IMG/VR virus record: IMGVR_UViG_3300011114_000478
Coordinates: 1-52,859 of that record
DNA from: a virus
Taxonomy: Duplodnaviria; Caudoviricetes
Direction: 5' to 3' (one strand)
Length of the DNA stretch: 52,859 bases
The stretch's first letter is position 1. Each line of letters begins with the position of its first letter. The position numbers and the translations under genes are program-made. Shown one piece after another: positions 1 to 52,859 of the stretch. The notes beneath the pieces were generated by a model. That model saw only the letters and a list, made by a program, of their open reading frames with translations, was not told where the DNA came from and made no database searches.

Positions 1-74
1 TTTACCTGAGCGAGTTTTTATTTTTCACAACGAAGGTAAACAAACTGAAATTATAGATAGCAAAGGATTGTTAA

Positions 75-1022
75 GTGGAATTATTGAATAGCGAGCAAAT
101 AGATTTCGAGCAGTATTTGAAACTCACTGAAGCTCACATGAAGGTAAAAGATGCGAGTGTGTTTATCGATGAGCTTAAAGAAGATTTAGCTAACCCTGTT
201 GTTGTAAAGAAGATTGGCATGCCGTGGTCAAAAACCATCAATGAGTTTGACTTTAGAAGCGGTGAGGTTACTTTGTATGCAGGAACTAACGGAAGTGGTA
301 AAAGTTTAATTACAGGTCAAATTGCATTAGGTTTAATTAAGCAGGATCAAAAGGTTTGTATTATGTCTTTTGAGATGAAACCAAAAAGAACTATCTTGCG
401 CATGACTAGACAGTTTAGTGGCACTGACTTAGATAATCCTTTTTTAAAAAATAAGTTAGAAGTAAATAACCAATATCTTGAAAGATTAAAAAAGTTTTCT
501 ACAGGAAAGCTATGGTTATACGATCAACAAGGAACAACAAACTCAAGTCAAGTCATATCTGTTGCAAGATATTGTGCGGTTGAATTAGGCATCACACATA
601 TTTTTGTTGATTCGCTTATGAAATGCGTTGCAGGGGAAGATGATTACAATTCACAAAAAGCTTTTGTGGATGAGCTGACAGCTTTGGCTCGCGATCACAA
701 TGTACACATACATTTAATTCATCATATTAGAAAATTAGTAAGCGAAGAGGTTAAGCCGAACAAAAATGACATCAAGGGCACGGGTGCAATTGCAGATCAA
801 GTAGACAATGTTTTGCTTATGTTTAGAAACAAAGCTAAAGAGCGTAAGATTCGAAATAATGAAACAGTTGAGAATACACCTGATGCAATGTTGATGTGTG
901 AGAAGCAACGTAACGGTGAAGTAGAAGATTGGTATAACTTGTATTATCACAAAGACAGCCAACAATTTATTGAAGATGAAAATGGCGTGCCCATGGCATT
1001 TGATACAGCAGGTGCGTTTTGA
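75..1022 (+). CDS. DnaB/SF4-type replicative helicase
   Basis: Walker A AGTNGSGKS, SFEM, Walker B-like IFVDSL, HHIRK, KGTGAIADQVDNV and CEKQRNGE motifs; GTG start. Confidence 0.9.
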   Translation: MELLNSEQIDFEQYLKLTEAHMKVKDASVFIDELKEDLANPVVVKKIGMPWSKTINEFDFRSGEVTLYAGTNGSGKSLITGQIALGLIKQDQKVCIMSFEMKPKRTILRMTRQFSGTDLDNPFLKNKLEVNNQYLERLKKFSTGKLWLYDQQGTTNSSQVISVARYCAVELGITHIFVDSLMKCVAGEDDYNSQKAFVDELTALARDHNVHIHLIHHIRKLVSEEVKPNKNDIKGTGAIADQVDNVLLMFRNKAKERKIRNNETVENTPDAMLMCEKQRNGEVEDWYNLYYHKDSQQFIEDENGVPMAFDTAGAF

Positions 1023-1279
1023 AAGAATATAACTTTGTAGTTGTGGAAGGCGTAAACAGAGGCAACGAAAGTAAAGAATTTCTTTATCAGTGTTTGGTTC
1101 GAGATGTGATTAAAAAAAGAATCGCTGATAGAGACAAAGCTTTTGAGTTCTTAGCTCGATGGGAAATACATCATAAGGATTCAAAATTAAGGGAAGATGT
1201 ACTTTATCAATGGCAAAGAGGTAACCGAGGGAAGGAGGATGAATGGTATGACCGAGATGATAAACAAACAATTGCTTGA
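1019..1279 (+). CDS. Hypothetical phage protein
   Basis: ORF overlapping the helicase stop by 4 nt (TTG start). Confidence 0.6.
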   Translation: MKEYNFVVVEGVNRGNESKEFLYQCLVRDVIKKRIADRDKAFEFLARWEIHHKDSKLREDVLYQWQRGNRGKEDEWYDRDDKQTIA

Positions 1280-1529
1280 TGCACTAGAGGCAATGTGTGA
1301 GTTATACGTTCCTGAAGACGAAAGTCTTGAGAACGACGCAGTAGCAGGATACGCGATGAATATTTTAGAAACAGCTAAAAAGATTGAAGCTGAGTATAAA
1401 AACAAACCGCTACCTGAAGACGATGTATGGATGTTGGCACAGGATATTAATCCTCATGACCCAATGTATCCAATACATTTTGCAAGAGCAGTTGAACGTA
1501 AACACGGCATAGGAGCTGATAATGGCTGA
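1248..1529 (+). CDS. Hypothetical phage protein
   Basis: AGGAGG at 1233-1238 favours ATG 1248 over the track start 1197. Confidence 0.6.
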   Translation: MTEMINKQLLDALEAMCELYVPEDESLENDAVAGYAMNILETAKKIEAEYKNKPLPEDDVWMLAQDINPHDPMYPIHFARAVERKHGIGADNG

Positions 1530-1782
1530 AGAAGAAAAGAAAGAACCCAAGCTTGTCTTTGATGAGAACACTAAAACATTTTCGTTTGAAAAAGATACGA
1601 TCACTGTTGAAGAACACAATCAAGAGATGCTTAAAACAATGGAAGAGTTTGCTGAGGTGCTAGAGCTTTCTATTTTAAGAGAGCGTGATGCATGCGCTAA
1701 GGTTGCACTCGAACTTAAAAGCGAAGAGATTGCTAAAGCGATTCGTGAGCGCGTACCTGCACAAAGTACGGCGGTGCATTGA
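1522..1782 (+). CDS. Hypothetical phage protein
   Basis: AGGAG upstream; ERDACAK..AIRER motif typical of small phage ORFs. Confidence 0.7.
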   Translation: MAEEEKKEPKLVFDENTKTFSFEKDTITVEEHNQEMLKTMEEFAEVLELSILRERDACAKVALELKSEEIAKAIRERVPAQSTAVH

Positions 1783-2126
1783 TGGAATTAATTCTGCCAT
1801 TCCCGCCGTCAGTTAATACTTATTGGAGAAATTTTCAAGGGCGCATGCTCATATCTAAAAAAGGAAGGGAGTATAGAAAAGCCGTGGCAGACGAAATTAT
1901 TTTACAAAAAGGCAATAAGCATTTAAAAGGCAAAATCAAAATGACCATAGAAGCGTGGAGACCTGACAATCGAAAGCGTGACTTGGATAATTTATTAAAA
2001 GCTCCACTCGATGCATTAACGCATGCGGGTGTGTATGAAGACGACCAATTGATTGTCGATTTAAGAATTTTTTGGGCAGAGGATCAAGCGGGTAAATTAA
2101 AAGTGAAAATTGAGGAGATAGAGTAA
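1782..2126 (+). CDS. rusA: RusA-family Holliday junction resolvase
   Basis: LPFPPSVNTYWR, RKRDLDNLLK..LDAL, EDDQLI motifs. Confidence 0.93.
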   Translation: MELILPFPPSVNTYWRNFQGRMLISKKGREYRKAVADEIILQKGNKHLKGKIKMTIEAWRPDNRKRDLDNLLKAPLDALTHAGVYEDDQLIVDLRIFWAEDQAGKLKVKIEEIE

Positions 2127-2455
2127 TGGAAATTAGAGATCCACACAAAGCGGTTGATTACATTTTAAAGAACGCTAAAGCACACGCTAAAGCAAAAGCT
2201 GAAAGAAATTATTTGGAAGAGTATCGCAAATCTTTAAAAGCAATGTTAATGAAACAATGTTTAGAAACAGCTATTGGCGCACAAGAAAGAGAGGCTTATG
2301 CGCATCCTGAATACAGAGCACTACTTGACGGTATTAAAGTTGCAATGGAAGAGGAAGAGAAGCTTCGATGGGATTTAATTGCCGCGCAAGCAGCGATTGA
2401 TATTTGGAGAACCGAACAATCTAATTTAAGAGCTGAAGGAAAGATAACCATATAA
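2126..2455 (+). CDS. Helical hypothetical phage protein
   Basis: Coupled ORF (TAATG), GGAG RBS. Confidence 0.75.
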   Translation: MEIRDPHKAVDYILKNAKAHAKAKAERNYLEEYRKSLKAMLMKQCLETAIGAQEREAYAHPEYRALLDGIKVAMEEEEKLRWDLIAAQAAIDIWRTEQSNLRAEGKITI

Positions 2456-2667
2456 TGAATACACAAAAATTTTTAGACTTTTCTGAAAAGATTTTCTTTT
2501 TTATTTTAGTCATTCCAATTTATGTTGGATTGCTCGATGCGTTCTTTTTTGCAATCACAGGATATACCTACACAGGCGTTGATTGGACATGGCAACGCAT
2601 ACTTGCTGTGTTGATATTTTATTGCATTCGTTTAGCTCACATATCTTCTAAAAAGGAAAAAAAATGA
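2455..2667 (+). CDS. Small membrane protein
   Basis: Coupled ORF with two hydrophobic segments. Confidence 0.6.
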   Translation: MNTQKFLDFSEKIFFFILVIPIYVGLLDAFFFAITGYTYTGVDWTWQRILAVLIFYCIRLAHISSKKEKK

Positions 2668-2885
2668 TTCAAGAACCAATGAATGAAGTGTCGTTAAGAG
2701 AGTACTACACATCATACACACTCAAAAATAATGTAAACGTAGACTTTGAAAAATTTAAAAACCTTGTAAGACTTATTGAAAGTCATCACGGCATCGATGA
2801 TGACAACGAAGCGCAAGACGCGCTAGAGAATATAGAACATGAAATCATTGCGCGTGCTTGTCGCAATGGCGTCTGTGAAGATTAA
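2664..2885 (+). CDS. Hypothetical protein
   Basis: ATGA overlap, AAGGA RBS. Confidence 0.65.
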   Translation: MIQEPMNEVSLREYYTSYTLKNNVNVDFEKFKNLVRLIESHHGIDDDNEAQDALENIEHEIIARACRNGVCED

Positions 2886-2899
2886 TTAAGGAGAAAATT

Positions 2900-3082
2900 A
2901 TGAGCGGTGCAAAACTAACATTAAAAGCAAATTTTGAAACAGGCGAAGGTGATATTGGAAATATTGATAAGTGGTCAGAGAATGAACCACTTTTAAAGGT
3001 TGACATACTTGGAGATTGGATTGCTTTACTTCAAATAGAATATGATATAGCTCACCAAGAAGCTTTTAGAAAAGAAAATTAA
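2900..3082 (+). CDS. Hypothetical protein
   Basis: AAGGAG RBS. Confidence 0.7.
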   Translation: MSGAKLTLKANFETGEGDIGNIDKWSENEPLLKVDILGDWIALLQIEYDIAHQEAFRKEN

Positions 3083-3084
3083 TC

Positions 3085-3243
3085 ATGGCAGAATTCGTAG
3101 CAGTATTTTTACTTTATACATTCAAAGCTGATTGGTATTGGTGGCTTGCATTCATTCTATTAATTGGTTTTGAAATTTGGGCTGAGTATCGAAAGATCAT
3201 GAGAACTTGGAAGCTTCACAAAACCGCAAAGCAACCTGAATGA
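3085..3243 (+). CDS. 52-aa membrane protein (not in ORF track)
   Basis: MAEFVAVFLLYTFKADWYWWLAFILLIGFEIW...QPE*; fills the gap and overlaps the next start (ATGA). Confidence 0.6.
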   Translation: MAEFVAVFLLYTFKADWYWWLAFILLIGFEIWAEYRKIMRTWKLHKTAKQPE

Positions 3244-3548
3244 CAAGTGATGAAAAGAAACACTTGGATCTTCTTAGTCAGCTTGGTTGCATTGTATGTG
3301 CAAGGCTTGGCTACGGAGCAACTCCTGCGGAAATACACCATCCAAGAATCAAAGCGCGTGGCATCGGGCTCAAGGCATCCCACTACGATGCAATTCCTCT
3401 TTGTGTCGAACACCACAGAGGACAAACAGGAGTGCACGGATTGGGAACCAAAGGGTTTGCTAAGCGCTACGGGTTTGACGAATCCGATTTACTCGAAACC
3501 ACTAAAATCCTTTTGGATCAACTAAAAAAAAATATAATAGGGGGTTGA
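3240..3548 (+). CDS. Ref-like (recombination enhancement) HNH-type Zn nuclease
   Basis: GCIVC...AEIHH...IPLCVEHH...GVH pattern. Confidence 0.8.
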   Translation: MTSDEKKHLDLLSQLGCIVCARLGYGATPAEIHHPRIKARGIGLKASHYDAIPLCVEHHRGQTGVHGLGTKGFAKRYGFDESDLLETTKILLDQLKKNIIGG

Positions 3549-3573
3549 CAAGGGTTTAACTTTGTGTTATACT
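3545..3573 (+). promoter_or_regulatory. Strong sigma70 promoter
   Basis: TTGACA-17 nt-TATACT with extended -10 TG. Confidence 0.85.
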
Positions 3574-3620
3574 TGTATTTAGATCAATGTCGATCTATAA
3601 AAGCGAAAGGAAAGCGAATC

Positions 3621-3875
3621 ATGGCAAGAGTATTAGTGAATCACCATCGCAATGTTGCGATTGAAGTAAGCCGTAAAGATAAATGGACAACTCTCATAAT
3701 GGGTTGGCTTCCACACAAACGTGTCAAGATGCTTAACAGTGAAGTCGATAAAGAATGGGAAGAGTTCCTTGGTTACGACGTTAAGAAAGTTGCAAAGCGT
3801 TTCATGAAACCCGTCAATGGTTGGGTTGAAGACTCAGCTATGGAGGATCTTAAATCAATTGTGAAGGGAGCGTAG
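3621..3875 (+). CDS. Hypothetical protein
   Basis: ATG 3621 follows the promoter and AAAGG; the track start 3564 lies inside the promoter. Confidence 0.7.
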   Translation: MARVLVNHHRNVAIEVSRKDKWTTLIMGWLPHKRVKMLNSEVDKEWEEFLGYDVKKVAKRFMKPVNGWVEDSAMEDLKSIVKGA

Positions 3876-3876
3876 C

Positions 3877-4011
3877 ATGACTCGATTAGAACTGATTGCA
3901 GAAATTTGCAAACGCATGGCGGACGATTTAAAAGAAGACAATGACCGCGCTGAAGAAAAAGAACAACAAAGAGAAGCGCAAAAGAAAATGGATGACGATG
4001 AGATTTATTGA
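3877..4011 (+). CDS. 44-aa charged hypothetical protein (not in ORF track)
   Basis: GGGAG RBS; MTRLELIAEICKRMADDLKED...DDEIY*. Confidence 0.6.
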   Translation: MTRLELIAEICKRMADDLKEDNDRAEEKEQQREAQKKMDDDEIY

Positions 4012-5077
4012 ACTGTTCGCAGGTATTGGTGGCTTTCGCTTAGGGTTGGAACGCGCAGGTCACCAATGCGTTTGGTCTAACGAGATCGAAGATAAAGCGC
4101 GTCGCATATACAAACACAATTTTAAGGACACACCCGATGGAAGAGACGTTAGAGATATTGAACCCGAAGAGATCCCCGATGCAGACCTCCTTGTTGGAGG
4201 ATTCCCATGTGCAACTTTCTCCGTTGCAGGTCGCCGTACAGGTTTCTCTACAGACGATACAAGAGGAACTCTCTTCTTTGAAATCTGCCGAATTGCTAAA
4301 GCAAAACGAATACCATATCTTTTCCTTGAGAACGTCAAAGGATTGCTTAATCACGACCATGGAAGAACTTTTGGAGTCATCCTCGCTACGTTGGATGAAC
4401 TTGGGTATGACGTACAATGGGAATGTGTTAACAGCAAGAATTTCGGAGTCCCGCAGAATCGGGAACGAGTATTTATTGTCGCAAATCTTAGAGACAGAAC
4501 CCGACCAAAAGTATTTCCTATCGGAGAGTGCTATGCAACGGATGGTGGATCGTGCGCAGAAACACAAGGAGAAGGGGAACGGGTTTCAACAAACTATTTA
4601 CCAACGCTCGACGCACACTACTATAAAGGCGGTGGAACTCGGGCAGTCATCGACGAATCAGCAGGACATGTTCGAACAACTCAATGGAGACGAACACACT
4701 TCCGAGACATAAAAGGGAACTACACACCAACGTTGACAGCTAACATGGGTACGGGTGGTAACAATGTACCTTACGTTGAAGTGAAAGCTGTACTTACTCC
4801 ACAGCGCGAAGAGAAAAGACAAAATGGTCGACGCATCAAAGAACACAATGAGCCGTCATTTACAATCACAGCACAAGACAGGCACGGAGTCATCGTAGGA
4901 CAGAAGTTAAGAAAGCTTACACCACTCGAATGCGAACGCTTGCAGTCATTGCCTGATAATTGGACGAAGTGGTATGACGATGGATCGCTCGTATCTGATA
5001 ATCAGCGCTATGAGCGTTGCGGTAGAGCTGTGACGATTAATGTTATTCACGAAATAGGAAAGAGGTTACCACTATGA
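3998..5077 (+). CDS. Cytosine-C5 DNA methyltransferase family enzyme, probable DNA carboxymethyltransferase
   Basis: Motifs I FAGIGG, IV GGFPC, VI ENV, VIII QNRER, IX RKLTPLECERLQ; motif X is GRAV (Arg codon 5024-5026); likely start ATG 3998. Confidence 0.93.
   Translation: MRFIELFAGIGGFRLGLERAGHQCVWSNEIEDKARRIYKHNFKDTPDGRDVRDIEPEEIPDADLLVGGFPCATFSVAGRRTGFSTDDTRGTLFFEICRIAKAKRIPYLFLENVKGLLNHDHGRTFGVILATLDELGYDVQWECVNSKNFGVPQNRERVFIVANLRDRTRPKVFPIGECYATDGGSCAETQGEGERVSTNYLPTLDAHYYKGGGTRAVIDESAGHVRTTQWRRTHFRDIKGNYTPTLTANMGTGGNNVPYVEVKAVLTPQREEKRQNGRRIKEHNEPSFTITAQDRHGVIVGQKLRKLTPLECERLQSLPDNWTKWYDDGSLVSDNQRYERCGRAVTINVIHEIGKRLPL
4137..4712 (+). CDS. Alternative-frame ORF inside the methyltransferase, M.EcoHK31I beta-polypeptide-like
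   Basis: 191-codon +1 frame containing SSLRWMNLGM...LLSQILETEPDQKYFLSE...RA; true start uncertain. Confidence 0.6.
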   Translation: MEETLEILNPKRSPMQTSLLEDSHVQLSPLQVAVQVSLQTIQEELSSLKSAELLKQNEYHIFSLRTSKDCLITTMEELLESSSLRWMNLGMTYNGNVLTARISESRRIGNEYLLSQILETEPDQKYFLSESAMQRMVDRAQKHKEKGNGFQQTIYQRSTHTTIKAVELGQSSTNQQDMFEQLNGDEHTSET

Positions 5078-5715
5078 AGTCATGGAGTTTTGAATCAAGA
5101 GAAGTTGCAGACAAGTTTGATAAGCATGTAAGGGAACAGCTCCCATGGTATGACATGATTACAGACGCGGTTGTTTATATCGCGCGAAACTATTTGACTG
5201 AAGGTAATCGTATTGTTGACATCGGCGCATCGACAGGAAACCTATCACGCAAACTTTTACCACTTGCGAATGAGCGCAAAGGTAAAGTGTTAGCAATAGA
5301 AAAAAGTATGCCTATGATTTGCAAGATGGATGGCATGGAAGACGTAGGCGTGATCCATGGTGACGTGACTGAGATCGATATACCTGAAGCGCAAGTCTAC
5401 ATTTTATTTTTGACGATGATGTTTATACCCGTCGACAAAAGACAAAAGTTACTCGACACACTTCAAGACAAAGTGAAGGTGGGTGGATGTGTGATCATTG
5501 TTGATAAGATATGTGATCACAGTGGATACTTCTCAACGGTCATGAAGCGATTGACATGGCATTGGAAGATACAGCAAGGCGCGGAAGCTGAAGACATTAT
5601 CAATAAAGAGATGTCCCTTGCAGGCGTACAGATCCCGCTCGATAATTATTTTGTTGAGGATGCAAAACAATTTTTTAGGATGGGTGAGTTTGCAGGTTGG
5701 GTGATTGAATATTAA
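5074..5715 (+). CDS. cmoA: CmoA-like class I SAM-dependent enzyme (carboxy-SAM synthase homolog)
   Basis: WSF..VA..FD.HVREQLPWY, DIGASTG, GD, LTMMF, GG.VIIVDK, WK..QG.....I..K..SL.GV; ATGA-coupled to the methyltransferase. Confidence 0.8.
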   Translation: MKSWSFESREVADKFDKHVREQLPWYDMITDAVVYIARNYLTEGNRIVDIGASTGNLSRKLLPLANERKGKVLAIEKSMPMICKMDGMEDVGVIHGDVTEIDIPEAQVYILFLTMMFIPVDKRQKLLDTLQDKVKVGGCVIIVDKICDHSGYFSTVMKRLTWHWKIQQGAEAEDIINKEMSLAGVQIPLDNYFVEDAKQFFRMGEFAGWVIEY

Positions 5716-5727
5716 CTTGGAGGATTT

Positions 5728-5955
5728 ATGATTTTACTTACAGAAAAAGAAAGGCAACTTTTAAAAGAGTCAGCGAGCAACATAAGCATGCATGCATTTC
5801 AAAGGTTAGAACCTCATCAAAGGCGTGCGTATTGGGAAACGCTTGATCGAGCTATTCATTCGATTATGATGACGCATCCTGAAGCATTCAACTCAAAAGC
5901 TGTAGCTGACATGCATGAAAAAATGAAAAACAAACAAGCATACGCGAGGTATTAA
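5728..5955 (+). CDS. Hypothetical protein
   Basis: GGAGG RBS. Confidence 0.7.
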   Translation: MILLTEKERQLLKESASNISMHAFQRLEPHQRRAYWETLDRAIHSIMMTHPEAFNSKAVADMHEKMKNKQAYARY

Positions 5956-6138
5956 ATGGCAACACCAACGGTACACAAAAGCAAACGACACGCTAACCCT
6001 ATGCAAACAAGGAACGGTAAGCCTAAGCTCAAAGCATTCGATTTAAAGAAGCTTTATGAGCTGTTAGAAAAGACTGAGAAAGGTAAGAAGCGCCACAAGA
6101 TAGCAAAAGAGATAGCAAGAAAAACTAGTACAGCTTAA
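5956..6138 (+). CDS. Small basic hypothetical protein
   Basis: GAGG RBS; Lys/Arg-rich 60 aa. Confidence 0.65.
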   Translation: MATPTVHKSKRHANPMQTRNGKPKLKAFDLKKLYELLEKTEKGKKRHKIAKEIARKTSTA

Positions 6139-6225
6139 TGGTTTTCTTGATGTTAACGTGTACACAAAAGAGCAAAATGTAGACATATACACAATGACGT
6201 GTATACTTTTTAGGAGAATTTAAAC

Positions 6226-6297
6226 ATGTGGACAAAACCAACAGCAACAGAGATGCGCTTCGGCTTCGAGGTGACTATGTACGTTATGAACAAGTAA
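6226..6297 (+). CDS. pqqA: Pyrroloquinoline quinone precursor peptide PqqA (not in ORF track)
   Basis: MWTKPTATEMRFGFEVTMYVMNK*, with W..P...RFGFEVTMY (ExxxY) signature; AGGAG at 6212-6216. Confidence 0.97.
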   Translation: MWTKPTATEMRFGFEVTMYVMNK

Positions 6298-6340
6298 GTT
6301 ACATTCGCAGGCTTATTTTTAGCCTATGTGATTGTGTTTA

Positions 6341-6366
6341 AAGGGGAGCTTCGGCTCCCTTTTTTT
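6341..6366 (+). terminator. Rho-independent terminator
   Basis: GGGAGC-TTCG-GCTCCC followed by T7. Confidence 0.92.
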
Positions 6367-6550
6367 GTGTAATATACTACACAAAAAGTTGCACTACATG
6401 AAACCTTCCGAGCTGTCAATATATTACTTTTTTTGAATTAATTCCAAAAATAAAAGACTAATTTGTAAGATTAAGTGCTTGATTTACATACAAAAACAAG
6501 CTTTTTTGCCTGTCAGTAGCTGTAAAGTATAATTTACATGCAAAAAGGCC

Positions 6551-6580
6551 TTGACAAGCCTATATTGTTTAATCTAAAAT
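6551..6580 (+). promoter_or_regulatory. sigma70 promoter (early)
   Basis: TTGACA-18 nt-TAAAAT; 14-bp palindrome CTATCAATTGATAG at 6588-6601. Confidence 0.75.
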
Positions 6581-6636
6581 TACATCACTATCAATTGATA
6601 GATAACTTAAACAACTAAAAACGAAAGCGAATTTAT

Positions 6637-6924
6637 ATGAAAACATTAGAAAAACAAGTAGTAACAACACAAGTAGACACACTAGGTTTACTCTTAGCTC
6701 AAATTGCAGAGCTCGAATCAAAAGCTTCAGCAATCAAACAAGCCCTCAAAGAAGACGGTGCAGGCGTATACGAAGGTTCAATGTTCAAAGCCAACGTCAT
6801 TGTTTCTAACCGTTCAACTGTCGATTTCAAACAAGTATTTGCAGAATGCTCAGTACCTGCTGAAGTTATTGCCCGCAATACTAAAGCACAAGAAATCGTA
6901 ACCGTTAAATTAACTTCAAGATAA
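6637..6924 (+). CDS. Early hypothetical protein
   Basis: First ORF after the promoter; N-terminal coiled coil. Confidence 0.75.
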   Translation: MKTLEKQVVTTQVDTLGLLLAQIAELESKASAIKQALKEDGAGVYEGSMFKANVIVSNRSTVDFKQVFAECSVPAEVIARNTKAQEIVTVKLTSR

Positions 6925-6934
6925 GGGGATCAAC

Positions 6935-7702
6935 ATGAAAACAGTACCATTCGCAGATTTACTTAAAGAAGCTGTAAACAAAGAAGGCGTGTTATCAACA
7001 TGCTACAGCCGATTCCACCAATACAGCATCGGCAATCAATTGTGGTTATGGGGACAAGCTGACGCACGCGGTGAGTGCCTAGGTCCCGTACAAACACTCA
7101 AACAATGGAATACGCTTGGTCGTGCAGTCAAGGCAGGTTCTAAAGCTTACTCCATGCTTATGCCTGTAACAGTTCCAAAGAAGGATGCCAACGGTAAGAA
7201 GATCGAAGGCAAGTTCTCTAAGTTCTTTATGCTCAAGAACTATTGGTTCACAGTGCATCAAACAGAAGGTGACGACTTCAAGGAAGAGACTATCATCCCT
7301 GAGTGGAACAAACAAAAAGCCCTCGAAAAGCTACTCATCAAAGAAAATACTTTTGAGCATGCTGACGGTAATTGCCAAGGTTACGCAAGCTTCCACAGCT
7401 TTGCTGTTAATCCCTTAGCTGTATTGCCACACAAGACAACCTTCCATGAGCTTGCTCACATTGTGTTAGGTCATACCACTGAGCACACCATGGCTGACTC
7501 TGAGATTACGCCAAAGGATATTCGTGAGGTAGAAGCTGAGTCAGTGGCTTACATCCTATGCTCAATCCTTGGCTTAGATGGTTTAGTCGAGTCACGCGGT
7601 TACATTCAACATTGGTTGAAGGATAATCAGATCGACGATAAGTCAGCACAAAAGATATTCACTTGTGCTAATACGATCCTTAACGCAGGAAAGGTAGCAT
7701 AA
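6935..7702 (+). CDS. ardC: ArdC-like protein (ssDNA-binding N-domain plus zincin-like domain)
   Basis: YSIGNQL..., TLKQWNTLGRAVKAGSKA, HELAH, EVEAESVAY, YIQHW. Confidence 0.82.
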   Translation: MKTVPFADLLKEAVNKEGVLSTCYSRFHQYSIGNQLWLWGQADARGECLGPVQTLKQWNTLGRAVKAGSKAYSMLMPVTVPKKDANGKKIEGKFSKFFMLKNYWFTVHQTEGDDFKEETIIPEWNKQKALEKLLIKENTFEHADGNCQGYASFHSFAVNPLAVLPHKTTFHELAHIVLGHTTEHTMADSEITPKDIREVEAESVAYILCSILGLDGLVESRGYIQHWLKDNQIDDKSAQKIFTCANTILNAGKVA

Positions 7703-7712
7703 AGGGTCTTTT

Positions 7713-7790
7713 TAAGCGTTTTGGGACACTTTTGAGGGTTGGGTATAAGGTTACCCGCCCTCGAAGGTAAAAATGGCTCAAAATGGCTTA
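7713..7790 (+). other. Long imperfect RNA/ssDNA hairpin
   Basis: TAAGC/GCTTA, GTTTTGGG/CTCAAAAT, CTTTTGAGGG/CCCTCGAAGG, TGGGTA/TACCCG pair using G-U pairs. Confidence 0.65.
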
Positions 7791-7810
7791 TTTTTAATGT
7801 AAAAAAGTTG

Positions 7811-7838
7811 TTGACAGCACTATTGTTTAATATATAAT
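7811..7838 (+). promoter_or_regulatory. sigma70 promoter (early)
   Basis: TTGACA-16 nt-TATAAT; spacer shares TATTGTTTAAT with the 6551 promoter. Confidence 0.8.
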
Positions 7839-7889
7839 TACACCTACGAACACATTGGTTCGGTTTATTTAAAAGCGAAAGGATTCAAA

Positions 7890-8081
7890 ATGCTATACTA
7901 CGCACTTACTCACAATGAAATATTTGATCTAGGCAATCAACTTTCACCTGCTAATGCAGATCACTTTGCTGTTGACCAATTCAATATTCATCAATCTCCA
8001 AGTGGTTACATAATTGTCAATCACAGAGAACTCGAAGCTATCAAAAACATACTTGACCGACGCGGTGTCGGCGTTTACTAA
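7890..8081 (+). CDS. Hypothetical protein
   Basis: AAGGA RBS after the promoter. Confidence 0.7.
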   Translation: MLYYALTHNEIFDLGNQLSPANADHFAVDQFNIHQSPSGYIIVNHRELEAIKNILDRRGVGVY

Positions 8082-8091
8082 GGAAAAAACC

Positions 8092-8256
8092 ATGGAAGAC
8101 AAAGACTTATCAGTGTTAAAGCGTTATATCGAAAACCGTCAAAAATACGGTTACTCAGACGAAGAGTTGTTTGAGATGCGCGCCTCATTCGGTGAAGACG
8201 AAGAGGTGGTTGACATCTTTACAGGTCAGACGATTGACCTAGGCAGACGATCATGA
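8092..8256 (+). CDS. Small acidic hypothetical protein
   Basis: AAGGA RBS before ATG 8092. Confidence 0.65.
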   Translation: MEDKDLSVLKRYIENRQKYGYSDEELFEMRASFGEDEEVVDIFTGQTIDLGRRS

Positions 8257-8390
8257 GCTTCATGGTCGTTGATGCTGTGACCGACGAAATCGTCGAGAGT
8301 AACTTCGAGTATAGGCATCACGCGGAGTTATTTATCGAGGTGCATGGCAAGGATTATCCTAACGCCGAACTTATCGTGGAGTCAGCATGA
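8253..8390 (+). CDS. 45-aa hypothetical protein (not in ORF track)
   Basis: ATGA overlaps at both ends; MSFMVVDAVTDEIVES... Confidence 0.65.
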   Translation: MSFMVVDAVTDEIVESNFEYRHHAELFIEVHGKDYPNAELIVESA

Positions 8391-8833
8391 AGCGACCAAT
8401 CTATGAGTCACAGGTTGACTTAACACACGAAAACAAAATGAAAACTTTGTTAGAAGCCAAATGGAATTGCACACTTAATAAATTACCACTCAAGTATCAA
8501 CTTGATTGGTTAGCAATGCGTGGCAAAGATCCTATGGCGTTTGTAGAGTTTAAACACCGCGAGAAGCTATCAATTGACGCGTATCCACGCTACATGATTT
8601 CACTTGACAAGTGGATGAAAGCAAAACAGCTATGCAAAGAAGTAGAGATCCCATTCATTATGGTGATCACATTTACTGAGGGTACATACTACGGCGTGTT
8701 TGCACACAATGGCTTGCATGAGGTTACTTATGGTATTGGCGGTCGTTATGATCGAGGTGACGCGCAAGACGTAGAACCTATGATTTATTTACCATTAAAA
8801 AAATTTCATAAAATTGAGGGAGCGACATTATGA
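8387..8833 (+). CDS. PD-(D/E)XK-fold nuclease-like protein
   Basis: YQLDW....AFVEFKHR motif. Confidence 0.6.
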   Translation: MKRPIYESQVDLTHENKMKTLLEAKWNCTLNKLPLKYQLDWLAMRGKDPMAFVEFKHREKLSIDAYPRYMISLDKWMKAKQLCKEVEIPFIMVITFTEGTYYGVFAHNGLHEVTYGIGGRYDRGDAQDVEPMIYLPLKKFHKIEGATL

Positions 8834-9102
8834 TTGGTACAAAAGAAAATATGGTGATTGGTGACATCGTGCGTGCTTATGACTTTGCACCACGCGAAGG
8901 ATGCCCTGATTGTTTTATCATTGGCAAGGTGACCGCAATTGAAGGATCGTTTTTTGTTGCTGACACTTTGATGCGTGTTTGGAACGGCAAAGTCGAACAT
9001 CAAAACAAGCTTGAGAACCACATCAAGCATAGCTTCCGTGCGTTATGCCAAGGCGAAATGGGCTTTGACAAAGAGTATGAGCGTGTTACAATACTAGCAT
9101 GA
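8830..9102 (+). CDS. Hypothetical protein
   Basis: GGGAG RBS, ATGA overlap. Confidence 0.7.
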   Translation: MIGTKENMVIGDIVRAYDFAPREGCPDCFIIGKVTAIEGSFFVADTLMRVWNGKVEHQNKLENHIKHSFRALCQGEMGFDKEYERVTILA

Positions 9103-9281
9103 GTCACCATCATAGATATGTTGGTTTGATTGACGGGGAGAAGATGAGAAGTTTTCACCGCCGTGACGAACTCATGCATTGGTTAAAAGATAAACCCGAA
9201 GCAACTTACATCAAGTATTCAGTAAAGCGTGAGAAAAAAGAAAAGATTGATTTTAACGAATACGAACTAGCGCCTTTCTAA
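9099..9281 (+). CDS. Hypothetical protein
   Basis: ATGA overlap. Confidence 0.6.
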   Translation: MSHHHRYVGLIDGEKMRSFHRRDELMHWLKDKPEATYIKYSVKREKKEKIDFNEYELAPF

Positions 9282-9328
9282 TATTGTTATTGTTTCATGG
9301 TTTATTGTTTATTGTTTATGGTTTATGG
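9282..9328. repeat. Tandem heptamer TTTAT(T/G)G repeats
   Basis: Four exact copies at 9301-9328 plus degenerate copies upstream. Confidence 0.85.
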
Positions 9329-9331
9329 TTG

Positions 9332-9391
9332 GTATTACGTCCGTATAAATCTCGTAATACGTCCGTATAGTTTTCGTAATACGTCCGTATA
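9332..9391. repeat. Three iteron-like direct repeats GTA(A/T)TACGTCCGTATA, 22-bp period
   Basis: Copies start at 9332, 9354 and 9376. Confidence 0.92.
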
Positions 9392-9444
9392 AATTCCCCC
9401 GAAAAGAAAATAAAAACTAAAAACAATTTGTACCTACTTATTGT

Positions 9445-9473
9445 TTGACTTCTCACTATTGTCCGTTTACATT
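9445..9473 (+). promoter_or_regulatory. Possible sigma70 promoter for the terminase operon
   Basis: TTGACT-17 nt-TACATT; spacer shares CACTATTGT with the 7811 promoter. Confidence 0.5.
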
Positions 9474-9483
9474 CTGTTTCATT

Positions 9484-10062
9484 ATGTCAGAGACAGCTAT
9501 CACAAAGAAGAGAGTCGTATCATCTTACGAAAGTAAAGAAGATGATGTAGAGACTCGTGCGTCAGGTAAACAATCTAACAAGGACTCATCAAGCGTTAAC
9601 AAAGGTGGAAGACCTACGCTTTATAGTCTTGAGATTGCTTTGGAGATATGCGATAGGATTGCTGACGGTGAGAGTTTAGTAAAGATTTGCAGTGATCCGA
9701 AGATGCCGAAGAAGACAGCGGTGTACGAGTGGTTGCTACGCCACAAAGAATTTGCGGAGATATATGCGCGCGCGAGGGAAGACCAAGCTGACACATTGGC
9801 CGACGAGATCCACGCAATCAGTGACGAACTCCCTCAACAGATTGTAGACGACAAAGGTAAGACGCGTTATGACAGCGCTTACGTTCAATGGCAAAAGAAT
9901 CGTGTTGACGCTCGTAAGTGGGTGGCCGCGAAGCTTAAACCTAAAAAGTATTCAGACAGGATCGCACACGTTGGTGACAATGAAGCCGACAGCATAAACG
10001 TCAACGTCAACATCTTTGACGAGATGATTAAAAACCTCGAACTAAAAAGGCAAACTAAATGA
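9484..10062 (+). CDS. terS: Terminase small subunit (Sf6 gp1-like)
   Basis: GRPTLYS..IC..IADGESL..IC, YARARE.QAD.LADEI, DARKW.AAKL.PKKY; upstream of terL. Confidence 0.88.
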   Translation: MSETAITKKRVVSSYESKEDDVETRASGKQSNKDSSSVNKGGRPTLYSLEIALEICDRIADGESLVKICSDPKMPKKTAVYEWLLRHKEFAEIYARAREDQADTLADEIHAISDELPQQIVDDKGKTRYDSAYVQWQKNRVDARKWVAAKLKPKKYSDRIAHVGDNEADSINVNVNIFDEMIKNLELKRQTK

Positions 10063-10157
10063 GTGATCTTATAAACGGATTATGGATTCTGTTCGGCATG
10101 GTTGTCGGTGGATTCTTATACTTCATCATCGCTGACTACTTCGATGACAGAAAATAA
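10059..10157 (+). CDS. 32-aa single-TM peptide (not in ORF track)
   Basis: MSDLINGLWILFGMVVGGFLYFIIADYFDDRK*; ATGA overlap with terS. Confidence 0.55.
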   Translation: MSDLINGLWILFGMVVGGFLYFIIADYFDDRK

Positions 10158-10293
10158 ACAAAAGCCACAAAAGCCATTGACGCATGAAGAGCTTGTGGAT
10201 CTTATGCTAGAGAACGAAGAAGTTTATAAAGCACTTGCTGAATACGAGCTGAACAAGTCTACAGGCGAAGTTCAAGTGGTAAGTCATGACTGA
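10144..10293 (+). CDS. Hypothetical protein
   Basis: ATG 10144 in frame with the track ORF; overlaps terL start. Confidence 0.55.
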   Translation: MTENKQKPQKPLTHEELVDLMLENEEVYKALAEYELNKSTGEVQVVSHD

Positions 10294-11734
10294 CGTTGTT
10301 GAGCTTCTTAAAGACAAAGAAGTCGAAGCGCAGTTTAAATCGCTTCCTATTGCTAAACAGATAGCGATAGCGTGGCGCATGAAGTGGTTAACGCAAGCGC
10401 ATGATCACCAAATATTGCCACACGGTGATTGGGCGATATGGTTGCTATTAGGTGGTCGAGGTGCGGGGAAGACTAGAACGTCTGCTGAGCAGATAGGATG
10501 GTGGGCTTGGGAACAGCCTAACACACGATGGCTAGTAGCCGCGCCGACAGCCATGGATGTACGCGGTACATGTATTGAAGGTGAATCAGGATTGCTTAAC
10601 GTGATACCTGAGATCCTTATTGCAGACTATAACAAGTCATTGCTCGAGATCAAGCTGACGAACGGATCACTGATCAAAGGCATATCAGCGTCAGAACCTG
10701 ATCGCTTCCGCGGTGGACAATACCACGGCGCATGGCTAGACGAGTTAGCGGCTTGGGATTACTTACAAGAAGCATGGGACATGATTATGTTCTCAGTGCG
10801 TTTAGGTAAAGAGACAAGGATCATCGCATCAACGACACCACGTCCTAAAGACTTGATCGTTGAGTTAGTAGGTCGAGCAGATGATGGATCAGGTGAGGTC
10901 GTCATGTCAACCGCGTCAACGTACGCGAACATAGACAACTTAGCGCCAAGCTTTCAACAGCAGATCTTGCAGTACGAAGGAACGAAGCTCGGACGCCAAG
11001 AGATCTATGCCGAACTGATTGACCCTGAAGAGGGTGGCATTGTTAAAAGAGATATGTTTAAGTTATGGGATGCGCGTAAGCCGTTCCCTAAGTTTGAATA
11101 CATCATACAGAGTTACGATTGCGCATACACAGAGAAGACGATCAATGACCCGACAGCGTGCTTAGTCTTCGGATTGTTTAAGCCAACAGACGGGCCCATG
11201 TCAGTGATGCTGATAGACGCATGGCAAGAACGCATGCAGTATCCTGATCTAAGACGAAAGGTTAGAGACGAATATGAAGTTAGTTATGGTGCGGATAGCG
11301 AGTCCGACACAGGAGAGTTTGTCAAAGGTAAGCGAGTTGATCTCATACTTGTCGAAGATAAGGCGAGTGGAATCAGTCTCATACAAGATATGCAACGGGC
11401 ACATTTACCTGTGCGAGCTTACAATCCTGGTCGAGCCGACAAAGTGCAACGACTTTCCATTGTCGCAAACATTATCGCTCATGGAAGAGTGTGGATTCCC
11501 GAATCGTCAGTACGTCGAGGATATGTGCGTGATTGGGCTGAGGGCTTCGTATCACAGATTTGCTCATTTCCTGAAGCTACGCATGACGACTATGTGGACG
11601 CATGTACGCAAGCGCTTCGGTATCTAAGAGACGCAGGCATGTTAGAGATTGATCCGAGACCTTATGACCCGTCAGAGGATTATGCAGACGCACACGGTGG
11701 ATACACACAACGTGTTAACCCGTACGCAGTATGA
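10286..11734 (+). CDS. terL: Terminase large subunit
   Basis: Walker A GGRGAGKT, Walker B WLDE, STTP, nuclease SYDCA and HDDYVDA. Confidence 0.96.
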   Translation: MTDVVELLKDKEVEAQFKSLPIAKQIAIAWRMKWLTQAHDHQILPHGDWAIWLLLGGRGAGKTRTSAEQIGWWAWEQPNTRWLVAAPTAMDVRGTCIEGESGLLNVIPEILIADYNKSLLEIKLTNGSLIKGISASEPDRFRGGQYHGAWLDELAAWDYLQEAWDMIMFSVRLGKETRIIASTTPRPKDLIVELVGRADDGSGEVVMSTASTYANIDNLAPSFQQQILQYEGTKLGRQEIYAELIDPEEGGIVKRDMFKLWDARKPFPKFEYIIQSYDCAYTEKTINDPTACLVFGLFKPTDGPMSVMLIDAWQERMQYPDLRRKVRDEYEVSYGADSESDTGEFVKGKRVDLILVEDKASGISLIQDMQRAHLPVRAYNPGRADKVQRLSIVANIIAHGRVWIPESSVRRGYVRDWAEGFVSQICSFPEATHDDYVDACTQALRYLRDAGMLEIDPRPYDPSEDYADAHGGYTQRVNPYAV

Positions 11735-11931
11735 CAACATTTTATATTGCCAAGAGAAGTCCCGTTGGTCATCAGCTTTTATTAAGGCGATGGATGCAAA
11801 TAAGAAAGTCTTATAAGCATGTAAGACGAGATATAGAAACAAAAAGGTATAGACGCCAATGGTTTTGGAACGCAGACAGATGGGATCAAAGACATGGCGA
11901 AAATAGCAACACCGTGCAAACAGATATGTGA
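11731..11931 (+). CDS. Small basic hypothetical protein
   Basis: ATGA overlap with terL. Confidence 0.5.
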   Translation: MTTFYIAKRSPVGHQLLLRRWMQIRKSYKHVRRDIETKRYRRQWFWNADRWDQRHGENSNTVQTDM

Positions 11932-12076
11932 ACTAGACGAAAAGTTATACATATGTAAAACATGTAAGCGCACTGAAGACGAGATAGCAAGTTGGTTAGA
12001 TTACACACCAAGCGAACGCAAAGCTGTAATGAAACGCATCAAGGAACGAGATGGGCGTAGCAAAAAAAATAATTGA
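11894..12076 (+). CDS. DUF1289-family Cys4 protein
   Basis: TPC..IC.LD....C..C.RT.DEI..W......ER..V. Confidence 0.8.
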   Translation: MAKIATPCKQICELDEKLYICKTCKRTEDEIASWLDYTPSERKAVMKRIKERDGRSKKNN

Positions 12077-15000
12077 GGGTGGATTAAAGGCGGTCGCTAA
12101 GAAAGCGCCACGCATGTCTGAAGCACTCGAACCTCACATTGGTAAACGCTTATATATTACGCAAGCGGATCGTACAGCACTTGACTATCCACAAGGTTTA
12201 CTCGGAGGACCAGGCTATACGGAACTAGCAAGCATTGATCCTAAATACAAAGACATCGCATGGGCTGTGCAAGGACCAGGCGTTGCAAAGACTCTTGTAG
12301 GTTCAATGGCGCGCAATCCTGAAGAAGCTGTATTCGCAAACCTTATTGGATCACCCGAACAACACAGATCAAACAAAGTCGTCTTCGATAAGATTATGGA
12401 TCGCTTTCAGAAAGCGATAGAAGAAGACAAGCTCACACCCGAACTACATAAGACGATTAACAAACGCTTAGCTAACATCAAAGATCCAAAGACAGGTAAG
12501 TCATTCTTTCCTGAAGACGTAGACATTCTATCCCCTGAGTTCGAGCAACACGCAAACACCTTCCATCAACGCGCATTCATTGCTGACGTGTTAGCAGGTA
12601 AAGGTGTCGGTGGTCGCAAAGGTACGATCATTGATTACCCACAAGTTATAAAAGAAACCACTGACCCGTTATTGCTAGAAGCAAAGACAGGCGACATCGG
12701 TGACAGACTATTCTCGTTATCAGGCAACATTGAATACAGACCTGAATTACATCCTGCATTCCATACATCGTTAGGTGGTCGCAAAGAATCCGAAGCTTTC
12801 GCACCTGCTCCACAAGGTATTGTGATGAAAAACTTTATCAAAGACTTTACAGAGCGAACAGGTCGCATGCCAACCTATTACGACTTAACACGCGGATATG
12901 CACCAAGCGAAAAGATTACACAGGAAATGGTTGAGCGCATGTACAAAGAAGGTTACGGCGCAGGTGGTAAGGTTCTCAAAAAAGGATTGAAACTTATAGA
13001 AGACGTTGCAGAGAAAGTTAAGTTGCCTCCCGCAGAGAACTCAGCACGCACACAAATTGTAGGTACGATGCCGACATACGAAAAGGCACGCGACATACTA
13101 AGCAAAGAAGGTATTGAAGGTAAAGACGTTATAGACTTCGGCGCAGGTAAAGGTTTAGGTTCAACCATGATGAAGGCGCATTCATTCGAGCCATATCCAC
13201 AGGGTTGGTATCCAACGTACACCAAGTCAGAAGACATTCCTTCCAATGCATACAAAGGCTTGCTCAATCTTAATGTATTGAACGTCCTTGATCCTGAAAT
13301 GCGTGCACACACAGTTAAAGAGATTGGTCGTGTTATGCAACCCGAAGGTGGCACAGGATTAATCACAACACGCGGTCGTGACGTTATGAATACAATCGGT
13401 GGCGTAAAAGGTCCTGAACCAATGTCAGTGATTACTTCACGCGACACATATCAAAAAGGATTCGAACCTAACGAACTCCGTGAATACATCAAATACATAC
13501 TAGGTACTGACTTTGAATACGAACCACTAAACCTAGGTCCCGCAGGTGTCAAGATCAAGAAGAAAGCTGAAGGCGGAACTATATCTGACGACGCTGAAGA
13601 GTACGGCGAACAACTCAAAGAAAGACGCAAGACACTTGGTAGCGACATCCTCAAGTCAGGCGCAAAAGGAATTAAAGAAGGATTAGGTAACATCTATCAA
13701 AGCGCTAAAGAAACATTGTCACGCGCAGGTACTATCGGTGACATCGTAGAAGGTTATGGTAAGTACGGCGCACCAATGGAAAGAGCAAGATACGAAGGCA
13801 TTACAGGTACAAAGCTTCCTGAAATAAAACCTGTACCTTACTTGCGCGAACAAACAATTACAGAATCACCTGTAGGTGCAAAGATAATGCCACTTACCAC
13901 AGGCGAACAACAATTTGCAGGTGAGATTATTGGTGACCCACTTTCTTATTCAGTGTCAGGCGCAGGTCGTGGACTTGAAAAGTTTGGTAAGTTTGTTGGT
14001 AAAGGCTTAGCTGAACAAGTGCAAACAGGTAAAGGTCTCATTGGTCGCAACGTCATCAACCCACGCATGAATGTCATCAAAGACCAAGGTGGTATGTTAG
14101 TCGGTGGTGAGAAAGCTTTAGATGATGAGCTAATAGCAATGAAGAAAAATGAAGCCGCATATCCTCACGCACAAGCAAACTTTACTACAGACCAAAAAGA
14201 TCCTAATGCTGTAGCTCTTAACAATTGGATTGATACCAAGGTAAAAAAATACTTACGCAATCAAGCAGGATCAGAAGCCGACCCAATACTTAAAACAATT
14301 GAGTCAGGCGTAGAACATAATTTCCAACCAACTATGGGTGACACTAAATACAGCGTAAGAAATAAACGACTTAAAGTTGGTAAACCTGAAACAGGTATTG
14401 CTAAAACAGATTTGGGCAAAGAGTTTGAGTACAAAATTGATTCAATGTTTGATCCTCATAGCTCCGAAGAAGTTAAAGCAATTTTAAATGACCCGCTTCC
14501 TTTTGCTGATCCAAACACAGCAGAAAGATTTAGAGCTTCAAAACTTAGAACTGAGCATGATCTTCCTATTGAAAACGAAAAAGATGTTAAGGCACTTAGG
14601 TTGCTTAATGAAATTCCCGACAAGAATATATATACATTAAGTGGTACAAACATTACAGAACGTCTAGGTCTCAATCATGTATCCGATGTTTTATATGAAG
14701 ACTTAATGTCAGGCAAGTTAAAACCTGAACAACTAAATCAAATGTCTATTGAGAAAGCTATCCGTCGCACCGCAGAGTATGACGCACAAAAAGCTCGCGA
14801 AATGCAAAAAGCTCATGCAACTTCAATTGAAGGATTCCCTGTTCCTAAAGCATATGAAGACAAATACAAATGGGTAGAACTTAAACACGAAACAGATCCA
14901 AAGAAAACAGCGGCAGCGCTCAAATCAGAAGGTGAGATGATGGGTCACTGCGTTGGTGGCGGTGATTATTGTTATGATGTTGAACATGGAACAGCTAAGA

Positions 15001-15713
15001 TATTTTCACTAAGAGGTCCTGATGGTAAATCACATGTCACTATTGAAGCAAGACCACACTATAGTGCACAACGATGGTACGAAGCAAACGCCGATCTTAT
15101 AAATAGCGATCCATATTTAAAAGAGATTGAGTCAAATGTAGCGATTGGTGACATTGACGCTAAGTATGGAAACAATCCAAGCACTGATGCAGATTATGTT
15201 CGCATCATGTCAAAAGAAATGAAAAGAAAAGGTATTAACCCTGTTGAACCCGCAGGTTACATGAATATTCATCAGATTAAGGGAGGAAAAAACCACCGCC
15301 CTGAGGAAAGATACCAAAAATATATTTCAGACTTTATTCAAAATAATCCTACTAAACATGAAATTGTTGATATACATGAATTAGACAACACAAATCTTAT
15401 GAGCGTGCAAAATATAGCTGACACAGGATTGGTGCCAAAAGACATTCATTTTCATCCTGATGTATTAAAAGCTACAAAAGCAAGAAATCCTAAATACCAT
15501 TATGGCATGTCAGAAGATCAGGAAGAAATGAGATATGACTTATTTAAAGAAGTCGCAAGAGATTTAGCAAGACAAGGTAAGAACTATCTTGACAAAGACG
15601 ACATTCTTAATCACCTAAGAGAAAAATATTTACTACCGAAAAAGAAAAGCGGTGGTTCTATCAACCTAAACCAAGAATATAAACTAGAAAACATGAGGAG
15701 ACGTTATGGCTGA
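12051..15713 (+). CDS. Large multidomain (polyvalent-type) protein with SAM-methyltransferase and PcfJ-like domains
   Basis: DFGAGKG..FEPYP..NVLNV; L.SEGEMMGHCVGG..IFSLR...SHVTIE. Confidence 0.75.
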   Translation: MGVAKKIIEGGLKAVAKKAPRMSEALEPHIGKRLYITQADRTALDYPQGLLGGPGYTELASIDPKYKDIAWAVQGPGVAKTLVGSMARNPEEAVFANLIGSPEQHRSNKVVFDKIMDRFQKAIEEDKLTPELHKTINKRLANIKDPKTGKSFFPEDVDILSPEFEQHANTFHQRAFIADVLAGKGVGGRKGTIIDYPQVIKETTDPLLLEAKTGDIGDRLFSLSGNIEYRPELHPAFHTSLGGRKESEAFAPAPQGIVMKNFIKDFTERTGRMPTYYDLTRGYAPSEKITQEMVERMYKEGYGAGGKVLKKGLKLIEDVAEKVKLPPAENSARTQIVGTMPTYEKARDILSKEGIEGKDVIDFGAGKGLGSTMMKAHSFEPYPQGWYPTYTKSEDIPSNAYKGLLNLNVLNVLDPEMRAHTVKEIGRVMQPEGGTGLITTRGRDVMNTIGGVKGPEPMSVITSRDTYQKGFEPNELREYIKYILGTDFEYEPLNLGPAGVKIKKKAEGGTISDDAEEYGEQLKERRKTLGSDILKSGAKGIKEGLGNIYQSAKETLSRAGTIGDIVEGYGKYGAPMERARYEGITGTKLPEIKPVPYLREQTITESPVGAKIMPLTTGEQQFAGEIIGDPLSYSVSGAGRGLEKFGKFVGKGLAEQVQTGKGLIGRNVINPRMNVIKDQGGMLVGGEKALDDELIAMKKNEAAYPHAQANFTTDQKDPNAVALNNWIDTKVKKYLRNQAGSEADPILKTIESGVEHNFQPTMGDTKYSVRNKRLKVGKPETGIAKTDLGKEFEYKIDSMFDPHSSEEVKAILNDPLPFADPNTAERFRASKLRTEHDLPIENEKDVKALRLLNEIPDKNIYTLSGTNITERLGLNHVSDVLYEDLMSGKLKPEQLNQMSIEKAIRRTAEYDAQKAREMQKAHATSIEGFPVPKAYEDKYKWVELKHETDPKKTAAALKSEGEMMGHCVGGGDYCYDVEHGTAKIFSLRGPDGKSHVTIEARPHYSAQRWYEANADLINSDPYLKEIESNVAIGDIDAKYGNNPSTDADYVRIMSKEMKRKGINPVEPAGYMNIHQIKGGKNHRPEERYQKYISDFIQNNPTKHEIVDIHELDNTNLMSVQNIADTGLVPKDIHFHPDVLKATKARNPKYHYGMSEDQEEMRYDLFKEVARDLARQGKNYLDKDDILNHLREKYLLPKKKSGGSINLNQEYKLENMRRRYG

Positions 15714-18237
15714 GATGCCCATTGACCCTGAATTTGGTCGCAACATAGCAGGGATACCTGATCCCGCAAGTCAGCAAGCTCAAATTACAGAAACACCTGA
15801 CGGTGGTGCTGAAGTTGATTTATTGCAATTTGATAACGACGTAGAAGAGCTTGACGATGGTTCAGCAATCGTTCATCTCGATGAGTATAAAGGTCCAACT
15901 GAAGACGAAGACTTTTACTCTAATCTAGCCGAGACAGTTAATCTTTATGACCTTGAAAAGATTGGTATGCGTTACCTTGATCTTATTAAGAAAGACAAAG
16001 AAGCTCGCGAAAAAAGAGATAAGCAATATGAAGAAGGTATCCGTCGTACAGGTTTAGGTGATGACGCACCAGGCGGTGCGATGTTCTTTGGTGCTTCCAA
16101 AGTCGTTCACCCTGTTATGGCTGAAGCATGCGTAGACTTTGCGGCTTCTGCTATCAAAGAGTTATTTCCGCCTGATGGTCCAACAAGAACAAAAATCTTA
16201 GGTGAATCTACACCTGAGAAAGTAGACGTAGCAGAACGCAAACGTGACTACATGAATTGGCAATTGACAGAGCAAATTGAAGAGTTCAAAGACGAAACAG
16301 AACAGTTGCTCACACAGTTACCGTTAGGTGGTTCACAGTTTATGAAGATGTGGTACGACGAAAAGAAAAAACGTCCGTGCGCAGAGTTTGTTCCTATTGA
16401 CAACATCCTATTGCCATTTGCGTCAGTTAACTTCTATACCGCTCAACGCGTGACAGAAGCACAAGACATTACAGAGTGGGAATTTAAACAACGTATAGAT
16501 CGTGGCTTATATCGTGACATATCATTTATTCGCGCCACAATGGAACCTACAGAAACACATTCTGAAAAAGCATCTAACAAAGTTGAAGGTCGTAAGTACC
16601 AAGACAATGAAGATGGTTTACGCCGTGTCTATCATATCTATACATACCTAGACTTAGAAGAAGATAAAAGAACTAAAGGCGAAACAGCACCATACGTTCT
16701 TATGATTGACGAATTAGATAACGAAGTATTAGGTCTATATAGAAATTGGGAGGAAGGTGATGAAACATTCACGAAATTGGATTGGCTTATTGAATTCAAG
16801 TTTATACCTTGGAGAGGTGCTTATGCAATCGGTCTGCCTCATCTTATTGGTGGGCTTAGTGCTGCTCTCACAGGTGCTCTCCGTGCTCTATTGGACACTG
16901 CTCATATTAATAACTCCGCTACCATGCTTAAACTCAAGGGTGCGAAAATTAGCGGGCAGTCTCAACAAATCGAAGTTACTCAAGTCACTGAAATAGAAGG
17001 TGCACCTGGCGTTGACGACGTTCGTAAGATTGCAATGCCTATGCCATTCAATCAACCATCACCTGTATTGTTCCAATTACTAGGATGGTTAGACAACGCG
17101 GCTAAAGGAGTTGTCTCTACATCCGAAGAGAAAATCAAAGATGTGAATGCCAACGCTCCTGTAGGTACAACACAAGCTTTAATTGAACAAGGTGCAAAAG
17201 TATTCTCATCTATTCATGCAAGACTTCATGATTCACAAAGACGCGTATTGCAAGTACTAGGTCGTATCAATCGTTGGTATCTTGATGAACAGAAGAAAGG
17301 TGACGTAGTTGCAGAGCTTCCTATTGAACGCGAAGACTTTAAACGCAACTCAGACATCGTTCCTGTATCTGATCCGCATATTTTCTCTGAAACACAACGC
17401 ATGGCACAAAACCAAGCAATACTTCAGTTGATGCAAACATACCCACAAGCGTTTGATGTCAACGCTGTATTACAACGCGTACTCAAACAAATGAAAGTAC
17501 CTGGTGTGAACGAGTTAATGCCTAACGCACCGAAACCTGTAGAACAAGATTCTGCAAATGAAAACGCGGCTATGGCTCTTGGTAAACCTGCATTCGCATA
17601 CCCAAGACAAGATCATCTTGCACATATTCAAGCACACTTGAACTTTGCACTTGATCCTAACTTAGGTTCTAACAACTTGATTGCTCCTAAATTTATTCCA
17701 CAAGTATTAGAGCATATCAAGCAACACATGATGCTTTGGTACACAAGTCAAATGCAAGGTTATGTCACAGCTAACCCAAATCTTGAGTTTGAGAAATACG
17801 AAGATAGTAAGTTTGCTAAAGAAATTGACAAGATCATGGCGGTGGCTTCTGATCACGTCAAGCTTGATACACAACAAGTGTTTGCAAAAGTCACACCTTC
17901 ACTACAACAACTTGGTCAAGTGATGGCACAGTTTGCTCCACAACCACAAGTTGATCCTGCTGATCAAGCGTTGTTACAAGCTTCCTTAGCTGAAACACAA
18001 CGTCGCACAGCTCGTGATCAAGGTGATTTAGCGATTGCACAACAAAAACTACAAAACGACATGACGCAAGAAGACAAAGATAGAGAAGTCAAGATTGCAA
18101 TGAATGCCGAAAACAATTTAACAGCCGAAAGATTGAAGACAGCAGAACTTACTGTTGACGAACTTAGGTTGCGTAAAGAGCAGGAGCAGACTGCTATAAA
18201 ACTGCAAGAAGTAACTCAACGTAACTTAGGGAGGTAA
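15706..18237 (+). CDS. Portal protein
   Basis: Size and position; HPVMAEA.VDF, YMNWQL, PVGTT.AL.EQG, Gln-rich helical C-terminus. Confidence 0.88.
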   Translation: MAEMPIDPEFGRNIAGIPDPASQQAQITETPDGGAEVDLLQFDNDVEELDDGSAIVHLDEYKGPTEDEDFYSNLAETVNLYDLEKIGMRYLDLIKKDKEAREKRDKQYEEGIRRTGLGDDAPGGAMFFGASKVVHPVMAEACVDFAASAIKELFPPDGPTRTKILGESTPEKVDVAERKRDYMNWQLTEQIEEFKDETEQLLTQLPLGGSQFMKMWYDEKKKRPCAEFVPIDNILLPFASVNFYTAQRVTEAQDITEWEFKQRIDRGLYRDISFIRATMEPTETHSEKASNKVEGRKYQDNEDGLRRVYHIYTYLDLEEDKRTKGETAPYVLMIDELDNEVLGLYRNWEEGDETFTKLDWLIEFKFIPWRGAYAIGLPHLIGGLSAALTGALRALLDTAHINNSATMLKLKGAKISGQSQQIEVTQVTEIEGAPGVDDVRKIAMPMPFNQPSPVLFQLLGWLDNAAKGVVSTSEEKIKDVNANAPVGTTQALIEQGAKVFSSIHARLHDSQRRVLQVLGRINRWYLDEQKKGDVVAELPIEREDFKRNSDIVPVSDPHIFSETQRMAQNQAILQLMQTYPQAFDVNAVLQRVLKQMKVPGVNELMPNAPKPVEQDSANENAAMALGKPAFAYPRQDHLAHIQAHLNFALDPNLGSNNLIAPKFIPQVLEHIKQHMMLWYTSQMQGYVTANPNLEFEKYEDSKFAKEIDKIMAVASDHVKLDTQQVFAKVTPSLQQLGQVMAQFAPQPQVDPADQALLQASLAETQRRTARDQGDLAIAQQKLQNDMTQEDKDREVKIAMNAENNLTAERLKTAELTVDELRLRKEQEQTAIKLQEVTQRNLGR

Positions 18238-18239
18238 TT

Positions 18240-18416
18240 ATGGCAACAACAGATAAAGATCAAGCAGGTGACTTAGTTAATATGCGTAAGCGTATTAATC
18301 ATGGCGCATGGCTTGATGGTGAGTCTTTAGATGAAAAAGGAAGTGCAACAATGCCGAAAGCTAATAGCGATCACGGCAACTTTGAATCAAGTGCTATCAA
18401 AAAAGATAACGCATGA
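18240..18416 (+). CDS. 58-aa hypothetical protein (not in ORF track)
   Basis: GGAGG RBS; MATTDKDQAG...KDNA*; ATGA overlap. Confidence 0.7.
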   Translation: MATTDKDQAGDLVNMRKRINHGAWLDGESLDEKGSATMPKANSDHGNFESSAIKKDNA

Positions 18417-18601
18417 GGTACGTTTCCGACATTATCGATGCTGTAAAAGCGCGTCAGGTGGAGATAGAAAAGTCATTAGCACAAGGTTATGCGTCTAATT
18501 ACGATTCTTATCAACGCCTTGTCGGAGAGTATGCAGGCTTATCGACTGCGATAGATATTATTAACAATCTTTTAAAAGAAGAGGAAGAAAAAGAACTATG
18601 A
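18413..18601 (+). CDS. Hypothetical head-module protein
   Basis: Coupled at both ends; Y..LVG...GL motif. Confidence 0.75.
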   Translation: MRYVSDIIDAVKARQVEIEKSLAQGYASNYDSYQRLVGEYAGLSTAIDIINNLLKEEEEKEL

Positions 18602-19020
18602 GTGACACACAGGTAGTTGGTAATTCAACTGATGTACAGGAAGCTTTTCCTGTTGTAGACCCTGGTGCTGTACCGTTAGGCGCAAGAATTTTAGTACAAA
18701 TGCGTTTACCAAAGCGAAAAATGACTTCATCAGGAATCATTTTAGCCGCAGAAACAGTGGATACCGAAAAAGCACAGAACCCAATAGGCAAAGTAGTATC
18801 AATAGGTCCATTAGCGTTTAAAAAACGCGACACAATGGAGCCATGGCCTGAAGGTTCGTGGGTGGAAGTGGGCGATTACGTCCGCGTACCACGTTGGACG
18901 GGTGACCGATGGGAAGTTCAAATCAATCAAGATGACGTAGTTCAGTTCATGTTGATGAATGACCATGAGGTTATAGCTAAATTAACATCTAATCCATTAG
19001 AAATGAGGGCATTTGTATGA
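18598..19020 (+). CDS. groES: GroES-like co-chaperonin
   Basis: PLGARILV, TSSGIIL, GKVVSIGP, VGDYV, MNDHEVIA. Confidence 0.88.
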   Translation: MSDTQVVGNSTDVQEAFPVVDPGAVPLGARILVQMRLPKRKMTSSGIILAAETVDTEKAQNPIGKVVSIGPLAFKKRDTMEPWPEGSWVEVGDYVRVPRWTGDRWEVQINQDDVVQFMLMNDHEVIAKLTSNPLEMRAFV

Positions 19021-19997
19021 TTGAAGATAAAGATAAGGAAGAAATTATTGACATTAAGGAAGAAATGGATGGTTCAGCAGTCATTGAACTACCTGAAAGC
19101 ATCCCATCCCCTGATGTTCAAGAAGCAAAAGTAGATGAAGACAGTGATGAAGCAGATGAAAGAGCTCGCGCAAAGGAAATGGCAGAAGGTGGAGAGGTTG
19201 ATCCTGACGCTGAAGCTGTTCGCGAAGCAAAACGTGCTAAACGTCGTGCTCGTAAAGAGTATCACAAGCAAGTTTCTGCTGAAAAAGACACAAAACTTCA
19301 TATGCTCGAGAGACAAAACCAAGAATTATTAGAAAGATTGGCTGTTGTCGAGAAAAAAACACAAGGATCTGAGATTGCACGCATAAATAAAGCGATAGAA
19401 GACCAAGAAGGTCGTATTTTGTATGCAAAACAGAAAATTAAAGAAGCCACAGAGACGGGCAACGGTGATTTACTCACTCAAGCTCAAGAAATGTGGTACG
19501 AAGCTAAGAAAAACTTTGAAGCTTTAGAGGGTTTAAAGAAACAATCCGTTTCTCAACCTCAACATCAGACAATTCAAGCACCTGATCCTATGGTTCAGCG
19601 TTATGCAACAGATTGGATGTCTGAAAATCCTTGGTACGACCCTAATGGTCGCGATCCTGACTCAAAAATAGCGTTAACTATTGACAATGCTATGGCTGAA
19701 GAGGGTTGGAACCCAAAAACACAAGAATATTGGGAAGAACTCGATAATAGACTTGCAAAATATTTACCGCACCGTTATAGTGGTGCAGTAGAAAGTAGCG
19801 TTAATCCATCTACAAAAAGACCTAGAAACATCGTTACAAGTTCAGGTCGGGAAAGCGCGTCGAGTAGTGGTGGTAAAAACACATTTACCTTAACCCCTGA
19901 CCAAGTCAGAGCCATGAAAGATGCAGGTATGTGGGATGATCCCGATAAGAGGGCGAAGATGATTCGTCGTTATGCTAATGAAGCTCGTAACAGATAA
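19017..19997 (+). CDS. Probable capsid scaffolding protein
   Basis: Acidic N-terminus, coiled coil, W..ENPWY, position before capsid genes. Confidence 0.7.
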   Translation: MIEDKDKEEIIDIKEEMDGSAVIELPESIPSPDVQEAKVDEDSDEADERARAKEMAEGGEVDPDAEAVREAKRAKRRARKEYHKQVSAEKDTKLHMLERQNQELLERLAVVEKKTQGSEIARINKAIEDQEGRILYAKQKIKEATETGNGDLLTQAQEMWYEAKKNFEALEGLKKQSVSQPQHQTIQAPDPMVQRYATDWMSENPWYDPNGRDPDSKIALTIDNAMAEEGWNPKTQEYWEELDNRLAKYLPHRYSGAVESSVNPSTKRPRNIVTSSGRESASSSGGKNTFTLTPDQVRAMKDAGMWDDPDKRAKMIRRYANEARNR

Positions 19998-20015
19998 CTA
20001 TAGGAGAAAAATAAA

Positions 20016-20552
20016 ATGGATTCACGTTTAAAAAAATCATTATCAGCAGGTGGACGCGAAAATCGCGCGAGTCATGATTCAGTTCGTGAGGCACCCGAGG
20101 ATACGTTCGTATCGTCCGAAGAACGTCGTAAGATGTGGAAAGATGAATGGACACAAAGCGCACTACCTAACGTCCCTAGTTTGAAGGGGTGGCACTTGTG
20201 TTGGTTGTCAACTACTAATAGTTACGACAGCATCGATAAAAGAATTAGACTAGGTTATCAACCCGTAAAATCGGAAGAGATACCAGGCTTTGAAAATTAT
20301 CGTGTTAAAGCAGGTGACCACGAAGGTTATATCGCGTGTAATGAGATGTTATTGTTCAAGATACCCGAAGATGTGTATCAAGACATTATGACTCATTTCC
20401 ACCACGATGCTCCTCAGGATGAAGTGAACAAAGTTCGCGTTCAATCTGAGCAACAACTTGGCGGTCGCGACAGTAACGGAAAACCCCTAGGTCAAATCGA
20501 AGGTGACGGTATGGATAGTTTAGACAAACCGAAACCTGCGCCTATTTTTTAA
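20016..20552 (+). CDS. Head-module hypothetical protein
   Basis: AGGAG RBS; lies between scaffold and capsid genes. Confidence 0.75.
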   Translation: MDSRLKKSLSAGGRENRASHDSVREAPEDTFVSSEERRKMWKDEWTQSALPNVPSLKGWHLCWLSTTNSYDSIDKRIRLGYQPVKSEEIPGFENYRVKAGDHEGYIACNEMLLFKIPEDVYQDIMTHFHHDAPQDEVNKVRVQSEQQLGGRDSNGKPLGQIEGDGMDSLDKPKPAPIF

Positions 20553-20586
20553 TAGCGTAGATTTATAATTAACTTAGGAGTAATTT

Positions 20587-21165
20587 ATGTCAGCAACATC
20601 AGCTCCGTTTGGTTTACGTCCTGCGTTCCATCCTTCAGGTTTGGATCGTGCTCAAGCACTCGCAGGCGGTATTGCAAGCGGTTACTCATCTGACATTCTT
20701 AAAGGACAACCCGTAAGATACATAGCTGCTTCAGGCAATATTGAGCCTGTTACAGCTACAAGCCAAGCATTTTCAGGTGCTTTTGCGGGTGTAGAATGGA
20801 CAGATACAACAGGTAGACGTCGCGTATCAAACTATTGGCCTGCTAACACAGCATACCAAACAGGTTCATGCGTAGCGTATTTTTATAACGATCCTAACAT
20901 TGTCTATGAGATTCAAGCGGCAGGTTCAATCGCTCAAACAGCTATTGGCACAGACGCAAATCTTTCAAACTTTGCTGCAGGTTCTAACGTAACAGGCTTG
21001 TCACAAGCTACACTTAATGCAACAGTATTAGCAACAGGTGTACAAGGTCAAGTTCAAATTTTAGACATTGCACCATACCCTGACAATGATTGGGGTGACA
21101 ACTTCACAATCGTACGAGTACAAGTAGCACGACGTCAAATCGCTGCTGTTGTACCAGGCATTTAA
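20587..21165 (+). CDS. Probable minor capsid/decoration protein
   Basis: APFGLRP...GAFAGVEW...DPNIVYEIQ; directly upstream of the capsid gene. Confidence 0.7.
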   Translation: MSATSAPFGLRPAFHPSGLDRAQALAGGIASGYSSDILKGQPVRYIAASGNIEPVTATSQAFSGAFAGVEWTDTTGRRRVSNYWPANTAYQTGSCVAYFYNDPNIVYEIQAAGSIAQTAIGTDANLSNFAAGSNVTGLSQATLNATVLATGVQGQVQILDIAPYPDNDWGDNFTIVRVQVARRQIAAVVPGI

Positions 21166-21181
21166 TTAAGGGGAACAAAAC

Positions 21182-22096
21182 ATGGCAGCTCCAATGCGTA
21201 GTACGGACTTCCGCAGTATCGTTGAACCAATCCTTAACGAATGCTTCGATGGAGTCTATGATCAACGTACCGATGAATGGTCACGAGTTTTCCGTGAACA
21301 AGAAGGTATACCAAGAAACTATCATGAAGAACCTGTTCTTTATGGTTTCGGTGCGGCACCACAACTACCTGACGGTACACCTGTAACGTACCAACAAGGT
21401 GGCGTGCTCTTCTTAAAACGCTATGTATACAAAGTATACGGTTTAGCGTTTGCTTTAACGAAAGTTTTAGTTGAAGACGGTGACCATATCCGTATCGGTC
21501 AAGTTTATGCTAGACATTTAGCACAATCATTGATTGAAACAAAAGAAACATTATCAGCTAACGTGCTTAACGTAGCATTTAATGCTTCATACCCTGGTGG
21601 TGACGGCGTTCAATTGAACTCTGCTTCACACCCAATCGTTAACGGTACAGCTTCTAATTTATTAGCAACTGCCGCTAACCTTTCACAAACATCACTTGAA
21701 CAAATGTTAATTCAAATCAGACAAGCTGTTGACAACAACGGCAAGAAGATTCGTTTAGTTCCAAGACAACTCGTAGTTGCTCCTGGTAACATTTTCCAAG
21801 CTGAAGTATTGCTTAAATCTGTTTTAAGATCAGGCACTGCTGACAACGATGTCAACCCAATTAAATCAATTGGCTTGCTCGATGAAGGTGCTGCTGTTCT
21901 TTCACGTTTAACATCTGCTACAGCATGGTGGGTTCAAACTGATGCTCCTGAAGGCATGAAGCTTCTCATGAGACGTAAGTTAGAAAAAACTATGGAAGGC
22001 GACTTCGAAACAGACTCAATGCGTTACAAAGCAACAGAGCGTTACGATGTGGGCTTCACCGATTGGCGTGCTATGTACGGCACACCAGGCGTGTAA
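21182..22096 (+). CDS. Major capsid protein (Mu gpT-like)
   Basis: GGDGVQL.SASHP, LVVAPG, DFETDSMRYKATERY..GFTDWR..YG.PG. Confidence 0.92.
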   Translation: MAAPMRSTDFRSIVEPILNECFDGVYDQRTDEWSRVFREQEGIPRNYHEEPVLYGFGAAPQLPDGTPVTYQQGGVLFLKRYVYKVYGLAFALTKVLVEDGDHIRIGQVYARHLAQSLIETKETLSANVLNVAFNASYPGGDGVQLNSASHPIVNGTASNLLATAANLSQTSLEQMLIQIRQAVDNNGKKIRLVPRQLVVAPGNIFQAEVLLKSVLRSGTADNDVNPIKSIGLLDEGAAVLSRLTSATAWWVQTDAPEGMKLLMRRKLEKTMEGDFETDSMRYKATERYDVGFTDWRAMYGTPGV

Positions 22097-22120
22097 TAGT
22101 TAGTAGTTAGTAGTAAATAT

Positions 22121-22189
22121 CTAGGGTTTCGACTCGTTAGACTGACCTAGCAGACGCATACACGACTAACGAGTCATTTACTTTGTATG
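22121..22189 (+). ncRNA. Pseudoknotted RNA element downstream of the capsid gene (Mu-gpT-DE-like)
   Basis: CTAGG/CCTAG, GACTCGTTAG/CTAACGAGTC and CATACA/TGTATG interleaved helices; family name inferred from position. Confidence 0.7.
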
Positions 22190-22202
22190 AAGGAAAATTA
22201 AC

Positions 22203-22622
22203 ATGGCAAGAACAACATTCAATGGTCCTGTTACCTCGCAGAATGCTTTTATTGAAGGACATCAAGTCACTTCAGCAAATGCTATTAATGCAACAGCGAC
22301 CGCAACAGCAGCACAAGTAGCAACAGGTTATTTAACATCAACATCAGCATCAGCTACTACAATTACATTACCAACAGGCACAGCTTTAGGCAACGCTCTC
22401 GGCGCTGTTAAAGGCACTTGTTTAGATTTATATGTTGATAATACAGGTGGTGCAAGCACTGTAACCATAGCAGTAAATACTAATGCTGTTTTATCATCAG
22501 CGGCTGTTGACACAGCGGCTTCTTTTGGTGATTTAACGATAGCCGCAGGTGCAACAGGTTTAGCAAGATTTACTCTTATGTTTTCTTCTCCAACCGCTTA
22601 TGTGTTTACACGCACAGCTTAA
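22203..22622 (+). CDS. Ala/Thr-rich virion structural protein
   Basis: MARTTFNGPV start, ITLPT motif; follows the capsid gene. Confidence 0.7.
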   Translation: MARTTFNGPVTSQNAFIEGHQVTSANAINATATATAAQVATGYLTSTSASATTITLPTGTALGNALGAVKGTCLDLYVDNTGGASTVTIAVNTNAVLSSAAVDTAASFGDLTIAAGATGLARFTLMFSSPTAYVFTRTA

Positions 22623-22641
22623 TTAATCAAGGGAGAATATA

Positions 22642-23829
22642 ATGGGTCAATTTAAACCGATGGTAAAGATGATGACCACAGAACCAACCGTTGAGCTCAA
22701 ACTCAAAAAAGGTGGTAGTGCTCATAAAAAAATGAAACATGGTGGTGAATCAGGTCACAAACCAATGCAAAAAATGATGGATGGCGGTATTATGGGTGCA
22801 CTTTCAGGTGCTACTCCTGTAATCCGTGGTACAACAGCAGCTCCTGTTGCTCGCGTACCTGCACGTCCTTCAATGGCTTCACGCCGTAGAGCAATGATGG
22901 CTCCAAGACGAGTTATGAAAGAAGGTGGCGAGTCTAAAGCTGTACACGCTTCAGAGATGAAAAAACTTTCTAAAGTTGAAAGTGAATTAAAATCTCACGA
23001 AGGCAAGAAAGCTTCTGAAGCTCACAAAGGTCTCAAAAAAGGCGGTAAATGCTACGCAGAAGGTGGCGTCATCAAGTCAACAAAAGGCGAAACCATGATG
23101 CACACAGCAGAAAAAACTGACAAGTCTCCTGCAAAAACAGGTGATGTAAAGTTAGGTAATGCAGGTGGTTATAAAACAGGTGGCGTAATCAAAGGTAATG
23201 CAGGTGGTTACAAAACAGGTGGTGTAGCTCTTGGTAACGCAGGTGGCTTTAAAAAGGGTGGCGCATCAAAAAAAGCGTATGCTAACGGTGGTAGTGTAAA
23301 TGACGAAGGCAAAGCCGTTAGTATGCCTCAAGGTAACAAAAAGCCTTCAACACCTGTAAGCATTAATAAGCTTTCAGGTACTTTCAAAAAAGGTGGCGAT
23401 GTATCTTCAAAAAAGTTACAAGGCTTCTTTAAGAAAGAAAATGCAACCGCAATGAAAGAAGCCAAAGCTAAGCTATTAGATAAGTATTCTCCTTATCAAA
23501 AAGCAGGCGGTGGACAAGTGAGTGATACAGAGTATGAAGCAGTCATGAAAGCTGAAAAAGCAGGCAAGAAAACTATGATTGATAGCATGAAAAAAATGGG
23601 TAATGTAAGTGATAGCGAAAGAGAAATCGTTCGCAGATCTGTGAGACCTTTAGATGGTCAAGGAGTTGTTACGGAACAAGAAAGAAAAATTATTCGTGAC
23701 GCATCTCCAAAACGCTATCCATCAGGTTTATCTGACACTGACATTGACAAAATCATTAACTCTAAAGAAGTTCAAGAGGGAATGTCTCATTTTGTTGATA
23801 AAAAACGCGGTGGTAAAGTAGGTAAGTAA
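22642..23829 (+). CDS. Lys/Gly-rich low-complexity protein with about 13 x-x-x-G-G motifs
   Basis: LKKGG, MKHGG, MMDGG, MKEGG, YAEGG, YKTGG, FKKGG, YANGG, KKRGG etc. Confidence 0.8.
   Translation: MGQFKPMVKMMTTEPTVELKLKKGGSAHKKMKHGGESGHKPMQKMMDGGIMGALSGATPVIRGTTAAPVARVPARPSMASRRRAMMAPRRVMKEGGESKAVHASEMKKLSKVESELKSHEGKKASEAHKGLKKGGKCYAEGGVIKSTKGETMMHTAEKTDKSPAKTGDVKLGNAGGYKTGGVIKGNAGGYKTGGVALGNAGGFKKGGASKKAYANGGSVNDEGKAVSMPQGNKKPSTPVSINKLSGTFKKGGDVSSKKLQGFFKKENATAMKEAKAKLLDKYSPYQKAGGGQVSDTEYEAVMKAEKAGKKTMIDSMKKMGNVSDSEREIVRRSVRPLDGQGVVTEQERKIIRDASPKRYPSGLSDTDIDKIINSKEVQEGMSHFVDKKRGGKVGK
23155..23262 (+). repeat. Three tandem 39-bp repeats encoding GNAGG(Y/F)K(T/K)GG
   Basis: Copies start at 23155, 23194 and 23233. 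Confidence 0.85.
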
Positions 23830-23832
23830 CTA

Positions 23833-23856
23833 GGATGGGGAGGAAACTCCCCTTCC
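23833..23856 (+). terminator. GC hairpin with GAAA tetraloop; weak terminator or mRNA stabiliser
   Basis: GGGGAG-GAAA-CTCCCC; no immediate U tract. Confidence 0.5.
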
Positions 23857-23877
23857 ACTAATTTTAAAGGATTAAAT

Positions 23878-24159
23878 ATGTCAACATTAACCAATGTGTT
23901 TGCAAAACACGCAGATGCTACAGGAACTATTTACAGTGGCGCAACAAATCTTGGTGGTTATCAAATAAAACCTGGTGGCACCGCAGGAGAAATTGTGCTT
24001 CGTGATGGCGGATCAGGTGGTACTGTATTGCTTACGTTAAACATTACAACTAATACAGCCGTAATTGCAACATTATTACCAGGTAACGGTATTCGTTTCA
24101 ATACAGATATTCATGTAACACTGCCTACAAGTGCGGCTATTACTATTTTCTGTGGATAA
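23878..24159 (+). CDS. Small beta-rich probable structural protein
   Basis: AAGGG RBS; PG.GIRF..DIHV motif. Confidence 0.7.
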   Translation: MSTLTNVFAKHADATGTIYSGATNLGGYQIKPGGTAGEIVLRDGGSGGTVLLTLNITTNTAVIATLLPGNGIRFNTDIHVTLPTSAAITIFCG

Positions 24160-24165
24160 TTAATT

Positions 24166-24420
24166 ATGCCACTCATTAAATCAAAATCAGAAAAAGCTTT
24201 TAAAAAAAATATTTCTACAGAAGTCAAATCAGGCAAACCTGTTAAACAAAGTGTTGCAATTGCATACGCTATAAAACGTGGTGCAAAAAAAGCCGAAGGC
24301 GGATCTCTTAAAGCTGTAGACAAGAATGAAAACCCTGGCCTTGCAAAACTTCCAACTGAAGTCAGAAACAAGATGGGTTACATGAAAAAAGGCGGTATGT
24401 CCAAAAAAGGATGTTGGTAA
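24166..24420 (+). CDS. Small basic protein
   Basis: MPLIK..S.KAF..NI..E...GKP.KQ.VAIAY; carries KAEGG and MKKGG. Confidence 0.75.
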   Translation: MPLIKSKSEKAFKKNISTEVKSGKPVKQSVAIAYAIKRGAKKAEGGSLKAVDKNENPGLAKLPTEVRNKMGYMKKGGMSKKGCW

Positions 24421-24421
24421 C

Positions 24422-24613
24422 ATGGCAGTCAACGCCGCAGGTAATTACACCAAACCTTCTTTAAGAAAGCGTATTGTATCGCAAGTTAAAGCTTCTGCTA
24501 CGCACGGAACTAAAGCAGGTCAATGGTCAGCTCGTAAAGCACAGCTTGTAGCTAAGAAATACAAAGAAGCAGGCGGTGGTTACAAAAAAGACGGTGGCAA
24601 GGTGTCATGGTAG
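24422..24613 (+). CDS. Small basic protein (DUF5872-like)
   Basis: YTKP.LR..I...K......GQWSARKAQL....Y...GGGY. Confidence 0.7.
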   Translation: MAVNAAGNYTKPSLRKRIVSQVKASATHGTKAGQWSARKAQLVAKKYKEAGGGYKKDGGKVSW

Positions 24614-24855
24614 GTTTAGCTAAACCACAACAATCACTCAAAGCATGGGGTGAACAAAAGTGGAGAACTAAATCAGGTAAAAAGTCTAGCGAAACAGGCG
24701 AAAGATATTTGCCTGAAAAAGCAATTAAAGCTCTAAGCCCGCAAGAATATGCATCAACTACAAAGGCTAAAAGAGAAGGTAGGGCAAAAGGTAAGCAATT
24801 TGTTGCTCAACCTAAAAGTATAAAACAAAAAGTAAAATCTTATAGGATGTTTTAA
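24607..24855 (+). CDS. Small basic protein (DUF5872-like)
   Basis: QQSLKAW..QKW.TK.G.....ERYLP.KA. Confidence 0.7.
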   Translation: MVGLAKPQQSLKAWGEQKWRTKSGKKSSETGERYLPEKAIKALSPQEYASTTKAKREGRAKGKQFVAQPKSIKQKVKSYRMF

Positions 24856-24856
24856 T

Positions 24857-25102
24857 ATGGGCGTTAGTTTATCAATAGGTCGCGGTGAAAAATTACCTAC
24901 AAAACAAGGTGCAGGTCTTACCGCTAAAGGTCGCGCTAAACTAAACAGAGAAACAGGATCTAATTTAAAAGCACCACAACCCGAAGGTGGTCCTCGCAAG
25001 AAAAGCTTCTGCGCGCGTATGGCAGGAGTAGTAAGAAACGCAAAAGGTGATGCACCAAGAGCAAAAGCATCTCTAAGACGTTGGAATTGCTCAGGTTGGT
25101 AA
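24857..25102 (+). CDS. Small basic protein (DUF6321-like)
   Basis: GLTAKGR...N..TGSNLKAP...RKKSFCARM...SLRRWNC. Confidence 0.7.
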   Translation: MGVSLSIGRGEKLPTKQGAGLTAKGRAKLNRETGSNLKAPQPEGGPRKKSFCARMAGVVRNAKGDAPRAKASLRRWNCSGW

Positions 25103-25111
25103 AGGAAAAAA

Positions 25112-26194
25112 ATGGCTTACTCAGGTACAGTAGGAACCACAGTTGTAAACGTTCAAGAGATTATTGATCACGCGGCTCGCCGTTGCGGTAAATTAGCCGA
25201 AGAACTTACTTCAGAACAGCAAGTAACTGCTAGACAATCTCTTTTTTATTTTCTATCAAGCCTTATCAATATTGGTATTCAATATTGGGCTATTAATAAA
25301 GAAGTGATTGGTCTTACCCCAAACAAATATATTTATACACTTCCATTAGGTGCTAATGACGCTTTAAACGTGCTTTATCGCACAATGAATCGTCCTAGCG
25401 GAACTTATTCAACATCCGTAGGCTTATCTTCAGGTGTTTTAGCTAACATCTATGACGGTAATATTAGTACATATGCAACACAATCGTCAGCAAACGGTAA
25501 CTTCTCTATTAATTACGGTACAGACAACACTATTTATGCAGGCTCTATAGGTATTATGCCGTATGTAGCAGGTGGTGGTAGCGCTACTTGGTCATTGATC
25601 TATGAATATTCTACAGATGGAACAACTTGGAATACATTAGAAGATTTAGGTTCTGTGGTAGTTACAGATCAACAATGGATTTGGACGGACGTCGACCCAG
25701 GGCAAAATGTGCAATATTACAGAGTGCGTGGTTATAACGGTACAACATTATCTGTTCGTGAATGGTATGTTGGCAATAACAGCACAGAAGTGATGATGTC
25801 TCGTTTAAATCGTGATGATTATACAAATTTACCTAATAAAAACTTTACAGCTAATCAACCATATCAATTTTGGTTTGATAGAACTATTCCTCAACCATCT
25901 ATTTATTTATGGCCAACACCATCAAATCCGTTTGTACAAATGACCGTATGGTACTCAAGACAAATTATGGATGTAGGTGCGCTTACTGACGAACTAGAAA
26001 TTCCACAAAGATGGTACGAAGCGATTGTGATGAATTTAGCTCATAGATTGAGCTTAGAGTTACCACAAGTTCCAATGGATAGGGTAGCATATCTTGAAAG
26101 AATGGCGGCTCAGTATTTAAGTGAAGCGGAAATGGAAGAGCGCGATAAATCCCCTATATACTTTGCGCCCAATATCAGCGTATATACGCGTTAA
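25112..26194 (+). CDS. Probable head-tail adaptor protein with inserted discoidin-like domain
   Basis: IID.A.RRCG N-terminus, YLWPTP, IPQRWYEAI..NLA; central YSTDGTTW..QYYRV segment. Confidence 0.65.
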   Translation: MAYSGTVGTTVVNVQEIIDHAARRCGKLAEELTSEQQVTARQSLFYFLSSLINIGIQYWAINKEVIGLTPNKYIYTLPLGANDALNVLYRTMNRPSGTYSTSVGLSSGVLANIYDGNISTYATQSSANGNFSINYGTDNTIYAGSIGIMPYVAGGGSATWSLIYEYSTDGTTWNTLEDLGSVVVTDQQWIWTDVDPGQNVQYYRVRGYNGTTLSVREWYVGNNSTEVMMSRLNRDDYTNLPNKNFTANQPYQFWFDRTIPQPSIYLWPTPSNPFVQMTVWYSRQIMDVGALTDELEIPQRWYEAIVMNLAHRLSLELPQVPMDRVAYLERMAAQYLSEAEMEERDKSPIYFAPNISVYTR

Positions 26195-26214
26195 TAATCA
26201 ATGACTTATATAAA

Positions 26215-26787
26215 ATGATATTTATTTCAAGAAAAGAAGCTAAAGAAAAAAAACTTGCAAGATATTTTACAGGAAATGCTTGTAAGCACGGCCATATAAC
26301 TGAAAGAGCAACTAGAAATGGCGAGTGCCTAGGTTGCGCACACATTAGACTAATTGATTGGAAAAAAAACAATAAAGAATATGTATCTTTATATCAAAAA
26401 AAATATAAAGAAAATAATAAAATAAATGAATATGAAACAAGAAAAAAATGGTTTGAATTAAATCCTGAAAAAAAAGAAAAACATAGGCTGTTAAAAAATA
26501 AATGTACATCTATATGGAATAAAAAACATAGAGATAAAAGAAATGCAAATTTAGCAAATTATAGATTTACAAAAATTAAAGGAACGCCTAATTGGCTAGA
26601 TGTAACACAAAAAGTTGAAATAGATGCTATTTATTTATTTTGTGATGCATTAAAAAAATGTGGATTAAACTATCATGTTGATCATATTATTCCTTTGAGG
26701 GGTAAAAATGTTAACGGTTTGCACGCTCCTTGGAATTTACAAGTGATCCATGCGACTGAAAACATAAAAAAAGGTAATAGAATATAA
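26215..26787 (+). CDS. Free-standing HNH homing endonuclease
   Basis: YFTG..CKHGH...R......C..C; HVDHIIPL.G..V.GLH.PWNLQ......N..K.N; very AT-rich. Confidence 0.9.
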   Translation: MIFISRKEAKEKKLARYFTGNACKHGHITERATRNGECLGCAHIRLIDWKKNNKEYVSLYQKKYKENNKINEYETRKKWFELNPEKKEKHRLLKNKCTSIWNKKHRDKRNANLANYRFTKIKGTPNWLDVTQKVEIDAIYLFCDALKKCGLNYHVDHIIPLRGKNVNGLHAPWNLQVIHATENIKKGNRI

Positions 26788-27128
26788 TGCCTATATTTTT
26801 AGATACTGAAGGATTAGCTAGTCTTGCAATAGGTGTGTGTGATCGATGCAAGATGAAAAGGGCTTTTGTACGACTAGGTCCTGATCCAAACTTTCCTGGC
26901 CTTCGCGTGTGTGATGAAGGATGCAGAGATAACTTTGACCCTTACAGATTAGCCGCAAGAAAGACAGAAAGAATTAATTTAAGATTTGCTCGTCCTGATG
27001 TAAGTGTGGCAGTGACAGATAATAGCTTAATTACAAATGATCCAAATAATTATGTTGTTTCACCTGAGCAAAACACACAAACACCTGAGAATAATGGCAA
27101 CCTCGATAACTTAACTGTGAGTCCTTAA
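26787..27128 (+). CDS. Hypothetical protein with Cys pairs
   Basis: CDRC...RVCDEGC.D.FDP; TAATG-coupled. Confidence 0.75.
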   Translation: MPIFLDTEGLASLAIGVCDRCKMKRAFVRLGPDPNFPGLRVCDEGCRDNFDPYRLAARKTERINLRFARPDVSVAVTDNSLITNDPNNYVVSPEQNTQTPENNGNLDNLTVSP

Positions 27129-27131
27129 AAC

Positions 27132-30100
27132 ATGGCAAATGTACAGATAACCCAATTACCTTCAGCGGGAACCCTTACAGGTACCGAATTAGTTCCTATA
27201 GTCCAAAACGGTGTAACCGTTAAAACGACTACAGGTTCAATTACCTCAGGTCCTTCTTTAACACAAACATTTATCACAATTAACAATGAACCTTCGCTTG
27301 CAAACAGCAGATATTTAACAGCATCTTCAGGTATATCGCTTACAGACGGAGGCGCTCAATCAACCTACACTATTGGATTAACAGGTGCAATATCTACATT
27401 TAACGCTTTAGGTGCAGGGCTTGTAGCAAAAACGAGTACAAGTGTTCTCGCAAGTAGAACAATTAATGCAGGCACAGTAGGTATATCAGTCGCCGATGGT
27501 AACGCTATTGGAGGAAATCCAACTATAAGTCTTACAGGATTACCTTTAAGTTTAGCTCAATTAACAGGATCAGGCATTCTTACATACAGTGGCTCTACAT
27601 TAAATCCTCGCACAATTACAGGTACAGCTAATCAAATTACAGTAACAGATGGAACGGGTGTTAGTGGTGATCCAACAATTGCAATTGCAACTAATCCTGT
27701 GTTACCTGGTACGGGAGCAGTAACACTTCCAAGTGGTACTATTCCTGAAAGACCTGTAGGTACTGATGGACAAATTCGATTTAACACACAAACTTCTGTA
27801 TATGAAGGATATGCATCAGGAAGTTGGAATACCTTTACTTATGCAGGTGTTGGAGTTGATTCGTTCAGCACGGGCGCTACAGGGTTAACACCTGCTTCAC
27901 CAATAACAGGAGCTGTGGTTCTTGGTGGCATTTTAAATGTTTCAAGTGGTGGTACAGGTGTAGCTACTTTAACGGGTTACGTTAAAGGTAATGGCACATC
28001 AGTTATGACTGCTTCTGCAACTATTCCTAACTCTGATATTACAGGTTTAGGAACCATGTCAACACAAAATGCAAGCTCTGTAAACATTACAGGCGGTTCA
28101 ATTAACGCTGTAACTATAGATGGTGGAGCAACTATTGATAACGCAGTTATTGGTGGAACAACACCTGCAACAGGATACTTTACTAATTTATATACTAACG
28201 GTGCATTAGCAATCAGCGCATCAAGCACAAACACATTAACAAACAAATCCATTAGCGGATCAACCAATACACTTACAAATATCGGTAATTCATCGCTTGT
28301 AAATAGCTCAGTTACTATCAACGGCACAACTATTGCCCTTGGTTCATCAGGTACAGTTACTGCTGTTTTAGGTAATGCTTTAACGATTGGTACAGGTTTG
28401 TCAGGTACATCTTATAATGGATCAGCGCCTGTTACGATTGCAATCGATAGTACTGTAGCAACACTTACAGGAACTCAAACATTATCAAACAAAACACTTA
28501 CCTCACCTGTAATATCAACAATTTCTAATACAGGAACAATTACATTACCTACAGCCACAACAACATTAGTAGGCAGAGATACTACAGATACGCTTACAAA
28601 CAAGTCAATTAGTGGCTCTACAAATACATTATCTAATATTGGTAACGCATCTCTTACTAACAGCTCTGTCACCATTAACGGATCTGCAATTAGCTTAGGT
28701 GGCACAGCAACAATTACTGCGGTTAACCCAAGTGCTTTAACTATTGGAACAGGACTTACAGGAACTTCTTACAATGGTTCTTCTGCGGTTACTGTAGCAA
28801 TTGATTCAACAGTAACTACAAATTCAGGCACACAAACACTTACTAATAAAACAATTGATGCAGGATTAAATACATTAAGTAATATTGCAAATTCAGCTTT
28901 ACAAAATAGCTCAATTACTATTGGTACAACCTCTGTATCGCTTGGTAGTTCTACACTAACACCCGCAGGTTTAACATCAGTTACTGTAACGCAAGATCCA
29001 ACACAAGCTTTACAACTCGCTACAAAACAATATGTAGACGCCGCTGTTTCAAATGTAAACTATCATGAATCTGTAAGTTATGCATCTACAGTAGATTTAG
29101 GATCTGTTACTTATAACAATGGTTCATCAGGCGTAGGCGCTACACTTACAAATGCAGGCACACAAGCTGCTCTTGTAATTGATGGCGTTACAATGACAGC
29201 TACGGATGTAACAAATGCTGTTCGTATTTTAATTAAAAACCAAACAAGTGGCGCACAAAACGGTGTTTATGTATTAACCAATCAAGGATCGGGATCAACT
29301 AATTGGTCAATGATTCGATCTACTGACATGAATACCGCAGGATCAGGCGCTAATCAAGTAGGACCAGGCGATACATTCTATGTTGCTTCAGGCTCTTCAC
29401 AAGCTACGACATCTTGGGTGCAAACTACTCTTTTACCAATTACAATTGGAACTACAGCACTTAATTTTGCTCAAGTAGGTGGTCCCGCAGGTGGTTATAC
29501 TTTTGGAACAGGTTTACAACTTGCAGGTTCTACTGTAAGCATTTCAAATACAGGTGTGTCAGCGAATAGTTACACTTTGGGTAACTTTACGGTGAATGCT
29601 CAAGGTCAATTAACAGCGGCTTCTTCTACAGCTACTACAGGAACAGGAAATGTTGTTCTTGACACATCACCAACGCTTGTAACACCTAATCTTGGAACTC
29701 CAACATCAGCAACATTAACTAATGCTACAGGATTACCAATCTCAACAGGTGTGAGTGGTTTAGGTACAGGTGTCGCAACATTCTTAGCAACACCATCATC
29801 ACTAAACTTACTTAATGCAATGACAGATGAAACAGGCACAGGATCTCTTGTATTTGCCACATCACCTACTTTAGTGACTCCTGTTTTAGGAACACCAACT
29901 TCTGTTACATTGACCAACGCAACAGGATTGCCTTTGTCTACAGGTGTTACAGGAACACTTTCAATTGCAAATGGTGGTACAGGACAAACAACTGCATCAG
30001 CCGCCTTTAATGCATTATCACCAATTACAACTACAGGTGATTTAATTCTTGGTAATGGTACAAATAGCGCTACAAGACTTGCAATAGGTGCAAATGGGTA

Positions 30101-30623
30101 TGTATTGACATCTAACGGTACAACTGCATCATGGCAAGCTACAACAGGCGGAGTAACCTCATTTAGTGCAGGAAGCACAGGATTTACACCATCAACGGCT
30201 ACAAGTGGTGCTGTTACTTTAGCGGGTACATTAGCTACATCTAATGGTGGTACAGGTTTAACATCATTTACTACTAATGGCGCTGTTTATGCTACATCAA
30301 CCTCCGCTTTAACAACAGGAACCCTACCTGTAGCATCAGGCGGTACGGGAGCGACAACCCTTACAGGCGTTCTTTATGGTAACGGTTCTTCTGCATTCAC
30401 AGCGGCAACAGGATCAGAAATAGCTACTGCAATTGGTTCAACAGCTGTTACAAACGCAACAAACGCATCAAACACTGCAATTACAACAGGTTCAGCAACC
30501 ACAAATTACTTGACTTTTGTAACTGCAACAACAGGCAACTTACCACAATTAACTAATTCAGGTTTAACCTATAATGGCACTACAAACGCAATTACAGGTG
30601 GTATTAGTGGTGGAACTTTTTAA
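27132..30623 (+). CDS. Long Thr/Gly/Ser-rich tail fibre protein
   Basis: Internal repeats, ATKQYVD, RILIKNQ....QNGVY fibre motifs; ends GGTF. Confidence 0.8.
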   Translation: MANVQITQLPSAGTLTGTELVPIVQNGVTVKTTTGSITSGPSLTQTFITINNEPSLANSRYLTASSGISLTDGGAQSTYTIGLTGAISTFNALGAGLVAKTSTSVLASRTINAGTVGISVADGNAIGGNPTISLTGLPLSLAQLTGSGILTYSGSTLNPRTITGTANQITVTDGTGVSGDPTIAIATNPVLPGTGAVTLPSGTIPERPVGTDGQIRFNTQTSVYEGYASGSWNTFTYAGVGVDSFSTGATGLTPASPITGAVVLGGILNVSSGGTGVATLTGYVKGNGTSVMTASATIPNSDITGLGTMSTQNASSVNITGGSINAVTIDGGATIDNAVIGGTTPATGYFTNLYTNGALAISASSTNTLTNKSISGSTNTLTNIGNSSLVNSSVTINGTTIALGSSGTVTAVLGNALTIGTGLSGTSYNGSAPVTIAIDSTVATLTGTQTLSNKTLTSPVISTISNTGTITLPTATTTLVGRDTTDTLTNKSISGSTNTLSNIGNASLTNSSVTINGSAISLGGTATITAVNPSALTIGTGLTGTSYNGSSAVTVAIDSTVTTNSGTQTLTNKTIDAGLNTLSNIANSALQNSSITIGTTSVSLGSSTLTPAGLTSVTVTQDPTQALQLATKQYVDAAVSNVNYHESVSYASTVDLGSVTYNNGSSGVGATLTNAGTQAALVIDGVTMTATDVTNAVRILIKNQTSGAQNGVYVLTNQGSGSTNWSMIRSTDMNTAGSGANQVGPGDTFYVASGSSQATTSWVQTTLLPITIGTTALNFAQVGGPAGGYTFGTGLQLAGSTVSISNTGVSANSYTLGNFTVNAQGQLTAASSTATTGTGNVVLDTSPTLVTPNLGTPTSATLTNATGLPISTGVSGLGTGVATFLATPSSLNLLNAMTDETGTGSLVFATSPTLVTPVLGTPTSVTLTNATGLPLSTGVTGTLSIANGGTGQTTASAAFNALSPITTTGDLILGNGTNSATRLAIGANGYVLTSNGTTASWQATTGGVTSFSAGSTGFTPSTATSGAVTLAGTLATSNGGTGLTSFTTNGAVYATSTSALTTGTLPVASGGTGATTLTGVLYGNGSSAFTAATGSEIATAIGSTAVTNATNASNTAITTGSATTNYLTFVTATTGNLPQLTNSGLTYNGTTNAITGGISGGTF
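28233..28860 (+). repeat. Intragenic duplication in the fibre gene, 357-bp period
   Basis: TLTNKSISGSTNTL.NIGN.SL.NSSVTING...ALTIGTGL.GTSYNGS..VT.AIDSTV at 28233 and 28590. Confidence 0.85.
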
Positions 30624-30660
30624 TTAATATGGTAAAATTCACGCATAAAAGGACTTAATT

Positions 30661-32073
30661 ATGGCACAAGCAGGTTATACCCCAATACAACTTTACTACA
30701 GCACAACCGCGTCAGCAACGCCGTCAGCAGGCAATCTTGTCGCGGGTGAGTTAGCGCTCAATACGCTTGACGAAAAGCTATACTTTAAAAATAGCTCAGG
30801 CACTGTAAAGCTATTAGCTTCTGTTGCTTCTACGACTAACGTAGCTTCTATTTCTTTTGGCTCAACAGGATTAACACCATCAACTGCAACAACAGGTGCT
30901 GTAACAGTCGCAGGTACTTTAGCTGTTGCTAACGGTGGTACGGGCATTACAGCTTTTGGTACGGGTGTTGCAACCGCTTTAGGTCAAAACGTATCAGGTT
31001 CAGGAGGTATTGCTTTAACAACATCCCCTGTATTTACAACACCTAACTTAGGTACACCAAGTGCTGTGACTTTAACAAACGCAACAGGCTTGCCATTAAG
31101 CACAGGTGTCACAGGTACATTAGGTATTAGTAGCGGTGGTACAAACATCACAACTTACACAACAGGTGATATTCTTTACGCATCCGCATCTAACACACTA
31201 GCTAAGTTACCTATCGGTTCATCAGGACAACTTTTATCTGTATCAGGTGGTGTTCCTGCTTGGTCAGCGGCTCCTTCTACAGGTTTAACCGTAGGTACAA
31301 CATCGATTACAAGCGGTACAAGCGGATACATTCTTTATAACAATGCAGGTGTTCTAGGTAATTTAGCAACGACAGGTTCAGGCTCTGTAGTGCAAGCTAC
31401 TTCACCAACACTTGTAACTCCCGCATTAGGAACTCCAACATCAGGTACATTAACAAGCTGTACAGGTCTTCCATTATCAACAGGTGTGACAGGAACTCTT
31501 CCTGTAGCAAACGGCGGTTCAGGTAGAACAACCAATACAGCATATGCTGTTATTTGTGGTGGTACAACCGCAGGTGGAGCAGAGCAATCTATTGCTTCCG
31601 TAGGAACCGCAGGTCAAGTATTAACATCGAACGGCGCAGGTGCATTACCAACATTCCAAACCGCGGGCGGATCAAGTTTCCCCGCAGGAACTCGTATGTC
31701 ATTCCAACAAACATCAGCACCAACAGGTTGGACTAAAGACACAACAGCGGCAATTAACGATTCTATTTTAAGATTGGTAACAGGATCTGTAACTACAGGC
31801 GGTACAACAGCATTCTCAACATGGAATGCTCAAACAGCATCAGGTGCTACAACGCTTTCAATATCACAGATGCCAAGCCATGATCACCCAGGAAATCAAT
31901 ATAACAATGGTGACGCTGCTGGTCCTGAAACAGGAAATTATAGCGTAAACAACACGAATAATATTTTTTCAGGTTCTGCACGCGTTTTTGCTCAAGGCGG
32001 TGGTGGCTCCCATACCCATTCGCTAACACAGTCTCTTAAATACTATGACTTTATTATTGCAAGTAAAGACTAA
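30661..32073 (+). CDS. Second (distal) tail fibre protein
   Basis: N-terminal IQL..S.TA...P....L..GELALN..D.KLY; C-terminal FP.GT.M.F.Q..APTGW, TLS.SQMPSH.H, GG.SH.H. Confidence 0.82.
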
Positions 32074-32288
32074 TGGATGAACCAAAAGTTATTTGTCCAT
32101 TAACACAAAAAACATTAGAACAATCATGCCCAACATGTAATTTTGTAGTTATTGAAGATAATCAAATTACAGGATGTGCAATTAGAAAAAATATTAGAAG
32201 AATGATAGAAAATACAAATTTAGCAAAAGAAACATTTGATTCATTTATAAACTTTAAAAAAAATATGCAGTCTTATGGCAAAAATTAA
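32073..32288 (+). CDS. Small Cys-containing hypothetical protein
   Basis: CPL....C..C...C; resembles the N-terminus of the next ORF. Confidence 0.6.
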   Translation: MDEPKVICPLTQKTLEQSCPTCNFVVIEDNQITGCAIRKNIRRMIENTNLAKETFDSFINFKKNMQSYGKN

Positions 32289-32619
32289 TAAAGTCATTTG
32301 CCCTATTATAAATGACGAATGTATTGAAGATGGATCAATACGAAATGGTGAGTTAGTAGCTTGTAAATTTTGGGTTAAGTTAGCGGGAAAAAACCCACAA
32401 ACAGGAGAAGACATCAATACAGGCAATTGCTGTTTAAATTGGATGCCTATGTTACTAATTGAAAATAGTAAAGTCAATAGAGAAACAGGATCGGCTATTG
32501 AATCATTTAGAAATGAAATGGTTAAATCCAATGAAGTTACACAACAAATTCTTTTAACAACCGCAGGATTACCTGCTAATAATTTAATAGAGGTAAAAGA
32601 TGAAATTAACAATAATTAA
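32275..32619 (+). CDS. Fibre-associated hypothetical protein
   Basis: CP.I...C...C.FW....G.NPQTG.....C...WMP.LLIENS...R.T..AIESFRNEMVK. Confidence 0.75.
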   Translation: MAKINKVICPIINDECIEDGSIRNGELVACKFWVKLAGKNPQTGEDINTGNCCLNWMPMLLIENSKVNRETGSAIESFRNEMVKSNEVTQQILLTTAGLPANNLIEVKDEINNN

Positions 32620-32902
32620 AGACGATGGCGCCGTCTATAAAGATGGAAAATCTTATGCAGGTCTTGATTTAAATCAAATACCTTCAGATGTTCATGCATT
32701 GCAATGGAATAATGGAAGCGGACATATTGAATTTGTCAACAATATAAAAGTTAATGAAAACATTAATGAGATTCCATCATGGGCTAATGATGCTTTATCC
32801 GCATGGCAAATTGCTTACGATGTAGAGCAGGCGGAAATTGCTAGATTGCAAGCTGAAGCAGAGGCAAAAAAATTAGCTAAGCAACAAGCGCAAGTAGTTT
32901 AA
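32600..32902 (+). CDS. Fibre-associated hypothetical protein
   Basis: GAGG RBS; VHALQW....GHIEF. Confidence 0.75.
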   Translation: MKLTIIKDDGAVYKDGKSYAGLDLNQIPSDVHALQWNNGSGHIEFVNNIKVNENINEIPSWANDALSAWQIAYDVEQAEIARLQAEAEAKKLAKQQAQVV

Positions 32903-32912
32903 TAATCTGTAA

Positions 32913-33491
32913 ATGAAAATTAAAACAACGTACAAAAATTTTATAGGTATTTACGAAAACATATTTCCCAAAGAAGAATGCGATTTAATAATTCAAAAGT
33001 TTGAAGACGAATTAAAAAATGGCTGTGATGAAGATGGGCTAAATACAGATCCCAAGCAAGAGCTAGGAAGGCACACTTCTTCTATTTTTGCTATGGAAGA
33101 TAGGCTTCCTGAAATTCGCCACAAAATAAATGAAATTTTAAATGTGTGTGCAGAACAATATGCAAAAGAGTACTTTACTATAAAACAGCTTAAATTGTCA
33201 TCTGAACATATAAAATTACAAAAAGTTCCACCAAAAGGCGGTTTCCATGTTTGGCACTGTGAACAAGCAAATGTTAAATACGCAACTAGAGTATTAGTTT
33301 GGATGATTTACCTTAATGATGTTCATGACAACGAAGGTGAGACAGAGTTTTTATTTCAGGGATTGAGAGTTAAGCCAACCGTAGGAACTGTTGTATTTTT
33401 CCCTGCATCATTTACCCACACGCACAGAGGAAACCCTGTTTACTCCTGCAATAAATATATTGTAACGGGTTGGTATACTTTAACTGAATAA
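32913..33491 (+). CDS. 2OG-Fe(II) oxygenase (prolyl-4-hydroxylase-like)
   Basis: WHCE, YLND..GETEF, FFPA.FTHTHRG.P, KY..TGW. Confidence 0.9.
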   Translation: MKIKTTYKNFIGIYENIFPKEECDLIIQKFEDELKNGCDEDGLNTDPKQELGRHTSSIFAMEDRLPEIRHKINEILNVCAEQYAKEYFTIKQLKLSSEHIKLQKVPPKGGFHVWHCEQANVKYATRVLVWMIYLNDVHDNEGETEFLFQGLRVKPTVGTVVFFPASFTHTHRGNPVYSCNKYIVTGWYTLTE

Positions 33492-33976
33492 TGAAATACT
33501 CTATATTTCATACCTCAAGATGTGGCTCTACATTACTATCTTGCTTATTAAGTAAATCAATTCCAACTTTAGCTGAACCATCTTGGGCTTGCCAACCAAT
33601 AGATCAAATTAATTTTGATAGCAATCATTTAGATGAGCATTTAGTTAAATATCCAAGTAAAGCTTTTCAAATAATTCCATACATAAATAGTAAAATAGTT
33701 TTTTTATATAGAAATTTTGACGACCATTTAAAAAAATTAGAATCTGTTAGAGAGATAAATAGACAAGAAGAAGCGCTTTTATGGTCATCTAGGTTTTTTT
33801 ACGCAACTCAAGCAGAAGATATAATATTCATTGAAAGTAACTACTTTTTAAATAATCAAAAAGAAACTTGCCAATTAATATGTAATTATTTTGGAATTGA
33901 ATACAAACCCGTTGAAATAAATTTTCATGTAAAAGATGCAGGTTTTAATTGTAAAGATAACATAATAAAAATATGA
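33491..33976 (+). CDS. Short sulfotransferase-like protein
   Basis: PAPS-loop-like HTSRCGSTLL, ..EP, FLYRN. Confidence 0.6.
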   Translation: MKYSIFHTSRCGSTLLSCLLSKSIPTLAEPSWACQPIDQINFDSNHLDEHLVKYPSKAFQIIPYINSKIVFLYRNFDDHLKKLESVREINRQEEALLWSSRFFYATQAEDIIFIESNYFLNNQKETCQLICNYFGIEYKPVEINFHVKDAGFNCKDNIIKI

Positions 33977-34539
33977 AAAATACAAAATTAGAAGATTATA
34001 TTTATATAGTAAAAAATGCACTTAGCAATGACCTGTGCGATGAAACATTAAAAGAATATAAAAATACTTATGAATGGAAAGCGACAGCTGTTGGAATGGG
34101 GAATATAAAAACAGACACAAGAAATTGCCAAAAAATATACATTTCTGATCAAGTTACAATTCAAAAAAATAAAGAAGTTAGAAGTAATTTGGATAAATAT
34201 ATATTTGATGGAGCATCAAAATGTATAAACGAATATAATGAAAAATTTATTCACTGTAGGGTTCAACAAGATAGTGGATACGAACTATTAAGATATTCAG
34301 AAAATTGTTTTTACAAACAACATGTTGATTCTTTTAAAGAACATCCTAGATCTGTATCATGCTCATTTATTCTAAATGATGATTTTGAGGGTGGTGAATT
34401 TGCATTTTTTGATAGAGAATTAAAGTACAAATTAAAAAAAGGCGATGCTCTTATGTTTCCTTCTAACTTTATGTATCCTCATGAAGTAATGCCTGTGACA
34501 AAAGGAACTCGATACTCAATTGTCACTTGGTTTATATGA
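33973..34539 (+). CDS. 2OG-Fe(II) oxygenase
   Basis: YKQHVD, LNDDFEGGEF, FPSNFMYPHEV.PVTKGTRYSIVTW. Confidence 0.92.
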   Translation: MKNTKLEDYIYIVKNALSNDLCDETLKEYKNTYEWKATAVGMGNIKTDTRNCQKIYISDQVTIQKNKEVRSNLDKYIFDGASKCINEYNEKFIHCRVQQDSGYELLRYSENCFYKQHVDSFKEHPRSVSCSFILNDDFEGGEFAFFDRELKYKLKKGDALMFPSNFMYPHEVMPVTKGTRYSIVTWFI

Positions 34540-34961
34540 AAATACTTATCATGGGTTTGTCAGGAAGTGGCAAATCCGAGTTAGCTAAAGAACTACACAG
34601 TTTGTTTCAAAATGACGAAAGGTCATCGATTCGCATTAATGGCGATGAGGTAAGAGAAGCCAACAACGATTGGGACTTTAGCCCTGAAGGTCGTATAAGA
34701 CAAGCCGAAAGAATGGCAAAGTTAGCCAAAAAAAGCGAAGCTGATTACGTCATAGCTGATTTTATAGCTCCTACCAAACAAATTAGAGACATTTTTAGTC
34801 CTGATATGTTAATATGGCTCGACACAGTAAGGTCAAGTAAATACACCAATACTGATGTTGTTTTTCAAAACCCAACAAATTATGCGTTTAAAGTAAAGAA
34901 AAAAGACGCTAAAAAGTGGGCATTGACTATTTATAATTTTATAAACAAAAAGGAGAGATAA
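34536..34961 (+). CDS. cysC: Adenylylsulfate kinase-like protein
   Basis: GLSGSGKS, NGDEVR, DFS.EGR.RQ..R, IADFIAP; ATGA-coupled. Confidence 0.78.
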   Translation: MKILIMGLSGSGKSELAKELHSLFQNDERSSIRINGDEVREANNDWDFSPEGRIRQAERMAKLAKKSEADYVIADFIAPTKQIRDIFSPDMLIWLDTVRSSKYTNTDVVFQNPTNYAFKVKKKDAKKWALTIYNFINKKER

Positions 34962-35132
34962 GTGATTAAATTAGAATTGTCTTTAGAGGATACAAACGCT
35001 TTACTTGCAAATTTAGGTACATTGCCCTATCAAAATGTATTTTCTTTGATTAAACAAATACAAGAGCAAGGTATTTCGCAAGCAGAAGCTATTATTAAAG
35101 CTCGTGAAGATGAGCAAACAAAAGCAGAATAA
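34962..35132 (+). CDS. 56-aa hypothetical protein (not in ORF track)
   Basis: AGGAG RBS, GTG start; L..LG.LPY..V..LI..I..Q. Confidence 0.7.
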   Translation: MIKLELSLEDTNALLANLGTLPYQNVFSLIKQIQEQGISQAEAIIKAREDEQTKAE

Positions 35133-35144
35133 AGGAATAGTTTT

Positions 35145-35312
35145 ATGTCTCAGCAACAAATTAACGAGGTTGATCATCGTCTAACTACTCACGAAGAAGT
35201 TTGTGCGCTGAGATATGAAGCTATTAACGCAAGACTGAAAAGATTAGAAGGAATCCTAATGGCATCAGCAGGCGCCATTATTCTTTTGCTACTTAGTATT
35301 GTTTTAAAATGA
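35145..35312 (+). CDS. 55-aa coiled-coil plus C-terminal TM protein, lysis region (not in ORF track)
   Basis: HEEVCALRY..INARLKRLE then hydrophobic tail; AAGGA RBS. Confidence 0.7.
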   Translation: MSQQQINEVDHRLTTHEEVCALRYEAINARLKRLEGILMASAGAIILLLLSIVLK

Positions 35313-35581
35313 ACATGGAAAAAATAACATCTTTGTTATTTCCTGTAATCGTATCAGCGATTGCATGGTTACTTACATCCATGTCTTCGATGCAAGCAGA
35401 TCTTATTGACATCAAGTCAAAGATGCCTGCTTTAATTACATCTCAAGGCGTGCCTACAGATAGTCCTGTGTCAGCAGAAGCAAGAGCTAAACTTAAAGAA
35501 GAATTAAGGTCACAAATGGCTGAGCTTAATGTCCGTATTAGAATTCTTGAAGAGCATGACGCTCAAAGAAAAGGTAAATAA
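35309..35581 (+). CDS. N-terminally anchored membrane protein, lysis region
   Basis: Hydrophobic N-terminus followed by coiled coil. Confidence 0.7.
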   Translation: MNMEKITSLLFPVIVSAIAWLLTSMSSMQADLIDIKSKMPALITSQGVPTDSPVSAEARAKLKEELRSQMAELNVRIRILEEHDAQRKGK

Positions 35582-36048
35582 TGTTTAGTGCTCTATTCTC
35601 ATTTTTAGGTGGATCTGTCTTCCGCATGATATGGGGAGAAGTTTCAGCCGCTTGGACAAAACACCAAGATCATAAACATGAATTAGAGTCCATGAAGCTT
35701 CAAGCTGATTTAGAAAAGGTAAAACATGATCAAGAAATGGAAAGACTTAAAGTCTCTGCTGAATTGCAAATTAAACAAGTTGAAGTTATGGCTGATGCAG
35801 AAGTGGAAAAACTTGATGCAGAAGCTTTTATAGCCGCGCAAAAGACAGTCAATCAATCAACAGGTAATAAATACATTGATGCATGGAACGGCGCTATCAG
35901 ACCTGCTTGTGCTACTACAGCATTACTTGTATGGTGGTTTTGCTTATATACGCAAGGATTTGTATTAACAGAGTGGGATAAAGAGCTTGTAGGTGTCATC
36001 CTAGGCTTTTATTTTGCTCATAGAGTATTTAGCTCAAGAGGTAAATAA
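35581..36048 (+). CDS. Probable holin-like protein
   Basis: IRP..T followed by two TM segments, GFYF..R; directly before the lysozyme. Confidence 0.6.
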   Translation: MFSALFSFLGGSVFRMIWGEVSAAWTKHQDHKHELESMKLQADLEKVKHDQEMERLKVSAELQIKQVEVMADAEVEKLDAEAFIAAQKTVNQSTGNKYIDAWNGAIRPACATTALLVWWFCLYTQGFVLTEWDKELVGVILGFYFAHRVFSSRGK

Positions 36049-36467
36049 TGACCGCTTTAGAGCTTCTTATCAAGCTTATAAAGCGTTTTGAGGGATGTAA
36101 GTTAAAGGCTTATTATTGCCCTGCAGGTGTACTTACTTGCGGTTGGGGATCAACAGGAAAGGACATATTACCGAATACTGTATGGAGCCAAGAGTATGCC
36201 GATAAAAGACTTATGCATGATGCTGTGCATTTTTTAAAGGCAACACAAAAATTATGTCCTGATTTAGAGGGTGAACAGTTAGGTGCTATAGCAGATTTTG
36301 CTTACAATTTAGGCATAGGTCGGTTAAAATCAAGCACATTAAGAAAGAAACTTAACGAGGGTGATTTTCAATCTGCCTCAAGAGAATTAAAAAAATGGGT
36401 TAATGGTGGCGGTAAAAAGCTAAATGGTCTTGTAGTGAGACGGGACGCTGAAGCCGAATATTTATAG
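36048..36467 (+). CDS. Endolysin, GH24 lysozyme
   Basis: FEG....AY.CPAG..T.G.G, FAYNLG, SSTL..KLN, GL..RR.AE. Confidence 0.95.
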   Translation: MTALELLIKLIKRFEGCKLKAYYCPAGVLTCGWGSTGKDILPNTVWSQEYADKRLMHDAVHFLKATQKLCPDLEGEQLGAIADFAYNLGIGRLKSSTLRKKLNEGDFQSASRELKKWVNGGGKKLNGLVVRRDAEAEYL

Positions 36468-36475
36468 GGGTAGTT

Positions 36476-37111
36476 ATGACGACAGCAGTCGCGATGACCT
36501 ACGATAGTTTGGTCGAAAATATTCAGTCTTATTTAGAGCGTACGGATCAAGCAACTATTGACAAGATCCCGCTTTTTATTATGCTTGCAGAGCAAGTTAT
36601 TGCGTCTGAAATTAAGTTTCTAGGCAACCTTAATGTTGCTAATTCTACCTTTGTAGCGGGTGCAAACACCATACAAAAGCCTGCGCGTTGGCACAAAACT
36701 GTATCAATGAACATTACTGTAGCAGGTGAACGTCAACCTGTTCTATTACGCAAATACGAATACCTAAGAGAATATTGGCCTGATGACACACAAACAGATG
36801 TGCCTAAATTCTATTGCGATTACAACTATGATAATTGGTTAGTCGCACCAACACCTGATAGTAACTATAGCTTTGAAGTCTTGTACTACGAACGCGTACA
36901 GCCATTAGATTCTACAAACCAAACTAATTGGTTTACTATCTATGCACCACAAGCATTGCTTTATGGTTCGCTCCTACAAGCTATGCCTTTCCTAAAAAAT
37001 GACGAGCGTCTTCCTATGTGGCAATCACAATACACAGCCATTATGAATACACTTAAAACTGAAAACACACAACGAATTGGAGACAGACAGGCAACTGTTC
37101 TTGATACTTAA
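36476..37111 (+). CDS. Probable tail tubular/adaptor protein
   Basis: TY..L...I..YLER, P.FI.LAE, APTPD, LLYGSL..A..FLK. Confidence 0.7.
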   Translation: MTTAVAMTYDSLVENIQSYLERTDQATIDKIPLFIMLAEQVIASEIKFLGNLNVANSTFVAGANTIQKPARWHKTVSMNITVAGERQPVLLRKYEYLREYWPDDTQTDVPKFYCDYNYDNWLVAPTPDSNYSFEVLYYERVQPLDSTNQTNWFTIYAPQALLYGSLLQAMPFLKNDERLPMWQSQYTAIMNTLKTENTQRIGDRQATVLDT

Positions 37112-37113
37112 AC

Positions 37114-38352
37114 ATGACTACATACACCTCTCCCTTTGCAGGCGACGTTGTTTTACCTACCGATGTAAGTTACGCGTCGTATTCAATATCATCTGACTTA
37201 ACGCTTGTATGGCCTGTTAACGGCAACGTGTCAACAAGTGTTGCCGCTCGTATTATGGATATTACACCATTGACAAGTGGCTTATCTGTTTACATGCCTC
37301 CTGCAAATCAAGTGTCTGTGGGTCAAGATGCATTTATTAAGAACCCAAGCGCTTATACTTTAACTATTAAAAGTTCAACGGGAACTACGTTAGGCACACT
37401 TACCGCAGGTGCTACAAGATACTTTTACCTAACTAATAACTCTACTGCTTCAGGTACTTGGTCAAACATAGCTTTAGGTATTGGTACATCAGATCCTGAC
37501 GCTACAACATTAGCAGGTCGTGGATTAAAAGCTATTGGTGCAACTCTTAATCAATCTTCTCCAATTTCAAGCATTTCAGCAGGATACACATTCTTAGCAA
37601 GCGATAGAGCGCAAACTAAAGTTTGGGGTGGTGGTTCAGGTTCTGCAACATTACCGTTAGCGTCGGTGCTTGGTGATGATTGGTTCTGTATGATTAAAAA
37701 CAACGGAACAGGCACACTTACTATATCTACATCAGGTTCTGACACAATTGATCTTGCATCATCTAAAGTATTTCAGCCAAATGAGTCATGTATTATCGTG
37801 TGTGATGGTACAAGTTTTGTTACTGTTGGATACGGAGTAAGCAATCAATTTGTATTTACCTCAATTACTAAAGAAGTCACAACAGGAAGTTATTCATTAT
37901 CTGCGACAGAATCGCAATCGCTTATACAAGAGTATGTAGGTACTTTATCAGGCAATGTAACAATAACTTATCCTCCTGTAGTAGCATTTTATGTTGTAAG
38001 CAATCAAACTACAGCAGGTGGTAATACACTTACTATTACAACAGGGGTTGCAGGCGGTGCTGACGCAACCGTATCATCAGGTAATCAATCTACATTAATT
38101 TGTGACGGTGTTAATTTTTACAATGCTAACACTGTTCAAGCAGGTGCTTCTGTTAATGCTTTAGCAAATGGTAGCGCGGCTAACCCATCTCTTTATTTTG
38201 CATCAGAACCTTCTACAGGTGTTTATAGATCAGGTGCAGGTGCTTTTAATATATCAATACTTGGTACAAACAGATTTCAAACAAATGCATCAGGCATACA
38301 AGTAACAGGCACAGGCACTTTTAGCGGAGGAGTTCTTGGGGGAACCTTCTAA
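37114..38352 (+). CDS. Tail/fibre structural protein
   Basis: Beta-rich Thr/Ser/Gly composition, G....PS..F.....TG.Y motif; ends GGTF. Confidence 0.7.
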
Positions 38353-40583
38353 TGACAAAGAAGGTATTTGCACTTGATACCCAACCTGGCATTCAACGTG
38401 ACGGTACAGTATTTGATCGGGCTGTTTACACAGATGGTCAATGGGTAAGGTTTCAACGTGGTCGTCCTAGAAAGATATTAGGCTATCGTGAAATTACAGG
38501 CGGTATGGCAGGTCCTTCACGCGGATTATACTTAGATCCACAAGGTTTATTTAACAGAGTTTTTAATGGATACAACAACGGTATTCAAGCGTTACCAATT
38601 AATAACATTGGCATTGGTACAGGTATCACTGATTTTACTCTTTCAGACTTCACCCCAAATGATGCTAACCTTTGGCAATTTGATTCAGAATATGATTCTC
38701 AGGGTAGCGGTTATCAAACACTACTTGCGCACCCTGGTTTAAACCTAAACGATATTGCAAGCGAAAATAACACGCCTGTTTTAGGTGGTGACATTACAGG
38801 GTCAACTATGTCTGCTATCGGCGTATTTACAGCCGTAGGTGCAACGACAAACGGATTACCCACAGTTACATTAACAGCATCGAATACACTTATAGGCGCA
38901 GGTCAAGTTGTAACAGGAACAGGCATTCCTGCCAATACAACAGTCGTGTCTATTGTAGATACAACACTTACCTTATCTAACAACGCTACTGCAACTAATG
39001 CAAGTGTAACACTGACTTTTGACAATCAGATCGATGTATCAGGCGGCGTTGTTGTTCTACACCCATATGTATTTGTGTATGGCAATAACGGTCTTATTAA
39101 GAATTGTTCAGCAGGAAATATCAATGATTGGGTATCCGCCGACGCTAACGAAACAAACGCTGCTTCTACAAAAGTTGTAAAAGGTCTTCCCTTACGAGGT
39201 GGTTCTAACGCACCATCAGGATTGTTTTGGTCACTTGACTCTTTAATCAGAGTAAGCTACGCGCCTACAAACATAGGCATTCCAAACAGTGGTGACTACG
39301 GTGCAACGCTTTATTGGCGTTACGATATTATCTCATCACAAACTTCTATTATGTCTTCTCAGTCTGTCATCGAGTATGACGGTATTTATTATTGGTGTGG
39401 TGTTGACCGTTTCCTACTATACAACGGTGTGGTTAAAGAAATTCCAAACTCGATGAATCAAAACTATTTCTTTGATAATTTAAATTACGCACAAAGACAA
39501 AAAATCTATGCTACAAAAGTTCCTCGTTTTGGTGAGGTATGGTGGTTCTATCCAAGAGGTGACTCAGAGGAATGTAACGACGCAATTATTTATAACATTC
39601 GTGAAAACTGTTGGTATGACGCAGGCTTATCAGTAGGATCAAGAAGATCAGCAGGATACTTCTCACAGGTATTTCACTATCCAATTAATATGGATTGGAA
39701 TGTAAATACAGAAGGTGCTATTACATCTTATCCCACAATTAGCAATGCAGGATCGGGATATACAAATGGCACTTACTACAGCGTCGCTTTAACGGGAAGC
39801 GTTACAGGTACAGGTGCTACCGCAAACATTACCGTAGCAGGTAACGTAGTGACTAATGTTACTATGGTTAACAAGGGTTCAGGTTACGCTGTAAACGATG
39901 TATTAACACAAGAGATAGCTACAGTTACAGGAAGTGTAAGTGGAACTGTGATGACAGTGACTGCCGTGACGTCAGGAACTTTATATGTAGGTCAATATGT
40001 TTCAGGTACAGGCATTACAGCAGGTACACGCATATCTGCATTTAGCTCAGGTAGCGGTGGTATTGGCACATACATCTTAGACACATCATCCGCGTCAACA
40101 GGAAGCATTACAATTACGAGTCAATTTATTCCTGCGGGATCAAACTTTGCAATTACCTTATCATCCACTGACCTTCAAAGTTTAGTAAGTTTATATCAAC
40201 ATGAGGTTGGTACTGACGCAATTATCTCTAATGAGCCACTAGCCATTCAAAGTTATTTTGAGACAAATAATTTAGGTTGGGTGTCAGGTGGTCCTGCACA
40301 ACAATCAGCCGAAGGTGCTAATTATTGGTTAAGACTAGAGCGTGTAGAACCTGACTTTATACAAAACGGTGACATGAATTTATATGTAACAGGTCGTCCA
40401 TATGCACAAGCTGAAGACTATACATCACCTGCTTATACATTTTCGCCTAATACAAACAAGATTGATATGAAAGAACAACGTAGAGAGTTAAGATTAAAAT
40501 TTGAAAGTAACGTCGTAGGCGGTAACTATCAATTAGGTTACCTATTACTAAGTGCCGATATTGGCGACGTGAGAGGTTACTAA
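38352..40583 (+). CDS. Probable tail nozzle/stabilisation protein
   Basis: [30 protein letters not shown]; size and position. Confidence 0.65.
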
Positions 40584-40837
40584 TGACTATATCATTGGTT
40601 TACGATCCGAGGTATCATACATTTCAATCATGGGCAAGTCTCATGTGCGAAGCTTACTCAGGTCAACAATTACAAATACCATCTGACAACGAAGACGAAT
40701 GGAAGTCATGGGCGGTAGGATTAAATGCAATTGATATATTTACAAACAATGCTATTCCTGATCCTTATCAATTTGAAAATTGGCAAGATTGGGCATCAGC
40801 AGTTGTCAACACAGTAAATCAAAGGACAGAACAATAA
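40583..40837 (+). CDS. Trp-rich hypothetical protein
   Basis: Coupled ORF. Confidence 0.7.
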   Translation: MTISLVYDPRYHTFQSWASLMCEAYSGQQLQIPSDNEDEWKSWAVGLNAIDIFTNNAIPDPYQFENWQDWASAVVNTVNQRTEQ

Positions 40838-41319
40838 TGCCAAAAAGCGCAAAACCAAGAAAAGAATATAATCCAAATTCTAAAATGCCACCTCCAAAGA
40901 TTGAGGAAAAGCTAACTCCACAAGAGATTGTGAAGCGTAGTCTTGAGCGCATGAATCCAAGTGCTGATTGGGAAAATGTATATTCACATGTATACGCGGC
41001 TATTAAATCTAATAAATTTAGAGCGCTTCGACATGGGGAAACTATTTTATTTTTTCAAGTACAAAGTCCTGTAGCGTCTCAAGCTCATTTGTTTTCAGCC
41101 GACCCACAAGATAAATTTTTAGAAGCATTGCGAGAGTTTGGTAAAGCATTAAAAATAAGCGGATATAAAAAACTTACAGGCATTGTAAGAAATGCGTCTT
41201 TATTGCGATTAATTAGAAAAGCAAATTCTATTAAGTTTGAAGTAAACGATTCTCCTATTAGGGCTTATGGTGATTCAGGAGAAATTCTTGGATATAAATT
41301 AGAGATTGGAATTAAATAA
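40837..41319 (+). CDS. Hypothetical protein
   Basis: TAATG-coupled start at 40837 with AAGGA RBS. Confidence 0.7.
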   Translation: MPKSAKPRKEYNPNSKMPPPKIEEKLTPQEIVKRSLERMNPSADWENVYSHVYAAIKSNKFRALRHGETILFFQVQSPVASQAHLFSADPQDKFLEALREFGKALKISGYKKLTGIVRNASLLRLIRKANSIKFEVNDSPIRAYGDSGEILGYKLEIGIK

Positions 41320-43172
41320 TGTGTGGATTTGTAGAAGACATAGTTGGTGGTGTAATTGATGTTATAGGCTCAGTCGCAGAGTTTGTGGTTGACAATGCAT
41401 TTCCTATTATTTCAACTGTAGCATTAAACTATTTTGCACCTGGTCTTGGAGATTTTTTTTCAATTAGTCAGACGGCGGTAAAAGCCATTGGGGGAGCGGC
41501 TATTTCTGCTATGAACGGTGGAAGTATAGCTGACATAGCAACCGCAGGGTTAACTCCATTCTTGCCATCCATCGGAAAATCATTAGGTATTAATCTTGAT
41601 CCAACAGGATTTATTAGCTCTTCAATTGCTGACGTTTTAGGTGACAACGTCGTTTCTAATGTTATATCTAACGCAGTTGGTTCTGCCACAATGGCGGGTT
41701 TAACGGCGGCTGTAACAGGCGGGGATATTTTAAAAGCAGCAGGTATGGCAGGTTTTAGTAGCGCTGTAGGTACTACCTTATCAAAAACATGGGACTCTCT
41801 TAAAGAGTATGCTCCTAAACTAGCACAAACAGAAACTGAAATACAAACAAAATATAACAGAGTACAAGACTCTCAAAGCTTTATAGATCAAGTAAGAAAA
41901 CAACAAGGTATTGTTAATGATCTAGCAGAAGAAATAAACGCTCCTAGCACAAAATACCAACAACTAAAATCAGATTATGATACAAAGTTAGCTCAATATA
42001 ACTCTGCAAAAGACGCTCGAGATGTCACTACAGCAAACAGTATAGCAAAAGAACTTAACGAAAATGTAATACCTACAATTAATGAATTTGTAAACAACTA
42101 TGGGGATTTTTCAGATACATATGTTGATTCAACTTTAATGCCACAATATGAACAAGCTAAATCATATTTGGATAGTTTGATTAATAATAATCAGGGATTG
42201 ATTGATAATTATATCAGCGATATAACAAGCTTAGATACGCTTACAAAGCAATACGATACATTCACAAATAAAATTCAAGCTGATTACTCTAATTTCCAAA
42301 TGGCTGATGCATTATCAAAAGGTGATTACACAAATGCATCTAAATACTACACAGATCTAAATAATTATAATCAAGCTATATTAAAAGTAGAGCCAAATAC
42401 AACAGTTGCTACACCTAATTTAACAGCACAACAAAATACATTCTTGCAAGATTTTTCAAAGGCTACAGATCAGGCGGTTAAAGATCAATTAACTTCGCAA
42501 GCTTCACAACTTTTTGCTGACTATAAAGCTCCTATTACAACAGACACAACGGTTCCTACTACACCTACAACACCTACAACACCAACAACAGGTACGGGAA
42601 CAGGAACATCAACCAATCCATACGAAAATTTACCAAAATTACCTGAAGATGGCATAGGTCAACCTACACCACCTTCCCCCACTACAGGCACAGGAACCAC
42701 GGGAGCAACTACACCTAACATAGGATCAAATTTAACTAACTACCTTACAAATGTTGGAAGCAATCTATTGGGTAATATTACAAAAGGTGTAGTGACCAAT
42801 CAAGTTGTAAACGCAATTTTAGGCAACGATCCTCAAAGACCTTCTTTACCTACTAAACCAAGACCACCATCAAAAGTAGACGTCAGCACATTAAAGCCGT
42901 TTACAGGTGGCTTGCCAAGTAATGTAACATCTAGTGTCACTCCTATTAAAAAAGACCCAAGTACCTTAACACCTTTTACAGGCGCTTTACCTACTACAGG
43001 CGGAACAACAACTACAACACCAACAACACCAACAACACCAAATACTACTACACAAACCCCTACAGGTGGTTTACAATCAAATCAAACTCAAACCCCTCCA
43101 ACTAAAGTGGATGTCAGCAAATTAACGCCCGTTACTGATATGAATTGGCTTAAAAGCTTGGGTATAGCATAA
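41319..43172 (+). CDS. Probable internal virion/ejection protein
   Basis: Gly/Ala hydrophobic N-terminus, coiled coil, Pro/Thr-rich tail. Confidence 0.65.
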   Translation: MCGFVEDIVGGVIDVIGSVAEFVVDNAFPIISTVALNYFAPGLGDFFSISQTAVKAIGGAAISAMNGGSIADIATAGLTPFLPSIGKSLGINLDPTGFISSSIADVLGDNVVSNVISNAVGSATMAGLTAAVTGGDILKAAGMAGFSSAVGTTLSKTWDSLKEYAPKLAQTETEIQTKYNRVQDSQSFIDQVRKQQGIVNDLAEEINAPSTKYQQLKSDYDTKLAQYNSAKDARDVTTANSIAKELNENVIPTINEFVNNYGDFSDTYVDSTLMPQYEQAKSYLDSLINNNQGLIDNYISDITSLDTLTKQYDTFTNKIQADYSNFQMADALSKGDYTNASKYYTDLNNYNQAILKVEPNTTVATPNLTAQQNTFLQDFSKATDQAVKDQLTSQASQLFADYKAPITTDTTVPTTPTTPTTPTTGTGTGTSTNPYENLPKLPEDGIGQPTPPSPTTGTGTTGATTPNIGSNLTNYLTNVGSNLLGNITKGVVTNQVVNAILGNDPQRPSLPTKPRPPSKVDVSTLKPFTGGLPSNVTSSVTPIKKDPSTLTPFTGALPTTGGTTTTTPTTPTTPNTTTQTPTGGLQSNQTQTPPTKVDVSKLTPVTDMNWLKSLGIA

Positions 43173-43181
43173 GGATAAATT

Positions 43182-45932
43182 ATGGCACTTCCACAATCAG
43201 TCGACCCAACAAGCCTTAACATTAGCGGAAAGCCTGCAATAGCTACAGCGCCAACAACCACAACATCTGTGGGTGCTACAGGCATGCCAATGCCTACTAT
43301 AGCTATGGAAAAGAACGAGGTTCCATTAGGTGCAGGAGCTCTTTTAGGTTATGCGCTAGGTAACTTAATGGGTAATCGAGGTACTGCTTTAACAGGTACG
43401 CCTACGGGACAGACTCCATCAGGACAAACACCTTCAGGTCAAACTCCTTCAGGATCAAAGCCAACAGGATCAACACCAACAGGAAACATAGGAAGTGTAA
43501 ATAGTATAAAATTTCCCGCAGGTACTACACAAGATCAAATTGACGCAATGATTAATCCTTTGACAGGATTGCCATACGGAAAAACAAATGGTCAGTCTAA
43601 CTATGTAATATCAGGCGTCAACATGCAAAACGGTGAGGTTGTTGCATTACCAAACGATAAAATTGGCGGAACAAATCTAGGAACAAATACAGGTAATTTT
43701 GGTTTTGAGGCAGGCACAGGTACAGGCGGTACAACAGGCGGTACTACACAAACAGGTAATCAATACTTTCAAGATTCAAGCGGTAATGTTTATGATGCGG
43801 ATGGCACATTAATCTATTACAATCCAAGTAGTGTTATCTCAGGTGGCACTATGGATGGCGGTGGTTATGATCCAAACGCAGACACAGGATCTGACGCAGG
43901 TCAATTCTTTCAAAGTGATGCAGGTGACATTTACGATTACGCAGGTAATCTTGTTTTAGAGTACGGCAATGGATATTACTACGAACCTGACACAGGAAAT
44001 TATTACGATTCAAACTTTGATGTCGTAGGTGACGACTTTAGCTTCTTCGAAGACTTTATGGGTTTACCTGCTTTTGACTCAAGTATGTATGGTGATCTAG
44101 GTGATTATTTTGATTACGGCAACTACACATCAGGTAGCACAACATATATAAAAGACGGAGGTTCTGTGAAGGGCGGATTAGCAACACCATTATTTAAAAA
44201 AGGCGGATCAGTGCCTAGATTTGCAGAGGGATCTACAGGTGGTATTGATCTTTCTACATACACTAACACAGGTGATCCTCTTGCAAACACAAGCAATCTT
44301 TTAGGTGTAGATAACACAGTAAATTCTAGCAATCTTCTTGGTGTTAATACGCCTGTGGCTACAGCAACAAATTTAACTAACCCTGTAACACAAGACACAT
44401 CACAATCAGGCATAGTAAATACAATTAGTAATTTACTAGGTAATAAAGGCGTATCAGGTGCTTTACTTGGAACACTTATTGCACAATTACTTAACTCTAC
44501 AGAACAACCTGTAAACAAAGGTGTCGACATGACAGCGTTAGGTACATTAAAACCACGCACAACACCAACAGGTCCTGCTCGATTTGTTCCTTACTCAGAA
44601 TACGGTACACCAACTACACCATATGATTACTCACAATTGTATGCAAACTTAGGTGTATCACCTTTTGGCGCAGGTGCGGGAGCGCTCTCTCCAAGTGCAA
44701 CTCCAACCACTCCTACATCTGCCCAACCTGTAACAACACCAACAACACCTACAGGTGGATTGCCTGCTATTACAGCACCAACAACACCGACAACACCTAC
44801 GCAAACAACGCAACAATATTTCCAAGATGCTGACGGCAATATTTATAATGCAAACGGTGATTTAGTTTACGACACAACCACAGGTACAACAACAGCAGTA
44901 GCACAACAAACTGTAGCACCTAGTGGTACAACACAAGCTAGTGTAGCGCCTATGAGCGGTTTAGCTGTGACTACACCTGAAGCTTCATCATCTTATTATT
45001 CTTACGGTTCTGATGTAAATCCCGCGCAAGTATTAAGCTCTAAAAAAGGTGGAGCAATTAAAAAATTTGCTGACGGTGGATTATCAGATTTAGCAGTGAC
45101 ATCTTTATATGACGCAACTAATCCTGATTATGTAAGCGCTCATGAAGCTTTAATAGCGCAACCAAGCATGGCAACAATGAATAATCAATTTGGTACTGTA
45201 GGTTATAACATGGCTTACAACAGTCCTGAAGCTAATGCGTTCTATGATAAATATGCTGTAAGGAATGATGACGGTTCTACATACATAAGCCCTGAAGGTT
45301 TTGAATACTTATATTCAATAGATCCAAGAGCGTATGCAACTGATTCTATCGTACAAGATATGCCTGTAGACGTACCACTAGCTATGGGAAATGCATATGA
45401 TGACTCATCAGACTTTCCAATTAGAACAATGGCAGGTGAAACACCTTTACCTTATGAAAGAGTAACAACTTCAGCACCAACTGATTTTGCTCCTCCTTCA
45501 TTCTCTGATTCACCAACATTTAGATATAGTGGCGCACGCAATCCGTTACTATCAGGTTTAAGCATGACACCAACGCAACCATACAGACTTGCTCAAGGTG
45601 GTTCGCCACATGGAAACGCAAATATACCTGTAACAGAAGGTAATAATCCTAATGTGCCTATAGTACAAGGTAGACAAGATTACAGAAAAGGCGCTTATGT
45701 ACAAGGTGCGGGTGATGGTCAATCTGACGACATTCCTGCAATGCTTGCTGACGGTGAATACGTCATCGATGCAGAAACAGTAGCACAATTAGGCAACGGC
45801 TCAAACAAAGCAGGTGCTAAAATGTTAGACGAATTTAGAGAAAATATTCGCGCACATAAACGTAGCGCACCCACACATAAAATACCGCCAAAAAGCAAAT
45901 CTGCATTGGCATATCTTAAAGGAGCAAAATAA
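43182..45932 (+). CDS. Probable internal virion/ejection protein, low complexity
   Basis: Several xxxGG motifs, YFQD..G..Y repeats, C-terminal GDGQSDDIPAMLADGEYVI. Confidence 0.65.
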   Translation: MALPQSVDPTSLNISGKPAIATAPTTTTSVGATGMPMPTIAMEKNEVPLGAGALLGYALGNLMGNRGTALTGTPTGQTPSGQTPSGQTPSGSKPTGSTPTGNIGSVNSIKFPAGTTQDQIDAMINPLTGLPYGKTNGQSNYVISGVNMQNGEVVALPNDKIGGTNLGTNTGNFGFEAGTGTGGTTGGTTQTGNQYFQDSSGNVYDADGTLIYYNPSSVISGGTMDGGGYDPNADTGSDAGQFFQSDAGDIYDYAGNLVLEYGNGYYYEPDTGNYYDSNFDVVGDDFSFFEDFMGLPAFDSSMYGDLGDYFDYGNYTSGSTTYIKDGGSVKGGLATPLFKKGGSVPRFAEGSTGGIDLSTYTNTGDPLANTSNLLGVDNTVNSSNLLGVNTPVATATNLTNPVTQDTSQSGIVNTISNLLGNKGVSGALLGTLIAQLLNSTEQPVNKGVDMTALGTLKPRTTPTGPARFVPYSEYGTPTTPYDYSQLYANLGVSPFGAGAGALSPSATPTTPTSAQPVTTPTTPTGGLPAITAPTTPTTPTQTTQQYFQDADGNIYNANGDLVYDTTTGTTTAVAQQTVAPSGTTQASVAPMSGLAVTTPEASSSYYSYGSDVNPAQVLSSKKGGAIKKFADGGLSDLAVTSLYDATNPDYVSAHEALIAQPSMATMNNQFGTVGYNMAYNSPEANAFYDKYAVRNDDGSTYISPEGFEYLYSIDPRAYATDSIVQDMPVDVPLAMGNAYDDSSDFPIRTMAGETPLPYERVTTSAPTDFAPPSFSDSPTFRYSGARNPLLSGLSMTPTQPYRLAQGGSPHGNANIPVTEGNNPNVPIVQGRQDYRKGAYVQGAGDGQSDDIPAMLADGEYVIDAETVAQLGNGSNKAGAKMLDEFRENIRAHKRSAPTHKIPPKSKSALAYLKGAK

Positions 45933-46984
45933 TGGCTGATATATTTCAAGGCGCGCCGTTACCCGCAGTAACCACTACTAAACAAGATCAGACGGTCTTA
46001 CCTGAGTTTTATACTAACTATTTACAAGACATTGCAAATATTGGTACAGGCGCTGTTCAGCAAGGTGGTGTAGCAGGATTCTCTCCTTTACAACAACAAG
46101 CATTTCAAATGGCACCTAATGTTGCATTTAGTGGCGCACAAACAGCAGGTGACGCGGCTTCTCTATTAGGCGCGGCGGGTACAACAGCAGCTCCGACTAT
46201 GGTTGGTGCATATATGAATCCATACACTCGCAATGTTGTGGATGAAATGTCACGCTTACAACAACAAAATATTCAACGTAGTGTTTTACCTGCGTTAAGA
46301 GGTGCAGGCGTAGGTTCAGGCAGTTTTGGATCAACTCGACAAGCTAACGTAACAGGTCAAGCACTAGCTGATATGCAACGTAATCTATTAGGCAAACAAT
46401 ACGAAGCATTATATTCAGGTTATGGTGACGCGATGAAAGCCGCGCAAACCGACTTAAACCGTCAAATGCAAGCAGGTCAAGGCTTAGGTAATGTAGCTCA
46501 ACAACAATACAGCATTGGTACAGGCGGTCTTAAAACACTTGAAGAGTTAGGCGGTCAACAACAAGCGCTAGGTCAAAAACAACTAGACTATCCAATGATT
46601 CAAGCACAAAACCTTGCTAAACTATTTACAGGGTTAAGTCTTCCTACAGGTACAACAACACAAACAACAGGACCAGGGCAAGCAGGTCAGTATTCATTAA
46701 GCCCGTTATCACAAATTAGTGGCTTACTCACGGGTCTTGGTGCATTTATGGGTACACCTTCAGGTACAACAGGAACTACAGGAACAACACAACAACAATC
46801 AGGTTTAGCTAGTATTTTAGGCTTACCGCAAGCGGCTTTTGATCAACTTATGAGTCTTGGTAGAAGTATTGGTTTACCTCTTGCTGAAGGTGGTACTGTA
46901 GGTTACGCAAAAGGTGGCAAAGTAAAACCTGTACCTGTGAACTTTCAAAACTATTTAAAACATAAAGCAAAAAGGAATTCATAA
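45932..46984 (+). CDS. Probable DNA pilot/ejection protein
   Basis: VAGFSPLQQQA, YMNPY..NV, G.FG.TRQ; Gln/Gly-rich. Confidence 0.7.
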   Translation: MADIFQGAPLPAVTTTKQDQTVLPEFYTNYLQDIANIGTGAVQQGGVAGFSPLQQQAFQMAPNVAFSGAQTAGDAASLLGAAGTTAAPTMVGAYMNPYTRNVVDEMSRLQQQNIQRSVLPALRGAGVGSGSFGSTRQANVTGQALADMQRNLLGKQYEALYSGYGDAMKAAQTDLNRQMQAGQGLGNVAQQQYSIGTGGLKTLEELGGQQQALGQKQLDYPMIQAQNLAKLFTGLSLPTGTTTQTTGPGQAGQYSLSPLSQISGLLTGLGAFMGTPSGTTGTTGTTQQQSGLASILGLPQAAFDQLMSLGRSIGLPLAEGGTVGYAKGGKVKPVPVNFQNYLKHKAKRNS

Positions 46985-48609
46985 TGGCTGACGATATTCA
47001 AGGCGGGTTAAACGCAGTCACTCAACCTGAAGAACCTATTACACCTGCTGTACAAGAAACTTCAGAAGAAGCTCTTTACAAAGGTGACGCTACTGAGCGA
47101 TTAAGAAAGCAAAGACTTGCTTATGATCAGCATCTTCAAAAGATGATTGAAAGCTTCAAAGGTAGAACAGCTAATCTAGGATATGATCCTAAAATGTTAG
47201 CGCTATCTAAAGGTTTCCTAACGCCTGGTAAGACAGGTAACTTCTTTGAGAGCTTAGGTAGTGCTTTTGAAGGTTACGGTCAAGCCGCGCAAGAAGAACA
47301 AAAATTAAAACTAGAAGATGAATTGACTAGAGAAAAGCTTTTAGGTTTGCAACTCGGTCAAACAGAAAAAGACTATGCGCTTGAAAAAGAATTAAAAGGC
47401 AAACAGTATTTACAAGATATAGTATCAGGCAAAATTGGCAGAACAGGCGCTCCAACAACTGTAGCTCGTACAGAAAAGTTATCTGTACCTGACGCATATA
47501 GCCTCATTGAAGGAGCACAAGACCCAAGAAGTGGCGTAAGAATTACTAAAGAAATGATTGTAGCCGCTCCGACAAAAGAGACACAAGCTATTTTAGAAAA
47601 GCTTTATGACAATCAACAAAAAGAACTTGAGCTTGAACAAAAAGAATTTGGCTCAACAAAAATAACTTTACCTGTCATTGGTGAACCAACAGAAAACATT
47701 ACCATCAAACAAGCTAAAGAAATTGAAAAGTTAGATAGAGCAACAAGAGATATGCCTATTGAAGAGCGTACAGCTATATTTAATCAGTATTACCAAGACA
47801 AAGGTATTTTAGGTAGAAGACCTGTCGTATCCCCAACAGGAAAAACAACTGAGCAATTTGAAACTCCACAACAAAGAGCAACAAGAGTTGAAGGCGAAAA
47901 AGAAACAGTCAAAGAAACTGCAAAAGCAAACGTAAAAGATATTGAGTTTCTTGAAACAAGGCGTGATAGCGCTGTCGATCAAATTAATGATGCTAAAGCT
48001 GTTTACACGATTGCAACTAACCCACAAACTAAAAATGCGTTTGGTATCTTAGCCAAGCCAGGCGTTGCAACAGCATTCGGCGAATTAATTCGTGAACCAC
48101 TTAAATTTGGTGACATCAGCGTAGGTGTTTCTAATATTGAAAACATTATTCGTAAGGCAGGTGGTACGCAAGAAGAGATTAACGCTGCGGCTATTGTTGC
48201 TAGAAACATAGCTAAACTTGAATTAGGTTTCAGTCAAGCGTTTAAAGGTCAAGGTCAAGTATCTGATAACGAACGACTCATTGTGCGTAACGTAGGTCCA
48301 CAAATTTCAGACAATCCAAAAGTAGCCGCGCTCAAAGCAGAAAGTATTATTGCACGCGCTGAGTTCGATAATGCTATGGCAACCAAATTTGCACAGTGGC
48401 AAGAGTCTCATCCAAATGGTACTGTAAGACAATTCAAGGGATCGCCTGAATATAATACAATTAAGGTAGGTTACGATAATAAGCTTGGTAATCTATTATC
48501 TAAATACGGTATGACGCCTGCACGAGTAGGAACTGAAAAGTCAACATCAGAACCTAAAAAAGGCGGAAGTCTTTGGGAAGCTATACAAAGAGCTAAGGAA
48601 AGTGAATAA
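46984..48609 (+). CDS. Probable ejection protein
   Basis: Helical; GQGQVSD.ER motif; position in the ejection cluster. Confidence 0.65.
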   Translation: MADDIQGGLNAVTQPEEPITPAVQETSEEALYKGDATERLRKQRLAYDQHLQKMIESFKGRTANLGYDPKMLALSKGFLTPGKTGNFFESLGSAFEGYGQAAQEEQKLKLEDELTREKLLGLQLGQTEKDYALEKELKGKQYLQDIVSGKIGRTGAPTTVARTEKLSVPDAYSLIEGAQDPRSGVRITKEMIVAAPTKETQAILEKLYDNQQKELELEQKEFGSTKITLPVIGEPTENITIKQAKEIEKLDRATRDMPIEERTAIFNQYYQDKGILGRRPVVSPTGKTTEQFETPQQRATRVEGEKETVKETAKANVKDIEFLETRRDSAVDQINDAKAVYTIATNPQTKNAFGILAKPGVATAFGELIREPLKFGDISVGVSNIENIIRKAGGTQEEINAAAIVARNIAKLELGFSQAFKGQGQVSDNERLIVRNVGPQISDNPKVAALKAESIIARAEFDNAMATKFAQWQESHPNGTVRQFKGSPEYNTIKVGYDNKLGNLLSKYGMTPARVGTEKSTSEPKKGGSLWEAIQRAKESE

Positions 48610-48611
48610 CT

Positions 48612-49853
48612 ATGGAAATGGATTTCACAAAAGTTAAGCTTAATAAAGAACAACAAAATAACGCGTTCTTAATTGGCTCTAAAGCGCAAGAGGTAGGCAT
48701 CGATCCTGATCTTGCATTGGCTTTTGCTTGGCGTGAAAATAAATTTCAAACTAAAGGTAAATCTCCTAAAGGTGCTACAGGTGTTATGCAAGTCATGCCT
48801 GCTAACGCCAAAGCGTATGGTTACGCCGTAGAAGATTTACAAGATCCTAATCACAACATAGATATTGGATTAAAACTATTTAAAGAAAATTTAGATATGT
48901 TTGATGGCAATGAAAGAGCTGCGCTTGTTGCTTATAACGCCAATCCTAACGTAGCTAAACGCTATTTAAAAAATGGTGAAGATCCTAATGTTATTCCTGA
49001 AGAGACTAGAACATATTTAGAAGACATTCATAGCGTGCGTCCATTAGTAGCTACAGGTGAAGTAGCGCAAGTTGAAGATGAAAATTTTACACCTGTAGAA
49101 CCTCTGCCTGAGCATTTAGATGCAGAACCAAAAACTCTTGAAGAAAGAAGTCCTATTGACAAAGCAATACTTCCTGCGACAGGAGCAGGCTTAGGTACAG
49201 CAATAGGCTTTGGTGAATACATGGGTAATAAGCCTAAAGCATCTGCTACAGGCGTACCTCCAACCGATCCTAGATTTGGCACACAACCTGAGTTTGGCAC
49301 ATCAGGTCGCGCAAGAGAAGCGGGATTTAATTTAGAGACTCAACGTCGAGCAGAACAAGCCGCGAAAAATAAAGAAATTATTGAGCGTATGAGAAGGTCA
49401 GGCATTATCCTTCAAGATAGCCCTGTATTAAAGATGGGTCCTTTAACGTCTACAGATACAGGTTTATTAGTACCTCCACAAGCTTTAGCTGAAAAAGAAG
49501 TCAAGCCACTTACAAGAGGTCAAAGATTTAAAGAAGGACTGAAAGCACTTCCAAGAGGTATTGGTGAATTTATTGGAAAGCATTCACGCGTTACAGGTCC
49601 ATTAGCAGGCTTAGGCGCAGGATACTCGGCTGAACAAGCTAGAGAAAGATTTGAAAAAGGTCAGATTGGTGGTGGATTATTATCTGCCGCTGAAGCACTT
49701 ACAGCAGGTACGGCACTTACACCCGCAGTTCCCGCTCCCGTAAGAGGTGTTGCAGGCGCGTTAAGCATTCCGTTAGCAGGCGCTGAATACTTGTATAGTA
49801 AGTATGGTCCTCAATACGAAAGTGTCACTAAACGCTTCCCGTCTAAAGACTAA
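48612..49853 (+). CDS. Virion protein with N-terminal lytic transglycosylase (SLT) domain
   Basis: REN.F....SPKGA.GVMQVMP, NI..G, AYNA, ET..Y. Confidence 0.88.
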   Translation: MEMDFTKVKLNKEQQNNAFLIGSKAQEVGIDPDLALAFAWRENKFQTKGKSPKGATGVMQVMPANAKAYGYAVEDLQDPNHNIDIGLKLFKENLDMFDGNERAALVAYNANPNVAKRYLKNGEDPNVIPEETRTYLEDIHSVRPLVATGEVAQVEDENFTPVEPLPEHLDAEPKTLEERSPIDKAILPATGAGLGTAIGFGEYMGNKPKASATGVPPTDPRFGTQPEFGTSGRAREAGFNLETQRRAEQAAKNKEIIERMRRSGIILQDSPVLKMGPLTSTDTGLLVPPQALAEKEVKPLTRGQRFKEGLKALPRGIGEFIGKHSRVTGPLAGLGAGYSAEQARERFEKGQIGGGLLSAAEALTAGTALTPAVPAPVRGVAGALSIPLAGAEYLYSKYGPQYESVTKRFPSKD

Positions 49854-50194
49854 AGTTCTTTTGGGTCAAACCCATAAATAGCAGCTATCTTAGCTGTCCA
49901 AGCTTTAAACGTCTTATCATGTTTGTCATAGTGTGACTTACCTTCTAGGTAAAGTAACATATGCACCATTTCATGAATGATGGTCTTACATATATTTTCG
50001 AAGTGATCTTGTCTTGCTAGTGACACGGTGATGCGATGTGGCTCAGGTTCATACTCTCCAAGCACATCCTCTCGGTCTGATATGATCCATTTAATCTGTG
50101 AAGGTCTAGGCATTTCAATCTTGTCGAACGGAGGTAGTTTACATAGCAATGTGTAAATTGCTTTGCAGTGCTCTTCTGTTCGTAAGACTGTCAT
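49850..50194 (-). CDS. SprT-like zinc metalloprotease domain protein
   Basis: TIIHEMVH.......H...F. Confidence 0.75.
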   Translation of the reverse strand: MTVLRTEEHCKAIYTLLCKLPPFDKIEMPRPSQIKWIISDREDVLGEYEPEPHRITVSLARQDHFENICKTIIHEMVHMLLYLEGKSHYDKHDKTFKAWTAKIAAIYGFDPKEL

Positions 50195-50397
50195 GTTTTA
50201 TACCATCTCCAAGTTTTGCTGTGCATACCTGCTTTGACCTTTGGCGGTAGTTTAATTAACCCCAAAGCCTCTAATTCATCAAGCTTATGATTGTTGATAC
50301 CTGTTGCTATTTTAATGCCATTGCGAGTTGTATTTTCGTACTTTTGCATATGCGCATTAACTATTTGCGCTAATTCTTCTACTGTTCTTTTCTTCAT
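50191..50397 (-). CDS. Hypothetical protein
   Basis: ATGA-coupled ORF. Confidence 0.6.
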   Translation of the reverse strand: MKKRTVEELAQIVNAHMQKYENTTRNGIKIATGINNHKLDELEALGLIKLPPKVKAGMHSKTWRWYKT

Positions 50398-50400
50398 TAT

Positions 50401-50616
50401 CTAGTGTATTTGTTTCGGTACTATGACAGTTTGACTATTTAAGTGATCTACAAGGGCATCAAAATCATCTTCGTAACCCTCGGAAGCGCTTAACATTCTC
50501 AATCTTGAATTGATGATCGCACTTAAATCAATCGGATTGATCTTAAAAGACTGCGTTTCCTTCATAAGGAATGCGTCTACATCGTTAGCGATTTGTACTA
50601 TTTGATCGTCGGTCAT
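50401..50616 (-). CDS. Hypothetical protein
   Basis: Coupled ORF in the - strand cluster. Confidence 0.65.
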   Translation of the reverse strand: MTDDQIVQIANDVDAFLMKETQSFKINPIDLSAIINSRLRMLSASEGYEDDFDALVDHLNSQTVIVPKQIH

Positions 50617-50861
50617 CTTGAGTTAAACTTCCCTTCTTCGAAGCATTGTAAATGGCTTTTGATAAAAAGGCGCGGACGCACCTCTTCCCATAATTCACCG
50701 TCAACGCACTTGATGCGTTTGTCTTTGAGTGGCTTCGGTTCAAATTTATTTATTGTGATGTCCACACTTACAAGCATCATAGTGGTAACGGCTACAGTTC
50801 CTATGATACCAAATATCCATTCCCTATTGGTCATATATTTATCCTCAAAATCTATAGACAT
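50613..50861 (-). CDS. Small single-TM protein
   Basis: Hydrophobic segment then C..G.L motif. Confidence 0.6.
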   Translation of the reverse strand: MSIDFEDKYMTNREWIFGIIGTVAVTTMMLVSVDITINKFEPKPLKDKRIKCVDGELWEEVRPRLFIKSHLQCFEEGKFNSR

Positions 50862-51226
50862 TAGTAAAAAATGTGATTATTGATGACTACTTTGATTGGT
50901 TTGCGATGTGCCCATACGGGCTTTGGAATTGATTTTTCATGAAAGTAATTGGCTCCTTTCGATGTGTCGTGCACTTTTAACGACAGTATTTTTTCTGCAA
51001 GTAATATAAAAGGTCTCAGTTCGTAAGAGCCACGCTCAGGTGGCTTTATCTTACCATACCAAGAAAACTGCATAGGTCTTGCCATCTCTGTACAAACTTT
51101 TTTTGGATTAAAGTCAGCGCGTCGATACAAAACCATTCCTACGGCGATTTGACCTGCCTGAGGCTCACCGCGTGCCTCCATGAACATTGTCTGCGCCAAG
51201 CATGTTAGCGCTAGAGTTTCTATCAT
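50861..51226 (-). CDS. SleB-like cell wall hydrolase (Hydrolase_2)
   Basis: CLA...F.EARGE...GQIAV, QFSW, GANYFH, P.W, I.NHIFY; AGGAGG RBS. Confidence 0.88.
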   Translation of the reverse strand: MIETLALTCLAQTMFMEARGEPQAGQIAVGMVLYRRADFNPKKVCTEMARPMQFSWYGKIKPPERGSYELRPFILLAEKILSLKVHDTSKGANYFHEKSIPKPVWAHRKPIKVVINNHIFY

Positions 51227-51262
51227 GATTACCTCCTTTTTAAAGGCTCTTTGCGAGAGAGC

Positions 51263-51490
51263 TTACTTACGATCCTCCAACACTCTTGCTACGTCTTTGT
51301 TGAGTGATCGTACAATCTCCACGCATCGGGCATGCTCCTTCAATCGAACGCTGTCAGAAATCACTTGTTCAATCTTGCGAGCATATTCAATGATGTCTAA
51401 TGGCTCACCTTGTGGATCGGTGTATAGCCCATTAGGATCATTGTTGTCACAGTAAAAAAATATTTGTTTAATTAAGTCTTCGCTAATCAT
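51263..51490 (-). CDS. Hypothetical protein
   Basis: AGGAG RBS, ATGA overlap. Confidence 0.7.
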   Translation of the reverse strand: MISEDLIKQIFFYCDNNDPNGLYTDPQGEPLDIIEYARKIEQVISDSVRLKEHARCVEIVRSLNKDVARVLEDRK

Positions 51491-51783
51491 CTTAACTCCT
51501 GTAGATTTGTATCCTTTAAAAATCTTTTAAGGGATATTCTTATTTTTGCAACAGTAGTTGCTCCTATATTTGGAGTTTTTAATAATGTATTGTCTGTTGC
51601 ATTCATTAAGTCATAAATGGTATTAATTTCAGAAAAATTTTTTAATTCAAATTCAACCATTTTGCTTAAATTTAAAACGTCAATTGGAACTGATCCTAAA
51701 TATTTTTTTTGAGTATAATCTTTATACCACTTTTCAAAATCTAAAAACTCTTCTTTGTTTTTTAATTCTATAAGAATTTTCAT
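51487..51783 (-). CDS. RNA polymerase alpha C-terminal domain-like protein
   Basis: PIDVLNLS.....L....INTIYDL......LLKTPNIG......I...L resembles alpha-CTD. Confidence 0.7.
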   Translation of the reverse strand: MKILIELKNKEEFLDFEKWYKDYTQKKYLGSVPIDVLNLSKMVEFELKNFSEINTIYDLMNATDNTLLKTPNIGATTVAKIRISLKRFLKDTNLQELR

Positions 51784-51799
51784 ACGTTCATCCTTTCGA

Positions 51800-52606
51800 T
51801 TATTTGTATTTATTTTTTAATTGCCAAAATTTTAATAACGAGCAAAACATCTCAAAGCCTCTTTGTAAATCTTCTTCCGACCATTCGATTATTTTGCACA
51901 AACCTGCTTCCGTGCGAGAGACAAAGATGTTGGCACAACGAGCTTTGGGTATACCTAGCCCTACTCGATATGCCGATAATTGCATTAAGTGATCATCATA
52001 GGCTAACACATCCTTAGGATCTGTAAAGTCTTTAGTCTTAATATCAACCACAATACCATTGCCTACAGGGTCATTTGTTGCGTGTAAGTCACATTTTCCT
52101 GCAAAACCAAGCTCATGACCAAAAGAACGCTCAGCAATCCATCCAATTCTTCCATATTGCTCTTCTAACGCACGAACGCATCCTTGGACATGATCTTGAT
52201 ACTTATCATGCGATCTGCCCTCATAGAACGATTCTATAGCTGTATGAATCTCTGTACCAAGATCAGCGGCGTCTCGTCCTTGTTGTTTGGAATCTTGAAT
52301 AATGCGGTCAATATAATCTTGCTCTGACTCACCTTCACGTTTTGTGGATGTAAGAGCCGCCATTAAAACTTGTGTTTGCATCCATGCAACCAATGCAGGT
52401 TTAGCTGACACACCTAAGATAGTAGTAACCGAAGGTATATAGTTATGTTCTCTTGCGTCTCTTAATGTAGTATTGCGCTCCTTACCATTCTTACCTACGA
52501 TTGTATACTGTGGTATACCGTCACGCGTGTACCAATGATTTGATTCAGACGCTCGAACCTTTGGTGGTTCTGACGCATAAAATAAACTTTTGCTCTGCTC
52601 GGTCAT
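51800..52606 (-). CDS. PD-(D/E)XK exonuclease (phage recombination type)
   Basis: PSVTTIL, GT.IH..E, FAGKCD, VVDIKT, QLSAY. Confidence 0.85.
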   Translation of the reverse strand: MTEQSKSLFYASEPPKVRASESNHWYTRDGIPQYTIVGKNGKERNTTLRDAREHNYIPSVTTILGVSAKPALVAWMQTQVLMAALTSTKREGESEQDYIDRIIQDSKQQGRDAADLGTEIHTAIESFYEGRSHDKYQDHVQGCVRALEEQYGRIGWIAERSFGHELGFAGKCDLHATNDPVGNGIVVDIKTKDFTDPKDVLAYDDHLMQLSAYRVGLGIPKARCANIFVSRTEAGLCKIIEWSEEDLQRGFEMFCSLLKFWQLKNKYK

Positions 52607-52608
52607 AA

Positions 52609-52821
52609 TTATCTTTCGGTTAAAAATCTGTTAAGTTCTTTTGAGTACCATTCTATCTTGCCTGAATCTTCGCTTGATTCACCTTTAAGACCTATGCGAC
52701 TTGTGTATTTAAAAATATTGCCACGCAAGTAACCAACATACTCCTCAGGCGACAGCTTGGCTCGAATATACTCAATCGTCTCTATACCTCCTTGGGTATA
52801 ATGAGGTGGGTGATTGATCAT
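52609..52821 (-). CDS. DUF3310 (SaV/T7 gp1.7-like) protein, 5' end probably outside the window
   Basis: INHP.HY..GGIE.I, G...GN..KY..R...KG...D..K..WY; frame stays open to the window edge. Confidence 0.85.
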   Translation of the reverse strand: MINHPPHYTQGGIETIEYIRAKLSPEEYVGYLRGNIFKYTSRIGLKGESSEDSGKIEWYSKELNRFLTER

Positions 52822-52859
52822 GTCAGGTTTTGGCTTGTCTTTATTTTCTTTATCTATTT

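Follow-up and report, generated by a model that had tools for sequence, protein, structure and literature searches.

The window, as we call the whole 52,859-nt stretch of DNA analyzed here, covers almost all of the genome of an uncultured freshwater phage. Sequencing runs named freshwater and viral metagenomes only. The features discussed below are as follows.

1-52859, both strands: genome-wide purge of CCGG, CCAG and CTGG (Markov counts and codon shuffle).
3941-5077, plus strand: CmoX-like cytosine-C5 transferase (PF00145, 1.2e-80; alternative starts 3992 and 3998).
5074-5715, plus strand: CmoA-like carboxy-SAM synthase (TIGR00740 CmoA, 1.9e-19; 4GEK, 8e-14).
6935-7702, plus strand: ArdC-N-like protein (PF08401, 8.8e-11), an anti-restriction context near the gene pair.
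11426-48062, plus strand: 26 surviving CCWGG sites, all in-frame Pro-Gly. Starts: 11426, 12210, 12276, 16069, 17005, 17500, 18661, 20283, 21154, 21593, 21782, 22085, 23971, 24079, 24334, 25697, 26895, 27705, 29364, 31888, 38385, 38733, 41439, 46673, 47224 and 48058.
31918-31922, plus strand: GCTGG, the single avoidable exception, spelled GCT-GGT (Ala-Gly) in ORF 30661-32073.

Under a second-order Markov model of the 52,859-nt window, CCGG was expected 42 times on the plus strand and was found 0 times. CCAG (12 versus 100 expected) and CTGG (15 versus 127) were strongly depleted, and what remained fell within CCAGG (12/12) or CCTGG (14/15). CCAG[ACT] was absent and [AGT]CTGG occurred once, as the GCTGG at 31918. 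Over both strands, CCAG/CTGG numbered 27 against 237.8 expected and CCGG 0 against 86.1. Shuffling synonymous codons inside each gene (78 crude ORFs, 100 rounds), a conservative null because it retains the phage's own codon usage, gave 44.6±4.8 CCGG (0 observed), 227±12.7 CCAGH plus DCTGG (1 observed) and 32±3.1 CCWGG (minimum 25; 26 observed). Outside Pro-Gly, every one of the three reading frames held 0 CCAG, CTGG and CCGG, bar the one GCTGG. The original prediction that CCGG is missing, that CCAG and CTGG are nearly confined to CCWGG and that one GCTGG breaks the rule was thus borne out, with counts far below expectation under both nulls. The ORF holding that exception had no match among PHROG families. 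CCTG, CCCG and CTAG had also been called common: CCTG/CAGG is indeed the most over-represented 4-mer (575 versus 324.5 expected), and CCCG and CGGG occur 51 and 52 times, but CTAG is under-represented (85 sites, observed/expected (o/e) 0.64).

Codon choice bends around the motifs in the Thr/Ser/Ala-Gly, Pro and Trp contexts, as had been claimed by eye and as codon counts confirmed. Thr, Ser and Ala codons preceding Gly ended in A (352), G (35), T (1) or C (0). Pro preceding GTN, GCN or GAN was spelled CCT (168) or CCC (37), never CCA or CCG, and all 95 C- or T-ending codons before Trp ended in T. Gln following a C-ending codon was CAA in 48/48 cases. Alignment with two undepleted relatives showed that the dominant differences were synonymous A/T swaps at the middle base: CTGG became CAGG at 48/135 and 46/99 aligned sites and CCAG became CCTG at 26/90 and 28/57. 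These data support loss of the motifs by selection through synonymous codon choice and not by mutation bias. Depletion was symmetric between the two strands (12 CCAG and 15 CTGG on the plus strand), indicating a feature that acts on DNA and not on RNA.

All 26 CCWGG sites (12-13 CCAGG and 13-14 CCTGG) are in-frame CCW-GGN codon pairs encoding Pro-Gly. Since CCN-GGN always gives CCNGG, and CCSGG contains the banned CCGG, every Pro-Gly must be spelled CCWGG. The apparent CCWGG exception is therefore the coding residue of Pro-Gly and no exemption. The proposal that CCWGG forms a distinct class rescued by modification thus found no support, rescue being superfluous for explaining the survivors, and Pro-Gly is itself thinned (o/e 0.42 in the window). 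When orthologues were aligned with two complete relatives, 32 Pro-Gly dipeptides occurred in the relative but not in the window and 3 in the window but not in the relative (binomial, 4e-7), against 201:224 for control dipeptides in the same comparison. The purge thus extends to the proteins, and loss of the dipeptides through amino-acid replacement implies that the leftover CCWGG sites are still costly.

The purges differ in distribution. Two complete relatives that lack the gene pair, G001 and G002, contained 0 CCGG each, with 380 and 453 CCAGH plus DCTGG, respectively. Purging of CCAG/CTGG was found in 7 of 52 TerL-related loci of at least 6 kb (L003, L006, L007, L009, L011, L030 and L033; 28 shorter loci were excluded). 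The CCGG purge is hence common to relatives without the pair, and the CCAG/CTGG purge is limited to one subclade. Within it, the window and G005 have diverged by ~18% at the nucleotide level, and the purge has been kept in both lineages. Numerous 6-base palindromes that remain in G001 are likewise missing or scarce in the subclade, including GGATCC (observed/expected 0/14.5 versus 2/10), GATATC (0/10.7 versus 8/13) and CAGCTG (2/8.7 versus 29/28).

The CmoX-like protein has a C5-methyltransferase fold with the catalytic Pro-Cys (GFPC, residues 87-90), and its motif IV reads GFPCAT, not PCQ. In motif X, CGRAV aligned with FGNSV of HhaI, so that Arg stands where HhaI has Asn304. CGR was conserved in 80/80 homologues and GFPCAT in 79/80, the other being truncated; two homologues from phages of Firmicutes carried GN(S/A)V at motif X. 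The CmoA-like gene (5074-5715) shares its first 4 bases with the end of the CmoX-like gene. TIGR00740 was its best family match (1.9e-19), at 70.3 bits against a cut-off of 193.3, and its best solved structures were CmoA proteins 4GEK (E. coli, 8e-14), 4IWN and 1IM8. A CmoA homologue lay downstream at 79/80 homologous loci, the remaining locus ending just past the CmoX-like gene. A plain cytosine methylase was considered and rejected, given the Asn-to-Arg change in motif X and the adjoining CmoA-like gene. From these sequence features, the pair is assigned as a putative CmoX-like C5-carboxymethyltransferase followed by a putative CmoA-like Cx-SAM synthase, and it probably makes 5-carboxymethylcytosine (5cxmC) at some motif.

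A CmoA-CmoX 5-carboxymethylcytosine system was described in 2025 for Synechococcus phage S-B43 (PMC12783734). As there, the window's enzyme has Arg at the HhaI Asn304 position (SpCmoX R350) and an adjoining CmoA homologue. Unlike the S-B43 enzyme, it has GFPCAT in place of SPPC, the motif that defines CmoX in PMC12783734. SPPC is carried by Moraxella phage Mcat8. Similarity to the SpCmoX structure 8YF3 was weak (2e-16) compared with M.HhaI (2.7e-52), and, unlike the S-B43 system, a CmoY-like ligase was absent (no Asn_synthase match in the genome). A GC-dinucleotide target like that of SpCmoX is unlikely here, since GGCC, GCWGC and CAGCTG are avoided. CCWGG as the surviving context recalls Dcm/Vsr; here, however, Pro-Gly coding accounts for the CCWGG survivors and the genome lacks a Vsr gene. 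Nor is the target-recognition region of the CmoX-like protein Dcm-type; the Dcm subfamily model NF007772 aligned with no more than residues 4-187 and scored 144.9 bits, the cut-off being 710.

We consider it fairly probable that the pattern reflects avoidance of several restriction enzymes as far as the genetic code allows, the gene pair being a separate anti-restriction device that did not bring about the CCAG/CTGG purge. Restriction avoidance, one of the readings first offered, was upheld as the best one by synonymous-choice depletion against a codon-preserving null in all frames. Selection would strip CCGG, CCAG and CTGG from double-stranded DNA wherever a synonymous codon exists, with Pro-Gly, the sole place lacking a codon escape, leaving CCWGG. 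Host restriction is the most likely agent. It would comprise a CCGG-type enzyme, acting also on relatives without the pair, an enzyme or system with an asymmetric 4-base CCAG/CTGG site acting on this subclade only, and about ten further specificities (GGCC, GCWGC, GGNCC, GGTACC, GGATCC, GATATC, CTTAAG and others). Against this reading, no CCAG- or CCGG-cutting enzyme has been seen, a scan of genome contigs having returned just 3 distant matches; the 26 leftover sites would still be open to cutting by a classical Type II enzyme; and the CCAG/CTGG purge goes together with the pair among the TerL relatives.

CCAG has precedent as a recognition site of the restriction-modification type. According to PMC10689673, H. 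pylori A45 has a confirmed methyltransferase specific for CCAG, and methylation at a CCAG motif has been observed in T. phaeum, both pointing to a real site of this kind. The same asymmetric 4-base word is thus used by such enzymes, albeit in an unrelated organism and with the methyltransferase alone shown there. The window resembles known restriction-site (palindrome) avoidance in phages in its under-representation relative to composition achieved through synonymous codons, its variation between relatives with different hosts and its purge of many 4-6 base palindromes in one genome. It differs in that the largest purge concerns a non-palindromic 4-base word, CCAG/CTGG, together with CCGG, and in that the purge goes as far as synonymous coding permits and then extends to the proteins as Pro-Gly loss. 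A full-text literature search for "restriction site avoidance" together with "dipeptide", in that wording only, returned no paper joining the two.

A two-tier defense, restating the earlier idea of rescue by modification, is a possible but rather less likely account. Host restriction would purge the avoidable sites and the CmoX-like enzyme would mask the Pro-Gly sites with 5cxmC at the inner C of CCWGG/CCNGG, the pair existing because the code leaves such sites. The 26 remaining sites would otherwise be cut by a classical Type II enzyme, which favors some masking. All four identity groups of pair-bearing phages combined purges of CCGG and CCWGG with Pro-Gly at the coding limit (o/e 0.15-0.42); groups without the pair showed one purge or neither (o/e 0.61-1.0; G001 0.93, G002 0.63, others 0.92, 0.61, 1.0 and 0.98). 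This co-occurrence makes a functional tie of the enzyme to CCNGG conceivable, and such a tie may exist. Three groups with the window's recognition-region type kept CCWGG at Pro-Gly (26/26, 32/33 and 95/109), and one with a different region, X65, kept CCSGG (57/59); however, this correlation involves two region types only and is confounded with G+C content. Against masking, CCWGG and Pro-Gly were strongly selected against in every enzyme-bearing group, although incomplete masking could sustain such selection, as only ~75% of target sites are modified in S-B43 (PMC12783734). The recognition region also shows no detectable likeness to Dcm. That these phages, facing restriction at CCGG and CCWGG (or CCAG) at once, delete tolerable Pro-Gly and have recruited GFPCA-type CmoX and CmoA as a dedicated "last-mile" mask for CCWGG/CCNGG is accordingly offered only tentatively.

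Modification by the phage's own enzyme, proposed originally as what the motif might mark, is improbable. Here the CmoX-like enzyme would modify C in CCRG/CYGG, and modified sites would be harmful through a Type IV (MspJI/LpnPI-like) host nuclease or a block to replication or transcription; alternatively, the enzyme would be aimed at host DNA and phage DNA kept free of targets. LpnPI-type enzymes read C-mC-D-G, which counts for this reading, as does co-occurrence of purge and pair within the subclade: among TerL relatives, the pair was present in 3/3 purged loci covering the slot. The only other locus covering it (L013/G003) carried an N6/N4 methylase instead and was half-depleted (CCAG o/e 0.49, 6 CCGG sites, CAGG excess 1.44), like a fading footprint. 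Against the proposal stand the 80 loci with a homologous pair in other phages (57-81% identity). In 74 of them, CCAGH plus DCTGG stood at 0.56-2.1 of the base-composition expectation, normal or enriched, so CCAG/CTGG does not generally mark the enzyme's target; these included an 80%-identity group whose target-recognition region was near-identical to the window's. The two relatives without the pair cut both ways, as the CCAG/CTGG purge was absent, in favor of the predicted link, and the CCGG purge was present, against it; it was complete in G001, where no C5-transferase match was found. An enzyme with phage-harming sites ought also simply to be lost.

A translational or RNA-level effect, through codon-pair bias or a sequence-specific RNase, is very improbable: the pattern is expressed via codon-pair choice, but CCAG and its complement CTGG are both emptied on the sense strand, in all three frames, and the motif set contains the reverse complement of each of its members, which fits recognition of double-stranded DNA. 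Mutational erosion, in which modified CCRG cytosines deaminate to T and Vsr-type very-short-patch repair restores CCWGG, has the bare pattern and the presence of CTAG in its favor and practically no chance of being right: inner-C C>T changes of CCAG were found at just 4/90 and 3/57 aligned sites, against the dominant A/T transversions and codon-specific synonymous swaps, CTAG is not enriched, repair cannot account for 26/26 CCWGG sites being in-frame Pro-Gly, 1 versus ~227 is too complete for mutation bias, and Vsr (PF03852) had 0 matches in the phage genome, a control search having found the family in 3/14 genomes.

The analysis illustrates how far restriction pressure can reach: some 270 sites of three 4-base words are gone, what survives is what the code cannot spell otherwise, and the proteins too have lost Pro-Gly dipeptides. 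It predicts a host system with an unusual CCAG site, and brings to light a large family, from fresh water, of CmoX-like/CmoA-like pairs of the GFPCA type, whose target is directly testable. Should the masking reading be true, this family would be dedicated to countering restriction, with specificity for CCWGG or CCNGG. As a general rule, a 5-mer that seems protected may be a leftover of coding, and Pro-Gly should be checked for CCNGG and Gly-Pro for GGNCC. In the window, Gly-Pro was in frame at 25 of the 26 GGNCC sites. Gly-Pro is scarce in the proteome, too.

Counting confirmed that CCGG, and CCAG or CTGG outside CCWGG (W = A or T), are nearly absent from the window, as the original prediction had stated. 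The plus strand holds no CCGG, 12 CCAG and 15 CTGG; every CCAG is CCAGG and 14 of the 15 CTGG are CCTGG, leaving GCTGG at 31918 as the sole exception. Synonymous codon shuffling within genes (100 shuffles), which leaves protein sequences unchanged and retains the codon usage of the phage, itself already distorted, was used as the null. This predicted 44.6 ± 4.8 CCGG (0 observed) and 227 ± 12.7 CCAG/CTGG outside CCWGG (CCAGH+DCTGG; 1 observed). CCAG, CTGG and CCGG were emptied in all three reading frames, and the codon-pair habits described earlier as skirting these words were exact when counted. Since the coding strand lacks either orientation, the constraint acts on double-stranded DNA.

CCWGG had been described as a spared class, a view that did not survive codon analysis. 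All 26 CCWGG sites are in-frame CCW-GGN, i.e. Pro-Gly. This is the single dipeptide unable to avoid the set: CCA-GG and CCT-GG yield CCWGG, and CCC-GG and CCG-GG contain CCGG. All other CCAG, CTGG and CCGG occurrences have a synonymous escape. The shuffles gave 32 ± 3.1 CCWGG and never fewer than 25, so the observed 26 is the floor, and the rule is thus that CCRG/CYGG appears only where the genetic code leaves no alternative. The leftover sites are not neutral. Pro-Gly occurs 26 times against 61.7 expected from amino acids (0.42), compared with ratios of 0.93 and 0.63 in the relatives' genomes G001 and G002 and 0.92, 0.61, 1.0 and 0.98 in other groups, all without the window's CmoX-like/CmoA-like gene pair. 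In orthologues aligned with two complete relatives, Pro-Gly was relative-only in 22 + 10 cases and window-only in 2 + 1 (binomial 4e-7), versus 201:224 for five control dipeptides. Proline in the lost dipeptides was usually replaced by Ala or Ser. GGNCC is likewise at its coding floor, with 25 of 26 sites in-frame Gly-Pro (44.9 ± 4.1 expected by shuffling) and Gly-Pro at 0.40 of expectation.

The sites were lost through selection, not decay. Where two undepleted, aligned relatives have CTGG, the window reads CAGG at 48 of 135 and 46 of 99 positions and TTGG at 25 and 16; their CCAG reads CCTG at 26 of 90 and 28 of 57. Because CTGG-to-CAGG and CCAG-to-CCTG replacements dominate, CAGG/CCTG is the most enriched 4-mer of the window (575 vs 324.5 expected). 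Erosion of modified sites by C-to-T change, with CCWGG restored by Vsr-type repair, had been proposed. This was refuted by the rarity of C-to-T change at the inner C of CCAG (4 and 3 cases), by a lack of CTAG enrichment, and by the absence of any Vsr-family match in the genome. A single degenerate palindrome, CYRG, was ruled out as the avoided site by the 85 CTAG present.

The window comprises the entire record for this virus (52,859 bases, 39.7% G+C, estimated completeness 94%) and encodes the following:

75-1022, DnaB-like helicase
6935-7702, ArdC-N-like protein
9445-11734, small and large terminase
15706-18237, portal
21182-22096, major head protein
32913-33491 and 33973-34539, two 2OG-Fe(II) oxygenase paralogues, close to each other, among late genes
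36476-37111, SU10-type adaptor
48612-49853, SLT transglycosylase

A minus-strand ORF at 51800-52606 gave a weak PD-(D/E)XK nuclease match (5.4e-5). Sequencing-run searches found near-identical sequence in 8 studies, in metagenomes from freshwater, lakes, drinking water and sediment and in viral metagenomes; these runs, only environmental or viral metagenomes, named no host. Megablast of 10 kb of the window found no match in the cultured-phage collection. The closest record among cultured and named phages was an uncultured spring-water siphovirus (terminase identity 64%).

Relatives were collected by an IMG/VR terminase scan (best 80 of 538), in which the 52 loci of at least 6 kb were counted and 28 shorter ones left out. 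The CCAG/CTGG purge is restricted to one subclade. Seven of the 52 loci (L003, L006, L007, L009, L011, L030 and L033) had 0-1 CCAGH+DCTGG, where base composition predicts 27-72, and the rest had at least 12 each. Many low-G+C counted relatives had no CCGG and normal CCAG/CTGG, and many high-G+C ones had 0-1 CCWGG and normal CCGG. The complete genomes G001 and G002 have either no match to the C5 enzyme or an unrelated one. Comparison with such pair-less relatives, proposed originally as a check on the enzyme link, gave a divided answer: they lack the CCAG/CTGG purge (380 and 453 CCAGH+DCTGG; 88 and 50 CCWGG), but both have 0 CCGG. The CCGG purge is therefore old and independent of the pair.

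The window and G005 share ~82% nucleotide identity and both keep the CCAG/CTGG purge, implying continuing selection. The subclade also empties GGCC, GCWGC and many 6-base palindromes retained by G001, which suggests that its host, or hosts, carry many restriction systems. Window counts (observed vs expected) were 11 vs 52 for GGCC, 18 vs 63.5 for GCWGC, 1 vs 19 for GGTACC, 0 vs 14.5 for GGATCC, 2 vs 16 for AACGTT, 0 vs 10.7 for GATATC, 0 vs 10 for CTTAAG, 0 vs 6.8 for TCTAGA and 0 vs 6.3 for TACGTA. The asymmetric CCTC/GAGG was partly depleted (149 vs 237 ± 12) and GCGC was in excess (152 vs 121 ± 10). Partial CCAG depletion accompanied by CAGG excess was seen in two relatives (observed/expected 0.49 in G003 and 0.67 in G004). 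The nearest named relative, MW202545.1 (L001+L002; 54.5% G+C), has normal CCAG and is purged of CCWGG (1 vs 150), GCWGC (3 vs 152), GGWCC (0 vs 68) and many GC-rich 6-mers; its Pro-Gly is encoded as CCSGG (S = C or G) in 51 of 51 cases.

The ORF at 3941-5077 encodes a C5-methyltransferase homologue; among solved structures, M.HhaI is nearest to it (2.7e-52, covering the catalytic part). Motif IV reads GFPCAT in place of PCQ, and motif X has Arg where HhaI has N304. A Lys/Arg-rich, 19-residue N-terminal extension (3941-3997) precedes the core; the closest relatives share it (L098-L102, matching from query residues 1-2 onward), and more distant ones do not match it. The ORF at 5074-5715 overlaps this gene by 4 bases, with CmoA as both best family match (TIGR00740, 1.9e-19, below the curated cut-off) and best solved structure (E. 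coli, 8e-14). Yang et al. 2025 (PMC12783734) describe a phage CmoA that produces carboxy-SAM and CmoX, a C5-methyltransferase homologue with the same Asn-to-Arg change, that produces 5-carboxymethylcytosine; the specificities of other CmoX enzymes are there said to be still to be determined. Given the shared motif X change and the CmoA-like neighbour, 5-carboxymethylcytosine is most likely the product of the window's pair, although its enzyme lacks the SPPC motif by which that paper calls CmoX candidates. No CmoY-like ligase was found in the window. In G003, a 486-aa N6/N4 DNA methylase (L013:5382-6842) occupies the slot of the pair, which looks like a swap of modification cassettes at one locus.

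An IMG/VR scan with the CmoX-like protein gave 129 relatives, the best 80 of which (57-99% identity) were examined. Motif X Arg was present in all 80, GFPCAT in 79 (the remaining one is truncated) and a downstream CmoA-like gene in 79 (the remaining locus ends too early). Two Firmicutes-phage homologues have canonical PCQ and GN(S/A)V, with no CmoA-like neighbour annotated. The target-recognition region (residues 186-320) matched 809 of 5.8 billion proteins, none with a specificity in its source name. Against genome contigs, the CmoX-like protein had 3 distant matches (43%, 37% and 25% identity), all MAGs, which offered neither a hint of the host nor an R-M operon.

The depletion had also been suggested to mark the target of the phage's own enzyme. 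In general, the CCAG/CTGG purge is not tied to it. Six loci with at least 90% CmoX-like identity had no CCAG/CTGG sites (L003, L011 and L033 account for three of them), while the other 74 of these best 80 had them at 0.56-2.1 times composition expectation. An 80%-identity group has almost the same target-recognition region as the window, yet ordinary CCAG/CTGG levels. As enzyme target, GCGC (M.HhaI being the best solved match; observed/expected 0.89-1.01, never avoided) was ruled out by palindromes of X60, a 0.53-Mb identity group of pair-bearing loci, where the GCGC-containing TGCGCA (1 vs 51 expected) and GGCGCC (37 vs 99) are avoided. A GC dinucleotide target, as in S-B43, was ruled out by avoidance of GGCC, GCWGC, AGCT and CAGCTG in pair-bearing groups.

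A tie between the enzyme and CCNGG is suggested, not decisively, by the identity groups. In all four with the pair, the ratio to Markov expectation is 0.00-0.21 for CCGG and 0.01-0.32 for CCWGG, the CCWGG ratio of the window's own group being uninformative because CCAG is already purged, and Pro-Gly stands at 0.15-0.42; groups without the pair have a single purge (CCGG or CCWGG) or none. Groups with a window-type recognition region retain CCWGG at Pro-Gly, and the group with a different region retains CCSGG. That the enzyme masks Pro-Gly sites that cannot be removed would match this retention; with Pro-Gly itself reduced in all four groups, we consider it rather unlikely. Our preferred explanation is heavy restriction pressure that favours a modification system as well as the loss of sites.

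Host restriction, through one or more putative nucleases, would be the agent of the purge. The CCGG purge is compatible with an enzyme of a common type. Each remaining site would reduce the odds of escaping cleavage, and selection would thus be graded, exhausting synonymous options first and then giving up Pro-Gly at positions where the protein allows the change. According to PMC10689673, a methyltransferase of H. pylori A45 recognises CCAG, an asymmetric site of 4 bases, and CCAG is also a methylated motif of T. phaeum. Restriction avoidance and the CmoA/CmoX system (published 2025) were already known. New here are the almost total removal of an asymmetric 4-mer, the finding that its "exception" follows from the genetic code, a measurable Pro-Gly loss, and, in freshwater phages, a large branch of CmoX-like enzymes of the GFPCA type. 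A full-text literature search pairing restriction-site avoidance with dipeptides turned up nothing in that wording, and a search on CCWGG and CCGG avoidance in bacteriophage surfaced only a review of archaeal R-M systems.

Moraxella phage Mcat8 (KR093632.1, L183) carries two "hypothetical" genes (23225-24932, minus strand): one is CmoX-like, of the SPPC type and with the motif X Arg, and the other is CmoA-like and 41% identical to that of the window. Also bearing on the suggested CCNGG tie, this unrelated pair lies in a genome that has 1 CCGG and 1 CCWGG and is purged of GGCC, GCGC and GATC too. Several 4-base palindromes are almost absent from phages with a 58-62% identical CmoX-like gene (L121-L123, L128, L132-L134 and L136-L177; 0.53 Mb pooled). 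Counts on both strands were 0 vs 4164 expected for AGCT, 28 vs 4946 for GATC, 52 vs 1840 for ACGT, 36 vs 2698 for GGCC and 28 vs 2073 for CCGG, and AT-only 6-mers were purged too.

What the first reader, a model, noticed from the sequence alone, without database searches (positions are those of the whole stretch)
3998..5715. Candidate DNA carboxymethylation system: C5-MTase with motif X Asn-to-Arg coupled to a CmoA-like enzyme
Seen: the methyltransferase has intact catalytic motifs, but motif X reads RCGRAV (Arg codon AGA 5024-5026) where the family has GN[A/S]V, and its stop overlaps the start of a CmoA-like gene. Established: CmoA makes carboxy-SAM from SAM and prephenate, and changing this motif X Asn to a basic residue (engineered M.MpeI N374K) makes a C5-MTase use carboxy-SAM and form 5-carboxymethylcytosine. 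Inference: this phage makes its own cofactor and installs 5cxmC or a related adduct as anti-restriction armour. I recall a recent report of natural phage systems of this type but cannot verify it here, so novelty may be partial; no obvious further tailoring enzyme is adjacent.
Basis: partly seen in the sequence, partly recalled or inferred. Interest (0 to 1): 0.92.

Follow-up and report, generated by a model that had tools for sequence, protein, structure and literature searches.

The report
Phage DNA carboxymethylation gene pair
Two overlapping phage genes most likely make carboxy-SAM and use it to put carboxymethyl groups on the phage's own cytosines; this kind of system was published in 2025, but the methyltransferase here belongs to a different branch that seems to have evolved the same trick separately.

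Summary
A complete C5-cytosine methyltransferase (3992/3998-5077) has Arg (AGA 5024-5026) where M.HhaI has Asn304. Its stop overlaps (ATGA) the start of a CmoA-like gene (5074-5715).

What is new is the lineage:
- Published CmoX candidates were selected on an 'SPPC' motif plus the Arg. This enzyme has GFPC and is 25% identical to SpCmoX.
- It is about 50% identical over its full length, target-recognition domain included, to ordinary Asn-bearing relatives.
- It carries a second pocket change, Gln82 to Ala in M.HhaI numbering.

In my scans the PCA/GR signature and a CmoA-like neighbour went together:
- 83 of 85 signature loci had the neighbour; the other 2 end just after the methyltransferase.
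- 0 of 173 loci of close relatives without the signature had one.

The 94%-complete phage has no CmoY-type ligase, so bare 5-carboxymethylcytosine is the likely end product. Nothing biochemical was tested. Verdict: a new variant of a known kind, of moderate interest.

The parts
3545..3573 (+). sigma-70-like promoter match (TTGACA, 17 nt spacer, TATACT, with TG) ahead of the gene run 3564-6138 that contains the pair
   Evidence: 11 of 12 hexamer positions match. It is a pattern match only; the number of such sites in 1-10000 (26) is not above shuffles (23.5 +/- 5.2).
3992..5077 (+). C5-cytosine DNA methyltransferase homologue of the GFPC/HhaI-like branch; proposed Cx-SAM-dependent cytosine-5 carboxymethyltransferase. 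Start at 3992 or 3998.
   Evidence: PF00145 E 9.6e-81 and TIGR00675 E 1.5e-85. M.HhaI E 1.5e-51 against SpCmoX 8yf3 E 2.7e-16. Relatives begin MTMRF or MRF, and in L007, L008 and L010 a stop lies 2 codons before the match.
4208..4213 (+). Motif IV catalytic Cys71 (TGT) followed by Ala72 (GCA), at the position of M.HhaI Gln82
   Evidence: Sequence. The alignment puts 'pca' on HhaI 'pcq'. Gln82 lines the transferable-group pocket of M.HhaI (PMC3526304, passages read).
5024..5026 (+). Arg343 codon (AGA) in motif X, at the position of M.HhaI Asn304 and SpCmoX Arg350
   Evidence: In the SpCmoX crystal structure R350 contacts the Cx-SAM carboxymethyl group (PMC12783734).
5074..5715 (+). Short (213 aa) CmoA-like gene; proposed carboxy-SAM synthase. 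Its ATG overlaps the methyltransferase stop (ATGA).
   Evidence: TIGR00740 70.3 bits, best family but below cut-off. PDB 4gek E 8e-14. Foldseek top hits are CmoA 4iwn, 4gek and 1im8 with TM 0.79-0.84. It is 41% identical to the CmoA next to an SPPC-type CmoX in Moraxella phage Mcat8.
6340..6363 (+). Intrinsic-terminator-like hairpin (10 bp stem, T run) after the two small ORFs downstream of the pair; a likely end of the transcription unit
   Evidence: Pattern match only.

Best explanation
The two overlapping genes form a minimal two-enzyme module for carboxymethylating DNA cytosines.

Proposed mechanism:
- The CmoA-like enzyme converts host SAM and prephenate into carboxy-SAM (Cx-SAM).
- The methyltransferase uses the normal C5 mechanism (Cys71 attacks C6 of a flipped-out cytosine) but transfers the carboxymethyl group of Cx-SAM to C5.
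- This works because Arg343 replaces the motif X Asn and can salt-bridge the carboxylate, and Ala72 replaces the motif IV Gln and makes room.

Because this near-complete phage has no CmoY-type amide ligase, 5-carboxymethylcytosine itself is the likely final mark. It would serve as protection against host restriction.

The enzyme is not a member of the published SPPC-type CmoX set. It is a separate branch of HhaI-like methyltransferases that acquired the same cofactor switch, most likely independently.

Shown here: gene anatomy, residue equivalences, lineage placement and strict co-occurrence with CmoA-like genes. Inferred: cofactor use, product, target sequence and biological role.
For: 1. Residue equivalence. 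Arg343 lies on HhaI N304 and on SpCmoX R350. In the SpCmoX crystal structure R350 contacts the Cx-SAM carboxymethyl group, and wild-type SpCmoX accepted only Cx-SAM (PMC12783734). Engineered K or R at the equivalent site gives Cx-SAM use in M.MpeI and M.CviPI (PMC13288465, passages).

2. Second pocket change. Ala72 lies on HhaI Gln82. Gln82, Tyr254 and Asn304 line the transferable-group pocket, and Q82A lowers methyl transfer (PMC3526304, passages).

3. Co-occurrence.
- 80 IMG/VR loci with a 58-99% identical methyltransferase all read YERCGR. 79 of 80 read GGFPCATF; the other is cut at its N-terminus.
- 78 of 80 have a CmoA-like ORF downstream on the same strand. The other 2 loci end 78 and 144 bp after the methyltransferase.
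- Of 98 IMG/VR loci seeded with two Asn-bearing sister representatives, 4 proved to be GFPCAT/GR and exactly those 4 have a CmoA-like ORF. The other 94 have none (89 read GN, 5 unreadable).
- Of 80 cellular-genome loci, only L270 is GFPCAT/GR and only it has a CmoA-like ORF.

4. The signature is a clade trait. All 120 best 90%-clusters have Arg and 118 have GFPCAT. Among 149 50%-representatives, GR occurs only together with GFPCAT.

5. Link to the validated system.
- 8 of the 80 relatives carry an ORF 35-38% identical to SpCmoY between the two genes.
- The window's CmoA is 41% identical to that of Moraxella phage Mcat8, which sits next to an SPPC/GR CmoX.

6. CmoA-likeness.
- The E. coli residues Y39, D62, G64, S66, F137 and K198 are conserved; E164 is Asp, which is allowed in the family (PMC3663124).
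- The fold model (pLDDT 87.7) matches CmoA structures best.
- The biochemically validated SpCmoA also scores below the TIGR00740 cut-off (115.6 bits).
Against: - No chemistry was measured. Everything is comparative.
- The CmoA-like protein scores only 70.3 bits against a 193.3 cut-off. It lacks about the last 35 profile positions (the match ends at 204 of 239).
- By alignment it has Glu, not Arg, at E. coli Arg199. Arg199 is the only residue that contacts the Cx-SAM carboxylate in E. coli CmoA (PMC4482062). The validated SpCmoA shows the same Glu in the same alignment, but it has an Arg four residues later where the window has Ala.
- BelI and CysG methyltransferases match the fold model almost as well as CmoA.
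- The co-occurrence within the GFPC clade is one evolutionary event, so the locus counts are not independent.
- Engineered K/R variants keep SAM activity, so 5mC could also be made.
- CCGG (0 against 43 expected) and GGCC (12 against 53) are strongly avoided in the genome. The modification therefore does not make site avoidance unnecessary.
- The target-recognition domain folded with low confidence (residues 177-303, pLDDT below 50).
Confidence: 0.8

Rival explanations
1. The pair makes 5cxmC only as an intermediate. A further enzyme that is not a CmoY or asparagine-synthetase homologue, from the phage or the host, elaborates the carboxyl group, so the final base is a hypermodified cytosine.
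For: - In S-B43 only the glycine amide, not 5cxmC, was found in virion DNA (PMC12783734).
- 8 of 80 relatives of this methyltransferase have a CmoY-like ligase between the two genes.
- About 6% of the genome may be missing (CheckV 94%).
- Several small ORFs next to the pair (5728-5955, 5956-6138, 3564-3875, 3877-4011) have no family.
Against: - No Asn_synthase hit in the record at E up to 0.1.
- tblastn with SpCmoY and two ligases from relatives gives nothing better than E 4.
- All 20 ORFs of 250 aa or more other than the methyltransferase (the 205-aa small terminase was scanned as well) were run against Pfam and none is a ligase.
- 69 of the 80 relatives have the CmoA-like frame abutting or overlapping the methyltransferase frame, and none of the 80 has a ligase-like ORF outside the 8 noted above.
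Confidence: 0.08
2. The methyltransferase is an ordinary SAM-dependent 5mC enzyme with a tolerated Asn-to-Arg change. The neighbouring gene is an unrelated class I methyltransferase acting on tRNA or a small molecule, or it depletes SAM.
For: - The CmoA-like protein is below the family cut-off and lacks Arg199 by alignment.
- Engineered K/R variants of other C5 enzymes still methylate with SAM.
- Yang et al. themselves raise SAM depletion as a possible side role of CmoA.
Against: - 83 of 85 PCA/GR loci have the neighbour and the other 2 are cut off, against 0 of 173 loci of the nearest relatives without the signature.
- The same Arg beside CmoA recurs in the unrelated SPPC lineage, which is biochemically validated. 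It also recurs in a third lineage (L126 and L127, GSPCQ with LGRSM).
- Q82A lowers methyl transfer in M.HhaI.
- The translationally coupled ATGA overlap argues for a shared function.
Confidence: 0.05
3. The short CmoA variant (213 aa, no Arg199 equivalent, truncated C-terminus) makes a SAM derivative other than carboxy-SAM, and the methyltransferase installs a different anionic group.
For: - Glu at the Arg199 column in 102 of 105 distinct relatives, and Ala, Arg or Ser at the column where SpCmoA has Arg.
- The TIGR00740 match stops at position 204 of 239.
- The fold model matches non-CmoA methyltransferases nearly as well.
Against: - Members of the same methyltransferase clade also pair with long, SpCmoA-like CmoAs (36-38% identity to SpCmoA in L204, L206, L208 and L244). 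The two CmoA types therefore look interchangeable.
- The SAM-binding residues and the proposed base (Asp at E164) are kept.
- SpCmoA, which shares the Lys-Glu pair at this site, does make Cx-SAM.
Confidence: 0.04

Closest known systems
CmoA-CmoX(-CmoY) of Synechococcus phage S-B43 (Yang et al., Nat Commun 2025, PMC12783734; PDB 8YF3)
   Same: - A phage-encoded CmoA homologue sits next to a C5-methyltransferase homologue with Arg at the HhaI N304 position.
- The 'ER.GR' stretch in motif X is the same, and the Gln after the catalytic Cys is lost in both.
- Relatives of the window's enzyme can carry a CmoY-like ligase.
   Different: - The methyltransferases are only 25% identical.
- Motif IV is GFPCA here and SPPCS there, so this enzyme fails the 'SPPC' criterion the authors used to collect 5,615 candidates.
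- The nearest solved relative is M.HhaI here (E 1.5e-51) and M.HaeIII for SpCmoX (E 1.2e-21).
- Gene order is methyltransferase then CmoA with an ATGA overlap; in S-B43 it is CmoA, CmoY, CmoX.
- There is no ligase in this phage.
- The CmoA is a shorter type, 22% identical to SpCmoA.
- The target sequence is unknown here; SpCmoX targets GC.
Ordinary Asn-bearing GFPCQ C5-methyltransferases (M.HhaI and the metagenomic representatives, e.g. P0125)
   Same: - 50% identity over the full length to P0125, including the target-recognition region.
- About 55% identity to M.HhaI over motifs I-VIII, as I read the alignment.
- All catalytic motifs are present.
   Different: Three linked changes: PCQ to PCA, RYK..GN to RYER.GR, and a CmoA-like neighbour. 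None of the 173 loci of relatives without the signature has that neighbour.
Engineered carboxymethyltransferases and pocket-widened enzymes: M.MpeI N374K, M.CviPI Y205K/R, M.HhaI Q82A/Y254S/N304A
   Same: A basic residue at the motif X Asn site gives Cx-SAM use. Replacing Gln82 and Asn304 opens the pocket for larger transferable groups. The window's enzyme naturally combines Ala at 82 with Arg at 304.
   Different: - These are laboratory mutants with other target sites, and they keep SAM activity.
- The natural enzyme comes with its own cofactor synthase.
- The Tyr254 equivalent could not be aligned here.
Bacterial CmoA/CmoB tRNA cmo5U pathway (E. coli b1870/b1871)
   Same: CmoA fold and SAM-binding residues. 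A Cx-SAM synthase is encoded next to the Cx-SAM-using transferase.
   Different: - The acceptor enzyme is a DNA C5-methyltransferase, not CmoB.
- The CmoA here is 34 residues shorter and has Lys-Glu where E. coli has Lys198-Arg199.

Membership tests
CmoX as collected by Yang et al. 2025 (SPPC motif + R350) | C5-cytosine methyltransferase fold with the full catalytic motif set | tested here: met
   PF00145 E 9.6e-81 over positions 1-322 of 324. Motifs I, IV, VI, VIII, IX and X are invariant in A3. Foldseek finds C5-methyltransferases only at the top.
CmoX as collected by Yang et al. 2025 (SPPC motif + R350) | Arg at the position of SpCmoX R350 / HhaI N304 | tested here: met
CmoX as collected by Yang et al. 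2025 (SPPC motif + R350) | 'SPPC' at motif IV (S95 P96 P97 C98) | tested here: not met
   The window has GFPC (residues 68-71), as do 79 of 80 relatives with one unreadable. Whether the authors' supplementary lists nevertheless hold GFPC sequences could not be checked, because supplements are closed.
CmoX as collected by Yang et al. 2025 (SPPC motif + R350) | CmoA homologue in the gene neighbourhood | tested here: met
   Overlapping downstream gene. 78 of 80 relatives have one, and the other 2 are cut off.
CmoX as collected by Yang et al. 2025 (SPPC motif + R350) | Cx-SAM-dependent formation of 5-carboxymethylcytosine | not testable with these tools
   Needs enzyme assay or nucleoside LC-MS.
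CmoA, carboxy-SAM synthase (TIGR00740 / NF011995) | Score above the curated equivalog cut-off | tested here: not met
   70.3 bits against 193.3 and 50.5 against 285. The biochemically validated SpCmoA also fails (115.6 and 102); E. coli CmoA passes (455 and 582). CmoA is still the best-scoring family.
CmoA, carboxy-SAM synthase (TIGR00740 / NF011995) | SAM-contacting residues and the proposed base of E. coli CmoA (Y39, D62, G64, S66, D89, D117, F137, E164) | tested here: met
   Window residues are Y, D, G, S, E, D, F, D. Asp at position 164 is the only alternative seen in the family (PMC3663124). N90 and N132 are not kept, and they are not kept in SpCmoA either.
CmoA, carboxy-SAM synthase (TIGR00740 / NF011995) | Arg199 salt bridge to the Cx-SAM carboxylate | tested here: not met
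   The alignment gives Glu179 at that column, in 102 of 105 relatives and also in SpCmoA; the preceding Lys198 is kept in 103 of 105. This is a sequence alignment only, and no residue-level structural superposition was possible.
CmoA, carboxy-SAM synthase (TIGR00740 / NF011995) | CmoA fold as the best structural match | tested here: met
   4iwn, 4gek and 1im8 rank 1-4 with TM 0.79-0.84. BelI and CysG follow closely.
CmoY amide ligase (asparagine-synthetase homologue) | Presence in the phage | tested here: not met
   No PF00733 hit at E up to 0.1. tblastn best E is 4. No ligase among the large ORFs.
Canonical SAM-dependent C5-methyltransferases (M.HhaI type) | Motif IV Pro-Cys-Gln and motif X Gly-Asn | tested here: not met
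   The window has PCA and GR. 113 of 149 representatives read GN, and 138 of the 149 have Gln after the Pro-Cys.

The most novel reading that the evidence does not exclude
This is a second, independently evolved lineage of natural DNA cytosine carboxymethyltransferase.

- It arose on an HhaI-like scaffold that reached Cx-SAM use by the same pair of pocket changes that protein engineers chose (Gln82 to Ala, Asn304 to Arg), and it converged on the 'ER.GR' motif of the SPPC CmoX enzymes.
- It is abundant in uncultured phages. I saw no close relative among deposited isolate phages (best hit 46.6% identity; motifs of those hits not read).
- It has its own target-recognition domain, and in many members, including this phage, it leaves bare 5cxmC as the final genomic base.
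- Together with a third Arg-bearing lineage next to CmoA (L126 and L127), this would make Cx-SAM use a repeatedly invented trait of phage methyltransferases.
Probability: 0.6. Interest if true: 0.55.

Novelty: new variant of a known kind. Interest (0 to 1): 0.45.

Why it matters
Natural DNA carboxymethylation was reported only in December 2025, and its catalogue was built on one sequence signature (SPPC plus Arg).

- If this GFPC/HhaI-like clade works as proposed, that catalogue misses a large environmental group: 141 IMG/VR stretches and at least 120 protein clusters at 90% identity.
- The cofactor switch would then have arisen more than once. That would give a simple, transferable rule, Ala/Ser after the catalytic Cys plus Arg in motif X, for recognising or engineering such enzymes.
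- A two-gene version without a ligase would also be a natural source of DNA carrying unelaborated 5cxmC. It would bring a new target specificity of practical interest for the sequencing chemistries that already use 5cxmC.

Tried and rejected
- An AU test of whether the data reject one clade of GFPC-GR plus SPPC enzymes did not finish. One search was killed at the time or memory limit, and (a smaller set) returned no answer. Independence therefore rests on the tree and on similarity rankings.
- Methyltransferase-CmoA fusions: none among the 269 proteins held. A 'longer' search with the CmoA-like protein gave 7 longer proteins, none with PF00145.
- Ligase or ParB in the window: none.
- Near-identical DNA in deposited phages: a single 200-nt match at 74%.
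- Target sequence: the target-recognition region did not align to any solved enzyme and folded poorly. Palindrome statistics only show that CCGG and GGCC are avoided and GCGC is not; no target could be assigned.
- Kim et al. 2013 (the CmoA mechanism paper) is not held. The CmoA residue roles come from PMC3663124 and PMC4482062, of which I read passages.
- A direct alignment to M.MpeI N374 was not made, because the PDB search prints only the top alignments, which are all HhaI variants.
- Supplements of Yang et al. could not be opened, so I cannot say whether GFPC-type sequences appear in their lists.
Full report
**What is there.** The window is a whole IMG/VR virus record of 52,859 bp, estimated 94% complete. 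On the + strand an ORF runs to a TGA at 5075-5077. It has homologue-supported starts at 3992 or 3998. The ATG of the next ORF (5074-5715, 213 aa) overlaps that stop as ATGA, with a purine-rich stretch 8-9 nt upstream.

The first protein is a full C5-cytosine methyltransferase:
- PF00145 E 9.6e-81 and TIGR00675 E 1.5e-85.
- All catalytic motifs are present.
- Codon AGA at 5024-5026 encodes Arg343 inside RYERCGRAV.
- In the alignment to M.HhaI this Arg lies on Asn304, and Ala72 (GCA 4211-4213) lies on Gln82, directly after the catalytic Cys.

For the second protein the best family is CmoA, below the cut-off (TIGR00740 70.3 bits against 193.3). Its best solved relatives are E. coli and H. influenzae CmoA.

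**What is already known.** A full-text search finds one paper on natural systems of this type: Yang et al., Nat Commun 2025, PMC12783734 (searches; Results and Discussion read).
- In Synechococcus phage S-B43, SpCmoA makes Cx-SAM from SAM and prephenate.
- SpCmoX, a C5-methyltransferase homologue, makes 5cxmC at GC sites and accepts only Cx-SAM. In its crystal structure (8YF3) Arg350, which replaces HhaI Asn304, contacts the carboxymethyl group.
- SpCmoY ligates glycine to the carboxyl group.
- The authors collected 5,615 candidate CmoX sequences that contain the 'SPPC' motif and R350, of which 4,257 had a CmoA nearby.

**How this locus differs.** The window's enzyme has GFPC, not SPPC, and sits in a different part of the family.
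- It is 25% identical to SpCmoX.
- It is 50% identical over its full length, target-recognition region included, to the Asn-bearing representative P0125.
- M.HhaI is its best solved relative (E 1.5e-51) while 8YF3 scores E 2.7e-16. By fold, HhaI, HaeIII and Dcm-like enzymes all rank above 8YF3, which is rank 19.
- SpCmoX's own best solved relative is M.HaeIII (E 1.2e-21).

I built a quick maximum-likelihood tree of 109 rows. The rows were the window, every ninth of the 120 closest clusters, the 50%-identity representatives of 300-470 aa whose motif X could be read, SpCmoX, the Mcat8 enzyme and three others. Representatives outside those lengths or without a readable motif were left out.
- The Arg-bearing GFPC enzymes form one group of 19 rows with SH-aLRT 100.
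- That group sits next to a 15-row Asn-bearing group, among other Asn-bearing rows.
- The two SPPC enzymes lie across a long branch.

An AU test of a single origin did not finish. The root is not inferred, and no Asn-bearing relatives of the SPPC clade were sampled. Independent origin is therefore the best-supported reading, not a proven one.

**A linked signature.**
- Among the 120 closest clusters, all have Arg and 118 have GFPCAT.
- Among 149 representatives at 50% identity, 113 read GN. The true GR cases (P0121, P0122, P0123, P0142, P0268) all have GFPCAT. One further 'R' (P0148) is a false regex match in a GFPCQ protein.
- The clade differs from its sisters by PCQ to PCA and by RYK..GNAV to RYE[RK].GR[AST]V.
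- The SPPC enzymes I read (S-B43, Mcat8, PaBG, TurkishDelight) have PC followed by S, A or K, and ER.GR.
- The rest of the window's C-terminus (AVTINV) is of the GFPC type, not the SPPC type (MVPPLMM). The shared ER.GR therefore looks like convergence rather than a swapped segment; this is my inference.
- Lukinavicius et al. 2012 (PMC3526304, passages) showed that Gln82, Tyr254 and Asn304 of M.HhaI surround the transferable group, that Q82A lowers methyl transfer, and that N304A favours larger groups.
- A 2026 paper (PMC13288465, passages) showed that K or R at the equivalent site confers Cx-SAM use on M.CviPI.

The natural Ala72/Arg343 pair fits a pocket that is both widened and charged for a carboxymethyl group.

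- Of 80 IMG/VR loci with a 58-99% identical enzyme (the best 80 of 141), all read YERCGR. 78 have a CmoA-like ORF downstream on the same strand, and the other two end 78 and 144 bp after the methyltransferase.
- As a control I seeded scans with two Asn-bearing sister representatives. Of 98 new loci, four proved to be GFPCAT/GR and exactly those four have a CmoA-like ORF. The other 94 have none (89 read GN, 5 unreadable).
- In 80 loci from cellular genomes, only L270 carries GFPCAT/GR and only it has a CmoA-like ORF. L270 is a 23-kb contig of a metagenome bin labelled Nanoarchaeota. The other 79 have none: 38 read GN, and 41 were unreadable at motif X but have PCQ.
- In total, 83 of 85 signature loci had the neighbour with 2 cut off, against 0 of 173 loci without the signature.
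- The loci were not dereplicated, and within the clade this is one inherited trait, so the numbers show a strict clade-level link, not many independent events.
- Independent support comes from the SPPC lineage (published) and from a third lineage, L126 and L127. There a PF00145 enzyme with GSPCQ and 'LGRSM' at motif X follows a CmoA 61% identical to the window's.

**The CmoA-like gene.**
- Against E. coli CmoA (fetched) the window keeps Y39, D62, G64, S66, F137 and K198, and has Asp for E164. Asp is the only alternative reported at that site (PMC3663124, passages).
- It has Glu at the Arg199 column, as do 102 of 105 distinct relatives. Arg199 is the sole contact to the Cx-SAM carboxylate in E. 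coli CmoA (PMC4482062, passages).
- This would count against membership, except that the biochemically validated SpCmoA has the same Lys-Glu pair in the same alignment and also scores below the family cut-off (115.6 bits).
- SpCmoA has an Arg four residues further on. At that column the clade has Ala (46), Arg (35) or Ser (18), and the window has Ala.
- The model of the protein is confident (pLDDT 87.7). It matches CmoA structures best (TM 0.79-0.84), with BelI and CysG methyltransferases close behind.
- Enzymes of the same methyltransferase clade also pair with long, SpCmoA-like CmoAs. The window's CmoA is 41% identical to the one beside the SPPC CmoX of Moraxella phage Mcat8. The CmoA types therefore appear interchangeable partners.
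- Speculation: E. coli CmoA holds its product tightly, and SpCmoA is about ten times faster than E. coli CmoA. Loss of Arg199 in phage enzymes might favour product release.

**No ligase.**
- The record has no Asn_synthase or ParB_N hit.
- tblastn with SpCmoY and two clade ligases finds nothing better than E 4.
- Pfam scans of the 20 ORFs of 250 aa or more other than the methyltransferase, plus the 205-aa small terminase, show a DnaB-like helicase, an ArdC-N-like protein, terminase subunits, capsid, adaptor, SLT and a PD-(D/E)XK nuclease, but no ligase.
- Eight of the 80 relatives carry an ORF 35-38% identical to SpCmoY between the two genes.

The clade therefore exists in two-gene and three-gene forms, and this phage has the two-gene form. 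Bare 5cxmC is the likely end product.

**Context.**
- The pair lies in a same-strand run of small early-type genes, between a promoter-like site at 3545-3573 and a terminator-like hairpin at 6340-6363 (pattern matches only).
- An ArdC-N-like anti-restriction homologue follows at 6935-7702.
- The genome (39.7% G+C) has no CCGG (43 expected from a Markov estimate) and 12 GGCC (53 expected), while GCGC is near expectation (151 against 170).
- The modification therefore does not replace site avoidance. A GC-dinucleotide specificity like SpCmoX's seems less likely, but the target remains unknown.
- The target-recognition region (177-303) folded with pLDDT below 50.

**Verdict.** The new element is a large, uncultured clade of HhaI-like enzymes outside the published SPPC definition.
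- I saw no relative above 47% identity among 1,794 matching phage records. I did not read motif X in those records.
- Of the 21 phage records with a CmoA-like gene, I fetched nine. None of the nine has a GFPCAT methyltransferase beside that gene. Most of the remaining twelve are duplicate records or further Synechococcus and Staphylococcus phages.
- The clade carries the same cofactor-switch signature plus a Gln-to-Ala change, and here it occurs in a minimal two-gene form.

I rate it a new variant of a known kind, with interest 0.45.

Noticed in passing
window 1-52859: Strong avoidance of some palindromes: CCGG 0 (43 expected by a Markov estimate), GGCC 12 (53), GGATCC 0 (14.5), GGTACC 1 (19), GATATC 0 (10.7), CTTAAG 0 (10). 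GCGC, CGCG, AGCT and GATC are near expectation.
   Followed up: partly
window 6935-7702 (+): ArdC N-terminal-domain homologue (PF08401 E 8.8e-11; PHROG 'anti-restriction protein' E 1.7e-14), about 1.2 kb downstream of the pair behind its own promoter-like site. It is a second candidate counter-defence gene.
   Followed up: partly
L151-L158, L161, L162 (IMG/VR) and L269:702-3952 (Gordonia phage Evaa): CmoA-like genes (42-48% identical to the window's; 23% in Evaa) with no C5-methyltransferase in the locus. Instead they follow a 509-536-aa protein with a weak ParB_N match and, in two of the three scanned, a sub-threshold class I methyltransferase match (Methyltransf_23). The gene sits just before the terminase. 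This may be a different Cx-SAM-using enzyme; Yang et al. say they found no non-C5 candidates.
   Followed up: partly
L126:4648-5754 and L127:4648-5754: A third kind of C5-methyltransferase (PF00145 E 2.8e-42; motif IV GSPCQ, motif X 'LGRSM') lies directly downstream of a CmoA 61% identical to the window's. It has Arg at the Asn site but keeps the Gln.
   Followed up: partly
L003:4980-6679 (Staphylococcus phage SPbeta-like): An annotated cmoA sits next to a methyltransferase annotated hhaIM whose motif X aligns as 'VGGVI' (Gly, not Asn or Arg). It is on a very long branch and the alignment is uncertain.
   Followed up: no
L032-L035, L037-L039, L043: Members of the window's methyltransferase clade (about 64-65% identity) with an ORF 35-38% identical to SpCmoY inserted between the methyltransferase and CmoA. 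This is a three-gene form of the same module, in the order X-Y-A.
   Followed up: partly
L270 (contig of a metagenome bin labelled Nanoarchaeota): The only cellular-genome locus of 80 with the GFPCAT/GR enzyme (62% identity) plus a CmoA-like ORF. It may be a viral contig binned with the archaeon, so it gives no reliable host clue.
   Followed up: no
P0271-P0276: Six proteins of 378-823 aa with a C-terminal CmoA-like domain (39-43% identical to the window's) and N-terminal extensions of roughly 170-620 aa with no Pfam match. One is named as from Burkholderia ubonensis.
   Followed up: partly
window 12051-15713 (+): A 1220-aa ORF with only a weak PcfJ-like match (E 1.6e-7), followed by an 843-aa ORF with no family, between the terminase and the capsid genes.
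   Followed up: no
window 4526-4906 (methyltransferase residues 177-303): The target-recognition region is conserved in sequence with Asn-bearing relatives. It aligns to no solved structure and folds with pLDDT below 50.
   Followed up: partly
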